Sequence record: PQ464590.1
DNA: 64,000 nt
Reading direction: 5' to 3' (one strand)
Shown here: piece after piece, positions 1-64,000 of the stretch
Layout of the letters: each line of letters begins with the position of its first letter
Position numbering within the stretch: position 1 is the first letter of the stretch
Made by a program: the position numbers and the translations under genes
The notes under the pieces: generated by a model
Database searches by the model: none
Told to the model about the DNA's origin: nothing
Seen by the model: the letters and a program-made list of their open reading frames with translations, nothing else

Positions 1-613
1 CCACATGCGGAGAACGATAGTAATCGTACACGCGAGGGTAGTCTGGAATCGTCTTCTGGTACTCTGCATCATACGATTCACTGAACTTCTTCTCTGCGAA
101 CAATGAATACTCATCAGCGAACAGATAGTTCATGTACTCATGTTCCGCACTAGCTGGTTCACCAATCTGTACTGCTGTCCAACGGGGTGGAGTTTTAGTA
201 CCCTGACGGTTCACACGCTCAATCTCGTTCTCACCCACCGTACTCTTCACAATCCAGTCAACTTCGTACGCATAATCAAAGTCCTTATACGTAGTACATG
301 ACTTTGTTCTTTTACCTTTAGAATCAGTACTGTAAGTACAGTGTTCACGTAGTGTGTAGTGTTTACACGAAGAACTTTGTGTACACCATTCAGTGTGCTT
401 GTACTTCTCAGTTACTTCACCGTTCAGAATTTCCACATCTGACAACTTACTGTACAGTACTGCGTATGTGATTCCCAGTGCGATACAACATGCAACCAGC
501 ATAATAGCAGTGTGAATGAAAACTTCCTTCATACTGATGGAACGGTCATAACGCCACTTCATGTACATCACTACAAGTAAAGCAGGGATTGCCAGTATTG
601 CGAAATTCAACAT
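1..613 (-). CDS. Phage membrane protein (two N-terminal TM helices, Cys-rich extracytoplasmic domain); 3' end runs off the window
   Basis: Not in the ORF track because it has no stop in the window. Manual translation from ATG at 613 gives MLNFAILAIPALLVVMYMKW...PPRWTAVQIGEPASAEHEYMNYLF...YPRVYDYY with no stop; AGGA SD upstream. Confidence 0.75.
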   Translation of the reverse strand, partial: MLNFAILAIPALLVVMYMKWRYDRSISMKEVFIHTAIMLVACCIALGITYAVLYSKLSDVEILNGEVTEKYKHTEWCTQSSSCKHYTLREHCTYSTDSKGKRTKSCTTYKDFDYAYEVDWIVKSTVGENEIERVNRQGTKTPPRWTAVQIGEPASAEHEYMNYLFADEYSLFAEKKFSESYDAEYQKTIPDYPRVYDYYRSPHV

Positions 614-644
614 TTTCGTTTTCCTTTAATTACGGGGTACACGC

Positions 645-673
645 ATAATACCCCGTTCTAACCAAGCTGTCAA
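645..673 (-). promoter_or_regulatory. Canonical sigma70-type (early) promoter TTGACA-17-TATTAT
   Basis: Plus strand ataata 645-650 and tgtcaa 668-673; 17-bp spacer; directly upstream of the 613 start. Confidence 0.7.
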
Positions 674-1360
674 TTACTTTTGATCAAGAATTTTTAGACA
701 GTATGAAATCTGTAATGCTTCACGTGCTGCATCATAAAGCGGGTGATGCAATTCAAGCACTCCTACCGTACCGTTCATATTGCTTACAAACGCTCCTAGA
801 ACACGCTGTACGATGTCGTCCATCTCTGCACGCTGTTCTTCATTCAAACGGTTCTTGAGCGTCCTGGCGTTTTGAGGGGACGAATAATGCCATAGATCTG
901 CATTACCATACAGTACTCTTGAGTTCTCTTGAAGAATAGAGCAATCGAAGTGGCAACCATTACCATACACTTCAGTACTGATAGAATCATCAACCCCGAA
1001 TTCATTACCGTATACGAATTGTTGAATTACATGCGGGGTGTAATGAACATAAGGATAGATGTATGAAACATTAGTATGAATTGCAGGTTTAGTTAGTGTG
1101 AATGACTTGATCATTTCAGCATGTGCACCTGGAAAATCTTTAGCACACATGTTGTGCCAAAAGTCCATAGTACTAGCACCAACACGCAAGCCCACGTCAA
1201 GCTGATCCTGTACTGGTTGTTGAATGTACAGGTATTCTAGATGGTCTGTATCAGGGGCATCAGGAATTGCAACGAATGCGAAATTAGGTACAACAACGGC
1301 ATAACCTGAATTCTCTGGATTTCCTAGTGATTCAATATCTAGGGCTGTCTTTCTACTCAT
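674..1360 (-). CDS. DEDD-superfamily 3'-5' exonuclease (DUF5051/Rv2179c-like)
   Basis: Motifs LDIESLG, GNGCHFDCSIL, HHPLYDA match DEDDh Exo I/II/III spacing. Confidence 0.6.
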   Translation of the reverse strand: MSRKTALDIESLGNPENSGYAVVVPNFAFVAIPDAPDTDHLEYLYIQQPVQDQLDVGLRVGASTMDFWHNMCAKDFPGAHAEMIKSFTLTKPAIHTNVSYIYPYVHYTPHVIQQFVYGNEFGVDDSISTEVYGNGCHFDCSILQENSRVLYGNADLWHYSSPQNARTLKNRLNEEQRAEMDDIVQRVLGAFVSNMNGTVGVLELHHPLYDAAREALQISYCLKILDQK

Positions 1361-1374
1361 ATATACTCCAATGT

Positions 1375-1402
1375 AAAAAAGGTACTCCGAAGAGTACCTT
1401 TT
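1375..1402 (-). terminator. Rho-independent terminator (possibly bidirectional) after telA
   Basis: aaaaaa-ggtactc-cgaa-gagtacc-tttt. Confidence 0.75.
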
Positions 1403-1417
1403 GTTTAGTTATGTATC

Positions 1418-2563
1418 TTACTTACGAGCATCTTCGCTGATGCTACGCAGGGTGTCACGCAGTTCGATACGCATCTGGGCCATTTCACGCTTAGCTGCTT
1501 CACGTTCTGCTTCACCTGCTTTCTGTACTGCGATGGTATCTTTGATACCCTGAATCGTAGTTTTCTGTACTTCACGTAGTGTTTTGATATCTACTACTCC
1601 ACGTTGTGCAGACTTAGCTGCTGTTACCATGTTAGTACTGGTCTGTTTCGCACTTTCTAGGAACAGACGGTTCGTTTCATCGTCCATCATCTCACCCAGT
1701 TCGTTATCACGACGCTGGCGGTCAGTAATCAGACCTTGTGCAATCTTAGATTTCCACGCTGGAATCACGATTGTTTTCAGAGATTCGAACTTGTCAATGG
1801 TGTTGATGTTCACACCACGCATTGCCATGATTTGTGGTGCGTTCAACTGGCACAGGTTGATAAGGCGGTTCACTTTATCTTCCTGCTTAGACAGTGCTTC
1901 ACAAATCATTTTCTGATGATCCAGAACGTGCATTTCTGTTTCTGGATTTTCTAGCAGGTCTTTCAGTTTAGCGTCTTCAACTTCACGCACTTCCTGAATG
2001 TTCTCTACTACACCTTCCAGTTCTTTCAGGTACACTACGTTCGCATCGTACGTGTCTTTCAGCCATTCAGCTTCACCACGCATACGTGCTACGCCAGTTT
2101 CCAGTGTACCCATCACTTCCTGAATCTGCTCATGGCTATTGGTCAACTGGTCAGATACACGGTGTTTCACATCACTGAACAGGTTCTTGAACTTGGCAAG
2201 CAGACCAGTCTGTTCACCGTTCAGAGAGTTGATATCCACTTTACGGGTCAGAGTCAGAATAGTACTGACAGATTTACCGAATTCGGAGTTGTCGTTCGCC
2301 ACGTTCACCTGACGCAGAATGTCATCTGACAGCTTACCGATACCAGTACCTACATCAGTACCGAGAGTGTTGATGTTCTCGATGGTCAGTGCCAGAGTGC
2401 CGCCTTTTGAATCTTTCAGTACTGCGGTACTTGGAAGATTTTTTGCGTCTTGTTCGAAAGAACCCGCATCAAAAGTCTGACCTTTTTTCTCGGCAGTTTT
2501 CTTAGCACGAGTTTTGGTGGTAGTAGCGGCTTTAGCTTTAGGGTTGATTTCTTTCTCGGACAT
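1418..2563 (-). CDS. telA: TelA / toxic anion resistance family protein
   Basis: 381-aa coiled-coil protein with TelA-type motifs (IPAWKSKIA, TNRLFLESA, GVVDIKTLRE, LLAKFKNLF). Confidence 0.8.
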   Translation of the reverse strand: MSEKEINPKAKAATTTKTRAKKTAEKKGQTFDAGSFEQDAKNLPSTAVLKDSKGGTLALTIENINTLGTDVGTGIGKLSDDILRQVNVANDNSEFGKSVSTILTLTRKVDINSLNGEQTGLLAKFKNLFSDVKHRVSDQLTNSHEQIQEVMGTLETGVARMRGEAEWLKDTYDANVVYLKELEGVVENIQEVREVEDAKLKDLLENPETEMHVLDHQKMICEALSKQEDKVNRLINLCQLNAPQIMAMRGVNINTIDKFESLKTIVIPAWKSKIAQGLITDRQRRDNELGEMMDDETNRLFLESAKQTSTNMVTAAKSAQRGVVDIKTLREVQKTTIQGIKDTIAVQKAGEAEREAAKREMAQMRIELRDTLRSISEDARK

Positions 2564-2615
2564 GTTTTGTTCCTTTTAGTGGTTTTAAAGAAGTTATCTC
2601 GTTTGGTATGGGAGT

Positions 2616-2644
2616 ATTATAGGTTACTACATACTCCCTGTCAA
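2616..2644 (-). promoter_or_regulatory. Canonical sigma70 promoter TTGACA-17-TATAAT upstream of telA
   Basis: attata 2616-2621, tgtcaa 2639-2644; perfect consensus. Confidence 0.8.
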
Positions 2645-2665
2645 TATCTTTTTTGAATCTTTTTT

Positions 2666-3835
2666 TTATTCTTCAGTACTGGTATCGTCTGAACCTTTTG
2701 CAGCATCTTTATCAGATGCACCGTACGCCAAGATGCGAATTGTACGTTCAGTATCAGCATCGATACTTTGACCAACTTGTGATTGCAGACGGTCAACAAC
2801 CAGTGGGATCAGAATCGTTTGAACTTCATTCATACGGTTGAAGTCTACCATAAACTGCTGACGGGTTGCAACTAAAGATGACTGCATAATTTCAGTAGTA
2901 ATAGCAACCTTCTGTAAACGCTGCTCTCCGAGTTCCCATTCGAACTTGTCTTCAACGTTTGCAATCTGATAGCCACAGCCAACAGTACCGTTTACGATGT
3001 TTTCCTGCAAAGATGCAATATCTTTGTTGATGTCGTCAAACATCAGTTTGATACCTTCGAAGCGAGTATGGTCGAATTGAACAGCACTTTGTAACGCTGA
3101 CAGTACTTTGTTCAGATCCGCTTCTTTTACAACTAAATCTGTTTTGCCACCGAAGATCTTCTGCATGAAGGTTGGTTTCAGTGGGAATAACTCTTCCATA
3201 GTGATACGCAGCTTGTCAAAGACAGTATGCAGATATTCACTATTAGCCTTGATTGCACCCGCTAGCTGAATCTTCTTCTCGGAGATTCCCTGTGACTGAA
3301 TAGCCAACTCACGGTTACAAACATCGTAGTTCTCGATCCAATCAAGTGCCAGTACTGGATCACATGCGATACCTTCTGGAGTCGAAGCGTATTGCTGAAT
3401 CAGAGAAACACGAACATCGTTCGGATCAACTGGAACACGCTCTTTCTTCACTACTGGAATGTTCAGTACTTCAACTGATGCCGCTTGTTTGATTTCAGTC
3501 TTACCTTCTTTCCAGTCTTTGTATTCTTTCTGCAATGCTGGCATAGGAAGATCTTTTACCCGCAGAGATTTGTCGAACATGATTTCGTCCAACATCAGTG
3601 CCTGAATACGCAGCTTAGTTGTGTCAAAATAGATTTCGTTCAAATCCAGCTTACGTACATCGAATACTGGATTACCCAGTGAGTCATATGTACGGTCAAC
3701 TACAATAGTGTAGCAGTACTTACGATTAGCAGATGATTTGTATTCTTTCAAGAGAGCATTACGAACGTATTCGTAATCGAACTCTTTAATTTCGATTTCC
3801 TTGCCATTCTCTTTAAAGAAATATTTGCCTTTCAT
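2666..3835 (-). CDS. TelA-like partner protein (helical/coiled coil)
   Basis: Directly upstream of telA; LFPLKPTFMQKIFGG resembles the TelA N-terminal segment; C-terminus is heptad-rich. Confidence 0.45.
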   Translation of the reverse strand: MKGKYFFKENGKEIEIKEFDYEYVRNALLKEYKSSANRKYCYTIVVDRTYDSLGNPVFDVRKLDLNEIYFDTTKLRIQALMLDEIMFDKSLRVKDLPMPALQKEYKDWKEGKTEIKQAASVEVLNIPVVKKERVPVDPNDVRVSLIQQYASTPEGIACDPVLALDWIENYDVCNRELAIQSQGISEKKIQLAGAIKANSEYLHTVFDKLRITMEELFPLKPTFMQKIFGGKTDLVVKEADLNKVLSALQSAVQFDHTRFEGIKLMFDDINKDIASLQENIVNGTVGCGYQIANVEDKFEWELGEQRLQKVAITTEIMQSSLVATRQQFMVDFNRMNEVQTILIPLVVDRLQSQVGQSIDADTERTIRILAYGASDKDAAKGSDDTSTEE

Positions 3836-3855
3836 AGTTTGACTCCTGTGTGATT

Positions 3856-3879
3856 AAAAAGGGAGATAATATATCTCCC
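3856..3879 (-). terminator. Rho-independent terminator
   Basis: aaaaa-gggagat...atctccc hairpin with a minus-strand T tract. Confidence 0.65.
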
Positions 3880-3892
3880 CTTGATGTGACAC

Positions 3893-3921
3893 ATAATATC
3901 TTACGGTGTCAGTACTGTCAA
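3893..3921 (-). promoter_or_regulatory. Canonical sigma70 promoter TTGACA-17-TATTAT
   Basis: ataata 3893-3898, tgtcaa 3916-3921. Confidence 0.65.
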
Positions 3922-3922
3922 C

Positions 3923-4447
3923 TTATTTTGTTGAATGCTGAACAACTTTTTTCACGAGCGGAAGAAGGTCATCAATTTCTTTGTTGAAGTTGTCTGCGGC
4001 ACGCTGTTCAGCGGTACGCTTGTCCAGTTCCTCCTCCGCCTCTTCTGCTGCCAGGTGACGACGTTTCTGACGTGCACGGTACTTCACTTCTTCAACTTTT
4101 TTCCATTCTAGGAAATTGTCGTCTTCGATTGCTTCAGCGTGTGCTTCACCGATAATTTCTGCCATCTGTTTAGCTGCTACTGCGATGTCGAATTTGCTAG
4201 CACGACCGTGAATGATGGTAGTTGTGTGAATTTCTCCTTCTTGTGGTAGCTCACCGTTTTGTGGAGTTACTACCGCGAATAACAGGTCAAAAGTTGGAAC
4301 TTCGTGGGTTGCTACTGTACGGATGTCGCCTTTGAAGGTTTCGGTTTCATAGATGATGATGCCAGCATCTTCAGAATCTTCACCATAAGAGGTAACGTTG
4401 TTTGCAGTGAAAGAATGACCAGTTACGTAGAAGAATTGAATTTTCAT
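3923..4447 (-). CDS. Hypothetical protein
   Basis: 174-aa ORF with AGGA SD and its own promoter. Confidence 0.7.
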   Translation of the reverse strand: MKIQFFYVTGHSFTANNVTSYGEDSEDAGIIIYETETFKGDIRTVATHEVPTFDLLFAVVTPQNGELPQEGEIHTTTIIHGRASKFDIAVAAKQMAEIIGEAHAEAIEDDNFLEWKKVEEVKYRARQKRRHLAAEEAEEELDKRTAEQRAADNFNKEIDDLLPLVKKVVQHSTK

Positions 4448-4494
4448 ATTTTATTTCCTTTTCAGTATATCGATAGTTGTCGTTACTGGGGTGC

Positions 4495-4522
4495 ATTATA
4501 CAGTACGGATACCTTTTGTCAA
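4495..4522 (-). promoter_or_regulatory. sigma70 promoter TTGACA-16-TATAAT
   Basis: attata 4495-4500, tgtcaa 4517-4522. Confidence 0.6.
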
Positions 4523-4552
4523 CCCCTAAAAGAAAAGAGGACGCAAATATTT

Positions 4553-5350
4553 TTACGCCCTCTTGATATTCCACTCAAATGTACTGACAGGCTCAAATCT
4601 CAAAGGTAGATAAGGCAAGTCGTACATTGTTCCATTCCTGAATCTCACGATGTAGGAATTTTGTAGTACTACTATAGCTTTGTTAAGAGCCATTGCAGCA
4701 CGTTCTTTCCAGAAGTTCTTATAAGGTTCAGGTGCTCCCAAGTATTCTAACTTGAACATTCCCAGTGCAGCTTGAATCAAACGTTGTGGTGGCTCAACAC
4801 GTCCTGGTTCTGAAAGTATAGCACCGTTCTGAAATGCTGTCCATCCAGGTTCGCCTGGCAGAGAACAGAATAAATCGAACGATTTCATACTTTGGCAGTA
4901 TTTTGAATCTTTTATCTGGTTGTGTATGACAGCTTCCTTCACTGTTTTATGCAAAGAGAACTTCATATGATGTACATCATTACGAAATAGTTTTTCCAGT
5001 TCAGAGTACGTTGTAGGTACGAGTAATTCTGGCATGTACTCACCGAAAACTTCTAGACAGAAAATATCCCACAATCCTGAAGTGAATTTTACCTCTAAAT
5101 CGTAGTACTCGTCGATGAAGTACTTACCCCTCAATTTCTTCTCATTGATGAAGACCTTTCGGGCTAAGTACGTCTTGAGGATCATTTCTGTACCAACATC
5201 ACGCCGATTGATGTCGTCATAGTTTTTACCGATTCTGTTTATCTCGTACGTTCTAAGAAACATACGTTTGCTTAGACCGACACGACCTGGACTTTGGAAT
5301 TCGTTCTTAGTACGTTCATGTAGTGCAATCAAACTATTGAGCACTCTCAT
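4553..5350 (-). CDS. Hypothetical protein
   Basis: 265-aa ORF tightly packed after the upstream gene. Confidence 0.7.
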   Translation of the reverse strand: MRVLNSLIALHERTKNEFQSPGRVGLSKRMFLRTYEINRIGKNYDDINRRDVGTEMILKTYLARKVFINEKKLRGKYFIDEYYDLEVKFTSGLWDIFCLEVFGEYMPELLVPTTYSELEKLFRNDVHHMKFSLHKTVKEAVIHNQIKDSKYCQSMKSFDLFCSLPGEPGWTAFQNGAILSEPGRVEPPQRLIQAALGMFKLEYLGAPEPYKNFWKERAAMALNKAIVVLQNSYIVRFRNGTMYDLPYLPLRFEPVSTFEWNIKRA

Positions 5351-5352
5351 GT

Positions 5353-6027
5353 TTAGCGTAGTACGAAGTACTTCCCGTTGTTAGACACAATGTACTGTGA
5401 GCCAGATTTCAGTACTGTGTACCCTTCACCAAGGATAGAGCTAAGACGAGTATCGTCCAGTTCGTATCCGTCTTTCAATGCTTCAACTACGTACGATTCA
5501 GATACTATAGCACTTCCACGAGAGTAATGCAAGTCTCCGTACGCAGTATTGAGTTTTATTGTTTCTGACAGTACTTCAGTTCCTACACAAGCACGGTCAA
5601 AGAACTCTGAAAGTTCTTCAGGCTTAGTGAGATCAATTTTAGTACTGATAACATCGAAATCAACATCGATTGGATCGTTCACGCCGTACAACTGGATTTT
5701 CCAGCCTGGGTTCGGACAAAGGTTCTCAATCGTTTTGAGTAGTGTTACTAATTTACGTGGGAATTCCCCAGTACGTTCGAATTCCGCAAAAACAATATAT
5801 CGACCATCAACGTTCGGAGTCTCACTCGCTTCAGTATCAATAGCACCTAAAGGTGACTTCTCAATAAACGAACTCAAGTCATAAGCAGCATCATAATTGT
5901 CACATACTTGGAATGCAACTACAATATTACCTTCACCAATTTTAGGAGTATATTCGTCTACGCTGATAATTTCATACACGAGGTCTTTGAGAATATCAGG
6001 ACGTAATGCACGCTCATCTAATTTCAT
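5353..6027 (-). CDS. Hypothetical protein (late operon)
   Basis: 224-aa ORF; start overlaps the upstream stop (TAATG). Confidence 0.7.
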   Translation of the reverse strand: MKLDERALRPDILKDLVYEIISVDEYTPKIGEGNIVVAFQVCDNYDAAYDLSSFIEKSPLGAIDTEASETPNVDGRYIVFAEFERTGEFPRKLVTLLKTIENLCPNPGWKIQLYGVNDPIDVDFDVISTKIDLTKPEELSEFFDRACVGTEVLSETIKLNTAYGDLHYSRGSAIVSESYVVEALKDGYELDDTRLSSILGEGYTVLKSGSQYIVSNNGKYFVLR

Positions 6028-6596
6028 TAGAAACCTCCTTGCTGCATATCATCGTTGCCGAATTGTGCATCCATTTGTTCTACATCTTGTTCATTGTCCA
6101 TATCCATTTCTGGAGCAGCAGAGAACTCTTCTTCATCATTACTGTTGAAGTCTGATGACATCAGTTTATATTCATCAAAACTCTCTGGGTTTACAATACG
6201 ACGAGGAATTTGGAATTTGTATAGAATGATTGGTTTACGTTCATCAGTTGGTATTCTAAAACCTGCACCTTGACCAGCAACGGTTTCCATATCTTCTAAA
6301 CTGCGTGGGTGTGTAACTGGACCAACTTCCCAATCAGGTTTTACAAATACTTTAGTACCTTGCTTTTCGAACATTAGTGTTGCGATAGGATCTGGGAAAG
6401 TATCATGGTCGAATTTGAAAGTAACTTCAACCCAGTACTTACTTACGATTGGGCCTTCTACAAGCTCACCGTCGATCCAATTCTCATACGCGTACAAATC
6501 CATATCATCAAAATACTTCTCGACACCCAATAGAATATCGAGAAGACCATCTTGATCATATAATGTCTGTACTGGAGAAGAATTAGTATTATCCAT
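6027..6596 (-). CDS. Hypothetical protein (late promoter, acidic tail)
   Basis: 189-aa ORF; TAAATA at 6630-6635 upstream. Confidence 0.7.
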   Translation of the reverse strand: MDNTNSSPVQTLYDQDGLLDILLGVEKYFDDMDLYAYENWIDGELVEGPIVSKYWVEVTFKFDHDTFPDPIATLMFEKQGTKVFVKPDWEVGPVTHPRSLEDMETVAGQGAGFRIPTDERKPIILYKFQIPRRIVNPESFDEYKLMSSDFNSNDEEEFSAAPEMDMDNEQDVEQMDAQFGNDDMQQGGF

Positions 6597-6652
6597 TATA
6601 AAATCCTTTTATAGTAATCTTTCTTATCTTATTTACTATAGAAAAATGGATA

Positions 6653-7267
6653 CTATTTGTTTAGCTTATATGACATCGTTCTTTGTAGTTGATACCAGTT
6701 CGGAACATATATGAAGTCATTATCTGCATTTTCAAAGCGAACATTATGTGACGCTTTGAGCATGATTCCAGGAATACCAATAGCCTGTGCTGCATTTATG
6801 TTGTCAATGTGGTCATCAACTAAAAACTGTACATCATAACGTTGTTTCAACTTGTACAGTACTGCTTTCTTAGATTCATACATTTCAACAATATGTATTT
6901 CATCAAATAAGCCTGGGTATACATTTTCTAAGTTCACACGGCGTAGTACATCACCGTGACCACCAGTACCACTCTTAGTTACTGCTGCCCATTTTACATC
7001 AGGGTAGTTTTTCTGTAGTAAACGCATGTATTCTACAGCATCTGGATCAAGAGGTTTCAGTAAACCAAATTCATAAGAACGCTCATTGAAGTGCTTCATA
7101 ATTTCTTGTACTTCTGTTTGAGTACGACCTAACCATTCAGTCAAGTCATATGAAGTTGGTTCACCTACTGGGTGGATATCGTAGTGTTTTTTGACGAACT
7201 CACGAAGACCACCAATGTGGTCTAACATCACTTCATCTACATCACACAATGCGATTCGTTGTTTCAT
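6653..7267 (-). CDS. HAD-superfamily 5'(3')-deoxyribonucleotidase-like phosphatase
   Basis: N-terminal CDVDEVM (DxD motif) and C-terminal FLVDDHIDN. Confidence 0.75.
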   Translation of the reverse strand: MKQRIALCDVDEVMLDHIGGLREFVKKHYDIHPVGEPTSYDLTEWLGRTQTEVQEIMKHFNERSYEFGLLKPLDPDAVEYMRLLQKNYPDVKWAAVTKSGTGGHGDVLRRVNLENVYPGLFDEIHIVEMYESKKAVLYKLKQRYDVQFLVDDHIDNINAAQAIGIPGIMLKASHNVRFENADNDFIYVPNWYQLQRTMSYKLNK

Positions 7268-8220
7268 TACATTTCACCTGCACAAATTAGGTCAATTTCG
7301 CATAGTAATGCGGATAGGTTCATTTCACGATCAGATACTGAAGCTTGTTTCACTACAGCATCACGGATTTTTACCTTGATTTTCATCACTGCAATATCAT
7401 CAGTCGTGAACATATCTACATTCCTATACAGGAATGAGAAGAATCCGTCAATTTCATCTTCAGGAATATTCTGCACAATCTCTTCACGCATTTGACGAAT
7501 ATTCCCAGCTTTTAGAGCATCAACGATACTGTCGCGGTACGATGCAGTACCATCAATTGATTCTTCTACTGGTACTAACTTTTTACCAACTACAGAACAC
7601 TGTAGTAGGTTCAGTGTTTTACGAAAATCTGGGAAAGTCTTCTTGATGTACTTTTGCACCAAGTCAATACTTTCTTGAGTTTCTAATTCTACACCTTCTG
7701 CTAGTAGTACTGTAATCACTCGTTCCATGAACTGTTCCATATCGTGTTTTTCAATCATAATTGACTGTACACGAGATAGGATTGGTCTTAGGATTTTGTG
7801 TGGTTCATTGGAGGTTAGAATGAACCGAGCATTCTCGTGATAATCCTCCATGATACGCTTTAGGGAACCTTGTGCTTTTTGGTGCATCTGTTCCATTTCT
7901 TCTAGAACGAAGATACGGTACTTACCGAAACACGCCAACCGAGCAGCGGAGTCGATTTTATCACGTACTGCGTCCATACCTTCATCGGACATGTTCAGTA
8001 CTGTTACGTCACCTTCATCAATGAAACCATTGGCAATAAGACCTTTGATTAGTACTTGAAGAGCAGAAGTCTTACCAGTACCAGCAGGGCCAAAGAAACC
8101 AATATGAGGGATTTCACCAGTGCTAATCCACTCTTCCATTTTCTGACGGAACGCATCATTTTTGAACACATAGTCTTCGAGGGTATTAGGGCGATATTTT
8201 TCTGTCCATAGAGTAGTCAT
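7267..8220 (-). CDS. 44: Clamp loader AAA+ subunit (T4 gp44/RFC-like)
   Basis: LWTEKYRP, Walker A GPAGTGKT, LNMSDE, Walker B-like VLEEME, ILSRVQ arginine-finger region. Confidence 0.92.
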   Translation of the reverse strand: MTTLWTEKYRPNTLEDYVFKNDAFRQKMEEWISTGEIPHIGFFGPAGTGKTSALQVLIKGLIANGFIDEGDVTVLNMSDEGMDAVRDKIDSAARLACFGKYRIFVLEEMEQMHQKAQGSLKRIMEDYHENARFILTSNEPHKILRPILSRVQSIMIEKHDMEQFMERVITVLLAEGVELETQESIDLVQKYIKKTFPDFRKTLNLLQCSVVGKKLVPVEESIDGTASYRDSIVDALKAGNIRQMREEIVQNIPEDEIDGFFSFLYRNVDMFTTDDIAVMKIKVKIRDAVVKQASVSDREMNLSALLCEIDLICAGEM

Positions 8221-8244
8221 TTTATTTCCTTATTCCTTATTGCC

Positions 8245-8520
8245 TTAGTATTTCCATTTGGAGTTGTCGTACATCATTGCTGTAAATAAATCTTCTGTCA
8301 TTTCGAGTTGGTTAAACAAGTACTCGAATGTATTTGATTTGTTAGGGAGATCCATACCCGCAGCTTGTGCATTAGCTGCTTGTACTAGAAGTCGTTTAAA
8401 CACATCATGTGGGACTTCGTATACTAGTTTTCGATTTCGAGGTGTTTCGAAATAGAACTTACCTTTCTTAGCCTGTAATTGAACATCACTGAAGCTAAAC
8501 GTACCGTCATCATTTACCAT
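8245..8520 (-). CDS. Hypothetical protein
   Basis: 91-aa ORF collinear with neighbours. Confidence 0.6.
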   Translation of the reverse strand: MVNDDGTFSFSDVQLQAKKGKFYFETPRNRKLVYEVPHDVFKRLLVQAANAQAAGMDLPNKSNTFEYLFNQLEMTEDLFTAMMYDNSKWKY

Positions 8521-8531
8521 ATAGTACCTAC

Positions 8532-8559
8532 AAAAAAGAAGCCCAGAATCATCTGGGCT
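8532..8559 (-). terminator. Rho-independent terminator after groES
   Basis: aaaaaa..agcccaga-atca-tctgggct. Confidence 0.7.
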
Positions 8560-8565
8560 GTTAAA

Positions 8566-8886
8566 TTAGTATCCAAGGAATAAATCTTTTGGACGTTCAG
8601 GAGAAGCGATTAGTACATTAGTAGGATAATCAACTAAGTTTAGTTGAACACCATCAATCTCGATAGTCCTTGACCAACGACCATGTACAATAAGAATCCA
8701 CTCACCTTCTTTTAGATCAGTAACATCTTCACCGACCGAATACACTTGACCCCAACGAGCATGGACACCACGCACCGTACCGTCATCATCACGAAGTACG
8801 ATACCTGCTTCAGAAACTTGCTCACCACGATCCAAATTTTTCACTAGTACTTTACCTGCACTAGCTTGTATAACTTTTGACTCCAT
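8566..8886 (-). CDS. groES: GroES-like co-chaperonin (copy 1)
   Basis: KVLVK...SEAGIVL...GQVYSVG..V..LKEGEWIL matches the Cpn10 pattern. Confidence 0.8.
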   Translation of the reverse strand: MESKVIQASAGKVLVKNLDRGEQVSEAGIVLRDDDGTVRGVHARWGQVYSVGEDVTDLKEGEWILIVHGRWSRTIEIDGVQLNLVDYPTNVLIASPERPKDLFLGY

Positions 8887-8892
8887 CCGAAA

Positions 8893-9252
8893 TTACTCCT
8901 GATCTGGATTTTTCACTTTAGCACGTTTTACTGGAGCAGCTTTTACTGGCTCTTCTTGTACTTCTTGTACTTCTTCGTCTTGTTTCTCGAACATACTATC
9001 ATCAAAGCCATCATCCACTGCTGGAGCAGCACTGTGAGATGTGTGTTCAGGAACAATATCAGGAATTTGCATTTCGCGTTCACGTTCTGCTAGTAGTTCT
9101 TCACGAGTCTTGATGATTGTACCACCACGACCAATTTTGTCACCACGGGCATTCATGCTTGCATTACCGAGGGCAGTCTTGTGCTCGTTCTGGAACTTTA
9201 GCATTTCCATGTCGATTGCTGTGCCACGATAAGATACGTGTTTTTTACTCAT
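8893..9252 (-). CDS. Hypothetical protein
   Basis: 119-aa ORF with AGGA SD and upstream promoter. Confidence 0.7.
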   Translation of the reverse strand: MSKKHVSYRGTAIDMEMLKFQNEHKTALGNASMNARGDKIGRGGTIIKTREELLAEREREMQIPDIVPEHTSHSAAPAVDDGFDDSMFEKQDEEVQEVQEEPVKAAPVKRAKVKNPDQE

Positions 9253-9281
9253 AATAAATCCTTTTATCTGTGTGATACCTT

Positions 9282-9311
9282 ATTATATCACATTTTTTGC
9301 TACCATTTCAA
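9282..9311 (-). promoter_or_regulatory. Phage-class promoter (TTGAAA-18-TATAAT, with ATGTGA before the -10)
   Basis: tattatatcacattt at 9281; weakest upstream box of the class. Confidence 0.6.
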
Positions 9312-9833
9312 AAATTCGTTCACATCGAGAGAATATTTTATTGAATCCACCATATGAAGCCCAATCAGATACAAACAATAGCTCGCAACTGAACTTCCAC
9401 GGCCTAAGCCCCAAAAGATTTCATGCTCTTCCATATAGTCAACCAACCAAATCATACAACGTAATAGTTTAGTCATGTTGTAGCTCTCGTATAAACTCAA
9501 CTCGTACAGTACTCGTTCTCTTTCTACATCAGTACTGCACTTTTGAAGAAAGAATTCCTGTAAGTTGATTTTGTCATATACTGAATCATATCTCCACAAC
9601 TCATGATTCTGACTGTGGTCTATTTTATAATCCAGCATACGATGAGATAACCCGAATTTCTTACAGTTCTCATTGAACTTCAATCGTTCAGGTTCATCCA
9701 TTTCCATCAACTGCATGTACTGTATATCTTGACCGCAGTTCATGGCATATACTACTGCATTCAGGTTACAGTGAACATCACCATCCTGACTTATAAATCT
9801 GTTTCCTTGTACTTTCATTAGGTCGTTTCTCAT
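9300..9833 (-). CDS. DnaE (Pol III alpha, C-family)-like N-terminal fragment
   Basis: RVLYEL...WLVDYM...WGLGRGSSVASYCLYLIGLHMVDSIKYSLDVNEFLK aligns by eye with DnaE RL..EL...[35 protein letters not shown]. Confidence 0.8.
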   Translation of the reverse strand: MRNDLMKVQGNRFISQDGDVHCNLNAVVYAMNCGQDIQYMQLMEMDEPERLKFNENCKKFGLSHRMLDYKIDHSQNHELWRYDSVYDKINLQEFFLQKCSTDVERERVLYELSLYESYNMTKLLRCMIWLVDYMEEHEIFWGLGRGSSVASYCLYLIGLHMVDSIKYSLDVNEFLKW

Positions 9834-10086
9834 CCTCTTCAGATGCTAAGTAAGAATCAGAATCGAACACACAACTATCTTCATCACGCCAGCTTTCAGC
9901 TTCTTTACGTGAATGACGTAAGTAGTTCTCTTCCTCACAGGCTTGAAGTACCATATACATACCGTTAAGAATGTCAGATCCCATACCCGCAGCACGGGCA
10001 TGTGAAATCTTAGTACTCATATCTAAAATCTTTTGATTTAATTCCTTATCACTCATACCCTCTGGGCTGAAAAATGGATTGAACAT
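9778..10086 (-). CDS. Hypothetical protein
   Basis: 102-aa ORF with GGAGG SD. Confidence 0.65.
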   Translation of the reverse strand: MFNPFFSPEGMSDKELNQKILDMSTKISHARAAGMGSDILNGMYMVLQACEEENYLRHSRKEAESWRDEDSCVFDSDSYLASEEDEKRPNESTRKQIYKSGW

Positions 10087-10087
10087 G

Positions 10088-12484
10088 TTAACCTCCGATT
10101 CTACTCTGTTCTTTAATTTGAATTGTATAATTGTTCTTCACGTACTTGTTGTACTCTTGGAAAAAGTACTGGAATTCTACATATGTGATATCGAATTCTT
10201 CATTCACTAAGGTTTGGTGCTCGTTAGAACGTACCAATCTGTTATAGAACGCTTCGGCCTGACCAGGATTAAAGTAAGCAACTGGAATTACAGGCATGAA
10301 TTCAGCCTTAAGTCCATCTTCCAAGTACGGGTGGTTCATGTATCGAGGAACAGTGTCAATCATTTCTGATGACAGACCTGGAATCATAGGAACCGTTATA
10401 CCGCGATTTTGGAAGTCAGTAGGATCTGATAGTAAGTTAGTTACGTCTTCGCCAACAGCTTTATAAATGTTTTCACGTAATCCGAAGAATTCAGAAAGGA
10501 ATGCAGTGTCCTGCATCGTGTATGTGAACGGGTCCATAGAAACGGATACCGTAGTTCCTGCTGGGTGAATCTCCCTGTACAGAACATCATACAATACATT
10601 TCCGAGACTGTCAAGTGCTGAACGTATTTTATAATTACCCATTACAAAACCAAAAATACCATTAGGAACTGGTGCACCGTGTTCAGGATTAATCACATTA
10701 TCACGTAACGTCTTCTTCATTGCTGCAAGAGTTGTGTACGGATAAGTACTACTTACAAAGTTTTCTTTAAGTAAAATCCTAGGGGTTTTCTGCAATCCAT
10801 AGCGATCATCAACTCCACGATAGTAGTACTGATTTGCAAACTGTGAAGTACTGATAGTACTGAACCATTTACGCTCAAATGGCATACTTGGCTTAATATA
10901 AGCACTCAAAAAATTCTGACCGAACCCTCTAATAATTCTTAATTCAAAAGTACTAGTAATCGAAGCTCCAGATTTTTCCGTAGCTCTGACATCGAACTCA
11001 AGTTTTATCTCATCGTTCGTCGTAAAATCCTGTGCTCTAGCATATGCAGTACCAATCAACGTACCATCAGCAGCGAGGTCCAAATTATATTTTGTAATGT
11101 CATCACGAGATGAAGATGCTATTTCATACGTAACTAACGTACCAGTGGCTTGAATCTTTGGATATACGGTATGACCAAAATATTCACCAACGTGAATTGC
11201 ACCCAAATTCTTATCAGTGATGAAATCAATACCATCACCAGTACTTGCGTTTACAATCATTCTAAATGTACGTTCTTGACCGATAATCCCTGATCCCAAC
11301 GCTGCATTGTAATATCCTAAATCATTCCAGGCAGTACTGTCAAATACTGCCTTTTGAACTCCACTATCATAGACATCTTTAATAACGTACGGATATACTA
11401 AAGTATTTTTCAATTGATACAAGTGACCGGGAATTGGAGAACCATCAATATAAGAAATATCTTGAGGACATACCCACATTTGGTACGCCTTAAAACGTTT
11501 ACCAACATAAAATGCATCCTTCTCGGTTTTGTATAAATCAGTAGGGGCGATAATGCGAACTCTGAAATATGCATCGATTGGGTCAGATTCGTATAAAAGT
11601 GTACCAAGGAATTGTCCGTTGGAGTTGAATTTCAATCCAGAATTGATTTTGTTCCCAAGTTCATCAACAATAACAACTGGCATCTCTTCCGATTCAGGAG
11701 GCCACGTTGCAGTACTATCAGGTGTGATAGTTGTTCCTTTTCCTGTTCTATGAGTACTTGGTATCGAAGACATAGGCAAATCTAAAATACGATAATCAGG
11801 ATAGAATACACGATTTGAATCATCATCACTGGCGGCATCACCATCTATATATTTTCTACTTCTACCGAATGCTTGAACAAACGAACGACTGTTAGAACCG
11901 AAGTGCATTTCTGAAATACTATACATTTCGTCACGTACAATTAGTGATGGTGTCACCCAAACTTCAGTACTGTTATCATACGCAATAGTTGCTGTGTTAT
12001 TTCCTATTACCCCTGAACTTTCAACATTTGCTATTTGACCATCAATCAATGTTACTACGTTCATTTCGTTCAAAAAGAATTGTAGACTTTCTGGACCATC
12101 CCATACACCGTCAACATTACAATGAACTTTAATGAAATATATGTCTTTGGTTAGTGTTGTTAATTTGAATGATTTTTTTTGTAGTTTAACTTTATGTGTT
12201 CCATTAATTTTATTTGTACTACCATCATAACCGAGTGGTTTTAAATTATTAATGTCTTCACCAACCATGATCGTGAAATCTCGGTCTTCTAATGTCTCAC
12301 CAGTACCTTTAATTTGGTAAGTAAGTTCTAAGTACTGATCGTTAGTAATTTCATAAACATCTGGATCACTCACTTTATCCCTGTTAATGCTTATACGGAC
12401 ATAAGTGGTTCCACCTTCAGTAATAATATTCGTATCAGCCTTCAAATCCCAATGAGGTGTAAATTGTGCCATGTAAATCTCCAA
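10088..12484 (-). CDS. Large virion protein, probable baseplate/tail-associated (Ig-like segments)
   Basis: 798 aa, beta-rich, with segments like SGLKFNSNGQFLGT and LAADGTLIGT; TATAAATA late promoter at 12505-12512. Confidence 0.5.
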   Translation of the reverse strand: MEIYMAQFTPHWDLKADTNIITEGGTTYVRISINRDKVSDPDVYEITNDQYLELTYQIKGTGETLEDRDFTIMVGEDINNLKPLGYDGSTNKINGTHKVKLQKKSFKLTTLTKDIYFIKVHCNVDGVWDGPESLQFFLNEMNVVTLIDGQIANVESSGVIGNNTATIAYDNSTEVWVTPSLIVRDEMYSISEMHFGSNSRSFVQAFGRSRKYIDGDAASDDDSNRVFYPDYRILDLPMSSIPSTHRTGKGTTITPDSTATWPPESEEMPVVIVDELGNKINSGLKFNSNGQFLGTLLYESDPIDAYFRVRIIAPTDLYKTEKDAFYVGKRFKAYQMWVCPQDISYIDGSPIPGHLYQLKNTLVYPYVIKDVYDSGVQKAVFDSTAWNDLGYYNAALGSGIIGQERTFRMIVNASTGDGIDFITDKNLGAIHVGEYFGHTVYPKIQATGTLVTYEIASSSRDDITKYNLDLAADGTLIGTAYARAQDFTTNDEIKLEFDVRATEKSGASITSTFELRIIRGFGQNFLSAYIKPSMPFERKWFSTISTSQFANQYYYRGVDDRYGLQKTPRILLKENFVSSTYPYTTLAAMKKTLRDNVINPEHGAPVPNGIFGFVMGNYKIRSALDSLGNVLYDVLYREIHPAGTTVSVSMDPFTYTMQDTAFLSEFFGLRENIYKAVGEDVTNLLSDPTDFQNRGITVPMIPGLSSEMIDTVPRYMNHPYLEDGLKAEFMPVIPVAYFNPGQAEAFYNRLVRSNEHQTLVNEEFDITYVEFQYFFQEYNKYVKNNYTIQIKEQSRIGG

Positions 12485-12504
12485 AATGATTAAAAGCTAT
12501 GTGG

Positions 12505-12512
12505 TATTTATA
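12505..12512 (-). promoter_or_regulatory. T4-type late promoter TATAAATA
   Basis: Plus strand tatttata; exact T4 late consensus, just downstream of a terminator. Confidence 0.7.
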
Positions 12513-12517
12513 AGAAC

Positions 12518-12540
12518 AAAGGACGCTATATGCGTCCTTT
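12518..12540 (-). terminator. Terminator after topoisomerase genes
   Basis: aaaggacgc-tatat-gcgtccttt. Confidence 0.7.
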
Positions 12541-12544
12541 AATA

Positions 12545-13951
12545 TTAGTCTTCTTGTTTTGGAGAACAATCCATTTTACGAAGTTCTAGAAGTTCTTCTT
12601 TGTAAATTGCCCAAATATCAGCATGGTTCTCAAGTAGTGCAGAGTACTTATCCATTAGGTCAAGTGCTTCTTGGATTTCTTCCTGTACTTTAGCACGGTT
12701 CTCTATAGTCCAGCGATAAGACGGGTAGTTCACAATACTTTGGATATTGTCATCGGTAGCACCAATTGGTCCATTTAGAGAAGTTACAAACTCAACTAGC
12801 TCTGCACGGTTGTTGAAGCCTTTGATTTTACCAATCATATCTTTATCGAAACATTCCATGATAAGTGCTTTATAACGTACTTCAGCATCTGCATCACGTA
12901 GTTTCTTTTCATAGCGTTTTACGTAGTATTTGAAACGGAAGTGTACGAAGTCATGAATTAGTTCACGGACATCATTGTACGATTTTACTTTACCATTTTC
13001 ACCTAGTACGTTCAAGATTTCAGTAATCTTAGAACTTAGACCGAAATACTCAATAACATCATTTTCTGTCCATTTGGCGGAAGTACCACGAGGTAGTTTT
13101 ACGGTAATCTGAATACTATCAGTACTGTCATCGTCATAATCACGAATCTCACCTTTATCCTGCATCTCGATTAGTTTCTCAACAAATGCGTCACGCTTTT
13201 TGCGTGGAGGTAGTCCAGTAATTAGTACAGTACTAGCATCAATTACTTCTGCTTTACCGAAGAACTGATATTTACCATGATCATACTTCTCAACACGTTC
13301 TGATGCACCAACAGATACATAATACGGTGTCATTTCTTGTAGTTCTTCACCATCAATAACACGAATACAGTTATCAATGATTTCTTCTAGTTTATAAGGC
13401 AGAATACTACTCTTATAACCAACTGACATACTATCGTTACCAAATAGAGATAGTGGGATAATTGGCAGGAAGTGAGTAGGTTCCATAGTAGTTCCGTCAT
13501 AGTTTTCTTGCATAGGAACAACGTCCATATCACGCAGTACTAGGGCTTCTGTTACTTTGGTCTTCTTCACATATGTATAACGTGCACTTGCTGGCATGGT
13601 ATTCACTTGAGTACCGAAACCACCACGCTTGCCAATTAGTGGGTAATTGTTAGCAACTGGGCTTGCTAGTTGCTGAAGTGTACCTGCTGCTGATGCATCA
13701 CCATGAAGGTAGATACCGTCACTGATCATACGACCTGCACAAGACACTGTTTTGATTTCACCCGATACTTTGCTTAGGGTGAAGATAGCTTTACGCTGGG
13801 AGTTCTTTAGTCCGTCAATCCCAGGGATCGCACGGTCCAATGTACTCATTGCATATTCCAGTGAAGACTGGTTGATATAGTCTGAACTGTTATAGTCCAG
13901 TAGTGTTAGTGTTGCATTGTCAATACTTTGATTCTTTGTTGCTTTAGCCAT
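12545..13951 (-). CDS. 52: DNA topoisomerase II, DNA breakage-reunion subunit (gp52/GyrA-like)
   Basis: RAIPGIDGLKNSQRK, YLHGDAS, catalytic ASARYT, EPTHFLPIIP. Confidence 0.93.
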   Translation of the reverse strand: MAKATKNQSIDNATLTLLDYNSSDYINQSSLEYAMSTLDRAIPGIDGLKNSQRKAIFTLSKVSGEIKTVSCAGRMISDGIYLHGDASAAGTLQQLASPVANNYPLIGKRGGFGTQVNTMPASARYTYVKKTKVTEALVLRDMDVVPMQENYDGTTMEPTHFLPIIPLSLFGNDSMSVGYKSSILPYKLEEIIDNCIRVIDGEELQEMTPYYVSVGASERVEKYDHGKYQFFGKAEVIDASTVLITGLPPRKKRDAFVEKLIEMQDKGEIRDYDDDSTDSIQITVKLPRGTSAKWTENDVIEYFGLSSKITEILNVLGENGKVKSYNDVRELIHDFVHFRFKYYVKRYEKKLRDADAEVRYKALIMECFDKDMIGKIKGFNNRAELVEFVTSLNGPIGATDDNIQSIVNYPSYRWTIENRAKVQEEIQEALDLMDKYSALLENHADIWAIYKEELLELRKMDCSPKQED

Positions 13952-14003
13952 TCCATTGCCTCTTTGATATTATGGGGAACTTCATGTCCCCCCTTGTACT
14001 AAT

Positions 14004-15965
14004 TTATTCGCCCATCCAATCTTTACGGTCGTCAGCACGGGTCTTGTTGAAGATTAGATCTAGGGTTGGTCCCAAGCGTCCATCATCGATAATTGCCACT
14101 GCAACGCCGTCCGTGAGTGCATCACGGAAATTAGTTTTCTCTAGCGTACCTAGCCCTTTAGCACGGGTAGCTTTCCATCCCTTCCACTCTTCAGGAACGA
14201 ACTCATGTACGTTATGACCGTAGAAATAACGAGTTTCTTTTCCTTTCTCCAGAATGATAAATGGAGTTTTGAAAACATACACGAATGGATTTTCTGGATC
14301 TGCAAATAGTTCAGGCCAGAACTTGAATAGGAAGTTACATACTAGTGCACCAATGTTTTTACCATCCTCATCTTCGTCCGCACAGATGTATAGTTTACCG
14401 TAGTTCATTTCAGAACGTTCAGCTTTTACACCAGGAATGAGGTTCAACGATGCCATTATATCATGTAGTGAGTCAGAAGCCATCAAATCTTTGGTCTTCT
14501 CTGTGCCACTAACGTTCATGATTTTACCACGAAGTGGTAGAATACCATGCACTTTAGAGTCACGTGCCGCACTCATGTTACTAATTGCGGAATCACCTTC
14601 TGCGATTAGAAGAATACATTTTGAACGATCCGAACCAGTTGCATCCGATAGCTTAGCCACTTTACCTTTCAGTAGTTTCTTAGCCATTCGACGATCTTCT
14701 TCAGCATCTTTCTTGTTTGTACGTTCAGCACAACGTGTAAAGATTTCGTCAATCCACTCTTTGTTTTTCTTCACTAGTTCTTCAAACCATTCAGTACTCA
14801 TAGCTTGCTGTACTGGACGAATGACGTTCTCGTTAGTAAGCTTAGTTTTAGTCTGTGAGTTGAAAGATGGTGCGTTCATCTTAGTGATGTTATAAATTAG
14901 CAAACCTTCTTCAATATCAGAACGGTTCGGCTTTAGCTTACGTTTTTTAGATTCTTTCTCTAGGGCTGAAGCAACACCAAGGGAGAAGAACTTCTTGAAC
15001 GTATCTAAGTGTGTACCACCTTCAAGTGCTGGAGCATTATTCACTAGTCCATGCATGTGGAAGTTAGTACTTTGATTCTGTACTGCATTTGGAACAATAT
15101 AGAAAGTACTGTCAAAACCAGTGTCTTGTACTGATAAAGACATTAGCTTATTAGTTTCGAATAAACCTTTCTCTACGCTCTTCGCCTGAATACGTTCGTC
15201 ATTCAGGAAGATTTTGTAAGTTGGGTTAGCTGCACTGATTTCCTTCAAGATACTATAAATTAGTTCTGTAGGCAAAGTTAGTGTAGGGAACACAACAGGA
15301 CTTAGCTGGAACCTGATAGTAGTGCCTGATTTTTCAGCTTTCACTTTTCGGATGGACGGTTCATGAATCTGAAGGTCAGGGAACATTGCTGTACCTTCAC
15401 TGAACTTCTGATTGAATTTGTACATCCCATCGTAAGCATCGTTACTTGCCGCTGTCTTGTATGGACGACCAGTACGGTGAATTTCTAGTTCAGCACTAGA
15501 ACTTACAATCATTACCACTGAACCACCTAGACCGTTCATACCGATTACGTTTTCACGTTCATCGTCATTGAAGTTACGACCAGTTTTCATTTCAGTCATA
15601 ACCATAGTACATAGGTTCTTTTGTGTGTCCGGCACGTAGTCGATTGGAATACCACGACCATTATCGGAGATCTCAACTTTCATTTCATTCTCGTCGAACA
15701 AAACTCGCAGTACTGGATCTTTTACGCCAGCCTTTACAAATTCGTCAAGAGAGTTATCAAGAACTTCACGCACAGCAGTTAGAAGAGCAGGAACCCAACG
15801 TACATTAGTTACTTGGAAGCCTTTCTTACCAAAGATTAGAGCGATTTGTTCATGGAGGGAACGTGAGCCTAAGTACATTTCTGTACGGATACGGGCGTGT
15901 TCATATTCAGTTAGCTGCTGAATTCCATGTTCAGCCATCACTGAGGATTGCGGTTTCTTTGCCAT
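14004..15965 (-). CDS. 39: DNA topoisomerase II ATPase/TOPRIM subunit (fused gp39+gp60/GyrB-like)
   Basis: EHARIRTEMYLGS, EVLDNSLDE, DNGRGIP, GMNGLG, AEGDSA, PLRGKIMN, KGLG. Start reassigned to MAKKPQ (15965), which has a SD and lies downstream of the promoter. Confidence 0.93.
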   Translation of the reverse strand: MAKKPQSSVMAEHGIQQLTEYEHARIRTEMYLGSRSLHEQIALIFGKKGFQVTNVRWVPALLTAVREVLDNSLDEFVKAGVKDPVLRVLFDENEMKVEISDNGRGIPIDYVPDTQKNLCTMVMTEMKTGRNFNDDERENVIGMNGLGGSVVMIVSSSAELEIHRTGRPYKTAASNDAYDGMYKFNQKFSEGTAMFPDLQIHEPSIRKVKAEKSGTTIRFQLSPVVFPTLTLPTELIYSILKEISAANPTYKIFLNDERIQAKSVEKGLFETNKLMSLSVQDTGFDSTFYIVPNAVQNQSTNFHMHGLVNNAPALEGGTHLDTFKKFFSLGVASALEKESKKRKLKPNRSDIEEGLLIYNITKMNAPSFNSQTKTKLTNENVIRPVQQAMSTEWFEELVKKNKEWIDEIFTRCAERTNKKDAEEDRRMAKKLLKGKVAKLSDATGSDRSKCILLIAEGDSAISNMSAARDSKVHGILPLRGKIMNVSGTEKTKDLMASDSLHDIMASLNLIPGVKAERSEMNYGKLYICADEDEDGKNIGALVCNFLFKFWPELFADPENPFVYVFKTPFIILEKGKETRYFYGHNVHEFVPEEWKGWKATRAKGLGTLEKTNFRDALTDGVAVAIIDDGRLGPTLDLIFNKTRADDRKDWMGE

Positions 15966-15999
15966 TATAGTTTCCTTTCTATTGTCTCTTAGCATAGTT

Positions 16000-16029
16000 A
16001 TTATATCACATTTTGTTTCTTTGTCTCAA
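16000..16029 (-). promoter_or_regulatory. Phage-class promoter TTGAGA-18-TATAAT
   Basis: attata 16000-16005, tctcaa 16024-16029. Confidence 0.75.
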
Positions 16030-16066
16030 AAAAATATCGGAAACGCGTTAACGCCTCCGATATTAT

Positions 16067-17658
<1,592 letters not shown>

Positions 17659-17665
17659 AGATTAC

Positions 17666-18202
17666 TTAGATGTCAGTAGGATAATCACGGCGAATCAAGC
17701 GTTCCAGAACAACCATGCTATTGTTGTAGTTTTCTTCTGCTACGTCGCGTTCCATTTTATCCCAACCAAGATTTTGTTTCAGTTGGATATTTGCTTCTTC
17801 AAGAAGATGCCCAATGGTTTGTGCCATCTCATCACTATAAGTACCGATGTGGTAAAAGCCTACTGAATTTAGTGCCTCAACAACTTCGAAGCAACGTTCA
17901 GGACTGTAGTGTAGTACGTCAGAACAGAACATATTCACGAACTGAACAGAAGTGAATTTATCGTCTAACAGTACTACATCATACTTAGGTACATTCAGAA
18001 CATTACACTCTGGATGAATCTTTAGGAAACGATTTAGTGAAGCTTGAAGTTCAACTTTCTCGTTTCCTTCATTGATGCCGTTGGTAACATACGCAGTAAT
18101 ATCGTACGCACCAGCGATGTAATATACTGAATCTTTGTACGTCGCTTTTACCACATCATACGGATGAAGTGCAAACAACTCTTGTTGAATCTCATTCTTC
18201 AT
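17666..18202 (-). CDS. clpS: ClpS-like N-degron adaptor domain protein
   Basis: KYDVVLLDDKFTSVQFV...VL..SPERCFEVV...G.YHIGTYSDEMAQT follows the ClpS pattern; about 70-aa N-terminal extension. Confidence 0.7.
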   Translation of the reverse strand: MKNEIQQELFALHPYDVVKATYKDSVYYIAGAYDITAYVTNGINEGNEKVELQASLNRFLKIHPECNVLNVPKYDVVLLDDKFTSVQFVNMFCSDVLHYSPERCFEVVEALNSVGFYHIGTYSDEMAQTIGHLLEEANIQLKQNLGWDKMERDVAEENYNNSMVVLERLIRRDYPTDI

Positions 18203-18212
18203 AGAATCCCTC

Positions 18213-18719
18213 TTATTTGGCTTTTACGATACAAGTGACGTTTTTGCCTTGTACGTCAACTTTTTGTACAAACTCAACATCGCCTAAACGGTTAGTGAAA
18301 GATTGCACTGCATCTTTATTTTTTGCTAATAGATCAGCCGAAAGCGGTGGGCGTCCAACAGCTTTCATTACAATACGAACCTGCTTACCTTCAGAAACGA
18401 ACTTGATTGCATTCTTGGCTTTCACCGAGAGATCATTTTCTTGAGTTCCAAAGGAGAACTGAATTTCTTTTGTTTGAACAACATTAGCACGTTGCTTTTT
18501 CTGTGCAGCTTTGTCAGCCTGTTTCTGTTCATATTTGAACTTGTTCAAGTCAACAATCTTCACTACAGGAACATCACCTTCCGCAACCTGGATAAGATCC
18601 AGACCAGCATTTCGTGCCTGTGATAATGCTTTATCAATTGCCATTACAACACTAGAACCTTCATGAACTAGACGTACGGATTTAGCGGTAATTTCGTTAT
18701 TGGCAATAATAGATTTCAT
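18213..18719 (-). CDS. infC: Translation initiation factor IF-3 homologue
   Basis: NNEITAKSVRLV, AL..A...GLDLI.V, PVVKIVDLNKFKYEQK, TKEIQF, KFVSEGKQVRIVM. Confidence 0.9.
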   Translation of the reverse strand: MKSIIANNEITAKSVRLVHEGSSVVMAIDKALSQARNAGLDLIQVAEGDVPVVKIVDLNKFKYEQKQADKAAQKKQRANVVQTKEIQFSFGTQENDLSVKAKNAIKFVSEGKQVRIVMKAVGRPPLSADLLAKNKDAVQSFTNRLGDVEFVQKVDVQGKNVTCIVKAK

Positions 18720-18772
18720 ATAAGTTATTCAACTCCAGTGGGTTTTAGTAGGTCAACATCGTGTTGAGATGT

Positions 18773-18801
18773 AATATACGTCATTGCGAAGCTCATGTCA
18801 A
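18773..18801 (-). promoter_or_regulatory. sigma70 promoter TTGACA-17-TATATT upstream of infC
   Basis: aatata 18773-18778, tgtcaa 18796-18801. Confidence 0.65.
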
Positions 18802-19004
18802 CCCTCGTGATGTTTTTTAATTGCATCACAAATTAGTTGCACCTGGATTAGCTGATTCTTAGCAAGTTCAGCTTGTGTCCGTGTGCGAGCGTTTTCCGCT
18901 TCGTGAATCATAATCTCAAGATCGTAAATCACACGATCAAATGCATCTTTGTTATCTAAGATGCGATTGTAATATGGTTTGTTATCCATGTCAAGTGACT
19001 CCAT
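18798..19004 (-). CDS. Hypothetical protein
   Basis: 68-aa helical ORF in an operon. Confidence 0.55.
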   Translation of the reverse strand: MESLDMDNKPYYNRILDNKDAFDRVIYDLEIMIHEAENARTRTQAELAKNQLIQVQLICDAIKKHHEG

Positions 19005-19012
19005 GTAAAAAA

Positions 19013-19564
19013 TTATAGTTTGATATACTTCACAGTACTGACAACCGCTGGATCAGGTTTTTCTACGTCGATGTATTCCATGTAGATTTCACGATACGGA
19101 TAAACCACTTTTGCAATAGGGTTGTTTTCTAAGTTGTAAAGTTTCTGTAGAATTGCATACTCCTGTTCGATGTCCTCTGCTAGTACCGCGTCAATGATAC
19201 TTTTGATTACACCCTCAGCAGCAGTTTGTGCTTCTTCTTCTGTAGCAAAGACAGGGATTGGATCTAAACGAGAAATGAATGGTTCATAACTCAAATAGCC
19301 CACGGTAATCTTAGCATCAGTTGGAACAGTACTGGCTGTACCTGGTGTACCAAATTCAACAGTACAGTACAATGGGATTGTGCATTCGGAAAGCATACGT
19401 TTCACTTGCTTCATGCGGATTAGTGCTTTGGCTTTTGCAAGTACTTCAGCGTCAGTAGGAGAAGTTAAATTCTCTGCATCAAAATCTGAATACTCATAAA
19501 ATTGTTTGTCATCTAGTAACTGACCAGGGATCTCGATACTAAACGCTTGAAATAAATTGTTCAT
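19013..19564 (-). CDS. Hypothetical protein (late promoter)
   Basis: 183 aa; GGAG SD; TAAATA at 19593-19598. Confidence 0.7.
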   Translation of the reverse strand: MNNLFQAFSIEIPGQLLDDKQFYEYSDFDAENLTSPTDAEVLAKAKALIRMKQVKRMLSECTIPLYCTVEFGTPGTASTVPTDAKITVGYLSYEPFISRLDPIPVFATEEEAQTAAEGVIKSIIDAVLAEDIEQEYAILQKLYNLENNPIAKVVYPYREIYMEYIDVEKPDPAVVSTVKYIKL

Positions 19565-19601
19565 TTTATATCTCCATACAAGAACTTTATATTATTTATT
19601 A

Positions 19602-19796
19602 TCAAAAGTCGAATCGTTTCGTGAACTTCATTCTTGCGGACTTATATTGAGGGTGTATCTCATTCATACACCCTTTTTGAACTGCCCACTCTGTGAACTT
19701 ATTATTCCCATTCACTAAACCACAATATATACAGTACTGTTTGCCTGATTTACTCGGTACAAACTTATGTGATTTATACTCGTATACTTCTTTCAT
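19602..19796 (-). CDS. Small Cys/His protein (possible Zn binder)
   Basis: H..CxxC...C in 64 aa; start overlaps the dda stop. Confidence 0.55.
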   Translation of the reverse strand: MKEVYEYKSHKFVPSKSGKQYCIYCGLVNGNNKFTEWAVQKGCMNEIHPQYKSARMKFTKRFDF

Positions 19797-21142
19797 TAGT
19801 ACCTTCCATTCTTCCGTAGCATAACACTATAGCGTGGGCGAGTCATTGCTGTGTACATGATTCTACACTTAGTGTCATTATTGGAAATGCGGTCAATGAA
19901 GTCGGTGTCGAACCAAATATTATCAAATGTACTACCCTGTGACTTGTGTGCAGTGGTAGCGTAAGGATAGTTGATAACATTGATCTTGTTCTTGATGACG
20001 TAGTAATCTTGCCAGCCGTAAGGTTTTTGAGTCAATGGATTCATTTCCTTTTTCTCAATCTTACGTACTAGTGATTCTAAATGATCATCTAGTGCCATAC
20101 GACTATATGGACCAACGCCTAGGATGTAGTTTCCGTTCGGTAGTTTGAACTGCCAACACTGTATACCTAAGAATTCTTCTTGGCGAACTTCTGGGCATTG
20201 AATCATTTGCTGTACTGTATAACTACAGTTTTCAGTTACGGTTTCAAACACAATTGGTTCACCCTGAACGAACTCAGTCTCTTGGTGCTGTGGGAATACT
20301 TCATTACGAATGAACATGTTTGCGTAGTTTACACGGTAGTTTGTGTACGCAATAATCTTGTTCTCTTGTACGAAGTCAAAGATCTTACGAGAAGAACCTA
20401 AGTTCTCACAGATGAATTCTTTGTACACATCAAGGAATAGATTCTCATCATAGATTGGTGTAATTGTTTCAAAACCATCCAGACGATTCAATATGTCCAT
20501 TGGGTTTTTATTAGTACCGATGCATTCACGAATCTGGGTTGCTACGTTGATAATTGGATTATCCATAGCTTGACGTAGTACTTCAGTCAATTCGTATTTC
20601 ACAGGAACGTTGAAAGTTGGGCTTAGTTTAGTCTCTCCTATTGTTCCTTCAGCCTCTACCGGAGGTAGCTGGCATGAATCACCAACAAATAGAATAGCAC
20701 GGCGAACTCGATGAATCTGACTTATGATATGGTTGTACATTTCTTCAGAGATCATAGAACACTCGTCTACAATCAAAATGTCAACATATGAGTTACTGTT
20801 TTTAGACTGTGCATCATGTTTCAGTACTTGATGGTTCTTTTCATAAACTAATTTCAATCCTAAGAAGGAGTGAATAGTACTGACCTGTGCATCTTCTTTT
20901 GTTAGCCCCACGTTGTTGATTAGCATGTTGCGAATAACAGCATTCGCTTTGTGCGTTGGGGATGTTACTGCGATATTATAACCCTTGTGAAGATTTTTTA
21001 CAATCTCCGATACGAGGGTAGTTTTACCAGTACCAGCATAACCTACAAGAACACATTCGGAACGCCCTGGGTAGTTATGTACACGGTCGATAAAATTGTC
21101 AAAAATATCTTGTTGCTTGTCCGTAAGCGTAATATTACTCAT
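19796..21142 (-). CDS. dda: Dda-like SF1B DNA helicase
   Basis: GYAGTGKTT, SPTHKA, IVDECSM, VGDSCQLPPV, EVLRQA, TAHKSQGSTF, YTAMTR. Confidence 0.9.
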   Translation of the reverse strand: MSNITLTDKQQDIFDNFIDRVHNYPGRSECVLVGYAGTGKTTLVSEIVKNLHKGYNIAVTSPTHKANAVIRNMLINNVGLTKEDAQVSTIHSFLGLKLVYEKNHQVLKHDAQSKNSNSYVDILIVDECSMISEEMYNHIISQIHRVRRAILFVGDSCQLPPVEAEGTIGETKLSPTFNVPVKYELTEVLRQAMDNPIINVATQIRECIGTNKNPMDILNRLDGFETITPIYDENLFLDVYKEFICENLGSSRKIFDFVQENKIIAYTNYRVNYANMFIRNEVFPQHQETEFVQGEPIVFETVTENCSYTVQQMIQCPEVRQEEFLGIQCWQFKLPNGNYILGVGPYSRMALDDHLESLVRKIEKKEMNPLTQKPYGWQDYYVIKNKINVINYPYATTAHKSQGSTFDNIWFDTDFIDRISNNDTKCRIMYTAMTRPRYSVMLRKNGRY

Positions 21143-21594
21143 TGCGACTCCTTCGCTTCTGTTGCGGCCTCTCGTGCTAGATCATCTGCTATTTCGTTGT
21201 AATAGTCTTTTGCGTGACCCTTTACCCATTGAAACTTACAATCATCACCCAGCACATCCAGTACTGTCCAGAGGTCCAAATTCTTTTTACATCCTTTCCA
21301 TTTAGTCTTCTTCCAACCGTGACGCCAGGTATCCATCCCCTGAACAACGTAGTTCGAATCAGTAATGACTGTAATGTTATTATTATAACCAAATGTTTCT
21401 TTGACGTACGCAATACCACTCATGGCTGCTAGCATTTCCATTCGGTTATTAGTGGTGTACTTCTCACCAAAAGATAAACGGGCAACTTCTTGGTTATCTT
21501 TCAATACTACAATACCAACGCCTCCAGGCCCTGGATTGCCTAAACATGATCCATCAGTGTATATCGTGAACATATCAAATCCATTTAGTTTCAA
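21139..21594 (-). CDS. rnhA: Ribonuclease HI
   Basis: IYTDGSCLGNPGPGG, TTNNRMEM, TDSNYV, WVKGHA, NEIADDLA. Confidence 0.95.
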   Translation of the reverse strand: MKLNGFDMFTIYTDGSCLGNPGPGGVGIVVLKDNQEVARLSFGEKYTTNNRMEMLAAMSGIAYVKETFGYNNNITVITDSNYVVQGMDTWRHGWKKTKWKGCKKNLDLWTVLDVLGDDCKFQWVKGHAKDYYNEIADDLAREAATEAKESQ

Positions 21595-22084
21595 TTATAG
21601 TGTTATTCCAGTACTCAACGATTGTTCCATCTTCGAGTACTTTTGCACTTTCCATTTCGAGGTTCACATAAGGGTTAGCGTGAATGTCAAAGTGTGCATC
21701 ACATTCATATGAACCTTGAATCTTACTTAGTACTACTGTATCAATGAATGGTAGTGCGAGTTGATAAATTCGAGATCCACCCATCACTACACAATCAGGA
21801 TTATTATGAATGATTTGTGGTAGTGAATCTTCAGACATGAACAGTACTGATGGTTCAGAATCTACTGCATCACGTTCATTGTAATCACGAGATAGTAGTA
21901 CTATATTGGTACGACCAGGTAGTGGTTTACGTGGCAAAGATTTCCAAGTCTTGAAACCCATCACGACAACCTTCCCCATAGTTTCTTCTTTGAAATGTTT
22001 GAAGTCCGCAGAACTGTGCCACGGGATGGTATTCTGGTATCCGATTCCATTATTCGTATCGGTACATAATATCATTTTAGACAT
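21575..22084 (-). CDS. frd: Dihydrofolate reductase
   Basis: GIGYQNTIPWH..ADFKHFK..T.GK.VVMG.KTW.SLP.KPLPGR.N, MGG..IY. Confidence 0.95.
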   Translation of the reverse strand: MSKMILCTDTNNGIGYQNTIPWHSSADFKHFKEETMGKVVVMGFKTWKSLPRKPLPGRTNIVLLSRDYNERDAVDSEPSVLFMSEDSLPQIIHNNPDCVVMGGSRIYQLALPFIDTVVLSKIQGSYECDAHFDIHANPYVNLEMESAKVLEDGTIVEYWNNTIIETKWI

Positions 22085-22106
22085 ATATTTTTCCTTATTC
22101 GTATCT

Positions 22107-22136
22107 ATTATATCACATCATTTAGAAATATCCCAA
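22107..22136 (-). promoter_or_regulatory. Phage-class promoter TTGGGA-18-TATAAT
   Basis: attata 22107-22112, tcccaa 22131-22136. Confidence 0.75.
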
Positions 22137-22152
22137 AAATCGTCTTTTTAAG

Positions 22153-22158
22153 TAAATA
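22153..22158 (+). promoter_or_regulatory. Late promoter TAAATA for the plus-strand membrane protein pair
   Basis: agtaaatact immediately upstream of the 22179 gene. Confidence 0.55.
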
Positions 22159-22166
22159 CTTTATAA

Positions 22167-22919
<753 letters not shown>

Positions 22920-22926
22920 GGAGTGA

Positions 22927-23589
22927 TTGAAAATGCATATCGAAACAAAAGGAAAAATCGCACGATTTCTTACTTCATTGACGTGTATTCTTTTCGGAAT
23001 GATAGTAATTTTTAATATGGAAAACATTAAAACTGCGTTAGTTAACGAGGTAATCCCTTTTGTTTATTTGCATATGAGCAAAGAGAGTAAAGAGTTAACT
23101 AGCATTAATTCAACATTCAGTACTATACTTACTGAACAAGATGAAGTAGTTGATGTTGTTCTTTATAAATTTGTACGTGTTCAAGAAAAAGAACAAACCA
23201 CTTATACTGGACAAATTGGCATTACCGCCCTTAATCGACAAGGGCGTGCTAATGTTCAAGAAACTCAGTATGGTATCGGTGATCAGAAAAAAGTCATGCA
23301 AGAAATACTATTAAATAAGGTGCACTTCGAAAACATAACTTCGATTCGTTCTGAGTGTTATGAATTTTATAGTCCACATAATAGTTTTTCATGTGAACGT
23401 TCCCCGCAAGTTAACATCGCGTACAAAACTATAGTTACTATTCCAATTTCTGATAAAGATGGTTATTCAGTAATTGGATATATTCTATTAACACTAAATC
23501 GTGAATATGATAACAAACAAATTGAACAAGTTGTCAGTGACATTCAACCACATGTTGCTGGTGTTCAACAATCAATGCTTAAATTTTAA
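22927..23589 (+). CDS. Single-TM membrane protein, T-like paralogue (copy 2)
   Basis: TM helix, VVLYKFV, Cys pair, IVTIPI...GYILLTL; 220 aa. Start may be the ATG a few codons after the called TTG. Confidence 0.45.
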   Translation: MKMHIETKGKIARFLTSLTCILFGMIVIFNMENIKTALVNEVIPFVYLHMSKESKELTSINSTFSTILTEQDEVVDVVLYKFVRVQEKEQTTYTGQIGITALNRQGRANVQETQYGIGDQKKVMQEILLNKVHFENITSIRSECYEFYSPHNSFSCERSPQVNIAYKTIVTIPISDKDGYSVIGYILLTLNREYDNKQIEQVVSDIQPHVAGVQQSMLKF

Positions 23590-23593
23590 TACC

Positions 23594-23622
23594 AAAGGGA
23601 GGCTTTATGCCTCCCTTTTCTT
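23594..23622. terminator. Bidirectional terminator between convergent genes
   Basis: aaagggaggc-tttat-gcctcccttttcttt. Confidence 0.8.
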
Positions 23623-24327
23623 TTATGCAAATTTAGCTAGATCAGCTTCGAAGTAGTCTTTACCTTTCAGTACTTTACCGTCTTCTTTACGAATGATGGC
23701 ATAGTATTTTTTATCACCGATAGTTACTTCACGAACACCAGCACCGATATAATGCTTGCTATTCTTGTCGTTCGCTGCAATACGCATGGTAATACTTTCG
23801 GTCGCATCATATTCAGATTTACAGAACTTACTCATATTAGAAGCATGGACTTCATCAAATGCACCAATAATATCCATGTTAGATGCTTCAGCAAAACGAT
23901 TCACTTCAAGGATAATACCAGTTAGACCACGACGCATAGTGATAATATCACCAACCTCAACACCACGTTTATATTGCTCAATTGCATTATGAATGTTGCG
24001 GTTCAATGCATGAGCTTCATGTGCATATAAAAGACGAGCATGACCGCTTTCGCGTTTGAACAATGGATACGCATCAATACTAATACCATAGGTTGCAAGT
24101 GCACCGTACACAACATATAGAATGTCGGATAAACCATCAACGATACCAATTAGGTCATCTCGGTATACTGATGATACCAATTCACCTTCACCACTATATT
24201 CTTCTTCAATTAGTGCAGTACGAAGAGTTGAAACATTAGTACTTTGGAAGGTTGGTTCTGAATTTACTTCCTGACCAGCAACTTTCATGAATTCTACTAC
24301 TAATTTTAGTTGTTCTTGTGTATTCAT
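23623..24327 (-). CDS. MazG/PRA-PH-like NTP pyrophosphohydrolase with an internal second helical unit
   Basis: LIEEEY..., VDGLSDILYVVYGA, AFDEVHASNMSK, DGKVLKGKDY. Confidence 0.75.
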   Translation of the reverse strand: MNTQEQLKLVVEFMKVAGQEVNSEPTFQSTNVSTLRTALIEEEYSGEGELVSSVYRDDLIGIVDGLSDILYVVYGALATYGISIDAYPLFKRESGHARLLYAHEAHALNRNIHNAIEQYKRGVEVGDIITMRRGLTGIILEVNRFAEASNMDIIGAFDEVHASNMSKFCKSEYDATESITMRIAANDKNSKHYIGAGVREVTIGDKKYYAIIRKEDGKVLKGKDYFEADLAKFA

Positions 24328-24336
24328 TGTATTCCC

Positions 24337-24591
<255 letters not shown>

Positions 24592-24601
24592 TTACTGCTC
24601 T

Positions 24602-24631
24602 ATTATATCACATTTTTGGAATGCCTCCCAA
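24602..24631 (-). promoter_or_regulatory. Phage-class promoter TTGGGA-18-TATAAT
   Basis: attata 24602-24607, tcccaa 24626-24631. Confidence 0.75.
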
Positions 24632-24633
24632 AA

Positions 24634-24801
24634 TTATTCGATTTCGTACCAGTACACAATCATGCTCTGGGGGATTCGCCACGTTCCGCGAATCTCCAAA
24701 CCGTTATCGAAAATCTGGGTAATTTCTCCACTGATTTTAGTACCGTTTAGTAGTTCAAAACAGTACTTTGTATCTGGAACAAAACTAAAAATATCTTTCA
24801 T
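24634..24801 (-). CDS. Small hypothetical protein (55 aa)
   Basis: Start reassigned to MKDIFSF (GGAG SD at 24808-24811); the longer call crosses a terminator. Confidence 0.5.
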   Translation of the reverse strand: MKDIFSFVPDTKYCFELLNGTKISGEITQIFDNGLEIRGTWRIPQSMIVYWYEIE

Positions 24802-24813
24802 AAAAAACTCCAC

Positions 24814-24838
24814 AAAAAATGGAGGCCGAAGCCTCCAA
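24814..24838 (-). terminator. Terminator after nrdB
   Basis: aaaaaa-tggaggc-cgaa-gcctcca. Confidence 0.7.
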
Positions 24839-24844
24839 TAGTAA

Positions 24845-25969
24845 TTACAGTAGATCGTCACTGAACCATTGTTCATCTAGATCATTTTCAATACCACCGT
24901 TCAAGTAAGAACTTAGTTCAGTTTCTTGAGGTGCTACTTGGATTTCAGACCCACTAATCCAGAATTCAGTCCAAGGGAGTGGATTAGACTTACCAGTACT
25001 GTAAGGACATTTTGTACTTACTGCATTCATACGGCGGGAACCAATCCAACGAATGTAGTCTTTTAGAATTTGTGCGTTCAAGCCAATGATAGAGCCATCT
25101 TTGAATAGGTAATCTGCCCATTCTTCTTCCTGGACAATAGCATCCATAAACATTTGCTGTACTTCATCATGACATTCTACTGCAATTTGTGCAAAGTCAG
25201 GATCTTCTTTCTTCAACAAACGTAGCATCATTTGGGTAGCTGCAAGGTGCAAGTTCTCATCACGACAAATTAGTTTGATGATCTTGGCGTTCCCTTCCAT
25301 TTTCTTATTCTCTGCGAATGCCCAAGAGCAAGCAAAGGAAACATAGAAACGGATACCTTCCAACACGTTGATGCTGTTCAAGCACAACCATAGTGCTTTT
25401 TTGAGTTCATACATGTCAACAACAACTTCTTCGCCATTGATAGTATGAGTACCTTCACCTAGTAGTTTGAAGTACGATCCGAGTACGTCAAGACGGTCAT
25501 AGTACTTTGAGATATCCGCTGCACAAGAAGTGATTTCTGGAATATCTAGCATAGTGTCGAATACTTCTGACGGGTTAGCATACACGTTACGAATAATGTG
25601 GGTGTATGATTTACTGTGAATTGCACCTTCAACGAATGCCCAAATACTAATAAAGTTTTCTAGTTCTGGGATTGATGCGTGCGGTAGGAGCATTAGGTTC
25701 GGTCCACGACCTTGAACGGAGTCAAGAAGAATCTGACGCTTCAAATTCGAGGTGAAGATGTGCTTTTCAACAGGAGTAAGTCCAGCGAAGTCAATTTTAT
25801 CGCGAGTAACATCTACTTCTTGAGGTAGCCAGAAGAAACCTAATTGAGATTCAGCAAGCTTATCTAGTGCTGAATATTTTACGTGCTCGAAGCGTTGAAT
25901 ATCTACAGACTCATCGAAGAACATATTCTTTTCTAAGTGAGACTTTTCATTCTTTGCAAATACTGACAT
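24845..25969 (-). CDS. nrdB: Ribonucleotide reductase class Ia beta subunit
   Basis: FFWLPQEVD, LDSVQGR, EGAIHSKSY, LEGIRFYVSFA, RDENLH, VAPQETE..SY. Confidence 0.97.
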   Translation of the reverse strand: MSVFAKNEKSHLEKNMFFDESVDIQRFEHVKYSALDKLAESQLGFFWLPQEVDVTRDKIDFAGLTPVEKHIFTSNLKRQILLDSVQGRGPNLMLLPHASIPELENFISIWAFVEGAIHSKSYTHIIRNVYANPSEVFDTMLDIPEITSCAADISKYYDRLDVLGSYFKLLGEGTHTINGEEVVVDMYELKKALWLCLNSINVLEGIRFYVSFACSWAFAENKKMEGNAKIIKLICRDENLHLAATQMMLRLLKKEDPDFAQIAVECHDEVQQMFMDAIVQEEEWADYLFKDGSIIGLNAQILKDYIRWIGSRRMNAVSTKCPYSTGKSNPLPWTEFWISGSEIQVAPQETELSSYLNGGIENDLDEQWFSDDLL

Positions 25970-25987
25970 TGTTATTTCCTTATAGAG

Positions 25988-26013
25988 AAAAATCCCGCTT
26001 CATGCGGGATTTT
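25988..26013 (-). terminator. Hairpin/terminator between nrdA and nrdB
   Basis: aaaatcccgc-ttcat-gcgggatttt. Confidence 0.65.
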
Positions 26014-26024
26014 GTATATTACTG

Positions 26025-28331
26025 TTAGATCTTACAACTATCACAATCACCTTCATCATCCGGTAGATCAGGTAGTTTGATTTCAAAGTTTCCGTCTTTA
26101 GACGCTGTTGCGGCTTCTACGTCAACTTCACCAGCACCATCATTGGTGTTCATGTAGTACAAGTTCTTCACGCCGTACTTATAGGCTAGTAGAATATCAC
26201 CTAGTAACATCTTCATGGAAAGTTTGTTATTAGGATAGTTCGCTGGATTATAACTTGTGTTAGCACTAATACTCTGGTCAATATATTTTTGTAGTACTGC
26301 AACGATTTTTAGGTATCCAGTATTGTCTTTCATTTCCCATAGAAGGGTGTATTTGTTCTTTAGTTTACCAACTTCAGGAACAACTTGTTTTAGAATACCA
26401 TCTTTAGAAGCTTTGATACTAACTAGTGATCGCGGTGGCTCAATACCATTAGTACTGTTACTGATCTGTGCACTGGTTTCTGCTGGCATTAGAGCCATAG
26501 TGGTTGCGTTACGAATACCATGTACTGCGATATCTGCACGTAAACCTTCCCAATCCATCTTATGGTCAGTACTGACTAGCTCATCAACAGTACGCTTGTA
26601 CGTATCAATCGGTAGAATACCTTTAGCGTATTTCAAGTTTTCAAAACCTTCACAACGTCCTTTTTCTTTAGCTAGCTCAACAGATGACTTGAGAAGATAG
26701 TACGACCATGCTTCTGTCCATTCGTTCATAGTCTCCAAAGCACTGTCATCGTAACGTAGACCGCGTTTCGCGAGGAAATACGCCAAGTTGATGATACCTA
26801 CACCCAGTGGACGGTAGAGGTCTGTGGCTCGTTTAGCGTGGCCTACTGGGTAGTCCTGGTAATCGAGTAGAGAGTCGAGTGCACGAACCGCTAGATCGCA
26901 AGCATTTTCCATATCTTCTGGTTTTTCAAAGTTACCCCAGTTGATTGCTGCTAGTGTACACAGGCTGATTAGACCTTCATCACCATTCACATCTTCGAAA
27001 GGAACAGATGGTAGTGCAATCTCTTGACATAGGTTACTTTGTTCAATTGGAGCTACAGTTTCATCGAACGGTGAGTGTTCATTGGTTAGGTCAATGTTCT
27101 GGATATAGATACGTCCAGTTGTAGCACGTTCGTTCATTAGCATTGTGAACACTTCAACCGCTGGGATGGTTTTGCGTCGAATACTTAGATCTTTCTCGTA
27201 TTTCACATATAGACGTTCAAACTCATCTTGGTCCGCACAGAATGCTTCGTATAAGCCAGGAACATCACTTGGTGAGAAGAAGGAGATATCACCACGTTTT
27301 ACAAGACGATTATAAAGAGTCTTGTTGATTTGGAAACAGTAGTCCATTTGACGAACACGGTTGAACTCTGTACCTTTGTTATTCTTCAGTACTACTAGGC
27401 TTTCGAACTCGTAGTGCCATAGTGGGAAGTGGATTGTTGCTGCACCACCACGAACCCCGCCCTGTGAACAGGATTTTACAGTCTTAGCTGCTGCGGCGAT
27501 GAAAGGAACAACACCAGTATGTACTGCGTCACCACTACGAATAGCAGAATCGATAGCACGTACTCGACCAAAGTTGATACCTAGACCAGCTTTACGGGAA
27601 ATGTAACGTAGGATTGCATGGTTAGAAGAACCAATACTATCTAAACTGTCACCAATGTTCAGTACTACACATGAACTGAACTGACGTGTGTTAGTACGTA
27701 GACCAGCCATAATTGGTGTTGGAAGACTAATATCGAAGTTACTGATACTATCATAGAAACGCTTCACATATGACATACGATCTTCGCCGTATTCCATAAA
27801 GATGATTGCGGACATTAGCATGTACGCCATCTGTGGAGTTTCCCAAATTTGTTTGGTCTTGCGGTTCTGGCAAAGATACTTTCCTACCCACTGTTCCATT
27901 GCTACGTATGTGAACTTATCATCACGCTTATGTTTGATGTACTTACCAAGTTCTTCAATCTCTAGAAGAGAATACTTTTCCAGTACTTCTGGATCATAGA
28001 TACCTTTGTCAACAAGGTCTTGCACATGTGCCGAGAATTTGATTGGTTCATAATCACCGTATACTTGCTTACGTAGGGAGTAGTTGATTAGACGACCCGC
28101 TACATATTGATAGTTCGGGGATTCAGCAGTGATTAGTTCAGATGCTGCTTTGATCAGTATATCGTGAATTAGTTTAGTTTCGATACCATCAAAGAATTGT
28201 AGTTGAGCACGTAGCTCAATCGCGGATACGGATACTCCGGTTAGACCTTCGCAAGCGAAGAAAAGAATTTGGTGAATTTTATCTAAGTTTAGTGCTTCCT
28301 TTGCACCATTACGTTTGGTAACGTTGATCAT
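26025..28331 (-). CDS. nrdA: Ribonucleotide reductase class Ia alpha subunit (with ATP cone)
   Basis: Start MINVTKRNG (28331); PTPIMAG, FSSC, SNLCQEI, MPAETSAQ, C-terminal CDSCKI; no intein or intron. Confidence 0.97.
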   Translation of the reverse strand: MINVTKRNGAKEALNLDKIHQILFFACEGLTGVSVSAIELRAQLQFFDGIETKLIHDILIKAASELITAESPNYQYVAGRLINYSLRKQVYGDYEPIKFSAHVQDLVDKGIYDPEVLEKYSLLEIEELGKYIKHKRDDKFTYVAMEQWVGKYLCQNRKTKQIWETPQMAYMLMSAIIFMEYGEDRMSYVKRFYDSISNFDISLPTPIMAGLRTNTRQFSSCVVLNIGDSLDSIGSSNHAILRYISRKAGLGINFGRVRAIDSAIRSGDAVHTGVVPFIAAAAKTVKSCSQGGVRGGAATIHFPLWHYEFESLVVLKNNKGTEFNRVRQMDYCFQINKTLYNRLVKRGDISFFSPSDVPGLYEAFCADQDEFERLYVKYEKDLSIRRKTIPAVEVFTMLMNERATTGRIYIQNIDLTNEHSPFDETVAPIEQSNLCQEIALPSVPFEDVNGDEGLISLCTLAAINWGNFEKPEDMENACDLAVRALDSLLDYQDYPVGHAKRATDLYRPLGVGIINLAYFLAKRGLRYDDSALETMNEWTEAWSYYLLKSSVELAKEKGRCEGFENLKYAKGILPIDTYKRTVDELVSTDHKMDWEGLRADIAVHGIRNATTMALMPAETSAQISNSTNGIEPPRSLVSIKASKDGILKQVVPEVGKLKNKYTLLWEMKDNTGYLKIVAVLQKYIDQSISANTSYNPANYPNNKLSMKMLLGDILLAYKYGVKNLYYMNTNDGAGEVDVEAATASKDGNFEIKLPDLPDDEGDCDSCKI

Positions 28332-28393
28332 TGTACGTCCTTGTTGTTTTAGAAAATGTTTTTTATTTAGGGGAATAAAAAGGCGGGATAGCC

Positions 28394-28960
28394 TTAAGCA
28401 TCCCACCCACTTACAATAAATTCAATCGTGAACGTATTAGCACTAGTATTTTGTACTGGCATTGTCATACGTTTTGATACAGCATCATATGTTGGTTCCA
28501 AGAATGTAATATCAAAGATACCATCATCTTGGTTAGTACTATTCTGCTGTGCGATTAGTGCACGCGTACCAACTACCACAATTTGCACAGTACCCGTTTC
28601 CAGTACTAAACCGTTGTCGTACGCCACGTACTGGACAAAAGCCCTGGACTTGCTTCGAATGGTAGTGCTTGTAGTTGTATTACCCTTTACATCAAATGTG
28701 TTCGGTCTATTAACCAAATCATTAATGATTTCCCAAGGAGTAAATTCCGTGATAATTTCTACGTTTTCCTTACCAGAGTTCGGTGCATTAGTCCAGTTAC
28801 GCCCAGCAACTAGAGAGGCTGGCTCTGAAGCTGCTGGAAGACCAATGAACACACGACCAACATCAGTACTGAAACCGATTTGCCCTTTCTCAAGTGCATC
28901 TGGTAAATCACGTTGCTTACCAGTTCGAACTTGTTGTAGGGCGACTTGTTGTTGTGCCAT
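28394..28960 (-). CDS. Probable virion structural protein
   Basis: 188 aa, beta-rich; late TAAATA at 28990-28995; AGGAG SD. Confidence 0.55.
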   Translation of the reverse strand: MAQQQVALQQVRTGKQRDLPDALEKGQIGFSTDVGRVFIGLPAASEPASLVAGRNWTNAPNSGKENVEIITEFTPWEIINDLVNRPNTFDVKGNTTTSTTIRSKSRAFVQYVAYDNGLVLETGTVQIVVVGTRALIAQQNSTNQDDGIFDITFLEPTYDAVSKRMTMPVQNTSANTFTIEFIVSGWDA

Positions 28961-28988
28961 AACTAAAATCTCCTATTATAGTATAGGA

Positions 28989-29546
28989 TTATTTAGTTTT
29001 TTCTTGCTGTGCTTTCACCTCGGCAATACGAGCTTCAATCATATCAGATACGAGAGTACTGTCAACTGCGTTTAGGATTGCTTCTGGTACAGCGGTTTTT
29101 AGATGTTTGATGTACGGCTGGAAAGATTTTGCTTCTTTACCTTGTAGTGCTTCTTTGATGATAGTGATGTCTTCACCTTTAGATTCAACACGAACTACAT
29201 CTTCGGTTGCGAATTCAGTTTCTACGGCGGCAGCTTCTTCATCTTGTGCTTTTGTGATTTCTTCTGGTTGAGCTTCGAACTCTGGTACTTCTTTATACTC
29301 TTCAACCAAAACCTTTGGTACTTCTGCTTCTTCACGCATCATTAGGTCAGCGATTTGTTCTGCGATTACATCAGCAGTTTGACCGCCACGAGTGCGGAGA
29401 GCTTTTACACCCTCAATTAGAGTTACGCTAATTGGAAGTGCTTCAACTTCTTCATCTGTTAGTGCTAGTAGTTGTTCTAGTTCGTAACCTTTCGATTGTA
29501 GTGCTTTGATTGTGAATAAATCTAGTTTCATTGTTCTAATTCCCAT
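28989..29546 (-). CDS. Hypothetical acidic protein
   Basis: ORF 28989-29561; start uncertain (29546 or 29531). Confidence 0.65.
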   Translation of the reverse strand: MGIRTMKLDLFTIKALQSKGYELEQLLALTDEEVEALPISVTLIEGVKALRTRGGQTADVIAEQIADLMMREEAEVPKVLVEEYKEVPEFEAQPEEITKAQDEEAAAVETEFATEDVVRVESKGEDITIIKEALQGKEAKSFQPYIKHLKTAVPEAILNAVDSTLVSDMIEARIAEVKAQQEKTK

Positions 29547-30249
29547 GTTGTATATCTCCACGCATTGTATAGTATTGTTCTACTTTAGCAATCCAAGAAT
29601 TACATGCATCTTTGAAGTCTTGTCCTTCAACTACGAATTCCTGGTATTGTAAATTTTGAGGATCTTTGCGAACGCAAATAAAAATAACGCCACGGTCTAT
29701 TGTGGTTCCGTGTTGCCAGTTGTGAGCTAATGCATACGCTGCTAACTGTAGACGGTAGTTTTCAATTTGTTTCCACGTTTTTTCTTTGCGTGAATTCTTG
29801 TAATCCATTATTGACGGGATGCCATTGTGTATCCCAACTAAATCTGTAGTACCAGCCCATAGCCCTTCGTAGTATAAAGGAACTTCTTGACCCCATACTT
29901 CGTTTATCTTAGGCCATGCTTCTCGCTGAACCACGTCTGCCATTCTACGAGCTAGCACTCGTACTGGCATTCCACCTTCATGGTCTGGTTTCCCAACTAA
30001 ACGGTTCTCCAAGTTTTCGTGCATGAAAGTACCAATTGTTGTTGCTTCAAGACATATTTCATCAGCCTTAGCATCACCAACAAAAGCACGCCATTGTTTC
30101 AATCCTTCATTGTCATCCGTCGCTGAAAGAATTGTGGTAACTGATGGTAGGTTCCCCGATGGAGTAGAATAAAGGCGACCTTCTGGGCCGCCTTCGATTC
30201 TATTGTAACCTACATAAGTATACCGTTCTACGATAGGGGGTGTGTACAT
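29536..30249 (-). CDS. PD-(D/E)XK exonuclease (RecB/Cas4/lambda-exo-like fold)
   Basis: PSVTTIL, GTFMHENLE, EVPLY, GTTDLVG, IMDYKNS, QLAAYA. Confidence 0.85.
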   Translation of the reverse strand: MYTPPIVERYTYVGYNRIEGGPEGRLYSTPSGNLPSVTTILSATDDNEGLKQWRAFVGDAKADEICLEATTIGTFMHENLENRLVGKPDHEGGMPVRVLARRMADVVQREAWPKINEVWGQEVPLYYEGLWAGTTDLVGIHNGIPSIMDYKNSRKEKTWKQIENYRLQLAAYALAHNWQHGTTIDRGVIFICVRKDPQNLQYQEFVVEGQDFKDACNSWIAKVEQYYTMRGDIQHGN

Positions 30250-30264
30250 ATTCCCTGTACTCCT

Positions 30265-30294
30265 ATTATATCACATTATGTAAATTTATCTCAT
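30265..30294 (-). promoter_or_regulatory. Phage-class promoter ATGAGA-18-TATAAT
   Basis: attata 30265-30270, tctcat 30289-30294. Confidence 0.7.
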
Positions 30295-30624
30295 TTATTT
30301 TCTTAGACTGCTGGAGGCAGCTTTTGAGGCCATATCAGAAACAATCTCTTCCGAGCTTTCTTCAGGGGCATCAGTACTGGTATCTCCTTCAGCACCAAAC
30401 GTTACTATATCACTATTTACATCCTGCACAAATGGTAATGAGCCAAGAATATCAACCATAACATTGTACGGGACATCTATATTAGTTCTCTTCTTGATTT
30501 CATTGATTAGTGCTTGAAGTTTCACTTCCTCACGACCAGTTGCAACCAATGATAGTGCAGTTGTCATGATCATTGAACGGATGTTTTTGGATGGTGCGTC
30601 TTCAGTTAGATCACTGAATCTCAT
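30295..30624 (-). CDS. Hypothetical protein (probable head-associated)
   Basis: 109 aa; begins MRFSDLTED. Confidence 0.6.
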   Translation of the reverse strand: MRFSDLTEDAPSKNIRSMIMTTALSLVATGREEVKLQALINEIKKRTNIDVPYNVMVDILGSLPFVQDVNSDIVTFGAEGDTSTDAPEESSEEIVSDMASKAASSSLRK

Positions 30625-30633
30625 ACCTTATCC

Positions 30634-31260
30634 TTATTTGGCTGGGCCAATTACACGTTTGATTTTATTTTGATTCTCGGTTAGCCAAGTTTTCATTTCT
30701 TCTTTTGATTCGAAGAACTTACGACCACGTTTACCCGCAGTACTCTCTACTTCAATACCAATACGTTTTGGTTGTGCAGATTCTTTCATAGCACGTTCAA
30801 TTGGGGTAGGTTCACCACCAGTGACATCATCCAGTTCTGCATCAGCTTCGAAATCAAAAGTTGGAGTATCAACATCTAGAGATACATCTTCCTGACCAAT
30901 GTCACTGATACCAGGAGCACTTGTAATGTCACCAGTTAGTTTTAGAGTTTCAGTACTGATCTTGTCTTTTACGTCCATTAGAGTTTTTACTGCATGTTCA
31001 AGTAGACCACTAATGTTGTTACGGAAACTTTCAGCAGACTCTAGGCCATGTTCAGCTTTGATACGGTCAAGTAGTGGTCCAAGTACGTCAACACCCATGT
31101 TGTTGATCACTTCTGCTTGACGTTGTAGTTTATCAACGATTTCGCCTTTAACCGCTAGAACGATTTCAGCTTTCTCGATGTTTGATTCTTGAAGTACAAT
31201 GTAACCTAGTGCTTCAGCACGGTTAGCAGACTCCATCATCTTAGAAAATTGTTTAGACAT
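30634..31260 (-). CDS. Probable prohead core/scaffold-type protein
   Basis: 208 aa; acidic linker; several x-x-ES motifs; TAAATA at 31294-31299. Confidence 0.45.
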   Translation of the reverse strand: MSKQFSKMMESANRAEALGYIVLQESNIEKAEIVLAVKGEIVDKLQRQAEVINNMGVDVLGPLLDRIKAEHGLESAESFRNNISGLLEHAVKTLMDVKDKISTETLKLTGDITSAPGISDIGQEDVSLDVDTPTFDFEADAELDDVTGGEPTPIERAMKESAQPKRIGIEVESTAGKRGRKFFESKEEMKTWLTENQNKIKRVIGPAK

Positions 31261-31292
31261 TATGTTATTTCCTTATATAGTCAATTCCTATT

Positions 31293-32045
31293 TTATTTAG
31301 TTATGTAACCTTCATCAACTAAGAATGTGATAACACGTTCTTTCAGCTTCTGGGCTTCTTGCTTCTTCTGAGCAATGATAGTATCTAACTCTTGAGCTAC
31401 ATCATACTTAGATTCTTTCAGTACTGCATGGCGTTTTTTGACACTCTTAAGTGCTTCCATAACAACTGCACTGTACTGAATGCTAGAACTGATAATTCCC
31501 AGTACTTTGATGTCAGAAAAATTCCGACCCTCGTTCAATAGGTTCACTATTGTCTGGGCAGCTTCAAACATCAACATGCCATCCATTAGTACTTGCCCAC
31601 TATGGTTGGATTTGACGCTATAAACTTTTGTATTCTTTGTACCCTCTAATGTACCTTCTACCAATGACCAATTGGTTTTTGGTTGTGAGTACTGTGGGGC
31701 AGAAATTGGTTGTGGATTGGGATTGTAATATGAAGTGTCAGGCTCTTCAAATACATATTCGCCTGGAATTTGTGCGTAATGATTCGCTAAGTTTTCACCC
31801 GCTCGCCAATCATCTTCATATTCATAAAGTTCATTGTGGTTGTTCATAGTACCTCTTGGTGCTTGGGGTGCATCTTCTGGATTCAAAAGATTTCCATACG
31901 CTAGGCCAACCTCATTTAGTCCTTCTAATAGTTTTCTGGTTTCATCATAATTCTGCTGGGCTGCAACGGGATCGGCAGTTCCGTCCTCGATATCATTCAA
32001 TGTACCCAGTAGACTTTCCATGAAATCTGATTCTGAATTACGCAT
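31293..32045 (-). CDS. Hypothetical protein (probable head-associated)
   Basis: 250-aa ORF in the late cluster. Confidence 0.6.
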   Translation of the reverse strand: MRNSESDFMESLLGTLNDIEDGTADPVAAQQNYDETRKLLEGLNEVGLAYGNLLNPEDAPQAPRGTMNNHNELYEYEDDWRAGENLANHYAQIPGEYVFEEPDTSYYNPNPQPISAPQYSQPKTNWSLVEGTLEGTKNTKVYSVKSNHSGQVLMDGMLMFEAAQTIVNLLNEGRNFSDIKVLGIISSSIQYSAVVMEALKSVKKRHAVLKESKYDVAQELDTIIAQKKQEAQKLKERVITFLVDEGYITK

Positions 32046-32256
32046 TTTTACTCCTTATCGGTACATAGTATTCTTCACCATCTTCTTCATGGATATTTAG
32101 TACTCCACGAGAAACAAGTTTGTCGGCTACTTCACGATAATATTCTTGAATTCCAAGCACTGGAACTTTACCACGTGCTTGAATTTTCTTCAGTACTGCG
32201 TACTCTTCATTAGAAACCATTACAGAATGACCAAATTCACTTTTAGTCATTCTCAT
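32038..32256 (-). CDS. Hypothetical protein
   Basis: 72 aa; overlaps its neighbour. Confidence 0.6.
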   Translation of the reverse strand: MRMTKSEFGHSVMVSNEEYAVLKKIQARGKVPVLGIQEYYREVADKLVSRGVLNIHEEDGEEYYVPIRSKNA

Positions 32257-32258
32257 TA

Positions 32259-33239
32259 TTAGCGACCTCGGATCTTAGAACAGTTGTCAATAATTTGTGC
32301 AATGATATCATTCTCGGCATCCATAGATGAATTACCAAGTGGGCTTTCGTCACCATGTACGTTATCATCAGCTTCAATATGACTGATAGCTTGAATAATC
32401 TCACCAATGCCAGGCTCAGTGTGAGTCAATGGAGAAGGACCGCCTGAAGTCGGCATTTGCTGTCCTGGTCCCATTAGCTCTTGGTTCTTCTGGGCTGGAT
32501 TGTAATCCTCTGCCATATTAACCTGACCTTGTTGGTTGATCGGATTCACGTCGTCTAGACCATATACACTAAGTTGGTTTTGCTTTTGTGGGTCTTTAGT
32601 TACAACTAATGTCTGTTGTGGGGTTGGACCAGGATCGACACCGACTACTGGAGCTACATCGTTAGTTCCTTGTTGCGACCCTGGAACAGTTACTTGCATT
32701 GCATTATTGCCAGAGTTCCGTTGTAACTCTGCTTGTTTCATCTTAGCTTGAGTTTGCGGATTCACTTGTTGCTGCTGTTCCTGATTATTTGCATTAGCAA
32801 TAGTGTTTGCAGTGAGTTGAGATTTTACATCTTCTTTTATCTTTGACTCTAAGAACATTTTTACATTTTCTTCATTAGCGACATCATAAGCAAGAGTTTT
32901 CATTTCAGCTAATGATAAGTGCTCATTAGTACTGAATGCTGAAGGTTCATGCATTTTATAAAATGTCTCTAAGTCAGTAAATGCTAGTGAGTTGATGAAA
33001 TTTAATCCATACGACTCAACCAGAATGTCACCATAAAAGTACTTATAGCTTTCGCTAAGACGAGCTTTGTATTTTTGTAAAATTTGCATAATGGTTCGGT
33101 TGTCAGAATTATCCATCGCTTGATTTATTTCGATGAAATCACCAGAATCCATTTCATTGACTGCAACTGAGCAGTCCATATCTAATCCATTTGCGTCAGC
33201 GAACACTTGAAGCTGCTGGGCGGTTTCTTGTATATCCAT
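32259..33239 (-). CDS. Gln/Pro-rich probable internal head protein
   Basis: 326 aa; TAAATA at 33279-33284; GGAG SD. Confidence 0.55.
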   Translation of the reverse strand: MDIQETAQQLQVFADANGLDMDCSVAVNEMDSGDFIEINQAMDNSDNRTIMQILQKYKARLSESYKYFYGDILVESYGLNFINSLAFTDLETFYKMHEPSAFSTNEHLSLAEMKTLAYDVANEENVKMFLESKIKEDVKSQLTANTIANANNQEQQQQVNPQTQAKMKQAELQRNSGNNAMQVTVPGSQQGTNDVAPVVGVDPGPTPQQTLVVTKDPQKQNQLSVYGLDDVNPINQQGQVNMAEDYNPAQKNQELMGPGQQMPTSGGPSPLTHTEPGIGEIIQAISHIEADDNVHGDESPLGNSSMDAENDIIAQIIDNCSKIRGR

Positions 33240-33284
33240 TTAGTATCTCCAAAAGAAAAACCTTTTCTTATTCTCGATTATTTA

Positions 33285-33683
33285 TCAAGTACAAGAAAAG
33301 GTTTGTTTACTAATACTAATATTACGAGAACTGTTCACAGAGTTGAACTTAGTAATACGAGTACCGTTCACAACTGTTGGAAGAACTAATGGAATACCAT
33401 TCACTTGAATTGTTACATCCATAGGTATAGCGAATTTGAAAGTACTGATTATGCATTTTCCCCAGCTAGAAGGTAAGTCATAGAATTCACTATTGTTTCC
33501 TTTTGACAAGTCAACTTCGTTTCTAACTACACTTACCATCATAGGGTAATCAAACATCATAACAGCTTCAACGATTCTCGACAAGTTCATAGCCCCTGTA
33601 AATTTATCGTCTTTTATTGCTGGTGTACTTCCGTCACCTATATCTACAACCGTATGAATAGTGTAGAATGTGTACGGTTTCAT
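33285..33683 (-). CDS. Hypothetical protein
   Basis: 132-aa ORF. Confidence 0.65.
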   Translation of the reverse strand: MKPYTFYTIHTVVDIGDGSTPAIKDDKFTGAMNLSRIVEAVMMFDYPMMVSVVRNEVDLSKGNNSEFYDLPSSWGKCIISTFKFAIPMDVTIQVNGIPLVLPTVVNGTRITKFNSVNSSRNISISKQTFSCT

Positions 33684-33838
33684 TTCTTATCCTTTTTGTC
33701 CATTTTCACTTCCTTGTAACCAAAGAAATTACTCGGTGGAAGTCTTTTTAGTAACGGGTAGTGTAGCCCACCAGATACTGATGCAATAGCTCCTGCACTG
33801 GTAGCTCCTGCTGATGCGTTTTCTTTTAGCTTCTTCAT
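33680..33838 (-). CDS. Small protein with ENASAGATSAG motif
   Basis: Start reassigned to MKKLKEN (33838), 52 aa. Confidence 0.55.
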   Translation of the reverse strand: MKKLKENASAGATSAGAIASVSGGLHYPLLKRLPPSNFFGYKEVKMDKKDKK

Positions 33839-33839
33839 A

Positions 33840-34103
33840 TTATCCCCTCGGATTTCGTTTCTCATCAAGGGCTATATTTTCTAGCCCTTTCTGGAATTTA
33901 CGGTAATCTCGATTCTTGATACTGAGGAATAAACGTTTTTTCAAATCTTCCGCATCGGAAGTACTGAAATCTGTATCTATACTTTCGAGTAGGTTGATTA
34001 TAGAATTGATAGCATGGTCAGCCCTATTGCTAAAGCTTTGTAAATCCTCCTTCACTGGAGTATAGTTTATAATACTATCAAGAAGATTATTTTTACCGGA
34101 CAT
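33840..34103 (-). CDS. Hypothetical protein
   Basis: 87-aa ORF after the helicase. Confidence 0.6.
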   Translation of the reverse strand: MSGKNNLLDSIINYTPVKEDLQSFSNRADHAINSIINLLESIDTDFSTSDAEDLKKRLFLSIKNRDYRKFQKGLENIALDEKRNPRG

Positions 34104-34105
34104 TG

Positions 34106-35638
34106 TTATTTCCTATTCTGCAAGAATTTCCTCATATTATCAACACGACCGTTACTAGGTGTATTTGAAGTATTTAGTCCTGAAGAATCGGAAGTATCTT
34201 GAATAGTTCCGGTAGCAACGTCAGCATCGTCTTGTGCTGCCTGTGCCGCTGTATGGAGAGGTTTTACCGTACTTTGAAGAGAACTATGCAACATCTGAAT
34301 TGTGCTCGGTGCGGACGGCATAGACGTTACATTCCCACCACCAATCTTCACAGTCCCAGAGTGCTTGAATCCAGAATCTAATTCCATCTGCTGTATAGTC
34401 ATGCTGTGGTCAAGAACACGTAGTGAATCCATATTATAGGACATACGTAACCTAGAACCTACTGCTGAACTGTTACGAGTTTTCTGGAAGTCGAACCACA
34501 TCTCACCAACTTCTTTCTTCGCTTCAATGAAAATTACGTTATCCGCTGTATAGATCTTAGAAATACCACCAGCAATTTGTGATGAGGATTTCTTGTCTTC
34601 GCCCTTTACCCCGTCACGGTTGAACTGACACGCGGTGAATACCGTAATGTCCATTTTCATTGCAAGTGCACGAAGTTCTTCTGAAACGAACTTATCCTTT
34701 ACGAATGCGTTAGATTTGTCTTGAGCCGTACAACGATCTGAAGTCAATAGGTCAAGGTAGTCAACGCAAACATAATCTAGCTTTATACCAGTTTTGATTT
34801 GTAGTTCACGAAGATAACTTTCAATGTCGTTAGTAGTACTGACAGATTCTGGCAAACGGTGAATACGTAACATACCGTTCGTCTTCTCTTCAATTTTTAC
34901 CTGTAAAGTAGTATTATCAATATCAGTTTTGACCTTCTTCTGGTCAGTGTCGATTAGCATACCATAGATACGTACAGCAACAAGTTCTTTTGCTAGTTCT
35001 AATGAAATATATGCACCGTTCAACCCTGCTTTAGAGAAGTTCACAGCTAAGTTTTGTAGTACTACTGATTTACCACCACCGGAGGCAGCGGCAAAGATTT
35101 CCAATTCTTGACGACCAAAGCCACCAAACAATTTATAATCTAATGTATCCCATCCACTCTTGAAAGAACCCTGCATGTCAGCTAGTGATTTGATGACTGT
35201 TTCTGGGTCTTCATAAATGTCCAGTCCAAGTTCGTTCTGAACTGTTACTAACATCGCTTCACGAATTAGTTCTTCGATTCCACCATACTTCTTCTGGTGT
35301 ACTAATTCCATACCTTTCTGTACTGCTAATGCTAGTGCTTTATGGCGACAAAACTCACCCACACTATCCAGTACTGCTTGGTGGTGCAGTTCTGTAAGAT
35401 CTATCTTATCATACTCAAAACCACCCTTGTATTTGATATCAACAAGGGGAGGTATATCGCTGTACTGTCGAGCATATTCATGAACATACTCAATACTACC
35501 ATGATATTCCTTATCAAAATATTCTGGCCTCAAAATGTTTTTACAACGTACATACACCTCTGGATTACTGAAGATTTGAGATAGTAAGTACATTTGATAT
35601 TGAATGCCATATTGTTTTACGTCCGTGTTACTTGCCAT
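34106..35638 (-). CDS. 41: Replicative DnaB-family helicase (gp41-like)
   Basis: GWDTLD..LFGG, AASGGGKS, YISLEL, VDYLDL, ELRALA, TACQFNR, KTRN. Confidence 0.93.
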   Translation of the reverse strand: MASNTDVKQYGIQYQMYLLSQIFSNPEVYVRCKNILRPEYFDKEYHGSIEYVHEYARQYSDIPPLVDIKYKGGFEYDKIDLTELHHQAVLDSVGEFCRHKALALAVQKGMELVHQKKYGGIEELIREAMLVTVQNELGLDIYEDPETVIKSLADMQGSFKSGWDTLDYKLFGGFGRQELEIFAAASGGGKSVVLQNLAVNFSKAGLNGAYISLELAKELVAVRIYGMLIDTDQKKVKTDIDNTTLQVKIEEKTNGMLRIHRLPESVSTTNDIESYLRELQIKTGIKLDYVCVDYLDLLTSDRCTAQDKSNAFVKDKFVSEELRALAMKMDITVFTACQFNRDGVKGEDKKSSSQIAGGISKIYTADNVIFIEAKKEVGEMWFDFQKTRNSSAVGSRLRMSYNMDSLRVLDHSMTIQQMELDSGFKHSGTVKIGGGNVTSMPSAPSTIQMLHSSLQSTVKPLHTAAQAAQDDADVATGTIQDTSDSSGLNTSNTPSNGRVDNMRKFLQNRK

Positions 35639-35649
35639 GTTCTAAATCC

Positions 35650-36699
35650 TCAAATCCATTTGTCTGTTTGTACTCGTATGTCAAAAGGTTCATCAACAAT
35701 ACTGGCATGTATTAGTTGAATGCAGAATAGTCTGCCATATTTTGCACACGCTTCATCAAAATCTTTTACGTGCCTAATTCCATTAGAATCACGTACTGCA
35801 CCGAAATCTGGGAATGATACACTAAACCCTAGTTCGATTGCTTGCTCTATTGTCACAAGTCCATCTTTATCTCTGTCAGGAACTATGACAATTCTCTTAC
35901 CTCTTTCCTGTGCTGCTTTTAGTACTTCAATTTGTGCTGCACTTAGGAAATAGTTATTGGCTGATACTCCACCCATTAGAGCCGCATCAATTGGACCCTC
36001 CGCCACCAGAATCGTTCTGATGTTCGGATCGTTCAGTAAATCAAAATTATACAACAGTGAAGTACTGACTTGGTTTACGTATCGGAAATTGCTATCCACA
36101 TCTTTGTGTCGAGCAGTGTAACCAATAATTTGTCCATTCATATAATAAGGAATAATGAAACGATCATACATCCTATTATCTTTAGCTGGACTCCAGTACA
36201 GTTCTAAGTCAAGTAAGTACTGATTACGTTCATTGACCGCATTCAATACACTCCAGAATTGTTCTGGGACGTTTTCGGAGTTCACCCACTCCAGAAATGA
36301 TTTCGTACCAGGAGGAAACTCACGTTTGGTTATACGTTGATATAATCGTTGTGCTGCTGTTTCTTCCGATGCGAACTCTCCACTCTCCACCATCTCTTTC
36401 ACATAGAATTGGATTTCGGTGAGTGCTTTTTCGGATGCCCCAAAATAAGAGAGCAAAGACATCATATCTTTGCTCATAAATTTTCCAGGACTCCAAACTG
36501 TCTTAAGGTGACAGTTGTAGCAGTTATATACTACTGAACCTTCGCTAGTGAACATGTGATTACCACGATGACGTACATCGGGACGTGATTGACCACGATA
36601 AACACATGCAGGGCAGTTATAATTCTTCCATACCCCAATCGCTGGGGCTGGATCGTTCATAATTTCTGCCATTATAATCTGTACCGGATTCATATTCAA
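35650..36699 (-). CDS. 61: DNA primase (Zn finger + TOPRIM; gp61-like)
   Basis: CPAC...CYNC Zn finger; IIPY...IIGYTAR; VAEGPIDA; PDRDKDG; KDFDE. Confidence 0.88.
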   Translation of the reverse strand: MNMNPVQIIMAEIMNDPAPAIGVWKNYNCPACVYRGQSRPDVRHRGNHMFTSEGSVVYNCYNCHLKTVWSPGKFMSKDMMSLLSYFGASEKALTEIQFYVKEMVESGEFASEETAAQRLYQRITKREFPPGTKSFLEWVNSENVPEQFWSVLNAVNERNQYLLDLELYWSPAKDNRMYDRFIIPYYMNGQIIGYTARHKDVDSNFRYVNQVSTSLLYNFDLLNDPNIRTILVAEGPIDAALMGGVSANNYFLSAAQIEVLKAAQERGKRIVIVPDRDKDGLVTIEQAIELGFSVSFPDFGAVRDSNGIRHVKDFDEACAKYGRLFCIQLIHASIVDEPFDIRVQTDKWI

Positions 36700-36722
36700 T
36701 ATCCTTATGTTTCGTATCTACG

Positions 36723-36752
36723 ATTATATCACATTTTTAGGTTCTATCTCAC
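36723..36752 (-). promoter_or_regulatory. Phage-class promoter GTGAGA-18-TATAAT
   Basis: attata 36723-36728, tctcac 36747-36752. Confidence 0.7.
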
Positions 36753-37724
36753 TTATCTGCGAATTAAAATCTTAGGCATAGTTAGTAGTGGTTCGTAAAG
36801 TTTAACTACTTCGTTTGGTGGATAATTTCTAACCACTGGTGGAATAGCACATACTACTCGAAGCCACATGAAGTTACCTTTGAAGTTGAATGGCTGTATA
36901 CCATCAAGTGTTAGAGGAACTCCATTTGTATCGAAACCACTTTCAATATATTCTTTACCGTCTAGTTTTATAATGAACCATTTATAATTTTCAGAATCGA
37001 CTGGGGAGTTATTTGCTAAACAACCTTGTAATTGAACTCGCCCAATAAAGTTCTTGAAATAAAATGCGATAGTACTTAATCCTTCTACTAACCCGTATTG
37101 ACAACCTGCACGTAGTGCTGAACTGTGCATAACATCAAAGTCACCTTTAATGCCATTCGCAATCGGCTCACGCTCTGGGTGATCAACTGGCAACCATGAA
37201 GCATTACGATCATCACTGATTTCTTCGGAGGGAACAAATATAGGAGATGCAGTATCTTTTACAATTAGTTCAGCCGATGCTTCATAGTCTAATCCAGTGT
37301 ACAAGTATTCAGTTGGTTCTATTAATGAACCATCCATTGTTACCTTTATAATGCTCCAGCGATATTTGGACCCTGGACTTAGATCCTGAATTACTCCAGC
37401 AGGAATCATACAACCATAATATACTTTCTTGGAATTTCCTAATGATTGTCGTGCTTGTCCAGATTCAGATACCCATGATGGTTGTACTTTTTCTAAAGTT
37501 GTATCGTAGATTCTTGTGTTATTACGTGCATCAAAGATGCTCAGTACTAAGTACTGATTGTCTTTCAAAAGAGTGTACTTACCATCGGCATTATGTACAG
37601 TGAAAGACAGTGTGTTGTTAGCTCCACGATAAATGACAAGATTCTCATTAGTATATGGCATGTTAAAATTGCCTAATGAAACCTCGTTATTCCACGGATA
37701 CATGTATACGCCATGATGTGCCAT
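36753..37724 (-). CDS. Probable virion structural protein
   Basis: Start reassigned to MAHHGV (37724); beta-rich; TAAATA at 37761-37766. Confidence 0.55.
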   Translation of the reverse strand: MAHHGVYMYPWNNEVSLGNFNMPYTNENLVIYRGANNTLSFTVHNADGKYTLLKDNQYLVLSIFDARNNTRIYDTTLEKVQPSWVSESGQARQSLGNSKKVYYGCMIPAGVIQDLSPGSKYRWSIIKVTMDGSLIEPTEYLYTGLDYEASAELIVKDTASPIFVPSEEISDDRNASWLPVDHPEREPIANGIKGDFDVMHSSALRAGCQYGLVEGLSTIAFYFKNFIGRVQLQGCLANNSPVDSENYKWFIIKLDGKEYIESGFDTNGVPLTLDGIQPFNFKGNFMWLRVVCAIPPVVRNYPPNEVVKLYEPLLTMPKILIRR

Positions 37725-37776
37725 TTTATTCCTCATAAATACTTTGTATTAATTATATAATATTTATGGAAGTGCT

Positions 37777-38130
37777 ATGAACAAACATAAAACTTATCCC
37801 TATGTTACTGTTATAGAACATGATGGGAGTATGTATTATGGCATCATTAAAATTAAAAGTAAGCAGTACTGTACATTGTACTGCTTCCATTTAATGGATG
37901 AGAGCCATCAGGAAGAGTTACTAGACTTAGCATATGCTTGGTGGTGTCAAAGTAATCGTACCATACCAATTTGTCTCTTCTTTAGAGAAGAAATGGAACA
38001 GTACGAAGATTACACCAAACGCTTTAACACAGATACAGTTAATTTCGTATCTGGCCCAGTTATATCACTTAGTGACTTACCCACTAAACGGATCAAAAGA
38101 AGAAATGTAGCCCTCAAGAAGAGGAAATAA
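37777..38130 (+). CDS. Hypothetical protein (plus strand, late promoter)
   Basis: 117 aa; TAAATA at 37736-37741; fills the gap between divergent and convergent neighbours. Confidence 0.65.
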   Translation: MNKHKTYPYVTVIEHDGSMYYGIIKIKSKQYCTLYCFHLMDESHQEELLDLAYAWWCQSNRTIPICLFFREEMEQYEDYTKRFNTDTVNFVSGPVISLSDLPTKRIKRRNVALKKRK

Positions 38131-38755
38131 GATGTTCTACCAGTGCATTTAGTTGCACCACGATCATTAGACTATATGCGTAAGCATGAGGTTTCTTGAA
38201 GTATGGTAATTTCTTACCCTCGCCATTCAACTCTATAGTACTATAATCCCAAACTTCGGATTGTACTTCTGCCCAACTATTCATGCTTTGACACTTCCTT
38301 TTACCAGGACGAATCATTGCCAAGAACATTGCTAGTTCATCAATTGATGAAGGTTTCCATACGTGGAGTAATGTCAAGTGCTTTTTGATTTGTGAGAGTT
38401 CATTAACTATCTCAGGTTCAAGCAATAAACTCCAATCAGGCTCGCGTGCCATTAGCTCTTTCAGGTGATTACGATCACGAACATACATATAAGCCGATTG
38501 AGACAGAATATCAACCTTTTGGTATCCTAATCTTTCGGCTTCTTTATATGGAATACTCGCTAGTCCACTAACCGGATCAATTGGTATATTATCAAAATGT
38601 ACCCCACTATTATGTGCAATCAAACCATCTTCAGTAATTTTTTCAGTACTGCGAACACACGGTAATTGTGCAATAACTGACTTCGCATCTTTGAAGTCAA
38701 TGTCAATGTCAGTTCTGGCTTTCTTATAAGTTACTGTTGTAGTTGTTTTGTCCAT
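38114..38755 (-). CDS. DnaE (Pol III alpha)-like catalytic fragment
   Basis: RTDIDIDF (= PDFDVDF), HNSGVHF (= HAAGVVI), EAERLGYQKVDILS (= VEYAGLVKFDFLG), LAMIRPG (= ALFRPG), FKKPHAYAY (= FNKSHSAAY). Confidence 0.85.
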   Translation of the reverse strand: MDKTTTTVTYKKARTDIDIDFKDAKSVIAQLPCVRSTEKITEDGLIAHNSGVHFDNIPIDPVSGLASIPYKEAERLGYQKVDILSQSAYMYVRDRNHLKELMAREPDWSLLLEPEIVNELSQIKKHLTLLHVWKPSSIDELAMFLAMIRPGKRKCQSMNSWAEVQSEVWDYSTIELNGEGKKLPYFKKPHAYAYSLMIVVQLNALVEHLISSS

Positions 38756-39137
38756 TCAATTTCTCTTTCAATGTCTGTACCTCACCCTTCAGGTTATTAA
38801 CCTTATTGATAAGTTCTTGTACTTTTGCAGTAAGAGTACGGTTGCTTTGTCTTAGCATTACTAAACTTTCTTCATGCTTCTCTACTAGATTTATAATCCC
38901 TTCAATTCGAACAGGATCGTGAATAGCGAACTTCTTATCATTCAGTGTTATTTCTACTACGTTTCCGTGCTTCAATAACTGTAGTTCATTACTCTTAGCA
39001 GCTTTAGGTACTGGAACGTACCCTTCCATCATTTTACCATACACTCCTTTATTATTAGGAGCGGTATTGTAAATGCTAGGTTCTTCTTTTTGTGCACCAG
39101 ATTGATCTGGTTTTGTGTTGTATATTGAGTTTTTCAT
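38724..39137 (-). CDS. Hypothetical coiled-coil protein
   Basis: 137 aa with C-terminal heptads. Confidence 0.65.
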   Translation of the reverse strand: MKNSIYNTKPDQSGAQKEEPSIYNTAPNNKGVYGKMMEGYVPVPKAAKSNELQLLKHGNVVEITLNDKKFAIHDPVRIEGIINLVEKHEESLVMLRQSNRTLTAKVQELINKVNNLKGEVQTLKEKLNGQNNYNSNL

Positions 39138-39850
39138 AGTCCTGCCTCATTCAATAAATTCCTTATTTGATTACAATCATCCTGGTAGCGGATTTGTTTC
39201 ATTTGGAAGTACGTAGGGTCGATGAACTTGAAAGCGTACTCCAGTTCTGAATCAGATAAACGTTGTAGTAACTTGTTCCCTGATTCTGGAGATGCAATAT
39301 AAATCAGCCAAGGTGAGATCTTACCTGTCTCTAACCATAAAATAGCACGTTCAGTACTGACATTCTCAAAGAAAGTGTTCCACTCATGACCAGTGATTTC
39401 ACTCCACTCTATAAGTGCAGGGATAGAACGCTCTACTGCTCTGCGGGGGTGTTCATCACGTATGCACTTCTGTACCCATTCCTCTAAGGTTTTATGGGTT
39501 CTCCATTCGTACACAGGTTTACCAGTAGTAATAATATTAGTTATGAAATCTTCCTTGTTTAGAATCTCATTCTGTAATACATATTCTGCAAGTTCAAAGA
39601 AATCATTGAAGTACCGAGATTTTATGAAATGCATTAACGGTTCAACGGATTTCTTCATACTCAAACGATTGAAAGTCATGAATTGCATGTAGATACGAAA
39701 AGCCTCCCGCATAGGGCGGGAGTCACGGTCATTGTACCTATCACGCTTTATACACTTATGTGTGAGGATTGTTTCCTCACGTTTGAATTCCTTGTCACAA
39801 AAATGACATTTGAAGGTTGGTGCTTTAGGACTTTTTGCCATATTTTTCAC
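39134..39850 (-). CDS. Zn-finger protein of unknown function
   Basis: CHFC-x12-HKC at the N-terminus. Confidence 0.6.
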   Translation of the reverse strand: MKNMAKSPKAPTFKCHFCDKEFKREETILTHKCIKRDRYNDRDSRPMREAFRIYMQFMTFNRLSMKKSVEPLMHFIKSRYFNDFFELAEYVLQNEILNKEDFITNIITTGKPVYEWRTHKTLEEWVQKCIRDEHPRRAVERSIPALIEWSEITGHEWNTFFENVSTERAILWLETGKISPWLIYIASPESGNKLLQRLSDSELEYAFKFIDPTYFQMKQIRYQDDCNQIRNLLNEAGL

Positions 39851-40670
39851 ATTCCGCTTTGAATTGTTTCAAAGTACTTTTACGTTCAGAATCTTGATAG
39901 CCTAACGTTTCAAGTAGCTCGTCAAATGTTTTCTTATCATATGATAGTAAGAGAATCTTATACTCTTCTTCGGTGAGTTGTGAAGCTGTCAATACTGATT
40001 GAGTTCGCTTGATAATCTCAAACAAATCTTTGTCAACGTTCTTGAGTCCTTTAGGGAATGGGAGCCATGTGTGTGCTCTTTTCTCTGCACCAATCATATC
40101 GGATGCTGAACAAAGTAGTTGGTAAACTAAATCTGGATGTTCTTTGAGACTCCAGAATCCTTCGTTCACCATTTCATTCAACATTATTAGATGGTACTTA
40201 GCTGTAGTACTGTCAATTAGTGTTACAATCTCTGAACCAGTAATACTGAATTCTTTCATGGCTTCAATCAATGCAGATGCACTTTCCTTATTAGGAACAG
40301 CGAACTTGATACGCCAATCAAACTTGGCATGTTCATATTTTGCAACACTGATGATTTCAATACCATTCTGAACTAGTTCGTTGCGGAGTTCGTTTAGTGC
40401 TTCTTTACCACCAGCACTCCACTTCCCAAAGATGGCTTCAACTTTCTTCGCATTATATGTCACTAACATGCTGTCGTCAAGTGCACTCACCCAACGCAGT
40501 ACTGTATAAGGTGTGAAGTGTTTCTTCTCCTTATCACTCAATGAATCATAGTAACCGTAATCTGCGAGGTCAATCTTCTCCAGAAGGAGATTCATATCTA
40601 ATTTGATATTACTCTCTTTCTGGATTTCAATCTCTTCACTCGAAACTTTAGTAGTACTGAAGTCAAACAT
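39825..40670 (-). CDS. Probable clamp loader A subunit (gp62-like) with insertion
   Basis: FTPYTVLRWVS ... LNEMVN ... LVYQLL ... KRAHTW recalls gp62-type motifs. Confidence 0.45.
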   Translation of the reverse strand: MFDFSTTKVSSEEIEIQKESNIKLDMNLLLEKIDLADYGYYDSLSDKEKKHFTPYTVLRWVSALDDSMLVTYNAKKVEAIFGKWSAGGKEALNELRNELVQNGIEIISVAKYEHAKFDWRIKFAVPNKESASALIEAMKEFSITGSEIVTLIDSTTAKYHLIMLNEMVNEGFWSLKEHPDLVYQLLCSASDMIGAEKRAHTWLPFPKGLKNVDKDLFEIIKRTQSVLTASQLTEEEYKILLLSYDKKTFDELLETLGYQDSERKSTLKQFKAECEKYGKKS

Positions 40671-41174
40671 TTATTCACCTATACCTAAGTACAAATCTGG
40701 AATCTTTTCGTTCTCGTCCGCAAAATATACACATTGTGGATTAGAACCCGATGTTAGTGGTACACAAAGTAAGTTCTTTTTAGGGAACATTGGGATTTGC
40801 CATTTAGTGGTTAGGGCAAATACTTGTAGCACTTTTACTTTCTCGAATCGAGCGTACATAGAACGAATTGGATTGTATACATATGCACGAGGGTCTTTCA
40901 TATTCAAAAGGTTCTCGATTGTACACATTTCTACCATTCCCGTTTCTTCGTCACCTAATAGTATTTGCCATCCAAGTGGGACTTGAATAATCTTGTCACC
41001 AATCTGTAAATTGGCACTGATACTATTGAATGATACTGTGTGTAGGATATGCTTGAAATAGAAATCCGAATCACCGTGCTCACTCAAGTCAAGTACGCAG
41101 AACATTTCTTCTGGGATAATATCTGTTACCAGATCAATTTCAAATGCTACGTTTTCTGGGGTCAATACATTCAT
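40671..41174 (-). CDS. Hypothetical protein
   Basis: 167 aa in the replication operon. Confidence 0.7.
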   Translation of the reverse strand: MNVLTPENVAFEIDLVTDIIPEEMFCVLDLSEHGDSDFYFKHILHTVSFNSISANLQIGDKIIQVPLGWQILLGDEETGMVEMCTIENLLNMKDPRAYVYNPIRSMYARFEKVKVLQVFALTTKWQIPMFPKKNLLCVPLTSGSNPQCVYFADENEKIPDLYLGIGE

Positions 41175-41184
41175 TCACTTCTCC

Positions 41185-41622
41185 TTAGTAGTACGAATCT
41201 TCTTCGTCTTCATCTTCATCGTCAATGTCTTCTACATCTTCATTGCCGTAGAACTCTAGACCGTAAGTATCGCACATTTCTTGTAGTTTATCAGGGTCAG
41301 TGTCAAGATATGAATCGAAATTACCAGTAAGACTGATTACATCAATATACGTTTGACTGTCAGTACTCGCATAGATAATGTCATATTTTAGCTTCGGTAC
41401 TTTGTCTTCGATGCGACTTTGGATTTCATAGATATTAACCCATGAAGAGCCATTACAGTCACAACGCCATACGTTAGTGTCATTAGTTTCCAATTCTGGA
41501 ATATAATCTATAGATGATACCATATCATCCATAATACCGTCATCGTTCAATAATACGTCAATGACGTTTAGTGTTTCTTCATCGCCAATAAATGCGATAC
41601 TTGATCTTAGTTCCATCTGCAA
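41185..41622 (-). CDS. Hypothetical acidic protein
   Basis: 145 aa with a D/E tail. Confidence 0.65.
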   Translation of the reverse strand: MQMELRSSIAFIGDEETLNVIDVLLNDDGIMDDMVSSIDYIPELETNDTNVWRCDCNGSSWVNIYEIQSRIEDKVPKLKYDIIYASTDSQTYIDVISLTGNFDSYLDTDPDKLQEMCDTYGLEFYGNEDVEDIDDEDEDEEDSYY

Positions 41623-41649
41623 TAATTCCCTTGTTTCAGTTACTCTTTG

Positions 41650-41679
41650 ATTATATCACAAAATCTGGGTTTATCCCAG
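41650..41679 (-). promoter_or_regulatory. Phage-class promoter CTGGGA-18-TATAAT
   Basis: attata 41650-41655, tcccag 41674-41679. Confidence 0.7.
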
Positions 41680-43155
41680 ATTTTGCCAATCTTTCACGTC
41701 AATCTTAGTGTGTGGATATTCGACTTCTTTATAGTACGCAATACGCTCTCTAAGGTGTTTAGCACTGTATTTGTTAGAACCACTAATATCATAAATCTCT
41801 ACGTGGTCTTTATCTTCTGCTCGGCGTAATCCACGTCCAATGGACTGAATTGTACGAACAAAGCTTTTCCCTGGCTCGATCAGTACTACATTATATAAAC
41901 GACTGATACTGATACCAGTACTTGCTACACCGTAAGTCGCAATAAGAATTCGGTTATCCGCCCAACGTATTTCACCGTACGATGCTTCACGGTCCTTCTT
42001 CTTAGTTTGTCCACGAACGAATTCACTCTTTGGTATACCAAGGAACTCACATAGTAGTTCTCCAGCTTCTAATCTATCGACTAGTACTAAAGTGTTTCCG
42101 CTCTCAGATATTGCACCTATAAGTTGAGCTATATATTTCATTCGCTCTTTGTCAGTAACAAGGTACTTCATCTCTTCTGCGTACGTTGCAAATTTCAATG
42201 TACTTTTCAGTTTGATGCAGTTCACATTACAAGTACTAAGAATCTTTTTGTCTTGTAGTTCTTTTGCTGTGATTGTGTAAATCACATCACCAACGTTACA
42301 ACGAATCTTCGCCGCCACTACAGGATCTTTAGGGATTGTACCCGTCAAGCCCCAACGTAGTGGGATATCCTTCATTACTTGCCCCAGAACGGCCTGTAAC
42401 GCTTCTGCTGCTGAAGTGTGGGCTTCGTCCACCATGACGCATACAACACCGTCAATGAAGTCATATACGTCCTGCTCGGTCATTTCAATCTCACCTTTCT
42501 TGGTTTGTTTCCACAGTGAGTTCAATGATTGCCAGGTTGTGATGGTGTGCTGATGGCCCAACTCTTTCTTATCACCATAGAATACCCCTGCATCCAACCC
42601 TACCATTTCGTAGTCATTGTATGTTTGCTGAACTAGATCAGTACTGGGGACGATGATAATACTACGTCCATATTTTTCTACACATTTTGATAGTGCAGCC
42701 GTGATGAGTGTTTTACCAGAACTAGTACTAGCAAGTAGTAGTCCATGATTATTACGTAGACATTCATTCACTGCATTCACTTGGTGCTCACGGAGGATAA
42801 TACTTTTACCCTCCATGTGGTGTCCTGCACCAAATTCTACATAGCTGAAAAGATTCTCATCTATTTCTTCGAATTCAAAATTGTGTGGAATGCGTTGGTC
42901 TTCTACTTCTATACTCACATCATGTTTGTCAAGAATCGGGAGTAGTTTATCAAGCATGTGATAATAAGTACTACCACCCATATTCATGAAGTTTACTTTA
43001 CCATCCCAACGTCCCATTCTACCAGCAGGGGTGAATTTCGCGTACGGTAGTACGTAAGAGACAGCACGCACCATCTCATTACGAACACTGATGTTGAGTC
43101 CTTCAAATTTACAGTTCACTTCATCCTGAAGTATTAGTTTACAAACGCCACTCAT
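41671..43155 (-). CDS. uvsW: UvsW-like SF2 helicase
   Basis: GRWDGK, LREHQ, TSSGKTLI, VDEAH, GLTGT, ATYGVASTGISI, QSIGRGLR. Confidence 0.93.
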   Translation of the reverse strand: MSGVCKLILQDEVNCKFEGLNISVRNEMVRAVSYVLPYAKFTPAGRMGRWDGKVNFMNMGGSTYYHMLDKLLPILDKHDVSIEVEDQRIPHNFEFEEIDENLFSYVEFGAGHHMEGKSIILREHQVNAVNECLRNNHGLLLASTSSGKTLITAALSKCVEKYGRSIIIVPSTDLVQQTYNDYEMVGLDAGVFYGDKKELGHQHTITTWQSLNSLWKQTKKGEIEMTEQDVYDFIDGVVCVMVDEAHTSAAEALQAVLGQVMKDIPLRWGLTGTIPKDPVVAAKIRCNVGDVIYTITAKELQDKKILSTCNVNCIKLKSTLKFATYAEEMKYLVTDKERMKYIAQLIGAISESGNTLVLVDRLEAGELLCEFLGIPKSEFVRGQTKKKDREASYGEIRWADNRILIATYGVASTGISISRLYNVVLIEPGKSFVRTIQSIGRGLRRAEDKDHVEIYDISGSNKYSAKHLRERIAYYKEVEYPHTKIDVKDWQNLG

Positions 43156-43172
43156 CCTTGAGTCCTTCTATT

Positions 43173-44015
43173 TTAGTTTACACGTTCATTGTACTCTGAC
43201 ATTAGGCTGAATGCCAAATCCATGTCGTAGTTTGGTTGATCTTCGTTTAGAACGTCACTGTTCTTGATCATCCATTCAATGTAGTTCAATGGAACGTTTT
43301 TCATTAGTTCGCCTTTGTGCTTGCCGAATGACATTACAGTGTAACGAATCGGTGTATTTACGAATACTGCAAGCTGGCTTCCAATGTCTTGCTCTGGGTC
43401 AATATGACCACGTTCAATACATACTTCAATCAACTTGATCAGTACTTTGTAGCACATAAACACATCATCTTTAGCAGCATGTGCGTTCACTGGTCGTGGT
43501 ACATCACGATACAAACCGAACTTGAACCACAAGTAGCTTAGAGTCAAATTCTTGAACTCTGCATCTTCTGCAAACAACTTCTTAGCTAGACGTAACGTAC
43601 AAATCCACTTGTCAGAATCAAGTAGATAATCAGGGAGAGTTGTTGCCCCACTATAACGTAGGTAGTTCTCATTGATCATACGTTGGTCGAATTGTACGTT
43701 GTGTCCTACATAGTACTTGACTTGTTCTTGCTTCATCATTAGCTCAATGTTCGGCAAGTCCTGGTCGTACGTGACACAATTCTGTAGGTCTTCGGTAGTG
43801 ATGAAGTGCACAGCGGAGGCTTCAGCGGGGACGTCTGCTACTGGTTTATAACGATTGGTGTAGTTTATCACATCATCAATACCAGTTGCAAGGTCCAGAG
43901 GGAAGGTCATACTTAGTTCGATGATATCAGAATCGTCATCCACACCTGTAGTTTCGGTGTCCAGTACTATAATCTGTTGAATGAATTCTTGCAGTTTAGT
44001 TTTGTTGAATTCCAT
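43173..44015 (-). CDS. DEDDh 3'-5' exonuclease (ExoX/epsilon-like) with C-terminal FGKHKG domain
   Basis: VLDTETTG, VHFIT, VGHNVQFD, CTLRLAK, AHAAKDDV; C-terminal MSFGKHKG..VP.NYIEW. Confidence 0.85.
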   Translation of the reverse strand: MEFNKTKLQEFIQQIIVLDTETTGVDDDSDIIELSMTFPLDLATGIDDVINYTNRYKPVADVPAEASAVHFITTEDLQNCVTYDQDLPNIELMMKQEQVKYYVGHNVQFDQRMINENYLRYSGATTLPDYLLDSDKWICTLRLAKKLFAEDAEFKNLTLSYLWFKFGLYRDVPRPVNAHAAKDDVFMCYKVLIKLIEVCIERGHIDPEQDIGSQLAVFVNTPIRYTVMSFGKHKGELMKNVPLNYIEWMIKNSDVLNEDQPNYDMDLAFSLMSEYNERVN

Positions 44016-44059
44016 GTTGTTCTCTCAAAAGAAAAGGACGCTTGATAGCGTCCTTATTA

Positions 44060-44521
44060 TTAGTCAATTCGTGCGTCTTCAATTCCTGCGGTTCTGAGTT
44101 TAACAATATTGTTAATCTGGAACGCTTTCATTTCTAGAGCTTTGATAATTCCCACATACTGATTACGAATATAAGCTACTTCGTTGATAAGTTCAGCTAG
44201 TTCTACCACTTCTTTATCTCCATCAACGTACTTCTTACAATCAGAAGAACTTAGTTGACGGCGGTAGTGTTCGAGGAAGTGTTTGAACTTCTCCGCTTCT
44301 AGTTGACGCATTTCAATTTCTAGTACTTCCATGACAGACTCGACCTGCTGTAACTGACCGAATCTGTTTTCATGGTACGATGGCAGTTTAGCGGCAATAT
44401 TTTCGATAATACCAACTTGTTTGATTTCCTTACGTGCTTCTTCAAGTTCTTTGTCGAAGTACTCAATCATGTCAATCAGTTTGTTTTTATCTGCTTTGAT
44501 TACCCAGTGCCAAGGTTTCAT
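44060..44521 (-). CDS. uvsY: UvsY-like recombination mediator
   Basis: Helical; YVDGD.E...NQY.GIIKALE.K.FQINNIVKLR.AG; lies between uvsX and uvsW. Confidence 0.8.
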   Translation of the reverse strand: MKPWHWVIKADKNKLIDMIEYFDKELEEARKEIKQVGIIENIAAKLPSYHENRFGQLQQVESVMEVLEIEMRQLEAEKFKHFLEHYRRQLSSSDCKKYVDGDKEVVELAELINEVAYIRNQYVGIIKALEMKAFQINNIVKLRTAGIEDARID

Positions 44522-45651
44522 TATTCTTCAGTACCCTCTTCTCCAGTACTGATATCAGCACCGAACGTTTCATCACCTTTCTCGTCTTCAGTTACTACAG
44601 CAATACTTGGATGACGGTTGAACTGTCCCATGATTAGGTCTAGGCAGTTGTCTTCGTTACGCATCCATTCTTTGCGATACTTCAGGATTTGTTCGCCAGT
44701 GTCGATATCGACATAAGCTAGACGGTTTCCTGATTTCTGAACGAGTTCATATTTTTCGAACATATCAAGTAGGCCGCTTCGTGGGTCCATACCTGTGTTC
44801 CAAGGAATTTTGATTTCAACTTCTTCGAATGGCTTGTTATAACGAGTCTTCATGACTTTACACTTAGAACGAATACCATTTACTTCTGAAGTTTTATTAC
44901 CATCGTTGTCTTCTTTTAGTTTTAGTTTACCCATAGCAACTACGATACTGCTTGCGTAAACTAGACCAGAACCACCACTGATTTTCGGATCAGGGTTAAA
45001 CATATCTTGACTTTCATATGAGTGGTTTACACAAACCATACCGATATTCAATGAACCCATACTGTTGATACAGTTAGTGATGTACATCTTTAGCTGTTTA
45101 GGTTTGTGACCCATATCACCTTTTAGTGTACCCGCTTTCATTTGGTCATTTGCAATTTCAGTATTCAACATACCAATACTATCAACGACAAATAGTACTT
45201 TTAGTCGGTCTTCTTTAGGAACGTCTTCATATTCTTTACGATATCCTTCAATGAATTCGTAAGTGAATTTAGCAACGTCACCAATCATACCCATGTTCAT
45301 TTTTAGTAGTTTCTCTGGTGAAGTGTCAACCCCAAGTGCTTGTAGCCAATCAGAGTCCAATGCGTTCTCGGAATCGATTAGTACTACGAAGATGCCTTGT
45401 TTTTGTGCTTCACGGATAATGTTACCACTAACGATGAATGATTTACCAGAACCGGATTCACCTGCGAACATTGTTACCTTACCTAGTGGGATTCCTTTCT
45501 GGAAATCACCGCTGATGCGATAGTTCAATGCCAAGTTACCAGTACTGATCCAAGTGTCAGGATCGTGAAAACCCATGCTTACGCCTGTGTTTTTCTTCAC
45601 TGATGCTGTACTTGCTTTGATGATATTTGCGAAACCTGATGTCATTTTCAT
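44521..45651 (-). CDS. uvsX: RecA/UvsX recombinase
   Basis: ISTGNLALN, AGESGSGKS, IDSE, VVDSIG, KISGG, KTRY. Start reassigned to 45651 (GGAG SD). Confidence 0.93.
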   Translation of the reverse strand: MKMTSGFANIIKASTASVKKNTGVSMGFHDPDTWISTGNLALNYRISGDFQKGIPLGKVTMFAGESGSGKSFIVSGNIIREAQKQGIFVVLIDSENALDSDWLQALGVDTSPEKLLKMNMGMIGDVAKFTYEFIEGYRKEYEDVPKEDRLKVLFVVDSIGMLNTEIANDQMKAGTLKGDMGHKPKQLKMYITNCINSMGSLNIGMVCVNHSYESQDMFNPDPKISGGSGLVYASSIVVAMGKLKLKEDNDGNKTSEVNGIRSKCKVMKTRYNKPFEEVEIKIPWNTGMDPRSGLLDMFEKYELVQKSGNRLAYVDIDTGEQILKYRKEWMRNEDNCLDLIMGQFNRHPSIAVVTEDEKGDETFGADISTGEEGTEE

Positions 45652-45667
45652 ATTTCTTCTCCATGAA

Positions 45668-45693
45668 ATAAAAAGGGGCAAATCCGTTGCCCC
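45668..45693 (-). terminator. Terminator after SSB
   Basis: aaaaa-ggggcaa-atccg-ttgcccc. Confidence 0.65.
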
Positions 45694-45711
45694 ATATGAA
45701 TTACTTTACTC

Positions 45712-46749
45712 TTACTTGTTTTGCATTTTCAAGCGTGCAACTAGGTCGGACGCAGATACTGGTGCAGAACTTGCAGCAGGTGCTGGAGTTACAACAGTCT
45801 CAACAGGTGCTGGTGCAGCTTCTTGAACAGGAGCAGCAACAGGTGCTGGGGTAGCTACAGGAGCAGGTTGTTGTACTGGAGCAGCAACGTTTGCAGTTGG
45901 AGCAGAAGTATTAGGTTTCTGTACGCCAGCAGGACGGTAAGCGAATGCCCAACGAGCAGGGTCATAAGGTTTACCATCTACAGATGCTTCAAACATTTCA
46001 GCGATTGCTTGTAGCTCTTCTGGAGTAGGTTGTTTAGGCATGAATTCGCCTAGGTTGAATAGACCGTATTGGTCAATTGCAGCACGTTCTTCTTCATTTA
46101 GTGGACGCTCAGACATTGAGAACTGAGACATGTCGTACTTGTTGAAGCCGCCGCCGTTTTTAGTTTTCACAACACCGAAATCACGACCGTGTTCGTAATG
46201 AACTGGCATTTCTTTGATGCCTGGGTTTAGTAGGATTGATTTCACTTTATCGAAGATTTCTTTGTTCACGAGAACACGACGAATCGGGTTTTCAGGAGCA
46301 ACATCGTCTTTTACTTCGACTGAGTCTGGTGCGATGAAGCACTGTAGTAGGTAAGACTTTTTCTTCCAGTACTTGGAAGCTAGATTTTTTAGTTCGTCAT
46401 TACCAGTTTCTTTAGCACTTTCGTACCACTGACGTAGTTCTTGAAGTACTGGGCAAGATTTTGGAACCCACATTTCGTTACATGGTACTTGAACACGCAC
46501 TTTGTCGGTATGCATACCAACAATGCCGTTGAACTCAAGGGTAATCATGTCACGTTCACGCCAGAAGAATGGGTTGTTCTCATCAGCATCTGGTAGGAAG
46601 CGTAGGTTTAGAGGTTTGTTCTCAGGGATGTTCCAAAATGCTAGGAAAGCATCAGGTTTACGTTCACCTGTGAATGTACCGTTTTTGATTGCCGCAGATT
46701 TTTCTTCTTGAGCTTGTAGTTGAGCACGAATTTCAGCTAGAGATTTCAT
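45712..46749 (-). CDS. 32: Single-stranded DNA-binding protein (gp32-like)
   Basis: Start MKSLAEIR (46749); LRFLPD, CPVLQEL, YWKKKSY, GRDF, YDMSQF; A/P-rich C-terminal linker. Confidence 0.85.
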   Translation of the reverse strand: MKSLAEIRAQLQAQEEKSAAIKNGTFTGERKPDAFLAFWNIPENKPLNLRFLPDADENNPFFWRERDMITLEFNGIVGMHTDKVRVQVPCNEMWVPKSCPVLQELRQWYESAKETGNDELKNLASKYWKKKSYLLQCFIAPDSVEVKDDVAPENPIRRVLVNKEIFDKVKSILLNPGIKEMPVHYEHGRDFGVVKTKNGGGFNKYDMSQFSMSERPLNEEERAAIDQYGLFNLGEFMPKQPTPEELQAIAEMFEASVDGKPYDPARWAFAYRPAGVQKPNTSAPTANVAAPVQQPAPVATPAPVAAPVQEAAPAPVETVVTPAPAASSAPVSASDLVARLKMQNK

Positions 46750-46826
46750 ATTGTATTCCTTTACGTTGGTTTCTTTGTTTATATTTGGCTTTACCTTCAA
46801 CACTACCGTGTGTCTCCGGTCTATCT

Positions 46827-46856
46827 ATTATATCACATTTTTCCGTTCTGTCCCAT
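46827..46856 (-). promoter_or_regulatory. Phage-class promoter ATGGGA-18-TATAAT (SSB proximal)
   Basis: attata 46827-46832, tcccat 46851-46856. Confidence 0.75.
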
Positions 46857-46938
46857 AATAGATTGAGATATTTTAAAGACTTATCTCACGTCTTATTGAT
46901 CTTAATGACCAATTAACTTGCCTTTCGGCTACCTATCT

Positions 46939-46968
46939 ATTATATCACATTTTCAGAATGTATCCCAA
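46939..46968 (-). promoter_or_regulatory. Phage-class promoter TTGGGA-18-TATAAT (SSB distal)
   Basis: attata 46939-46944, tcccaa 46963-46968. Confidence 0.75.
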
Positions 46969-46986
46969 AAAAGTTGGGGTAATTTC

Positions 46987-48294
<1,308 letters not shown>

Positions 48295-48306
48295 TTATAA
48301 TTATAT

Positions 48307-52258
<3,952 letters not shown>

Positions 52259-52265
52259 AAAATGA

Positions 52266-52336
52266 TAAATAATAGCATATAAACCGAGTTATTTTTTGAG
52301 CGTTTTCCTTTATGGGTTGAAATGAAATGATAAATA
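52266..52336 (+). promoter_or_regulatory. Tandem late promoters (GATAAATAA twice)
   Basis: taaata at 52266-52271 and 52331-52336, upstream of the plus-strand gene pair. Confidence 0.65.
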
Positions 52337-52382
52337 ACTTTAAGCAGGACAATCCTGCAACAAATTAGACAAGGAGATTTTT

Positions 52383-52946
52383 ATGGGTCTTAATTCTTTT
52401 GATCGCAACTATGGTATGAGTGCTAATAGTCGTGAGTTCTGGGGTGGTAACAACGGTTTCGTTACTGTAGTTCTATCTCTACCTGCTGACGTTGAAGTTG
52501 GTGAAACTGCCATTCTACCTGATGGTACTGAGATTGGCGATAACGCTGCTCAAACCGCTCTAACTGCTGCAAACTATAACCAAATGATGCTTACTCAGCT
52601 TCTAGCACAACGTGCAGTACTAGTTACTACTTCTGTACTAGCTAAAGGTACTGTTGATCCAACTGTATCAGGTTTTGGTGACATTGGTGGTAACGTAATC
52701 GCTTATGGTTCTGCTGGTACTCTAACTGCTACTTCTTTCGGTGTTACTTTCATTATCGAACGTCAAGATGTGTTCAATGCACAACCTGTTCGTCCAGGCT
52801 CTAACTACCCAGTTCCAGTTGATCCTGCTGCTGAATTCTGTGCTGACCTAGGCCAAGCTGCTGTGTTCCGTAAACAAGACGGTACTGAAGCTGCTGCTGT
52901 TCCAGTTGCAATTAAAGTATTCGCTGCTCTACCAGTACTAATCTAA
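52383..52946 (+). CDS. Ala/Thr/Val-rich probable abundant virion protein (paralogue 1)
   Basis: AGGAG SD, strong codon bias; QRAVLVTTS, FIIERQDVF. Confidence 0.7.
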   Translation: MGLNSFDRNYGMSANSREFWGGNNGFVTVVLSLPADVEVGETAILPDGTEIGDNAAQTALTAANYNQMMLTQLLAQRAVLVTTSVLAKGTVDPTVSGFGDIGGNVIAYGSAGTLTATSFGVTFIIERQDVFNAQPVRPGSNYPVPVDPAAEFCADLGQAAVFRKQDGTEAAAVPVAIKVFAALPVLI

Positions 52947-52961
52947 TAAGGAGAATATAAT

Positions 52962-53618
52962 ATGTTAGAACGTATTAATGGTTTCTCCGAGAGTGGTGTA
53001 CTTGGTTATTTCTATGGTAAGAACGCCCTAGTATCTATCGCAGTAGCTAACGCTGGTGATGTTGTAATCGCTGTTACTGGTGCTCCGTGCTCCTATGCAG
53101 GTATCCAACATTTCCTAAACACTAGCGATAAAGATACTATCACCGACTTCTTAAATGAAAAGGGTATTACCCGTGTTGATGGTACTCAATTCGTTGAAGC
53201 TACTGTAGACACTGACTACACTGCCGCTTTCGCTGCACAAACCAACATGAAACGCATTATCGACATCGTTCAACAACGTGCGGTAATCCTATCAACCTCT
53301 CTCATTGCACAAGATGTTAGTGTGACTGGTTGGAAAAACGCTCCAAACGGTGTTTCTGGTGCTGCTGCTGTTACTGATGCAAGTGCTATCACTTTCCTAA
53401 TCGAACGTGCTGATGTGTTTGACCGTGACGCTACTACCTTCCAAGGTGTACCACTACCAACCATCGATGAAGGTCGTCTACTTATTGATGACTTAACTGG
53501 TGTTCCGTTCCTAGCTGCTGATGGTACTGAAGTTAAACTTCTATCCTCTGCAACTGCGGCGGCTGCTGGCAACTTCGCAATCAAAATCCACAAGCAAATT
53601 CCTGCTATCCTGGATTAA
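52962..53618 (+). CDS. Probable abundant virion protein (paralogue 2)
   Basis: AGGAG SD; QRAVILSTS, FLIERADVF. Confidence 0.7.
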   Translation: MLERINGFSESGVLGYFYGKNALVSIAVANAGDVVIAVTGAPCSYAGIQHFLNTSDKDTITDFLNEKGITRVDGTQFVEATVDTDYTAAFAAQTNMKRIIDIVQQRAVILSTSLIAQDVSVTGWKNAPNGVSGAAAVTDASAITFLIERADVFDRDATTFQGVPLPTIDEGRLLIDDLTGVPFLAADGTEVKLLSSATAAAAGNFAIKIHKQIPAILD

Positions 53619-53626
53619 TTAAGTTA

Positions 53627-53664
53627 AAAAGAAAGGGAGAACTTTATGTTCTCCCTTTTTTTTA
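53627..53664. terminator. Bidirectional terminator
   Basis: aaagggagaac-tttat-gttctccctttt. Confidence 0.8.
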
Positions 53665-54405
53665 TTTGTACATCTTGTAACCTTCAGGTAAACCACCATT
53701 CTCCGGTGTCTCTGTGTTTGCGTTTACTAGCTTTGTGTCGTAATCGTCACTGTAGTCGTCTGTCGCTACTTTGCGTCCCCAATCACGAATAAAGTTCTCA
53801 ATGATCTCTTCTTCATCAGTACCTGGATGTCCGTCATCTTTTAGCTTACGCCAAAAGTACTCGTTGTAATCAAATACGAATTCAATCTCATTTGTCTCTT
53901 CATTGAAGCTAATATCAAAGTCCATCCACGGCTCTTTACGAATCGTGAAGATCTCTTTACTGTACTCACTTTCAGTAATTTCATGATATTTATATGCGTA
54001 CTCTAACGCTGCAATTACCTTTTCTTCACCATCTTTCATCAACTCAATTACTTCTGCATCATATTCCTTTTCGGAAATATCACGCATATCTAAACGAGTT
54101 TTCAGTACTGCATGTTTCTTCTCACTCTCAGTAATACGATTGTGTTTGAAGTCAATGTCATGCCTATTCAGATTGTATTGAAGTTCAGTAATTTTATTGT
54201 ACTTCTTGGAAATTTCATTCCTAGCTGTGTCAATCTCATAATCAGTCAAGTAGATATGTTCTGCACAGTCATATGCTGCTTGGAACTCATCAGTACTGTT
54301 GTAGTTGATTTTAGCTATTGTCCGAGCTTTACCAGACAATCCCCAGTGAGCGGGGATCATCCAGAACGGTAACTTACCCATTGTACTTACCAAATACTTC
54401 TTCAA
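53662..54405 (-). CDS. Hypothetical protein
   Basis: 247-aa helical ORF. Confidence 0.7.
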   Translation of the reverse strand: MKKYLVSTMGKLPFWMIPAHWGLSGKARTIAKINYNSTDEFQAAYDCAEHIYLTDYEIDTARNEISKKYNKITELQYNLNRHDIDFKHNRITESEKKHAVLKTRLDMRDISEKEYDAEVIELMKDGEEKVIAALEYAYKYHEITESEYSKEIFTIRKEPWMDFDISFNEETNEIEFVFDYNEYFWRKLKDDGHPGTDEEEIIENFIRDWGRKVATDDYSDDYDTKLVNANTETPENGGLPEGYKMYK

Positions 54406-54667
54406 CCTTCATCACGTAGTAAACTACATCTTCGTGTTCGATAGGTTGATTCAGAGAGGACTTACCAAAGATGATAATGTCGTCAACTGCAATCTTATGT
54501 TCTTGGCGAGTACCATTAGGATTGTACTTACCCTCACCTACAGAAAGTACGCGACCTAAAGTTGGTTGTTCTACTGAAGACATGATAATCCCAGTATCTG
54601 TTACGTTACTTTTGGTACTCACGAGTTCAACAATTACGAAGTCGTTGATTGCCTTTAGTGTAGCCAT
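54374..54667 (-). CDS. groES: GroES-like co-chaperonin (copy 2)
   Basis: Start reassigned to MATLKAINDFVIVE (GGAG SD); TDTGII, GRVLSVGEG, VDDIIIF. Confidence 0.85.
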   Translation of the reverse strand: MATLKAINDFVIVELVSTKSNVTDTGIIMSSVEQPTLGRVLSVGEGKYNPNGTRQEHKIAVDDIIIFGKSSLNQPIEHEDVVYYVMKVEEVFGKYNG

Positions 54668-54668
54668 A

Positions 54669-54869
54669 TTAGTATCTCCCTGTTGTGTTGAACCAGTTAC
54701 CTTTATACCGAAAAGTAGCACCTTTGTCACCAGCAGTAAAGGCTTCATAGAACATGTTACCTTTACATTTAGAACATTCCTTCGGTGCTTCACGTTCCGA
54801 AATTTTCACGATTTTATCTTCTTCGTTGCCGCACCCTTCTTCGACGCAGCGGAAATTGTATATAGGCAT
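54669..54869 (-). CDS. FmdB-family zinc-ribbon protein
   Basis: MPIYNFRC...C...CSKC...F..KG.W..T. Confidence 0.75.
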   Translation of the reverse strand: MPIYNFRCVEEGCGNEEDKIVKISEREAPKECSKCKGNMFYEAFTAGDKGATFRYKGNWFNTTGRY

Positions 54870-54879
54870 GTTGATTCCC

Positions 54880-55500
54880 TTATAAAATAATTTTAGTCTT
54901 CCTTGATTCTGCTAATGCCCAGTAATAGATTTCGCGTGACTTAGGATCAGCAGTGATTGTTTCGAGTGCAGCATCATCTTCAATACCTTTGAAGTACTCA
55001 CCAGTACTGTTTTGTGTTGCAAAACCTTCACGCACTTCTGTTAGGGTACGTGGGAAGTATTTCATGAATGAACTGTCTACTGAAACGTTCAGATATTTAG
55101 TATCTGGTACTGAGGCCGCGTGAACGTGACCATGTACGTTTAGTTTACCACGCAGTTCTCCGTCATGTAGAGGTGCGTGAGATAGCCAGAATTCTTTGTA
55201 CTTCAGAAGACCATGAACTTCATCGAATGCATCCACCAGCTTCTTCACTGGAATGTATTCAGAACAATGGTTTCCTAGGATCAGAATCTTCCGACCAGGT
55301 AGTTCTTTGATTAGCCCCAGATAGTACTCGTCAAATGCGATGTCGCCTAAAAAGTACATACTGTCGCGTTTTGTTGACACTTCTTGGAGCACGCGGGTAA
55401 AGTACAAGTCATTGTGAAGAGTACTTTCAAATACTTTACGGTACTTCCAAATGTTACGGTGGCCCAAGTGGGTATCAGCAATGAAACGTGGTACTGCCAT
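54880..55500 (-). CDS. Calcineurin-like metallophosphoesterase
   Basis: ADTHLGH, YFLGD, LGNH, SHAP, NVHGHVH. Confidence 0.88.
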   Translation of the reverse strand: MAVPRFIADTHLGHRNIWKYRKVFESTLHNDLYFTRVLQEVSTKRDSMYFLGDIAFDEYYLGLIKELPGRKILILGNHCSEYIPVKKLVDAFDEVHGLLKYKEFWLSHAPLHDGELRGKLNVHGHVHAASVPDTKYLNVSVDSSFMKYFPRTLTEVREGFATQNSTGEYFKGIEDDAALETITADPKSREIYYWALAESRKTKIIL

Positions 55501-55520
55501 GATCTATTCTCCAATAATAA

Positions 55521-55549
55521 GAAATCAGGGGATAGTATACCATCCCCTG
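55521..55549 (-). terminator. Hairpin/terminator after the clamp gene
   Basis: tcaggggat-agtatacc-atcccctga. Confidence 0.6.
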
Positions 55550-55555
55550 AAAATA

Positions 55556-56287
55556 TTAGCAACCAGTTACGAAGATTTGGTACACTGCAATACCAGTATC
55601 AATTGTAACGTTTAGAATACCAGTTTTGGTCATACCTAGCGTTGCACTTTCAGCATTGGATACGCGGTTCAATGCTTGTAGTACACGGTCGATACTGTAA
55701 CCGTACTGGAGTTTTAGTTCACCATCAGTTTTGGAGAATTGAAGAGAACCGCTGTGGTTGCTCTTGTTCTTCTCGCCCACGTGAAAATAAAGTGTATCAT
55801 TCTCAGTGTAAGGAGTTACTAGAGTAGAGAAAGATTTGAATACACCAGAAAAGCTTTTCAATTCCTGAACTTTAGCGGCACTTGGTGTAACCAATACGTC
55901 ATAAGGTTGTTCAGTGAAACGTGGCTGTGCTGGGATGAACTTCTCTGATTGAACTACGAAGTTGGTACTTGCTTCGTCCGACACGAATGCTAGACTTTTT
56001 ACTGCACCATCTTTTGCGTTCACAGAAATTGTAGTACTGTCAGAGTTGAAAGTTTTTAGGTTCATTAGACCTTGTAGAGTTCCTAGGTTTCCTAGACCAA
56101 AACGACCAACAACTTCAGGTACATCTTCTTTTGTTACTGCACGCATGACAAGAGTTTTGTCATCGGTATATGCTTCCATATAAACACGTTGACCTTGACC
56201 ACGATCTTCGCTTGATACTGCGATGCAAGAGAAGTCGATGCCAGAAGTTGTGTTCACTAGGTCACGTAGTACGTTGCGTAAATCCAT
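55556..56287 (-). CDS. Probable sliding clamp (gp45-like)
   Basis: 243 aa with a two-fold alpha/beta pattern; near the B-family polymerase; own phage-class promoter. Confidence 0.6.
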   Translation of the reverse strand: MDLRNVLRDLVNTTSGIDFSCIAVSSEDRGQGQRVYMEAYTDDKTLVMRAVTKEDVPEVVGRFGLGNLGTLQGLMNLKTFNSDSTTISVNAKDGAVKSLAFVSDEASTNFVVQSEKFIPAQPRFTEQPYDVLVTPSAAKVQELKSFSGVFKSFSTLVTPYTENDTLYFHVGEKNKSNHSGSLQFSKTDGELKLQYGYSIDRVLQALNRVSNAESATLGMTKTGILNVTIDTGIAVYQIFVTGC

Positions 56288-56347
56288 TTTTATATCTCCA
56301 TATCCATATGATTTTATGTTTTGTTACCATTCCTTGGTTACGCATCT

Positions 56348-56377
56348 ATTATATCACACTAAACAGATGCGTCCCAT
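56348..56377 (-). promoter_or_regulatory. Phage-class promoter ATGGGA-18-TATAAT
   Basis: attata 56348-56353, tcccat 56372-56377. Confidence 0.75.
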
Positions 56378-56400
56378 TTTTTTTGAATTATTTTTTTGAA

Positions 56401-56904
56401 TTATTTTTCTGACCCGTTCTCACGGTACATTTTTATTGCGGCATTCACTTCATCAGTGTTGTTGATGTCGATTTTGAAAACACTGCGTTTTTTCGGTGGT
56501 TCTTCAACGTAGTAATCTTCCAGAATACTAAGTGGATCATATGCAGCATCAGTTAGTGATGTAGTACTACCACGATACGTATTAGGTGCTACACCCGTAC
56601 CTTCAGGGGTGTATGTAGCAGTGTATGGACTAGGAGTGCTGGTAGTCCACGGTTGAGTTGGGAATGGTGTAATACTAGGACCAGGCTTAGTCCACCAATC
56701 ATTTTGTACTGGTAGCGTAGTGTGCACTACAGTTTTAGTAGCATCGAACACTTCTACTGTACTTCCATTGATATCTACAAAACCACGCGATACAAAGTTC
56801 GCATTACGTAGTAGTGCTGCTTCTTCATCATCTAGTGCTAGTACTAGTGTGATTTTTCCTTGGGAGGTCATAGCCTCCCCAATGCGTTGATACAAATTGC
56901 TCAT
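56401..56904 (-). CDS. Hypothetical protein with P/T-rich linker
   Basis: 167 aa directly after the polymerase. Confidence 0.6.
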   Translation of the reverse strand: MSNLYQRIGEAMTSQGKITLVLALDDEEAALLRNANFVSRGFVDINGSTVEVFDATKTVVHTTLPVQNDWWTKPGPSITPFPTQPWTTSTPSPYTATYTPEGTGVAPNTYRGSTTSLTDAAYDPLSILEDYYVEEPPKKRSVFKIDINNTDEVNAAIKMYRENGSEK

Positions 56905-56916
56905 CGTTTTTTTCCT

Positions 56917-59900
56917 TTACCAAGAGAAGAACCCGTTATTGAGTTCTAGAGTACTTTTTTCGTTGATTCCGATATCCATGTCCAGAATACCGAAGATATT
57001 ACCTAACTTCTTAGTTAGGATGGATTGTTCCATCTTTTCATCATCGAAAGGTAGATCCATGAACCACTCTGGTAGATACTCTACACAGTCAATTGGATAA
57101 CCCACTTTCAAGATACCAGTTGGATTTGGTTTTAGATCACAGACAATTACTTTCGTTCCGTCTGTCGCTTCTGGTACAGACTTATCTTCATAGATGTCAC
57201 ATAGACGGTTCCATTGGATAGCTGCTAGAACGTGGGAAACACCACATTTACCAGTCAAGTTGTACTCTTCTTCCAGTACTGAATATTTCTTCACAGTACG
57301 TGGTGCACCTTTCTCATGTGCTGGTTTATCTTTGAAGGTACGTTTGAACTCGCGAACACGAGTACGTAATTCTTCTTCAGTTTCACCAATAAGTAGTGCA
57401 ATTAGAGTACTTTGTAGGAAGTCCTGAATGTACTTCGGTGTATCAGAACGTTTGATTTCTAGACCCATTGCTTTGATTTCACCAGGAGAATCACCTTCAT
57501 CCTTACGGAAACCATCTTCCCAGTACTTCAGAATAGCATAACGCTTTTTCTTCAGGAATAGACCACGGGAGCCTACCATTTCTAGATCAGCACCTACTAG
57601 TTTACCGTTCTCTACACCAGTGTTGAAACTCTCATCCATGAATTCATAGAATGTTTCACCCATTTCGTCACCAATCTTCACGTACAGGTCAACAACTTCT
57701 TCGCGAGATAATTCGAATGGAATACCTTGTTCTTTCATGTAGTGAGCTACGCTGAAGTACACGGAGTCAGTGTCTCCATACACCACACAACCACCCTCAT
57801 GAGCGTATGAACCTGTTACAATCTCATTGATACGTGATGCCATGTGCTTAGTCATAGAACGCCCTGTGAGCGTTACAGACTGTCCTAGACGCTTATCAAA
57901 GAAACGAGAACCTTTGTTCAGAAGTGCACCGTACAAAGAGTTCAGTAGAATCTTACGAATCTGCTGGTTCTGTTTCCAGAACGCGGATTGTTTCTTGAAG
58001 TACGCTTTTTCTTCTTTAGTACAGAATAAGCGACCATCTTTTAGTACTAGAGCATTTTCTTGAATGAGTTTACCAACTTCTTCATAGTTAGCGTTGGTTA
58101 GTGCTACACGTAGCTGATACACGGGGTCTTCTTCGTGTAAGTTGGTTCGATACAATTCAAATCCAGCAGTGTGTTTTGTCATTGCTTCCTTGATTGCATC
58201 TAACGCATTCTCTGGTAATTCCCAACCATCGGAATACATGTGTTTGTAATCTAGAACCATTTTCTGCTGGGCTTTACGCTCAGAATACCATTCGGTAAGA
58301 ATTTCTGGAATTACACCGTACTTAGTCTTGTCAAATAGGGTTCCGTTTGCAGAAAGTACAATAGTACTATCCGGTGCAAAGATTAGGTCATGTAATTGTT
58401 CACCAGTTGCTTGGAAAGTACTGCCATCTTCCAAATCAACGTTGATTAGTTCTTGTGATTTCTCACGAACCATAGTGAATTCGATACTTGCAAATAGACC
58501 GTGCCATGCTGCTGTCCAATCTGGTTCGAATGCCTTAGACTTGGATCTAGCACGTTGTTCCGCAACACGTTTGTTCAAGTGTGCTTCTGTATAGTCTTGA
58601 CGTAGCTGACCAAGAATACATTCAGTACTCATACCAAGTGAACGCAGAACTGTTGGATATAGACTATTGAAGTCAGTACATCCCAGGTAATCAACTAATC
58701 CTAGTACTGGGTCTTGTACCCAAGCACCTGCTGCTTTAGCTGCTACTTTCTCTTCGCCTGAATCATCATCGTCACCCATGAAATCGTAACGATCATCCAC
58801 TTCCACTTCATCCTGGTTTTTCTTGTTGAAAACAACTTCACCACGTTTATGTGCTAGGTTGATTATAGCGGTGTCAATTAGTGCTACAGAACCCATTGTA
58901 GTACTGATAAGTACGCATTCTTTGTGTGCTAGACGGTTATGTAGATTGATGAAGTCCATCTTTTCGTCAATTTTCTTCAGTAGGATACTATCCTGCTTAG
59001 AATAACGCAAGAACTGCATATAGTCTTCACGATACAACTTGTCTAGAGAACCTTCATATGATACTTTGTTCTCACCAGTTACTTTCTCAGCGATGTAATC
59101 TAGTTTATATGATTGTTCCACTTGTCCAGCGTGTTTCTTGTACAGTGCTAGATAGTCTAAGTGTACTCGTCCAACTAGGTCATAAGTTACTACAACTTTA
59201 CCGAAGTTATCTGCTTCACGTGCTACAGGTTTTTTGTTCCACAAGCACCAGTGAGCTAGAGTTGCTTCGTTGAAGATTTTCTTAGTTCTGTTCACCATGT
59301 ATGGTATATCATAGAACTCACTGTTCCAACCGGATAACACGTCCGCATCAGCCATTAGTGAGAAGAATTCCATGAACATCTCTTTTTCGTCGGTATAAAG
59401 GATGACAGTACTGGTATCAGTACCTGATTCTTCATTTAGACGGTTCACGATATCTTGTGCTTCAACCAAGTCCATATCTGCTGGTGGCAGAGTTAGTACG
59501 TAGTCACAACCTGTCCAGTTCTGGTACAGAGAAATTGCAGTGACACGGTTGAAAGGATCATGTGTTGGTGCATATCCGAACTTCTGGTGGAAGTCAGTTT
59601 CGATATCGAAGAACATGATATTCAAGTCTGGGGAAGGTTTACCCATGTAGTGCTTTGCAAGAGTTTTGAATGTTACGTTGCAGTCCGCTTCGTAAATTCG
59701 CTGTCCAGCATGTAAATCAAGTGATGCTTTCATTTCACGGTACGAAGAAAATTCAAACTTCTCTGCCATAGTTCCGTGAATAGTTTTTTGAGTGCCGTAT
59801 GGAGATTCCACAAAGTACTCGTAAATAGGATCTAGTTCTTTTAGTACACGTTTACCGTTTACACGCTCTGCTACGTGAAGAACTTCGCTCCCACGTTTAC

Positions 59901-59925
59901 GTTCCATATATCCATCTACGTACAT
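56917..59925 (-). CDS. 43: B-family DNA polymerase (gp43-like)
   Basis: Exo FFDIETD, SGWNSEFYDIPY, YKLDYIA; pol DFNSLYP, KILLNSLYG, YGDTDS, KKRYA. Confidence 0.97.
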   Translation of the reverse strand: MYVDGYMERKRGSEVLHVAERVNGKRVLKELDPIYEYFVESPYGTQKTIHGTMAEKFEFSSYREMKASLDLHAGQRIYEADCNVTFKTLAKHYMGKPSPDLNIMFFDIETDFHQKFGYAPTHDPFNRVTAISLYQNWTGCDYVLTLPPADMDLVEAQDIVNRLNEESGTDTSTVILYTDEKEMFMEFFSLMADADVLSGWNSEFYDIPYMVNRTKKIFNEATLAHWCLWNKKPVAREADNFGKVVVTYDLVGRVHLDYLALYKKHAGQVEQSYKLDYIAEKVTGENKVSYEGSLDKLYREDYMQFLRYSKQDSILLKKIDEKMDFINLHNRLAHKECVLISTTMGSVALIDTAIINLAHKRGEVVFNKKNQDEVEVDDRYDFMGDDDDSGEEKVAAKAAGAWVQDPVLGLVDYLGCTDFNSLYPTVLRSLGMSTECILGQLRQDYTEAHLNKRVAEQRARSKSKAFEPDWTAAWHGLFASIEFTMVREKSQELINVDLEDGSTFQATGEQLHDLIFAPDSTIVLSANGTLFDKTKYGVIPEILTEWYSERKAQQKMVLDYKHMYSDGWELPENALDAIKEAMTKHTAGFELYRTNLHEEDPVYQLRVALTNANYEEVGKLIQENALVLKDGRLFCTKEEKAYFKKQSAFWKQNQQIRKILLNSLYGALLNKGSRFFDKRLGQSVTLTGRSMTKHMASRINEIVTGSYAHEGGCVVYGDTDSVYFSVAHYMKEQGIPFELSREEVVDLYVKIGDEMGETFYEFMDESFNTGVENGKLVGADLEMVGSRGLFLKKKRYAILKYWEDGFRKDEGDSPGEIKAMGLEIKRSDTPKYIQDFLQSTLIALLIGETEEELRTRVREFKRTFKDKPAHEKGAPRTVKKYSVLEEEYNLTGKCGVSHVLAAIQWNRLCDIYEDKSVPEATDGTKVIVCDLKPNPTGILKVGYPIDCVEYLPEWFMDLPFDDEKMEQSILTKKLGNIFGILDMDIGINEKSTLELNNGFFSW

Positions 59926-59964
59926 ATTATCTCCTTATAAAAAAATCGTAAACTTAATGCAAAA

Positions 59965-59991
59965 CAAAAGCCTCCAAACTAGGAGGCTTTT
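59965..59991 (-). terminator. Terminator
   Basis: aaaagcctcc-aaacta-ggaggctttt. Confidence 0.7.
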
Positions 59992-59998
59992 CTCTTAC

Positions 59999-60298
59999 TT
60001 ATTCGTCGTCATCTACTGGTAGATTTCCAGTGATTTGAAGAATTGTTTCGATTTCGTCCTGCTTACGTACTTTATCGAAGAAGTCACCTTTCTTCATACG
60101 AGCAGCAGCTTGTTTGATACTACTTGCATCAATACCAAGCTCATCGGCTAGACCATTGATGAAATCATTGTATGATGCTTTCACGTCCTCAAAGTAAGTT
60201 AGCTGTACTACTGCGTTGGTTAGACCGTCGCCTAGCACTTTACGTTGAGCGTCGTTTAGATCATGAATTTCAACTTTGTTCTGGGTGTTCTTAGCCAT
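59999..60298 (-). CDS. T4 DsbA-like dsDNA-binding protein
   Basis: 99 aa, helical; ADELGIDAS..KQAA and C-terminal EIETI resemble T4 DsbA (KDELGVDG). Confidence 0.55.
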   Translation of the reverse strand: MAKNTQNKVEIHDLNDAQRKVLGDGLTNAVVQLTYFEDVKASYNDFINGLADELGIDASSIKQAAARMKKGDFFDKVRKQDEIETILQITGNLPVDDDE

Positions 60299-60357
60299 TT
60301 GTTTTCTCCATTCCGTTGTTATAAAAAAAGCACCTAACGTCTGTGTTAGATGCTCTT

Positions 60358-60387
60358 ATTATATCGCATAATTTTGCGTTATCCCAT
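60358..60387 (-). promoter_or_regulatory. Phage-class promoter ATGGGA-18-TATAAT
   Basis: attata 60358-60363, tcccat 60382-60387. Confidence 0.7.
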
Positions 60388-60392
60388 TTATT

Positions 60393-62114
60393 TTATAAAA
60401 AACCTATTGCGGTCCAATATGACCCACCTTCACCACCATCAGCTTGTTTTAACACAAAGCCAGTGGAGTTTACTGTATGTACCGCAACAGTTGGTGAGTT
60501 ATTAAGTCCAATTCGTGTACACTGAACGGTGTATACTTGACCAAATGCACGAGGGAACGTTACATTAAATGAACCATTACCGCCAGATGGTTGGATACCC
60601 CATTGCGTCAAAATTCGCGTATTGGAATCATATGACCATCCATTAGTGTCTGCTAAAGCGGTGGTGTTTGATGTTGTGATCGTAACATTTCCTGATGCAT
60701 CGGCATTCGTACCATTTACTGAACGGACAACATTTTTACCTTGTACTACTGCATTACCAGTGACGGTAAGAGTACTGCTAAGTGTTGCAGCACCAGTTAG
60801 TGACAATGTTCCAGGTATAACCATACCACCAGTACTATTAACTTGAACTTCAGAACCACCAGAACTTCTTAAACGTAAAGTATTGTTAGTACTGTTATGT
60901 GTAATTGCGGCTCTTTCACCATTAGAAGAGTTCCTGAAGAATAAAGTTATTCCAGTGTCATTACCTTTAATAGATGCAGATGATGCTATAGTGAGTGAAC
61001 CAGTCATTGTGTCACCAGCTTTCAGTACGTAACGACTGTTAGCTACCGTTTCACTTAATGCTACTGAACTTTCAGCAATGTTATACAACGCAGCAACATT
61101 ATAGTGTGCCACATCTACTGATGTTATTGTGTGAGCGTGACCTTGACCACTACCAATAGTATTTGTAATGCCGCTAAATGTATGAATGTGATTACCATTC
61201 GAGGATGTACCAGCATTGGTAATGTTTCTTTGTGGATTACCTGACCATGCAACACCCCGCATTGATACTGGACCTACTGCACCATCGCTAGCACGTTCTA
61301 CTGGTGCGGTGTGAATATGTTCTCCGGCAGATGAAGTTTGTCCAGAAACTGTAAAGTTGTGTGGTGGTAATTGTGCAATAGATAGTGCTATTGAACTTGT
61401 ATTACCAGAAGCTGCGATTCTAGAATCAGTTTTGGTCAGTCCAGATAGGGACATCGTTTTTAGATAGGCTTCATTGTTCAAGTTTGGAACTTGTTTAGTA
61501 ATTGTTCCATTTTGACCAGCCCAAGTCCACCACATACCATCAGCCAAACACCAACCATCAGATGTTATCCACGGTGATGCTTGTGTTCCTGCTCTTCCGA
61601 TTTGACCATTAGTAACTCCACTCATCTGTTCTCGTATACTAGCAACAGTTTGTCCAGATGTCAAGGCGTAATATTGAATACAGCCAGGTTTTGAGGAAGT
61701 GAACAGCCCAGTTGGGCCTGTACCTGAACCGCCGCCCGTAGGGAACACAATATTCAAATTTGTGCCACTAATTGATGCGTTTGGTACAGCACTAGTACTG
61801 TAAGTTACAGATTCAACCTTTCTGCCTAAACGGTTATAAATGTCAGTTAAAGATACTTCAACTGGAGCCAAAATCTCGTCAGCATCCAATATATCTATCC
61901 ACTTAATACCGTTATGGTACTTCATTGATTTAGAACTAGAGTCAAAAACCATCGCACCAGCTTCACCAGTGGGGAGTGGGCGAACTGGCATAATGACTGA
62001 CGTGGAACTGAATCTTATTGGTAGTGGTGCAGTAGTACTGCCACCTGAAACAACTAAATTCAATGAACCAGTACTAGTTACAATATTTTTAGGGTGATTA
62101 AAACTAATACTCAT
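60393..62114 (-). CDS. Tail fibre / tail-collar domain protein
   Basis: G/T/S-rich; GWCLADG, VPNLN, LSIAQLPPH, H-x-H repeats (EHIH, NHIH, HAHT), C-terminal LTQWG..VTFP.AF; TAAATA at 62146-62151. Confidence 0.75.
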   Translation of the reverse strand: MSISFNHPKNIVTSTGSLNLVVSGGSTTAPLPIRFSSTSVIMPVRPLPTGEAGAMVFDSSSKSMKYHNGIKWIDILDADEILAPVEVSLTDIYNRLGRKVESVTYSTSAVPNASISGTNLNIVFPTGGGSGTGPTGLFTSSKPGCIQYYALTSGQTVASIREQMSGVTNGQIGRAGTQASPWITSDGWCLADGMWWTWAGQNGTITKQVPNLNNEAYLKTMSLSGLTKTDSRIAASGNTSSIALSIAQLPPHNFTVSGQTSSAGEHIHTAPVERASDGAVGPVSMRGVAWSGNPQRNITNAGTSSNGNHIHTFSGITNTIGSGQGHAHTITSVDVAHYNVAALYNIAESSVALSETVANSRYVLKAGDTMTGSLTIASSASIKGNDTGITLFFRNSSNGERAAITHNSTNNTLRLRSSGGSEVQVNSTGGMVIPGTLSLTGAATLSSTLTVTGNAVVQGKNVVRSVNGTNADASGNVTITTSNTTALADTNGWSYDSNTRILTQWGIQPSGGNGSFNVTFPRAFGQVYTVQCTRIGLNNSPTVAVHTVNSTGFVLKQADGGEGGSYWTAIGFL

Positions 62115-62151
62115 TAATTAATCCTTTTTATGTTAACTATAATGATATTTA

Positions 62152-62457
62152 TTAGATAAGTCCGTTATCTAAGTCATCAGCTACTGCGTCAATCATATTA
62201 GCTGCTAATTTCTTACCCATCTTGAACCATTCTGTTCCAGGGCTTCGAGTAGCATTCATTTGTTTTAGACGTTTATGAACTTCCTTTTCGGCTGCTTTAG
62301 CGTCATCAAATTGTACCTCATGATACACTTCATAGTCTCTGAATGGAGATCCTGTTTGATACGTACTAAGGCGAGTTTTCATTTCAGATTTAGACGTGAA
62401 ACCGATCTTAACCCATTCAGGCCAAGCAGCATTTGTGATTACGTAACAGATTTGCAT
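62152..62457 (-). CDS. T5orf172/MUG113 GIY-YIG-like protein
   Basis: CYVI...WVKIGFT...RL..YQTGSP...E...H..L...EWF. Confidence 0.8.
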   Translation of the reverse strand: MQICYVITNAAWPEWVKIGFTSKSEMKTRLSTYQTGSPFRDYEVYHEVQFDDAKAAEKEVHKRLKQMNATRSPGTEWFKMGKKLAANMIDAVADDLDNGLI

Positions 62458-62487
62458 AGTACCTCCATATTATCATGGAAGTATTTA

Positions 62488-62889
62488 TCAGCCAATTTTG
62501 AAGTTGATTCCGAGCTTAGATAGTTTGTCGAAACCGCTAACTGGACGTAGTTCAGGTGGGATTTCTGGACGACCAGTATGTTGAGTAGCATAAACATCAT
62601 TCAGTACTGGTGCGTCAGCATGTTTTGAATTCAAAATATCTTTATATTTTTGGACATATTCTATGTATGTCATTTCAGTACTGTCACAGTTCATGATATC
62701 TTTAATGTAATCGGTTTTCCTGTAACGATATGCCTCTACTGATTGAAATAGAAGTTCCATATCTTCAGAGTACGCGACTAGACTGTAGTCTTCAATTAGT
62801 GTTTCGAAGTTACTGAACGCTGATTGAAGGAATTTATTGAAGTGCGGGAACGTGTATACCGTCACTGTCATACCATTTTTAATTTCCAT
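62488..62889 (-). CDS. Hypothetical protein (late promoter)
   Basis: 133 aa; AGGAG SD; TAAATA at 62907-62912. Confidence 0.65.
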   Translation of the reverse strand: MEIKNGMTVTVYTFPHFNKFLQSAFSNFETLIEDYSLVAYSEDMELLFQSVEAYRYRKTDYIKDIMNCDSTEMTYIEYVQKYKDILNSKHADAPVLNDVYATQHTGRPEIPPELRPVSGFDKLSKLGINFKIG

Positions 62890-62918
62890 ATTTTCTCCTT
62901 GTCCTGTATTTAATTATA

Positions 62919-62950
62919 ACAAAAGAAAAGGGACTCATCAAGAGTCCCTT
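62919..62950 (-). terminator. Terminator after the major capsid gene
   Basis: aaaagaaaagggactc-atcaa-gagtccctt. Confidence 0.75.
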
Positions 62951-62993
62951 AGTGTTTTTAATCAAATTATTAGAATCTAACTTACTTCTTCTA

Positions 62994-64000
62994 TTACATG
63001 AAGGTTACGTTGCGGATAGCAATTTTGCTGTAGTAGTCAGCAGCGTTACCTAGAGAGGAAGTACTGTCGGTCAACTGAACGTAGCCATAACGAGTTAGGA
63101 AGGTAGTTACTAGTTCACCAGTGTTCGGGTCCATTACAGTACCAGATGCCATTAGTGGGATGTACGGGCAGTAGAATACGCCAGCATCAGTTTCAGCATT
63201 ACCTTTGTAACCAATTAGTACGTCAGTACTGTCATCAGCATAGGTGTCAACATATACACGCATGGTGCTGTTTAGTACGCCTACAAACTTAACGTTAGTT
63301 GGTGCTTCGAACACACCTTCAGTGGTACGAGCAAAACTAGAAGTAGTTGCAGATTGTAGAATGGTTAGTGCAGTTGGGGAAACAACAGCCCAGTTAGCAG
63401 CACCACGTTTGGTACGACGAGCAACTTCGTTCGCTTGACGGTTGATTAGGGTTGCTAGAGCAGCGTGCTCATCACCAACGAAGGTTGCAACACCAGTAAC
63501 TTTAGCTTGGTCATAAGTAACCGCAGCAGCACCAGGTAGAGCACGTAGTTTGTGTAGTAGCTCTTGGTCGATTTCAGTAGTGATTTCTTGTGCGATTGCA
63601 GCCATTAGTTCTGCTTCAACGTCAATACCGTGTTGGGATTGTGCATCTTGTGCAGATTCAACAGTCCAACGAGCAGATAGACGACGGGATTTCGCTTCAA
63701 CCGTTTCACGTAGAATACGGATGTTTACGCGACGACCCATAGTACCTTCGAGTTGGGAAGTAGGTGCAGCACGTGGATTATCATTATCACCGTTAACATC
63801 ACCAGTATAAGACTTAGCGATTTTGTACGGGGATAGCATTTCTTCACCAGCTACAACGCCTGGTGCGTTATCAGCATATTGAACACGTAGAGTGTGGATT
63901 TGACCAACTGGGCCAGTCATAGGCTGAACACCAATGATTTCGTTAGCAATAACGGTTGGCATTACACGACGCATGATAGGTAGGATAACCTTGTTTAGAG
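62994..64000 (-). CDS. 23: Major capsid protein (gp23-like), 5' part outside the window
   Basis: GVQPMTGP.GQI..LR, ESAQD..SQHGID.E.EL, EITTEID, ANEVARRTKRG.AN, FYCPYIPL, TRYG; the frame stays open to the window end (LNKVILPIMRRV). Confidence 0.95.
   Translation of the reverse strand, partial: LNKVILPIMRRVMPTVIANEIIGVQPMTGPVGQIHTLRVQYADNAPGVVAGEEMLSPYKIAKSYTGDVNGDNDNPRAAPTSQLEGTMGRRVNIRILRETVEAKSRRLSARWTVESAQDAQSQHGIDVEAELMAAIAQEITTEIDQELLHKLRALPGAAAVTYDQAKVTGVATFVGDEHAALATLINRQANEVARRTKRGAANWAVVSPTALTILQSATTSSFARTTEGVFEAPTNVKFVGVLNSTMRVYVDTYADDSTDVLIGYKGNAETDAGVFYCPYIPLMASGTVMDPNTGELVTTFLTRYGYVQLTDSTSSLGNAADYYSKIAIRNVTFM

Follow-up and report, generated by a model that had tools for sequence, protein, structure and literature searches.

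The stretch of DNA analysed here (the window) comprises 64,000 nt, bases 124001-188000 of the 366 kb genome of the jumbo phage Erwinia phage Hallingskeid (PQ464590.1). Two traits run through its entire length, an excess of the palindrome AGTACT and the absence of the tetranucleotide GCGC. The features to which we refer below are as follows, in window coordinates.

1..64000, no strand: AGTACT array; 192 copies, 49 of them CAGTACTG; 3.0/kb; 191 of the 192 in annotated CDSs
1..64000, no strand: GCGC absence; 0 copies versus 69 ± 7 in shuffles that preserve dinucleotides; accompanies the AGTACT excess
3910..3917, minus strand: copy of CAGTACTG in the sigma70-like promoter that lies upstream of a CDS (2666-3835), overlapping its TTGACA -35 box and spacer; the only intergenic copy of the window
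21575..22084, minus strand: dihydrofolate reductase gene; densest in the window with 5 sites, 9.8/kb
29536..30249, minus strand: exonuclease gene, 714 nt; 0 sites, among the 16 site-free genes
48307..49950, minus strand: large terminase subunit gene; 1.8 sites/kb
49950..50708, minus strand: hypothetical gene adjoining the large terminase subunit gene; 6 sites, 7.9/kb

AGTACT enrichment and its effect on proteins

Dinucleotide-preserving shuffles of the window contained 21.8 ± 4.5 copies of AGTACT (maximum 33), and its base composition predicts 20.3. The 192 copies counted are hence a ~9-fold excess, close to the ~10-fold proposed in a first-pass annotation that was made from the letters alone. 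The 14 positions given there for the first 4 kb (1-4000) are each an exact AGTACT, and the further ~14 copies estimated for 56400-59900 number exactly 14. The whole genome carries 1,313 copies versus 120 expected. The octamer CAGTACTG occurs 49 times in the window versus 1.2 ± 1.3 in the shuffles and 412 times genome-wide versus 4.66 expected, which is a ~89-fold excess; TAGTACTA is present in 15 copies in the window, and GAGTACTC in none there. The density of AGTACT is ~3.6/kb in phage DNA versus ~0.06/kb in a sample of the E. coli genome (3 sites in 50 kb). Literature searches returned no report of an AGTACT motif for these phages.

In the 82 annotated CDSs of the window the sites occupy all three codon phases, as had been noted at first pass: 92 are AGT-ACT (Ser-Thr), 67 are xxA-GTA-CTx (Val-Leu) and 32 are xAG-TAC-Txx, with the one remaining site intergenic. 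Synonymous shuffling within genes produced 47.9 ± 6.3 copies in the window versus 191 observed, and a stricter null, in which the amino acids, the codon usage and every dinucleotide were fixed, produced 65.2 ± 6.8. For the genome, the strict null gave 381 ± 17 copies of AGTACT versus 1189 observed and 47 ± 6 copies of CAGTACTG versus 364 observed. The annotation had argued that amino-acid need does not account for the word and had named a null of this kind as the test; the enrichment persists in it, and the two shuffling nulls agree in ruling out a codon or amino-acid explanation.

The pressure for AGTACT reshapes proteins. There are 135 Ser-Thr dipeptides versus 80 expected (Thr-Ser, 81), and 92 of these 135 pairs are encoded by AGT-ACT versus 21 expected. 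Val-Leu dipeptides are also inflated by the sites, and a comparison of orthologues shows that some AGTACT sites arose through non-synonymous changes.

Symmetry, spacing and turnover of the sites

The counts of AGTACT are strand-symmetric despite 81% of the genes lying on one strand, and its 7- to 10-mer extensions are found in equal numbers on both strands. At position -1 of the 1,313 sites, C accounts for 54%, T for 21%, A for 18% and G for 7%. A logo of the window sites is informative at ±1 only, which rules out a longer repeat family; the weak A/T flanks emerge only with all 1,313 sites, where the preferences extend symmetrically over 8 bases and define a context of ~22 bp. Resemblances to the half-sites of LexA, TrpR and similar proteins were dropped because the next-base frequencies give no extension.

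Spacing was analysed at the level of gaps between neighbouring sites. The coefficient of variation (CV) of the gaps between Hallingskeid AGTACT sites was 0.78-0.96 in all 12 of the 12 blocks of 30 kb, compared with 1.1-1.6 for control hexamers, and gaps shorter than 25-50 bp and longer than 1.2 kb were both rarer than random. The Hallingskeid sites are spaced more evenly than under random placement, in a mildly regular fashion. The 16 site-free genes match a Poisson expectation of 16.9, so genes are under no requirement to carry a site; per-gene counts and positions rule out a one-per-gene rule as well as a bias along genes. The 2.7 kb of intergenic DNA in the window contains a single AGTACT, and the Hallingskeid early region and the non-coding DNA of the prophage described below are rich in sites.

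Site density peaks in the promoter-dense early region. In the early sigma70-type promoters of Hallingskeid AGTACT occupies two fixed places, abutting the -35 box and immediately 5' of the -10 box, at a distance of 20 or 22 bp from each other. The window copy at 3911, which the annotation had placed in a promoter spacer, overlaps the last base of the TTGACA -35 box and extends from there into the spacer. Such promoter copies account for ~50 of the 1,313 sites. The listed RpoD-like promoters of phage CBB have no AGTACT; hence, the promoter use is lineage-specific, and the CBB promoter table rules out a clade-wide promoter element.

The large terminase subunit (TerL) gene was used to gather relatives and to make orthologue codon alignments. 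Among orthologues the positions of the sites turn over while their density is maintained. Where relatives conserve a Ser-Thr pair, they encode it by AGT-ACT in 106 of 134 cases (79%) if Hallingskeid does so too and in 19 of 29 (66%) if it does not. Relatives match 40% of phase-0 sites exactly, versus 17% for other hexamers, which reflects mostly a bias common to both genomes and not positional memory. The residues at AGTACT sites do not exceed the average in conservation, and site density does not correlate with conservation (rho -0.08), which rules out protein constraint as a limit on the sites.

The loss of GCGC and a second, unrelated lineage

The signature is present in all jumbo phages of the RaK2/GAP32/121Q/CBB/EJP2 type, that is, in each of the close relatives (those with at least 71% TerL identity, and EJP2), and the AGTACT excess is missing in the next clade and in T4, T5, T7 and lambda. 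The excess is always accompanied by a complete absence of GCGC, which in the 366 kb genome occurs 0 times versus 556 expected. In host DNA this tetranucleotide has a normal frequency of ~7 sites/kb. The sequence record of T5 annotates its single-strand interruptions with the consensus Pu|GCGC, so a phage activity is able to target GCGC; T5 itself differs from the signature phages in that it still has GCGC (35 copies in 50 kb) and lacks the AGTACT excess. No GCGC-specific nuclease was identified in this analysis.

A second lineage, a family of temperate siphoviruses, carries the same AGTACT/GCGC signature. A 35 kb Leclercia prophage contains 142 copies of AGTACT versus 10.5 expected, 55 of CAGTACTG versus 0.5 and 0 of GCGC versus 65, and the strict null yields 28 ± 4 copies of AGTACT versus 103 observed. 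The signature is missing from the flanking host DNA, which is normal, and an ISL3 insertion inside the prophage has 0 AGTACT and 6 GCGC. The pressure for AGTACT is present in each of these lineages. Their number is at least two, unrelated to one another, as judged from collection scans among the matches listed; a scan of species-representative genomes gave mostly chance matches among those listed. At the nucleotide level the prophage was found neither in complete E. coli genomes nor in the phage isolate collection, and DCP80, the isolate nearest to its tail protein, does not have the signature.

Apart from a lysozyme domain, the prophage and Hallingskeid have no genes in common (BLASTP, ORFs of at least 40 aa, E <1e-3), their PHROG families differ, and most genes in both lineages are of unknown function. 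The early proteins of the prophage had no NCBIfam match, the four that were tested had no PDB sequence match, and their PHROG matches were uninformative or unlike those of the Hallingskeid nucleases. The regulatory intergenic regions of the prophage hold clusters of AGTACT. Its lineage has a mean gap CV of 0.95, with 1.01 for the complete prophage, and is not clearly under-dispersed.

The flank profiles of the two lineages correlate with r = 0.99 at position -1 and with r = 0.81 over positions -8 to -2, where the coefficient, computed for AGTACT alone and from partly redundant prophage-family loci, may be inflated. Furthermore, the profiles of the remaining palindromes correlate at 0.75-0.81 between the signature lineages versus 0.4-0.5 with T7.

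Candidate readers and rival explanations

Our preferred explanation, which we hold tentatively at a probability of roughly 0.4, is that the AGTACT sites are an array under selection, bound by a single shared and symmetric putative DNA reader. Selection would keep the word dense on double-stranded phage DNA, usually as CAGTACTG in Hallingskeid and within the weak symmetric context of ~22 bp. The genomes would thereby follow a word-level grammar, with AGTACT hyper-abundant, GCGC absent and most other 6-bp palindromes purged. As the two lineages have the same word, flanks out to 8 bases and the complete lack of GCGC and no common genes, we infer a single common dimeric reader, which would more likely be supplied by the host or be common to these infections than be inherited vertically by the phages. 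The array of weak sites may mark the phage DNA, and the putative reader may cover, protect or organise the chromosome. The class of protein suggested at first pass, a DNA-organising one, is still the most plausible; the "DsbA-like gene" named as an example found no confirmation, as the small ORFs adjoining RNase H have no family match. Neither these ORFs nor the genes beside the phage sigma factor gene had a Pfam match. Neither the phages nor the host have yielded a reader, which speaks against a common one, as do the prophage spacing and the solitary site in the intergenic DNA of the window. A host protein would find little to bind in the host genome, to go by the 3 sites in the E. coli sample, which would be odd for a housekeeping protein.

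Each lineage may instead possess its own phage-encoded reader, horizontally moved or convergent, that serves chromosome organisation, early-promoter control or self-recognition. A small DNA-binding protein might have diverged too far, or be too short, to be linked by BLASTP, most genes of both lineages lack a known function, and the two fixed promoter positions in Hallingskeid as well as the prophage intergenic clusters fit such a role. However, the lineages share neither proteins beyond the lysozyme domain nor PHROG families, the CBB promoters make the promoter use lineage-specific, and it is unlikely that two proteins would converge on the same 8-mer together with its weak outer flanks. We therefore regard separate readers as possible but doubtful. 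If the function were exerted in RNA, copies of CAGUACUG, which is self-complementary, would pair with one another in transcripts or be read by an RNA-binding factor. Nearly all phage DNA is transcribed, all window sites but one lie in genes, and self-pairing would account for a palindromic word; yet flanks symmetric to 8 bases better fit a dimer on duplex DNA, copies sit at promoter -35 and spacer positions, and neither a bias along genes nor a one-per-gene rule is seen, which together make an RNA function very unlikely. Known proteins were also considered. A type II topoisomerase, either host gyrase/Topo IV or the T4-type enzyme of the phage, might prefer AGTACT, with the sites spaced to relieve supercoiling under heavy transcription. 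The symmetric core with A/T-phased flanks and the high density in the promoter-dense early region would suit it, and the gyrase-binding repeated palindromic REP elements are a precedent. The mapped E. coli gyrase motif, on the other hand, spans 130 bp, is degenerate and is recognised by indirect readout; it is unlike a sharp word of 6-8 bp, and too degenerate for comparison, and we consider this proposal highly improbable. The nucleoid-occlusion protein SlmA, which would be titrated or recruited by the sites, is found in Enterobacterales, the order to which the hosts of both lineages belong. Its site GTGAGTACTCAC has the identical AGTACT core, and the E. coli protein is a dimeric helix-turn-helix protein that binds a palindrome with this centre, but SlmA requires G1, T2 and a purine at position 3. 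The phage sites have 75% pyrimidine and only 7% G at -1 and no G-T preference at -3/-2, 4 of the 1,313 fit GT.AGTACT.AC and 0 fit the full site. The missing flanks largely refute the SlmA proposal.

Two further explanations dispense with a reader. AGTACT could be a tolerated palindrome, a by-product of extreme restriction-site avoidance and the codon usage that results from it. Indeed, 22 of the 64 six-base palindromes are missing from the 366 kb genome, the 63 other than AGTACT have a mean log2(observed/expected) of -2.6, and the preferred codons include AGT, ACT, GTA and CTA. Nevertheless, the strict null yields only one third of the observed AGTACT, the 13 other palindromes tolerated in both signature lineages all stay within about two-fold of expectation, and T7, equally palindrome-avoiding, has AGTACT at 0.4 of expectation. 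The shifted dipeptide composition and the prophage non-coding DNA, which is richest in sites, also argue against a by-product, which we find quite unlikely. As in classic phage restriction-site avoidance, GCGC and many 6-bp palindromes are purged; avoidance explains these absences, but not a ten-fold excess. The other explanation is that biased repair or gene conversion, linked to methylation, drives the word neutrally, in the manner of Dcm/Vsr very-short-patch repair and of one proposal made for the cyanobacterial palindrome HIP1, and methyl-directed repair was among the causes suggested at first pass. The phage encodes a C-5 cytosine methyltransferase, and HIP1 contains a methylated core. 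The annotation saw no methyltransferase in the window, and none is annotated there; two are encoded elsewhere in the genome, a phage-type Dam and the small C5 enzyme, which has a short recognition region and a likeness to Dcm confined to the catalytic core. Its distribution is patchy, with a close orthologue in RaK2 only among the IMG/VR clade-contig matches listed. Published nanopore data on native versus amplified Hallingskeid DNA show modification at GATC and CCWGG only, and the CpG methylation reported by the authors of RaK2 would not touch AGTACT, which has no CpG. A tblastn search of the whole phage genome with E. coli Vsr found no homologue (best E-value 1.7). None of the nine pairs of one-mismatch neighbours, the possible precursors, is depleted (0.82-1.37 of the null; AGTATT/AATACT, 0.82), the single-mismatch spectrum of gains and losses between orthologues is broad with no dominant route, and under-dispersed spacing is unexpected from a drive. 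The methylome, the neighbour words, the mismatch spectrum and the Vsr search lead us to reject a Vsr or methylation drive in particular, and a neutral drive of any such kind is unlikely.

A broader proposal, possible though we give it limited credence, is a system that separates phage from host DNA by sequence, with CAGTACTG as its positive half and GCGC as its negative half. An infection-associated nuclease would destroy DNA that bears GCGC, i.e. that of the host, and a putative protein, either of Enterobacterales or specific to infection, would read the CAGTACTG array and cover or organise the spared DNA. This pass-mark would have been taken up by at least two phage lineages that are unrelated; the temperate phage, for instance, might imitate the word grammar of jumbo phages and in this way survive their infections or exploit them.

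The first-pass annotation likened AGTACT to HIP1, and the likeness holds in scale and in genome-wide spread. HIP1 (GCGATCGC) is a cyanobacterial 8-bp palindrome that is over-represented 15- to 300-fold, with a reported long-range (10-90 kb) periodicity of its density. CAGTACTG is likewise a palindromic octamer, and both are found inside and between genes and in every reading frame, are common to a whole lineage and are maintained against mutation; the function is unsolved for both, for HIP1 after decades of study. AGTACT differs in the word itself, in being carried by a virus instead of a cell, in having no detected methylation, in its coupling to the complete loss of GCGC and in its occurrence in two phage lineages that are unrelated and whose hosts lack the signature. 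It is a HIP1-like kind of signal in a new setting. A Chi-like recombination or packaging signal, also suggested at first pass, fits poorly with the perfect strand symmetry of the palindrome, as Chi is oriented; the host Chi octamer GCTGGTGG is separately enriched 3-4 fold in Hallingskeid. Chi and the DUS/USS words resemble AGTACT in being short words that are enriched genome-wide by density selection and mark own DNA, but they are asymmetric and orientation-dependent and have known readers (RecBCD, ComP-type receptors).

HIP-type palindromes are an old puzzle, and the same kind of signal is now found in viruses, with their small genomes and short generations. EJP2, PBECO4 and 121Q grow on a laboratory host, E. 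coli. As these viruses come with natural controls (the host flank, the IS insertion and sister clades without the signature), the question becomes experimentally tractable. Digests are predicted to show abundant ScaI and RsaI sites and none for HhaI, and the AGTACT and GCGC words together are a simple and very specific metagenome marker for these lineages. In summary, the coupling to complete GCGC loss and the reappearance of one and the same extended motif in an unrelated prophage family suggest an undescribed trans-acting reader or defence-related activity.

AGTACT excess in Hallingskeid

Erwinia phage Hallingskeid (PQ464590.1), whose bases 124001-188000 make up the window, is a jumbo myovirus with a 366 kb genome and is related to EJP2, PBECO4/121Q, GAP32, CBB and RaK2. 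The genes of the window, nearly all of them on the minus strand, serve replication and nucleotide metabolism, and some are structural. The first-pass annotation had reported a roughly 10-fold excess of the palindrome AGTACT in this stretch. Every site it located is exact, its approximate tally of 14 in 56400-59900 is indeed 14, and the window contains 192 copies, compared with 21.8 ± 4.5 in dinucleotide-preserving shuffles and 20.3 predicted from base composition. AGTACT alone stands out among the NGTACN words, the others being present in 0-70 copies. The base on its 5' side follows the order C > T > A, with G rare, and the 3' base is the mirror image. CAGTACTG occurs 49 times (1.2 ± 1.3 expected).

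The whole genome carries 1,313 copies of AGTACT against 120 expected, and 412 of CAGTACTG against 4.7, with TTnCAGTACTGnAA as the consensus context. All extensions of AGTACT are strand-symmetric, even though 81% of the genes lie on one strand. The density peaks where small early genes are grouped at the left end, with 57-76 sites per 10 kb, and is 18-50 per 10 kb over the rest of the genome. Above-average densities were also observed in an uninterrupted block of eight genes with the annotation regulator of chromosome condensation (RCC1-like; PQ464590.1 23542-33003, 4.1 per kb) and in a long run of hypothetical genes of similar size (~180-210 aa; PQ464590.1 ~347700-358000, 5.6 per kb). We found no report of an AGTACT motif in these phages in the literature searched, which is not proof of absence.

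The sites fall in all three codon phases (92, 32 and 67 in the 82 annotated CDSs of the window), as had been noted, and amino-acid need does not account for them. Shuffling synonymous codons within the genes of the window gives 47.9 ± 6.3 copies, whereas 191 are observed. The excess also persists under the strict null, in which protein sequence, codon usage and all dinucleotides are fixed and which the first-pass annotation had named as the decisive control: 191 versus 65.2 ± 6.8 in the window and 1189 versus 381 ± 17 genome-wide, with 364 versus 47 ± 6 for CAGTACTG. Of the 135 Ser-Thr pairs in the window, 92 are written AGT-ACT (21 expected). Furthermore, the dipeptides Ser-Thr (135 versus 80 expected) and Val-Leu (147 versus 111 expected) are themselves in excess in the window, whereas no excess is seen for the reversed Thr-Ser (81) and Leu-Val (108). 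Hence, the word shapes the proteins and not the proteins the word.

Placement, turnover and methylation

The sites are mildly under-dispersed. The coefficient of variation (CV) of their spacing in the window is 0.81, whereas randomly placed sites give 0.99 ± 0.07. Each of the 12 blocks of 30 kb has a CV below 1; abundant control hexamers give 1.1-1.6. Both gaps shorter than 25-50 bp and gaps longer than 1.2 kb are too few. The number of AGTACT-free genes agrees with the Poisson expectation, no gradient of AGTACT was found along genes, and its density does not track protein conservation.

In codon alignments of the window genes with nine relatives (~70% nucleotide identity), 35-40% of AGTACT sites have a position common to the orthologues. 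Residues at the sites are conserved no better than average (0.51 versus 0.53), and amino-acid replacements often create new sites. Where Ser-Thr is conserved, the relative writes it AGT-ACT in 79% of cases if Hallingskeid does so and in 66% if it does not. Single-mismatch differences between orthologues are scattered across all positions and base types, and none of the one-mismatch neighbours of AGTACT is depleted in the genome (0.82-1.37 of the strict null). Therefore, every lineage is under a continuing push toward AGTACT whose target is density and not position, and the precursors bear no mark of a repair-type conversion.

In the early region, AGTACT is built into sigma70-type promoters at two places that are 20 or 22 bp apart, one copy abutting the -35 box and the other lying directly 5' of the -10 box.

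PQ464590.1 ~800-20100 (left-end locus L028), minus strand: two families of near-identical early sigma70-type promoters

The first family reads AGTACTTGCA...AGTACTGTATAAT and the second AGTACTATTGACA...AGTACTGGCATAAT, the latter often followed by ATTGAAACG, which is similar to a -35-like element, TGAAACG, that has been described in CBB and GAP32. The copy at 3911, previously assigned to a promoter spacer, is the sole intergenic AGTACT of the window and is placed as in the early promoters. However, only ~50 of the 1,313 genomic copies are in promoters, and the published promoters of CBB lack the word. AGTACT is thus not primarily a promoter element.

Methyl-directed repair had been put forward as one possible cause of the enrichment. 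Hallingskeid has two methyltransferases, a phage-type Dam and a C5 cytosine enzyme.

PQ464590.1 104901-105758 (L030:4901-5758): C5 cytosine methyltransferase, 285 aa

The match of the latter to Dcm, HhaI and Dnmt3 is confined to the catalytic core, and no Vsr homologue was found in the Hallingskeid genome. In the paper describing the phage, a comparison of native and amplified DNA by nanopore sequencing detected modification only at GATC and CCWGG. Taken together, these findings leave methyl-directed repair unsupported. Among the matches listed from the clade's IMG/VR contigs, the only close orthologue of the C5 enzyme is in RaK2 (61% identity), whose authors mention CpG methylation as data not shown; EJP2 has an annotated cytosine methyltransferase. 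CCWGG is nearly missing in four relatives (L003, L004, L014 and L016; 0-1 versus 15-18 expected) and normal in others (L005-L013, L015 and L026), which suggests that a protecting cytosine methyltransferase is present in some members and absent from others.

GCGC elimination and a second phage lineage

AGTACT ranks first among palindromes in 15 of 15 IMG/VR relatives with TerL identity of at least 71%, its excess being 5-8 fold, and EJP2 has 164 copies against 16 expected. The group next in distance, at 41-45% TerL identity, shows no enrichment, and neither do T4, T5, T7, lambda or DCP80. The relatives have the 6-mer as their conserved core and tend to avoid G at -1; the preference for C at this position is strongest in Hallingskeid, EJP2 and RaK2.

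The same phages lack GCGC. It is absent from the window (69 ± 7 expected) and from the 366 kb genome (556 expected; 245 ± 12 under the strict null), and it is missing from every member of the clade. GCGC does occur in the outgroup, T4, T5, T7, lambda, E. coli and the Leclercia flank, and usage is reversed in 50 kb sampled from E. coli (AGTACT 0.06 per kb, GCGC 6.8 per kb). The T5 record has nicks annotated at Pu|GCGC, which shows that phage activities aimed at GCGC exist. Hallingskeid also lacks 22 of the 64 six-base palindromes, including GGATCC, GAGCTC, GTCGAC, CTGCAG, CAGCTG, CCATGG, AGGCCT and GGTACC, and TTAA, CCGG and GGCC are depleted as well. An excess of the E. coli Chi octamer GCTGGTGG was found on the Hallingskeid coding strand (34 versus 11.8 ± 3 under the strict null), and of its complement in the coding part (17 versus 3.8 ± 1.4), a possible sign that the phage interacts with host RecBCD.

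We scanned viral contigs for two CAGTACTG copies close together. The matches listed included jumbo-clade contigs and a family of contigs, 16-35 kb long, in which AGTACT is in 11-19 fold excess and GCGC is lacking. These contigs have no genes in common with Hallingskeid beyond a lysozyme domain, and phage isolates yielded no match to them at the nucleotide level. The family is represented in full by a ~35 kb prophage in the chromosome of a clinical Leclercia (CP046445.1; locus L357). This prophage carries a serine integrase gene and about nine early genes without assigned function; its terminase and portal are of the lambda type, its capsid is of the HK97 type and its tail is lambda-like.

L357 11488-12708 (CP046445.1): ISL3-family transposase insertion, between the early genes and the terminase
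L357 9632-9800 and 8080-8150: non-coding clusters of AGTACT

Without the insertion, the prophage has 142 AGTACT (10.5 expected), 55 CAGTACTG (0.5 expected) and no GCGC (65 expected). The insertion, with no AGTACT and six GCGC, is a clean internal control, and the adjoining host DNA has ordinary word usage. Every codon phase is occupied, non-coding DNA is richest, and the strict null yields 28 ± 4 AGTACT versus 103 observed; the spacing is not clearly regular in this lineage. Divergent relatives (35-40% protein identity) carry the signature too, GCGC is missing throughout the family (L357 and L235), and its 284 kb lack 14 of the 64 six-base palindromes. Five AGTACT lie within ~170 bp upstream of the gene for a 266-aa protein (PHROG 5172) and three downstream of a 164-aa gene, two of these being 22 bp apart, as in the Hallingskeid promoters. 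DCP80 (L234, PQ671644.1), an Escherichia phage of the Tevenvirinae with T4-type genes (motA, ndd, rIIA and endonuclease VII), encodes a J-like tail-tip protein that shares 31% identity with its prophage counterpart; the AGTACT/GCGC signature is absent. Four CAGTACTG pairs with a 54 bp period (L150 3435-3631, IMGVR_UViG_3300032300_000752) and 21 regularly repeated copies, in pairs, in 8 kb of normal GCGC content (L300, Bacillaceae bacterium JMAK1 contig7) probably represent tandem repeats that have no relation to the phage signature.

A putative common reader

The two lineages agree beyond the hexamer. With the partly redundant prophage-family loci pooled, the -1 base is C in 54% of the sites in Hallingskeid and 59% in the prophage family, and G in 7% of both. 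Weaker preferences match as well (T enriched and C depleted at -4/-3, A enriched at -8/-7), and over -8 to -2 the flanks correlate with r = 0.81, a value obtained without a control word and from the same partly redundant loci. The usage of 69 other palindromes, GCGC- and GTAC-containing words excluded, correlates at 0.75-0.81 between the two lineages, at 0.4-0.5 with T7 and at ~0 with T4 and the outgroup. These findings show a symmetric DNA-level word that is maintained at high density by continuing pressure in all members of two unrelated Enterobacterales phage lineages, and the word is coupled to the elimination of GCGC.

A binding-site array for a dimeric DNA reader fits better than a mutational drive, given that the word is symmetric, has a context of ~22 bp, is spaced as described and bears no conversion signature. 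As the extended motif is identical in lineages without shared genes, it argues for one common reader, which would most simply be a protein of the host or some factor that these infections have in common. It is also possible that a small gene common to both lineages has escaped detection, or that one lineage mimics the other. No candidate was found among the Hallingskeid and prophage proteins examined. The flanks of the phage sites exclude SlmA, to our knowledge the only enterobacterial protein whose site is centred on AGTACT; the motif of gyrase, another conceivable reader, is long and degenerate.

A common reader could serve to discriminate phage from host DNA. Such a role would be well suited to the 60-fold contrast in AGTACT with host DNA, for which the word-usage samples were small, together with the opposite contrast in GCGC.

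Follow-up and report, generated by a model that had tools for sequence, protein, structure and literature searches.

A predicted promoter class with a lineage-specific box in the Erwinia jumbo phage Hallingskeid points to a phage-encoded specificity factor

Introduction

Which factor reads a set of phage promoters whose -10 element looks like that of the host and whose upstream box does not? We addressed this question in a stretch of 64,000 nt of record PQ464590.1 (hereafter the window), which comes from the Erwinia jumbo phage Hallingskeid (genome 366 kb). A sequence-only reading of the window had presented such promoters as a phage-specific class. Novelty of the class is not supported, since the same geometry has been published: Buttimer et al. 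2017 (PMC5259590) predicted 'Divergent RpoD-like promoters' (Promoter 1) with the -35 consensus TGAAACG in Pectobacterium phage CBB and, citing Abbasifar et al. 2014, gave the class for Cronobacter phage GAP32 as well. No reader of the class is proposed in PMC5259590, and neither a lineage-specific box nor a link to a sigma helix is noted there. The class was thus already predicted in relatives, and Hallingskeid adds a new box variant to it.

Results

A discrete class of predicted promoters with a rigid spacer

The sequence-only reading had listed twelve promoters, eleven with NTGRGA at an exact 18-bp spacer and one, at 9282, with TTGAAA. All twelve were located at the listed positions, on the minus strand. 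The pattern TGRGA-N18-TATAAT gave 11 exact matches in the window, 11 of 11 on the minus strand, against an expectation of 0.10 from 100 dinucleotide-preserving shuffles, none of which reached 11; TTGAAA was confirmed at the twelfth site. A weight-matrix scan of the whole Hallingskeid genome returned a discrete set of 32 sites, here called class M, on one strand throughout. Of these, 31 score at least 28 and one scores 16.4, and the scan of the whole genome found no further site above the lowest cut-off tried (10). Its 12 sites in the window are the same 12:

9282..9311, minus strand: class M with variant box TTGAAATGGTA, score 33.3; before CDS0334
16000..16029, minus strand: class M, TTGAGAC-N-TGTGATATAAT; before the topoisomerase II large subunit
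22107..22136, minus strand: class M; before dihydrofolate reductase, RNase H and a Dda-like helicase
24602..24631, minus strand: class M; before CDS0354 and a nucleotide pyrophosphohydrolase
30265..30294, minus strand: class M; before exonuclease CDS0360
36723..36752, minus strand: class M; before DNA primase and a DnaB-like helicase
41650..41679, minus strand: class M; before CDS0378 to CDS0373, including a DNA polymerase-annotated gene
46827..46856, minus strand: class M, proximal of a tandem pair; before SSB, UvsX, UvsY, an exonuclease subunit and a helicase
46939..46968, minus strand: class M, distal of the tandem pair, 112 nt upstream of 46827..46856
52229..52258, minus strand: class M (TGTGCTATAAT); before exonuclease CDS0389
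56348..56377, minus strand: class M; before CDS0396 and a phosphoesterase
60358..60387, minus strand: class M (TGCGATATAAT); before CDS0399 and the DNA polymerase

The spacer is rigid: when spacers of 15-21 nt were scanned on the Hallingskeid gene strand, 29 of 30 TGRGA...TATAAT pairs were exactly 18 nt apart. The consensus of the class in Hallingskeid is tttTTGGGATAaatCCaaAAAATGTGATATAATAga; the box is TGRGATA, and TGTGA precedes the -10 hexamer. The element TGTGATATAAT is a perfect extended -10 (TGnTATAAT) and is present at 10 of the 12 window sites, the other two carrying TGTGCTATAAT and TGCGATATAAT, with TG at -15/-14. For most class-M sites the start codon lies ~10-55 nt downstream, and the predicted start fits the 5' ends of two tRNA-Ser genes, which begin 9 nt past the last T of TATAAT (= +3).

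In the deposited annotation, the genes 3' of class-M sites function in replication, recombination and nucleotide metabolism, in agreement with what had been said of most of the window sites. Across the whole genome, class-M sites also precede two tRNA genes, the gene of the gp55-like late sigma and, in four copies, a large RNA-like element without ORFs; late genes have ATAAATA in place of the class-M motif. The site at 46827..46856 is kept in 7 of 7 genomes compared. At 9282..9311 the box overlaps the 3' end of CDS0335, and the TGAAATGGTA form of this site is retained in CBB, G17, EJP2 and Kaldavass irrespective of the lineage box. Downstream of CDS0334 lie a head-morphogenesis-annotated gene and a clamp loader.

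The five promoters that had been set apart as canonical TTGACA-16/17 sites in the window are all real, with the form TTGACA-16/17-TAT(A/T)AT:

645..673, minus strand: TTGACA-17-TATTAT; before exonuclease CDS0323
2616..2644, minus strand: TTGACA-17-TATAAT; before a tellurite-resistance-annotated gene
3893..3921, minus strand: TTGACA-17-TATTAT; before CDS0325
4495..4522, minus strand: TTGACA-16-TATAAT; before CDS0326
18773..18801, minus strand: TTGACA-17-TATATT; before CDS0343/0344

These sequence data support class M as a discrete promoter class, separate from the canonical TTGACA class.

The box changes by lineage at conserved positions

Class-M architecture was found across the Rak2-like clade and also in XaC1 and PAU, for the most part ahead of orthologous genes; it lies on one strand in all relatives checked, and reversed-pattern controls gave zero or nearly so. 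Exact 18-nt pairs number 40 in CBB and 37 in Kaldavass. As a predicted class, the promoters published for CBB and GAP32 are universal in the Rak2-like jumbo-phage clade.

The box is TGAGAYA in EJP2, TGRGACA in G17, A4 and Munch, TGRAACG in CBB, BF, Kaldavass and XaC1, and TGAAACT in PAU, and the spacing is 19 nt in three Munch-type phages. The element before the -10 is TGTGA in Hallingskeid and T(G/A)TGG in CBB, and in XaC1 the -10 hexamer itself is also lineage-specific. CBB Promoter 1 and the Hallingskeid class have in common the 29-nt frame, a TG-R-x-A box, the 18 nt and a TATAAT preceded by TRTGn (Table S6), as well as DNA synthesis genes and a gp55-like sigma gene as targets, and CBB has a class site at 18 of the 22 Hallingskeid sites whose downstream gene has a CBB orthologue. 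They differ in the box, TGAAACG in CBB and TGRGATA in Hallingskeid, where the TGAAACG consensus does not occur in the box, and in base -13, G and A, respectively. The CBB orthologue of the topoisomerase site at 16000..16029, for example, reads TGAAACAAAGAAACAA..., with an identical spacer and a different box. We treat TGRGATA as a box variant within the CBB Promoter 1 class rather than as a reason for exclusion from it.

Hallingskeid and Kaldavass have a common host, Erwinia aphidicola, and different boxes (TGGGATA and TGAAACG, respectively), which excludes host sigma on its own as the reader. That the box changes by lineage while the positions stay argues for a phage-encoded reader. Because the box differs at orthologous promoters and between phages of one host species, the sequences support a requirement of class M for a phage-encoded specificity factor. 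To this extent the sequence-only reading, which had suggested a middle-mode promoter read with a phage activator or a remodelled sigma70, stands.

A phage sigma70-family protein is the candidate reader

The Hallingskeid genome contains exactly one sigma70_r2 gene, at 66628-67620 of the record and outside the window. By sequence it sits behind canonical TTGACA-17 promoter motifs, and no class-M site was found upstream of its operon. Regions 2 and 3 of the protein pass Pfam cut-offs, and it aligns to RpoD through region 4.1 (RpoD_Cterm match at positions 5-202 of 238); neither Pfam nor NCBIfam recognizes region 4.2, which has diverged too far. In a model of a homologue of this sigma, residues 43-322 align with residues 94-610 of E. 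coli sigma70, and its C-terminal part matches isolated sigma-4 domains weakly. The putative region 4.2 of the phage sigma is odd, a predicted helix-loop-helix with a beta-hairpin insertion.

Helix and box go together. The C-terminal sigma helix, putatively the one that recognizes DNA, is SK(A/P)T(L/I)SR in TGRAAC phages and S(R/H)xx(I/L/V)HR in TGRGA phages, a perfect partition of 21 genomes, and a TGAAAC-type box was predicted for XaC1 from its sigma helix beforehand and then found. Two 2-residue insertions in the C-terminal part of sigma occur only in the three Munch-type phages with 19-nt spacing. The helix residues were equated by eye with sigma70 R584, E585 and R588, an assignment that agrees with predicted secondary structure and with which HMMER's weak alignment of the region disagrees. 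In the sigma tree a single branch separates the TGRAAC type from the rest. The correlation of helix and box is thus essentially one evolutionary event, and any other phage factor inherited vertically would follow the boxes just as closely. The phage sigma is the one universal candidate and probably the reader of class M.

We favour, with moderate confidence, the reading that class M comprises the delayed-early ('middle') promoters of a three-step cascade on the host core RNA polymerase and is read by this sigma; both the identity of the reader and the timing are inferred, and 'middle' timing is plausible. In the first step, host sigma70 would read the canonical TTGACA/TATAAT promoters, including those feeding the sigma-gene operon. 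The phage sigma would then displace sigma70 and read class M, its divergent C-terminal (region 4.2-like) helix recognizing the TGRGAYA box and its regions 2 and 3 the TGTGATATAAT element. Contacts of one sigma with both box and -10 would explain that the spacing is exactly 18 nt and that box and -17 to -13 element are fixed as well, and the lineage-specific base at -13 and the XaC1 hexamer fit a reader that touches both promoter halves. In the third step, one class-M promoter would drive the gene of the gp55-like late sigma, which would read T4-like ATAAATA late promoters before virion genes. Against this cascade, the -10 is a perfect extended -10 of host type, at which the sigma70 holoenzyme of the host could probably initiate with no -35 contact, so that class M may fire immediately.

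Alternative readers of the class

An unlikely alternative is that the sigma70 holoenzyme of the host reads the extended -10 and a phage DNA-binding activator or sigma-remodelling factor reads the TGRGAYA box, functionally like sigma appropriation by T4 MotA/AsiA or like a class II activator, via an unrelated protein. The -10 is indeed a perfect sigma70 extended -10, something phage-encoded must read the box, and with hundreds of early genes unannotated a factor of this kind could exist. However, MotA (PF09114) and AsiA (PF09010) had no match at E<=1 in the whole Hallingskeid record, and CBB has a single annotated small HTH regulator near its sigma, which most lineages with the class do not have: Hallingskeid, EJP2, Munch, G17, RaK2 and XaC1 lack it. 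An upstream activator would also leave the lineage-specific -17 to -13 bases (and the hexamer in XaC1) unexplained, and would leave a universally conserved phage sigma without a promoter class. MotA boxes of T4 are TGCTT-type, are centred about -30 and tolerate distances of 11-13 nt from the -10, whereas the spacing here is exact. The class-M box, TGRGAYA placed exactly 18 nt before the -10, is not a MotA box. Since homologues of MotA and AsiA were not detected and a sigma70-family gene is present instead, the analogy to T4 MotA drawn in the sequence-only reading is not supported as the mechanism.

Somewhat less likely still, class M would consist of ordinary strong sigma70 extended -10 promoters that fire on DNA entry, with TTGRGA as a tolerated -35 variant at an 18-nt spacer and the likeness between copies arising from copying or drift. 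TTGAGA agrees with TTGACA in 5 of 6 bases and TTGGGA in 4, TGn and -10 are both perfect, and extended -10 promoters are well established to need little -35 contact. Against this, the box has a high information content and departs from the sigma70 consensus at identical positions in ~30 sites, and the whole set has shifted in concert between lineages at orthologous positions, even between two phages of one host species, while host sigma70 specificity is unchanged. The TGAAAC box with its 18-nt spacer persists across phages of Sphingomonas, Xanthomonas and Enterobacterales, and a separate canonical TTGACA class exists in the same genome.

It is very improbable that the box chiefly serves as one half of a palindromic operator or hairpin, acting as a repressor site or as a terminator-like structure that overlaps the promoter, and not as a recognition element of the -35 type: it forms the left arm of a 5-9 bp inverted repeat at 10 of 29 Hallingskeid sites (a 9-bp repeat, then a T-run, at 41650..41679), arm variants have complementary partners (e.g. 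ATGGGA..TCCCAT, CTGGG..CCCAG), the folding energy has z = -4.3 against column shuffles and a T-run follows some repeats, but two-thirds of the sites lack a repeat, EJP2, G17, CBB and Munch show weak enrichment or none, the arms vary by site beyond the box and so are not one protein's operator, and most repeats are followed by an A-run instead of a T-run.

Discussion

The cascade favoured here, with the phage sigma as reader of class M, resembles known systems in part. T4 middle promoters, with a MotA box and AsiA-remodelled sigma70, likewise combine a host-like -10 with a non-host box in place of the -35, and lie before replication and nucleotide-metabolism genes, upstream of a gp55-type late system, in a related lineage (abstract of PMC6024815). 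MotA and AsiA genes are present in T4 and were not detected in Hallingskeid, which has a sigma70-family gene that T4 lacks. The proposed logic is the same as that of the middle promoters of Bacillus phage SPO1: host sigma produces early transcripts that include the phage sigma gp28, which redirects host core to a private class and turns on late-transcription factors (abstract of PMC13401047). The sigma families and motifs of the two phages are unrelated, and the SPO1 middle -10 is not host-like, whereas that of Hallingskeid is a perfect host-type extended -10. The SPO1 scheme has been proven by experiment; that of Hallingskeid is predicted from sequence.

Tagami et al. in 2014 (cited in PMC7318152) reportedly described middle/late extended -10 (TGTG) promoters with gp39 in Thermus phage P23-45. 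Hallingskeid would share with it a TGTG-type extended -10 for post-early transcription, but in P23-45 sigma region 4 is said to be disabled and the promoters to have no -35 box, in contrast to the conserved box at a fixed distance here. Promoters of gp36, the sigma of phages phiEco32 and 7-11, have a -10-like element without a -35 box. As in the scheme proposed for Hallingskeid, gp36 is a sigma70-family protein of enterobacterial phages that steers host core to phage promoters (abstract of PMC8948821); these phages are small podoviruses, and their sigmas are not close relatives of the Hallingskeid sigma.

The lineage-varying box points to the conserved sigma70-like protein of the clade. There is perhaps a slightly less than even chance that region 4.2 of this sigma and its regulon of ~30-40 sites have co-evolved as a unit: SK(A/P)T(L/I)SR and TGAAAC at 18 nt may have been held from Sphingomonas phage PAU via Xanthomonas phage XaC1 to CBB, an enterobacterial branch may have switched once to xHR and TGRGA, and in the Munch lineage the two small insertions may have accompanied the 19-nt spacing. 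In that case these phages would offer natural matched sigma/promoter pairs orthogonal to host sigma70 and to each other, a test-bed for DNA reading by sigma region 4 and a supply of orthogonal parts for expression. Hallingskeid (TGGGATA) and Kaldavass (TGAAACG), with one host species, form a matched pair suited to a clean swap.

The sigma homologue of PAU is annotated as an internal capsid protein; if the phage sigma were injected, class M would not be 'middle'. For a newly isolated phage of 366 kb, class M also sets a predicted transcription map, marking where the replication-gene operons, the late-sigma gene, the two tRNA genes and the four large RNA-like elements would start. Annotated small ORFs overlapping class-M promoters are probably spurious.

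Class M is a discrete class of predicted promoters

The sequence-only reading had claimed twelve sites of one promoter class, here class M (TGRGA box, 18-nt spacer, extended -10 TATAAT), and all twelve were found in place on the minus strand of the window. The pattern TGRGA-N18-TATAAT matched the window 11 times, always on the minus strand, against 0.10 matches expected from 100 dinucleotide-preserving shuffles, and the twelfth site, at window 9282, carried TTGAAA as described. The fixed spacing also held: with spacers of 15–21 nt allowed, 29 of 30 gene-strand box–TATAAT pairs lay at exactly 18 nt. The window corresponds to bases 124001–188000 of Erwinia phage Hallingskeid (PQ464590.1; 366,158 bp; host Erwinia aphidicola B01_10), with 100% identity across the 8 kb compared. 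The whole Hallingskeid genome contained 29 copies of the exact pattern, on a single strand throughout, with the consensus tttTTGGGATAaatCCaaAAAATGTGATATAATAga; TGTGATATAAT is a perfect extended -10 with TG at -15/-14. A weight matrix was built from these 29 copies and both strands were scanned, the lowest cut-off tried being 10. The genome-wide scan returned 32 matches, none of them on the opposite strand; 31 scored at least 28, one scored 16.4 and no others reached 10. Because of this gap in the scores, and because the window matches were exactly the twelve sites already named, class M is discrete rather than a distribution's tail.

All twelve window sites lay in intergenic gaps or overlapped the final few codons of the gene before them. 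The box of the 9282 site (TGAAATGGTA), whose form is kept across all lineages (CBB, G17, EJP2 and Kaldavass), overlaps the 3' end of CDS0335. As judged from sequence, class M is a real promoter class. A run search turned up only metagenomic, DNA-type runs available as contigs, which can show no transcript starts. A comparison of four of these runs over window 41200–47100 listed no substitution inside the three promoters of that stretch, which is uninformative since about 1.8 would be expected by chance; next to the box, the T-run differed in length by 1 nt at 46966/46967. The five canonical TTGACA-16/17 promoter sites of the sequence-only reading (window 645, 2616, 3893, 4495 and 18773) were real as well.

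Downstream genes and predicted transcription starts

The annotation downstream of the window sites bore out the claim that class M precedes replication, recombination and nucleotide-metabolism genes.

Targets of class-M promoters
Window: topoisomerase II
Window: DHFR, RNase H, Dda-like helicase
Window: nucleotide pyrophosphohydrolase
Window: two exonucleases
Window: primase and DnaB-like helicase
Window, tandem site pair: SSB, UvsX, UvsY, exonuclease subunit, helicase
Window: two DNA polymerase-annotated genes and clamp-loader region
Outside window: gp55-like late sigma with SbcCD; Lon-like protease; ATPase
Outside window: cytidyltransferase and nudix genes; two tRNAs

The start codons of protein genes were located about 10–55 nt downstream of the predicted class-M start. 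Two tRNA-Ser genes (record 102731 and 114663; ARAGORN) start 9 nt past the last T of a class-M TATAAT, which places their 5' ends at +3 if transcription starts 7 nt past the hexamer; the two cases are not fully independent, because their upstream regions are similar. The small annotated ORFs CDS0384 (window 46785–46916, plus strand) and CDS0390 (window 52230–52352, minus strand) are situated on class-M promoters or between them and probably do not represent genes.

Four class-M sites had no ORF downstream, and each preceded a homologous stretch of about 500–600 nt outside the window:

record 340952–341621, ORF-free stretch
record 52704–53290, ORF-free stretch
record 196355–197025, ORF-free stretch
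record about 275975–276280, ORF-free stretch

The four stretches are mutually homologous and have the motif CCACTCGAAAAYGTAGAGG ... GAAACCCGTTAG in common; in phage G17 they match the gap without ORFs that follows the sigma gene. An Rfam search with two of them gave no family match. The small plus-strand ORFs annotated in these stretches are probably spurious.

The architecture is shared by relatives and the box varies

Hallingskeid, a jumbo myovirus, belongs to the Rak2/CBB/121Q group and is distantly related to T4 (PMC11780129). For phage CBB, Buttimer et al. listed 18 examples of such a promoter, of which 11 precede DNA-synthesis genes and one precedes the gp55-like gene, and stated that the motif had been seen in GAP32 too (PMC5259590). 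The sequences of their Table S6, for example TGAAACGTACCAAAATTTTATGGTATAAT, have exactly the same 29-nt frame as Hallingskeid class M (PMC5259590). By this sequence comparison, the Hallingskeid class is a new box variant of a promoter kind already predicted in relatives. Our literature search found no transcript-start or RNA-seq data on Rak2-like phages and no experiment on class M; for the more distant phage PA5oct, only TTGAC/TATAATA promoters are reported.

Whole-record pattern searches, whose reversed-pattern controls gave zero or nearly zero matches, were combined with scripts run on eight genomes. The class-M architecture was present, on a single strand, in every relative searched.

Boxes and spacing of class-M-type promoters in other phages
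CBB: TGRAACG, 34–40 sites
pEa_SNUABM_19 (BF type): TGRAACG, 26 sites
Kaldavass: TGRAACG, 28–37 sites
Three IMG/VR genomes: TGRAAC(G/A), 30–33 sites each
EJP2: TGAGAYA, 19 sites at exactly 18 nt
G17, A4: TGRGACA, 18 nt
Munch and two IMG/VR genomes: CTTGGGACAAA, mostly 19 nt
RaK2: TTGAACA, 17 or 18 nt
XaC1 (Xanthomonas): TGAAAC(G/A), 18 nt before TATACT
PAU (Sphingomonas): TGAAACT, 18 nt before TATAAT

A CBB orthologue of the downstream gene exists for 22 Hallingskeid sites, and for 18 of these CBB had a class site upstream; the promoters of the late-sigma, SSB, primase, topoisomerase and exonuclease genes were conserved in most or all of the genomes compared. At the topoisomerase promoter the spacer CAAAGAAACAA is conserved, whereas the box is TGAGAC in Hallingskeid and TGAAAC in CBB.

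A phage-encoded factor as reader of the box

Across about 30 orthologous sites the box has changed in concert between lineages, and Hallingskeid and Kaldavass, which infect the same host species, have different boxes. These two observations argue that the reader of the box is phage-encoded rather than the host sigma70 alone. The sequence-only reading had proposed a phage activator or a remodelled sigma70, in analogy with the T4 MotA box; the difference between same-host phages favours a phage-encoded factor, but MotA-like action is not supported as the mechanism, as MotA and AsiA are absent.

Exactly one sigma70-family gene was found in Hallingskeid, CDS0173 (330 aa; record 66628–67620, outside the window), and a homologue was present in every class-bearing phage examined. 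The bases from -17 to -13 differ by lineage, as does the hexamer of XaC1, which fits one reader touching both halves of the promoter at a fixed distance. We consider it the most likely reading, with slightly better than even confidence, that class M is read by this phage sigma within a cascade leading from host sigma to phage sigma to the gp55-like factor; class M would then work like the middle transcription of SPO1 gp28. Since the -10 is perfect for the host, the host holoenzyme may well use class-M sites too. A second candidate was the small HTH regulator encoded next to the sigma gene of CBB; it occurs in the CBB and Kaldavass lineages only and is absent from six of eight class-bearing genomes, so it was rejected as the reader. 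A MotA/AsiA mechanism was dismissed because a profile search of the whole record gave no match to MotA (PF09114) or AsiA (PF09010), and class M does not belong to the T4 MotA system.

The C-terminal part of the phage sigma

In CDS0173 regions 2 and 3 are clear, and the alignment to RpoD extends through region 4.1; region 4.2 is too divergent to match Pfam or NCBIfam models. An AlphaFold model of an IMG/VR homologue (mean pLDDT 63), standing in for the Hallingskeid sigma, showed a C-terminal part at pLDDT about 70–85 with two helices, a short helix, a beta hairpin and a long final helix. The whole model could be aligned to residues 94–610 of E. coli sigma70 (Z about 13), and differences in domain pose made the rmsd high. 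The best real PDB matches of the C-terminal 81 residues of the CBB sigma were isolated Taq sigma-4 domains, weakly (E 0.5–0.9).

The start of the final helix read S(R/H)xx(I/L/V)HR(R/K/C)Y in 8 of 8 TGRGA-box phages, SK(A/P)T(L/I)SR in 12 of 12 TGRAAC phages and VRGTLHYKF in RaK2. The TGAAAC-type box of XaC1 was predicted from its helix beforehand and then found. The Munch-type phages with 19-nt spacing are the sole carriers of two 2-residue insertions in the C-terminal part. In a manual alignment based on predicted helices and hydrophobic pattern, the three differing helix residues would correspond to R584, E585 and R588 of sigma70, residues that contact the -35 element. A weak HMMER alignment placed these residues elsewhere, so the mapping is a lead and no result.

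In the sigma tree the TGRAAC type formed one side of a single well-supported branch; with the very long-branched PAU as outgroup, the TGRGA phages and RaK2 formed one clade (support 86/98). The helix/box partition is thus essentially one event, plus the changes in Munch and RaK2, and many independent events were discarded as its origin. Any other factor inherited vertically would show an equally good correlation with the box.

Timing and the late class

If CDS0173 reads class M, the host sigma would act first, the phage sigma second and the gp55-like late sigma third. Canonical TTGACA-17 motifs lie upstream of the sigma operon, where no class-M site occurs. We infer middle timing for class M from these motifs, from its gene content and from the late-sigma gene being among its targets. 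The CBB sigma was not flagged as a virion protein, and the annotation calls the PAU homologue an internal capsid protein; should the Hallingskeid sigma be injected, class M would be early.

Virion genes carried a T4-late-like (n)ATAAATA(A/C) about 40–50 nt upstream of the start codon. The T4 late motif TATAAATA itself, which precedes CDS0337 at window 12505–12520, was rejected as the late class because it is rare (9 copies against 2) and the shorter ATAAATA fits. At record 201726 and 224629, late promoters and opposite-strand class-M promoters form back-to-back pairs. The Hallingskeid genome has three predicted motif classes, in line with the proposal of Buttimer et al. for CBB (PMC5259590).

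An 11-bp hairpin followed by a T-run occupies record 67644–67671 (outside the window), in the 60-nt gap directly before the sigma gene start, and a terminator is annotated at the corresponding position in Munch. Expression of the sigma may depend on read-through.

Inverted repeats at promoters

The box formed the left arm of a 5–9-bp inverted repeat at 10 of 29 Hallingskeid class-M sites, including:

window 41650–41690, minus strand, class-M box inverted repeat
record 276313, class-M box inverted repeat
record 267549, class-M box inverted repeat
record 304796, class-M box inverted repeat
record 76103, class-M box inverted repeat

Arm variants were matched by complementary partners (folding-energy z = -4.3 against column shuffles), and a few repeats were followed by a T-run, resembling terminator–promoter fusions. 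The feature was weak or absent in other phages. An operator for a dimeric transcription factor, or a hairpin, was rejected as class-defining, as only a third of the Hallingskeid sites have the repeat and it is not general.

Full terminator–promoter fusions were seen around TTGACA at record 285223 and 186918, and also in RaK2 and Munch. The canonical promoters at window 2616–2660, 645–690 and 3893–3935 have the -10 hexamer between the arms of an inverted repeat; the arms vary by site (GGGAGTA..TATAA..TACTCCC, ACGGGGTA..TACCCCGT and GTGACAC..GTGTCAC), and the same design occurs in Munch.

Other genome features and relatives

The palindrome AGTACT occurred 1,313 times in the whole genome, window included, against about 125 expected, or roughly once per 280 bp. 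It was evenly distributed over coding DNA (all frames) and non-coding DNA, preferred the context CAGTACTG (412 against about 7) and lay in the spacers of the window promoters at 3893–3921 and 4495–4522. The excess was found in every relative checked (EJP2, RaK2, G17, Kaldavass, CBB and Munch); XaC1 prefers AAGTACTT. AGCGCT and GGTACC had 0 copies against 30 and 44 expected. AGTACT could be the site of a phage DNA-binding or DNA-modifying protein.

In XaC1, record 2148–27459 contains about 17 copies of GGGGATAGAGAAATG before first genes. This strongly conserved ribosome-binding-like motif ends in a start codon, and each copy lies about 20–30 nt downstream of a TTTATAAT-type promoter.

Near-identical relatives of Hallingskeid (50–94% of sampled words) were present in metagenomes of about 15 studies, from groundwater, wastewater, landfill, sludge and food fermentation. 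One metagenomic contig of 63.7 kb differed from Hallingskeid at 45 of 5,901 positions.

Follow-up and report, generated by a model that had tools for sequence, protein, structure and literature searches.

A split miniature C-family polymerase core in Erwinia phage Hallingskeid: two distant genes proposed to act as a two-chain accessory DNA polymerase

Can the catalytic core of a bacterial-type DNA polymerase be divided between two proteins that are encoded far apart in a phage genome, and what would such an enzyme do in a phage that also carries a complete B-family polymerase? This question is raised by two genes in a 64,000-nucleotide stretch of DNA (the window), whose source is Erwinia phage Hallingskeid (PQ464590.1), placed in jumbo phage group 2.2 by its genome paper (PMC11780129). 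Both genes are annotated as "DNA polymerase" in the GenBank record and in PHROGs. The original prediction, made from the nucleotide sequence, held that they are complementary pieces of a miniature DnaE, joined at the palm and without an intein. The two open reading frames are indeed located where it had placed them, on the same strand and separated by 28,280 bp: the first, here referred to as the N half, at 9300-9833 (minus strand; 177 aa) and the second, the C half, at 38114-38755 (minus strand; 213 aa). Their quoted ends were also found as described, with the N half running from GRGSS to a terminal NEFLKW followed by the stop codon and the C half starting with 15 residues that precede DIDID. 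The start codon of the N half may be the second methionine, 5 codons in, as it is in most relatives.

Content of the two halves

The N half is recognizable by matches in Pfam, PHROGs (phrog_11127; E value of 2e-84), PDB, and NCBIfam. An HMM search, one of the checks suggested with the original prediction, matched it to DNA_pol3_alpha (PF07733) with an E value of 2.5e-8 and 34.3 bits, above the curated cut-off of 23.9, over profile positions 17 to 95 of 260. It aligns with residues 384 to 454 of Thermus Pol III alpha, and NCBIfam DnaE models match as well. Residue 454, where this alignment ends, lies 9 residues before the first catalytic aspartate in the established numbering, and the N half terminates a few residues short of the catalytic DxD position. 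Residues ∼98 to 176 represent the first part of a C-family palm, including the phosphate-binding GRGSS loop (residues 144 to 148; 9390..9404, minus strand), which aligns with Thermus residues 423 to 427 and corresponds to the R-G-S loop with which Pol III alpha binds the triphosphate. Residues 1 to 97 form a phage-specific N-terminal region for which a homologue search detected no relatives. The single-chain structure model of the N half is of moderate quality (pLDDT of 82.6), with a value of 58 around the GRGSS loop.

The C half matches phrog_11778 (E value of 2e-103), and its further assignment comes from profile and fold comparisons. When searched directly against Pfam and the PDB sequences, it gave no significant match, and the Pfam finger domain PF17657 scored below the cut-off (E value of 0.14), with weak matches in 16 of 32 relatives and a best E value of 0.003. 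With a profile built from 32 sequences, Pol III alpha ranked first in the PDB, at a marginal E value of 0.069, and the alignment comprises four collinear stretches (DxD, KxD, RPG, and K-x-H-A...Y). Judged by direct sequence comparison alone, the case for the C half is weak. Its AlphaFold model has a pLDDT of 93.2, and all 13 of the 13 top PDB matches obtained with this model in Foldseek are C-family polymerases, with a best probability of 0.99-1.0, E values of about 7e-3, and TM scores of 0.41 to 0.49.

The C half contains palm strands with three carboxylates, a β-hairpin in place of the thumb, and a reduced finger domain. The first two catalytic aspartates are part of DIDID (residues 16 to 20; 38696..38710, minus strand), aligned to the DxDxD of Mycobacterium tuberculosis DnaE1 (residues 412 to 424), and the third follows a conserved lysine in K-V-D (residues 80 to 82; 38510..38518, minus strand). 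Two finger motifs were identified, RPGK (residues 149 to 152; 38300..38311, minus strand), aligned to the R-P-G of the DnaE1 fingers, and K-K-P-H-A-Y-A-Y (residues 187 to 194; 38174..38197, minus strand), aligned to DnaE1 residues 775 to 787. The protein ends about 20 residues past the latter, and with about 130 residues, its finger domain has clearly been cut down. D20 and K80 are separated by 59 residues that are modeled as one helix and a β-hairpin; by sequence spacing and model, a thumb between the second and third carboxylates is not present. No PHP domain was matched in either half at E values of up to 10, and clamp-binding, HhH, and OB regions are likewise not present in the two chains, which together total 390 aa. 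The idea of a miniature C-family core of about 390 aa whose palm is split between the G-S loop and the DxD strand is therefore supported, with GRGSS and all three carboxylates retained in alignments with DnaE.

Single-chain relatives, distribution, and conservation

That the two pieces are end-to-end complementary is best seen from rare single-chain relatives recovered from metagenomes, namely, P0311, P0390, and P0391 (375 to 376 aa, on four contigs) and P0377 (336 aa). Residues 4 to 176 of the N half align with residues 5 to 180 of P0311 (E value of 5e-19) and residues 15 to 202 of the C half with residues 190 to 374 (E value of 2e-27), collinearly and with 9 P0311 residues separating the two alignments. 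In P0311, the Pfam and NCBIfam DnaE matches are continuous over the junction. The fused gene occupies the syntenic position of the C half, and over evolutionary time, the family may have shifted between being split and being a single chain. When genome contigs were scanned with P0377, and viral contigs with P0311 and with alignment A3, no further fused forms were returned, only split C halves.

The split is widespread. The C half is present in 96 phage records, and N-half matches were found in 107; 12 of these 107, filed under the name groups Bacteriophage sp., Clostridium, and Thomasclavelia, whose listed members are ordinary-DnaE-type matches, were left out, leaving about 95. The genus counts for the two halves agree, so that they co-occur at a ratio of roughly 1:1 in about 95 phage genomes, and every genome inspected in the co-occurrence check that the original prediction had suggested has both. 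They are separate genes in all 19 genomes for which both positions were worked out, at distances of 4 to 224 kb, and their order as well as their distance varies among phages. A 141-kb phage also carries both halves, extending the distribution beyond the jumbo phages.

Splitting a protein inside its catalytic domain is odd a priori, and this oddity, and nothing else, speaks for regarding the arrangement as an artefact or peculiarity of one genome (misassembly, a recent rearrangement, or a frameshift in sequencing) or as two halves that an intein or RNA splicing rejoins. We consider this exceedingly improbable. The identical split point, with separate start and stop codons, recurs in the roughly 95 phage genomes, and the distance between the genes differs widely among the 19 genomes compared. 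In addition, no intein or Hint domain was found in either half at E values of up to 10, and only 1 residue after the N-half alignment with P0311 and 14 residues before the C-half alignment remain unaligned, leaving no room for an intein, in line with what had been predicted. An Rfam search of the window identified no intron or other RNA family, and no tRNA was found there. Intein and RNA splicing are thus rejected on the basis of the missing intein domain, the lack of spare residues, and the lack of Rfam matches.

The residues expected to form the active site are near-invariant among the relatives. GRGSS is kept in 111 of 111 N-half sequences, and the catalytic aspartates of the C half are retained in 234 (D16), 234 (D18), and 237 (D82) of 238 sequences, as are K80 (237/238), R149 (232/238), P150 (235/238), and H190 (231/238), although the overall identity is only 28 to 35%. 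Such a pattern indicates that purifying selection is acting on the active site. It also bears on the view that the genes are relics of a decayed DnaE that no longer cooperate or that serve as noncatalytic structural or regulatory parts of the replisome. About two-thirds of a normal DnaE is absent, and a complete family B polymerase could cover all DNA synthesis, both of which speak for this view. However, both open reading frames are intact and of constant length across hundreds of sequences, the halves co-occur about 1:1, fused forms exist, and near-invariant catalytic residues at this level of identity would be unexpected for a noncatalytic relic. The conservation data therefore largely contradict this view, which we regard as very unlikely.

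Taken together, these data lead us to propose, as a fairly probable interpretation, that the two genes are the halves of one minimal C-family core that pair to form a two-chain accessory DNA polymerase. The existence of single-chain relatives, the co-occurrence of about 1:1, and the invariant active-site residues strengthen the idea that the halves work together; we infer that the pair assembles, is catalytic, and acts on DNA. Since each half holds only a part of the active site, activity would need the noncovalent association of the two proteins, which would form the enzyme without protein or RNA splicing. In such an assembly, the helices and the GRGSS loop of the N half would grip the triphosphate of the incoming nucleotide, the β-sheet of the C half would provide the three metal-binding carboxylates and the conserved lysine, and the cut-down finger domain would contact the template and the nucleotide.

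Replication context and possible role

Both genes are surrounded by replication genes, and these neighborhoods are conserved in five lineages, with a clamp loader by the N half and a primase-helicase pair by the C half. Downstream of the N half is a gene for a gp44-like clamp loader (7267..8220, minus strand), and a gene for a gp31/GroES-like protein (8566..8886, minus strand) is located between the two in all lineages checked. Downstream of the C half are genes for a primase (35650-36693, minus strand) and a DnaB-like helicase (34106-35638, minus strand), and its 3' end is overlapped by a conserved antisense gene for a 117-aa protein (phrog_11637; 37777..38130, plus strand). Upstream lies a gene for a 235-aa protein whose N terminus bears a zinc-finger-like C2HC motif (39134..39841, minus strand). 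In four lineages compared by BLASTP, homologues of this protein are encoded directly upstream of the C half; in Hallingskeid, a 137-aa open reading frame (38724-39137) is located in between. The conserved second upstream neighbor encodes a 281-aa protein (phrog_11758; 39825..40670, minus strand) that had no match in the PDB. The C half is the last gene of a codirectional string headed by a gene for a stand-alone DnaQ/RNase T-type exonuclease (43173..44015, minus strand).

The full B-family replicase noted in the original prediction was found at 56917-59925 (minus strand); this 1,002-aa protein is complete, with exonuclease and polymerase domains, and is presumed to be the main replicase. UvsX/UvsY and a single-stranded-DNA-binding protein (SSB) are also encoded. 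Two candidates for additional Pol III-like components were rejected: the 235-aa neighbor as a sliding clamp, for which its weak zinc-finger-like N terminus provides no support, and an annotated "phosphoesterase" (54880-55500) as a separate PHP partner, which is at best weakly calcineurin-like. Scans of the window for sigma-70-type promoters performed no better than shuffles, and TATAAATA, with 3 occurrences in the window, is not enriched; the scans thus point to no temporal class for the genes. Among the virion proteins of phage PA5oct, neither half is flagged, though neighboring genes are, and we take the two halves to be nonvirion proteins.

Because the pair lacks PHP, thumb, clamp-binding, and OB regions and the phage encodes a complete family B polymerase, clamp loader, primase, and helicase, it would most likely serve the phage replisome not as the main replicase but as an accessory DNA polymerase of low processivity that extends primers, fills gaps, or synthesizes one strand. 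We know of no precedent for a polymerase without a thumb and with a reduced finger domain, and this makes DNA binding and templated synthesis uncertain. That the pair and the single-chain relatives of 336 to 376 aa are working templated DNA polymerases, second to the family B enzyme and acting, for instance, as primer extenders, is thus put forward tentatively, with somewhat less than even confidence.

It is conceivable, though rather unlikely in our estimation, that the pair is instead an active nucleotidyltransferase other than a templated polymerase, which might add nucleotides without a template, use the ends of RNA or tRNA as substrates, or produce or alter a nucleotide for DNA modification or counterdefense. 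The core fold is that of a Pol β-type nucleotidyltransferase, the thumb, duplex-binding, and clamp-binding regions are absent, and the N half begins with ∼97 residues that are specific to the family, all of which would be compatible with such an activity. However, it is Pol III alpha specifically to which the proteins are homologous, down to the near-invariant RPG and K-x-H-A...Y finger motifs, no match to defense-related or other nucleotidyltransferase families was found, and both genes are located amid replication genes in the five lineages. The suggestion in the original prediction of an antidefense or DNA modification function found no support here, as the PADLOC models matched neither the two halves nor P0311 at E values of up to 1 and the genes lie among those for replication.

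Relation to known systems

The novelty that the original prediction implied for this split does not hold. Iyer et al. (2021, Viruses 13:63; PMC7824862) had already described a split minimal Pol III alpha in jumbo phages of group 2.2, reporting an NTP-binding N-terminal half and a metal- and template-binding C-terminal half that are encoded by distant genes, beside a family B polymerase and with no other Pol III domains. The Hallingskeid pair is the same system without essential difference, with distant genes belonging to PHROGs 11127 and 11778 and, in the same genome, a family B polymerase and replisome genes of the T4-like kind. In light of this publication and the GenBank annotation, the finding is real but already known. 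Our literature search turned up no later paper that takes up the split enzyme; the paper on phage Sharanji lists a "DnaE" without more on the gene, and the two genes go unmentioned in the omics paper on PA5oct. New here are the single-chain forms, the conserved neighbors, the variable gene order and distance, the residue-level counts, and the occurrence in a 141-kb phage.

With bacterial DnaE and PolC (PDB entries 2hnh, 2hpi, 3e0d, 5lew, and 3f2b), the phage pair shares the Pol β-type palm, the G-S loop, the three carboxylates, the conserved lysine by the third aspartate, and the finger motifs. It differs in that it consists of two chains of about 390 aa in total rather than one chain of 1,000 to 1,200 aa, lacks the PHP, thumb, clamp-binding, HhH, and OB regions, has an unrelated N terminus of ∼97 residues, and carries the G-S loop and the three carboxylates on different chains. 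In the established numbering, the catalytic carboxylates of Escherichia coli Pol III alpha are D401, D403, and D555, and about 150 residues span the thumb region between the second and third aspartates, compared to 59 residues in the phage pair.

Other split polymerases provide partial parallels. In cyanobacteria, DnaE is also derived from two distant genes, dnaE-n and dnaE-c, whose products carry the halves of a split intein and are trans-spliced to full-length DnaE, whereas the phage proteins have no intein and no room for one, are split inside the palm, and would remain two chains. Some T4-like phages encode the family B polymerase gp43 as cistrons 43A and 43B, and split family B polymerases are found in some archaea. 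While these belong to another polymerase family, are encoded by adjacent genes, and make up an otherwise full-sized protein, 43A/43B shows that a replicative-type polymerase of a phage can work as two noncovalently associated chains without an intein. The DnaE of PolC-containing Firmicutes is a full-length enzyme that extends RNA primers; here, the analogy is only functional, that of a second, C-family polymerase assisting a different main replicase. The C half has a conserved position by the primase and helicase genes, and the P0377 gene is next to a gene for a Rep-type protein (PF03090).

In summary, this work confirms the report by Iyer et al. (2021) and adds single-chain relatives that act as a Rosetta stone for the two halves, conserved gene neighborhoods, and occurrence outside the jumbo phages. 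If the core proves to be a templated polymerase, it would be the smallest natural C-family polymerase, composed of a palm and mini-fingers only, and, given a family that has shifted between split and fused forms, a natural model for the requirements of a minimal or ancestral Pol III core. Should the two chains be active together, a module of about 390 residues made up of these two parts would suffice for C-family catalysis, bearing on the evolution of Pol III and on why giant phages that rely on a family B polymerase keep a second, bacterial-type polymerase.

The two genes and their homology to Pol III alpha

The window is identical to positions 124001-188000 of the genome of Erwinia phage Hallingskeid (PQ464590.1), a jumbo myovirus of 366 kb, which its genome paper (PMC11780129) assigns to jumbo phage group 2.2 of Iyer et al. 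2021. Its gene content is a long, mostly minus-strand series of replication, nucleotide-metabolism and virion genes. Both ORFs of the original prediction, which proposed a miniature DnaE split into two genes, were found as described, both on the minus strand: the N half (9300-9833, 177 aa), with GRGSS in its C-terminal segment and a stop codon one residue past "...EFLK", and the C half (38114-38755, 213 aa), with DIDID after the first 15 residues. They are separated by 28,280 bp, with the C half being the upstream gene when read on the coding strand, and the full family B polymerase (PolB) said to accompany them is also present, as a complete protein of 1002 aa with exonuclease and polymerase domains (56917-59925). 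In the Hallingskeid record both half genes are labelled "DNA polymerase," and the families of the two halves, PHROGs 11127 and 11778, are named likewise. The N-half start is uncertain (9818-9833, minus strand): the second Met (residue 6) is the start position in most relatives, neither candidate ATG has a well-spaced Shine-Dalgarno sequence, and 56 nt of the gene are shared with the upstream ORF 9778-10086.

The N half is recognizable as a single sequence. Residues 98 to 176 matched positions 17 to 95 of the 260-position Pfam DNA_pol3_alpha profile above the curated cut-off (E = 2.5e-8) as well as several NCBIfam DnaE models, while no relatives of residues 1 to 97 were detectable. A gapless phmmer alignment places residues 105 to 175 on Thermus Pol III alpha 384 to 454, with GRGSS falling on the R-G-S loop, and the N-half family profile aligns with E. 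coli alpha 322 to 392. With the catalytic aspartates at D401 and D403 in E. coli and at D463 and D465 in Thermus (established numbering, 2006 structures), the N half stops a few residues short of the first of them. Its predicted model (pLDDT 82.6, with the minimum at the GRGSS loop) gave ten best structure matches that were all Pol III alpha, but weak. The C half alone had no significant match in Pfam or PDB sequence searches, and its assignment is supported by profile and structure comparisons. A 32-sequence C-half profile found Mycobacterium tuberculosis DnaE1 as its best PDB match (E = 0.069) in four collinear stretches, with DxDxD on 412 to 424, the K-x-D and R-P-G region on 568 to 673, and K-x-H-A...Y on 764 to 787. 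The confident AlphaFold model of the C half (pLDDT 93.2) had as its best 13 Foldseek matches in the PDB only C-family polymerases, namely, Thermus, M. tuberculosis and E. coli Pol III alpha and Geobacillus PolC (best probability, 0.99 to 1.0; E of ~7e-3; query-normalised TM, 0.41 to 0.49). Since the DxD and K-x-D strands are separated by only 59 residues, predicted to form a helix and a hairpin, the C half lacks a thumb, and the ~130 residues past the third Asp form a reduced finger domain in the model. Most of what defines a canonical DnaE is absent (the PHP, the thumb, the C-terminal regions and the single chain), whereas the catalytic core is kept.

Conservation, distribution and single-chain relatives

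The expected conservation of the GRGSS and Asp residues was borne out. G144, R145, G146, S147 and S148 are invariant in the 111 N halves compared (identity to the window protein down to 35%), all of which terminate directly past the "...EF(L)K" position. Among 238 C halves (identity down to 28%), D16 and D18 are each conserved in 234 and K80 and D82 in 237, as are the finger positions R149 (232), P150 (235) and H190 (231). Such an active site speaks for an active enzyme; that the halves are a noncatalytic relic, a reading that the many missing parts might invite, seems improbable.

GenBank phage records with a C half number 96, and those with an N half number 107, including 12 in the name groups Bacteriophage sp., Clostridium and Thomasclavelia, whose listed members are ordinary-DnaE-type matches. 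Otherwise the genus counts for the two halves agree (Escherichia, 34/34; Pseudomonas, 11/11; Erwinia, 8/8; Salmonella, 8/8; Klebsiella, 10/11), in line with the predicted co-occurrence. In all 19 genomes for which both positions were worked out, the halves are on the same strand and never adjacent, being ~4.2 kb apart in RsoM2USA, 10.8 kb in Slickus01, 14 kb in RAS14, 28 to 37 kb in the Hallingskeid, 121Q, RaK2 and GAP32 relatives, 43 kb in PA5oct, 182 kb in Atu_ph07 and 224 kb in Phosso. The system also extends beyond jumbo phages, as the genome of Alishewanella phage Slickus01 is only 141 kb; its halves (8533-9045 and 19884-20495) have the clamp loader between them and a primase-helicase after the C half. 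In Atu_ph07, the annotated C-half CDS (164 aa) has its start past the DxD motif, and the ORF and tblastn match reach further upstream (4805-5380, 191 aa); the CDS was probably deposited with too late a start. For Escherichia phage CMSTMSU (MH494197.1), the N-half match in two pieces and the C-half match in three suggest frame breaks or sequence errors in the deposit.

A C-half profile run against the whole library returned 549 relatives, nearly all of 180 to 220 aa and two longer. One of these, the metagenomic single-chain form P0311 (375 aa), has two relatives of 376 aa at 78 to 81% identity; the group comes from four contigs of different samples, and every ORF is uninterrupted. N-half residues 4 to 176 aligned to P0311 5 to 180 (E = 5e-19) and C-half residues 15 to 202 to 190 to 374 (E = 2e-27), leaving nine residues between the alignments, and the Pfam and NCBIfam DnaE matches in P0311 run continuously across the junction and DxD. 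The antisense gene and virion-protein families that come after the window's C half also come after the fused gene on contig L003, which identifies this gene as the same locus in a related phage. Domain, P0311-alignment and Rfam searches found neither an intein domain nor spare residues at the junction nor an intron-like RNA, upholding the claim that no intein is involved; any association of the halves must therefore be noncovalent. Two distant genes for one core could also reflect an artefact or splicing, but with these results and the recurrence of the split, we regard this as extremely unlikely.

The second single-chain form, P0377 (336 aa), is very divergent, has a D-x-D-x-E metal motif and lies directly after, and overlapping the end of, a 552-aa PF03090 Rep-type "Replicase" gene on an 8-kb metagenome contig (1516-4181), a context outside jumbo phages. 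In a rough neighbour-joining tree of C halves and single-chain forms, midpoint-rooted and without support values, the P0311 group falls within a clade formed by split C halves, and a deep branch leads to P0377; this hints at secondary fusion or repeated fission. For the split relative P0396, no N half was found within 10 kb. P0403, P0404 and PHROGs 13169 and 7513 (460 to 550 aa) have PHP and the first part of DNA_pol3_alpha, with matches stopping near the same palm position; these may represent further DnaE genes with a split at this point or close to it.

Gene neighbourhoods

BLASTP of window ORFs against loci from PA5oct, Atu_ph07, RsoM2USA and RAS14 revealed two blocks that are conserved. 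One comprises the N half, a small ORF, a gp31-like protein and the clamp loader; the other comprises a helicase, the 281-aa and 235-aa proteins and the C half and is followed, in lineages with the region compared, by an antisense small gene, a virion protein, a primase and a DnaB-type helicase. In RsoM2USA and RAS14, the blocks join head to tail and the N half is the upstream one, an order also annotated in Slickus01; in Hallingskeid-like phages, they are rearranged with the C half upstream. The conservation of the blocks across lineages indicates that both halves have long belonged to the replication module. In PA5oct, neighbouring genes carry a virion mass-spectrometry flag and neither half does.

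The antisense 117-aa gene (37777-38130, plus strand; phrog_11637) overlaps the C-half 3' end by 17 nt, lies antisense at the same place in PA5oct and Atu_ph07 and adjoins the single-chain form on L003; the weaker RsoM2USA homologue (E = 2e-5) lies ~1.7 kb from the C half without overlap. The 235-aa and 281-aa proteins (39134-39841 and 39825-40670, minus strand), the former of which begins with a motif resembling a C2HC zinc finger (weak zinc-finger matches in Pfam and PDB), are encoded directly before the C half in four lineages compared by BLASTP and are candidate partners of the mini polymerase; in the window, a 137-aa ORF (38724-39137) intervenes between them and the C half. A stand-alone DnaQ/RNase T-type exonuclease (43173-44015, minus strand), annotated "DNA polymerase exonuclease subunit," is the first gene of the codirectional string ending with the C half and, as PolB has its own exonuclease domain, might speculatively serve the mini polymerase. 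Terminator-like hairpins on the minus strand (12505-12541, 8540-8559, 44034-44055 and 37861-37886) bracket the gene strings holding each half. After the hairpin at 12517-12541 comes a T4-late-like TATAAATA, located upstream of the virion gene preceding the N half; this octamer occurs only 3 times in the 64-kb window, not above chance.

A putative two-chain polymerase

The split falls within the minimal nucleotidyltransferase core and separates its triphosphate-binding loop from its metal-binding strand, so that catalysis would need association of both chains. Such a core could also serve a nucleotidyltransferase that is not a polymerase, which we consider unlikely, though less so than a relic, as the finger motifs and replication context point to DNA synthesis. 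With PolB present and thumb and clamp-binding parts absent, the mini polymerase would have an accessory, short-patch role.

The reading of the pair as a split C-family core is supported, but it is not a discovery. Iyer et al. 2021 (PMC7824862, section 3.4.1, Fig. 3b) described that group 2.2 phages have, besides PolB, a minimal, phage-specific Pol III alpha, made of an NTP-binding N-terminal protein and a metal- and template-binding C-terminal protein from distant genes, which is exactly the Hallingskeid arrangement. Given this description and the PHROGs and GenBank labels, the finding is real and correctly read but already known, and we found no later literature testing it. Those authors suggested cooperation with PolB in the synthesis of one strand or in repair. 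The split mini Pol III alpha is an intriguing putative enzyme of these phages.
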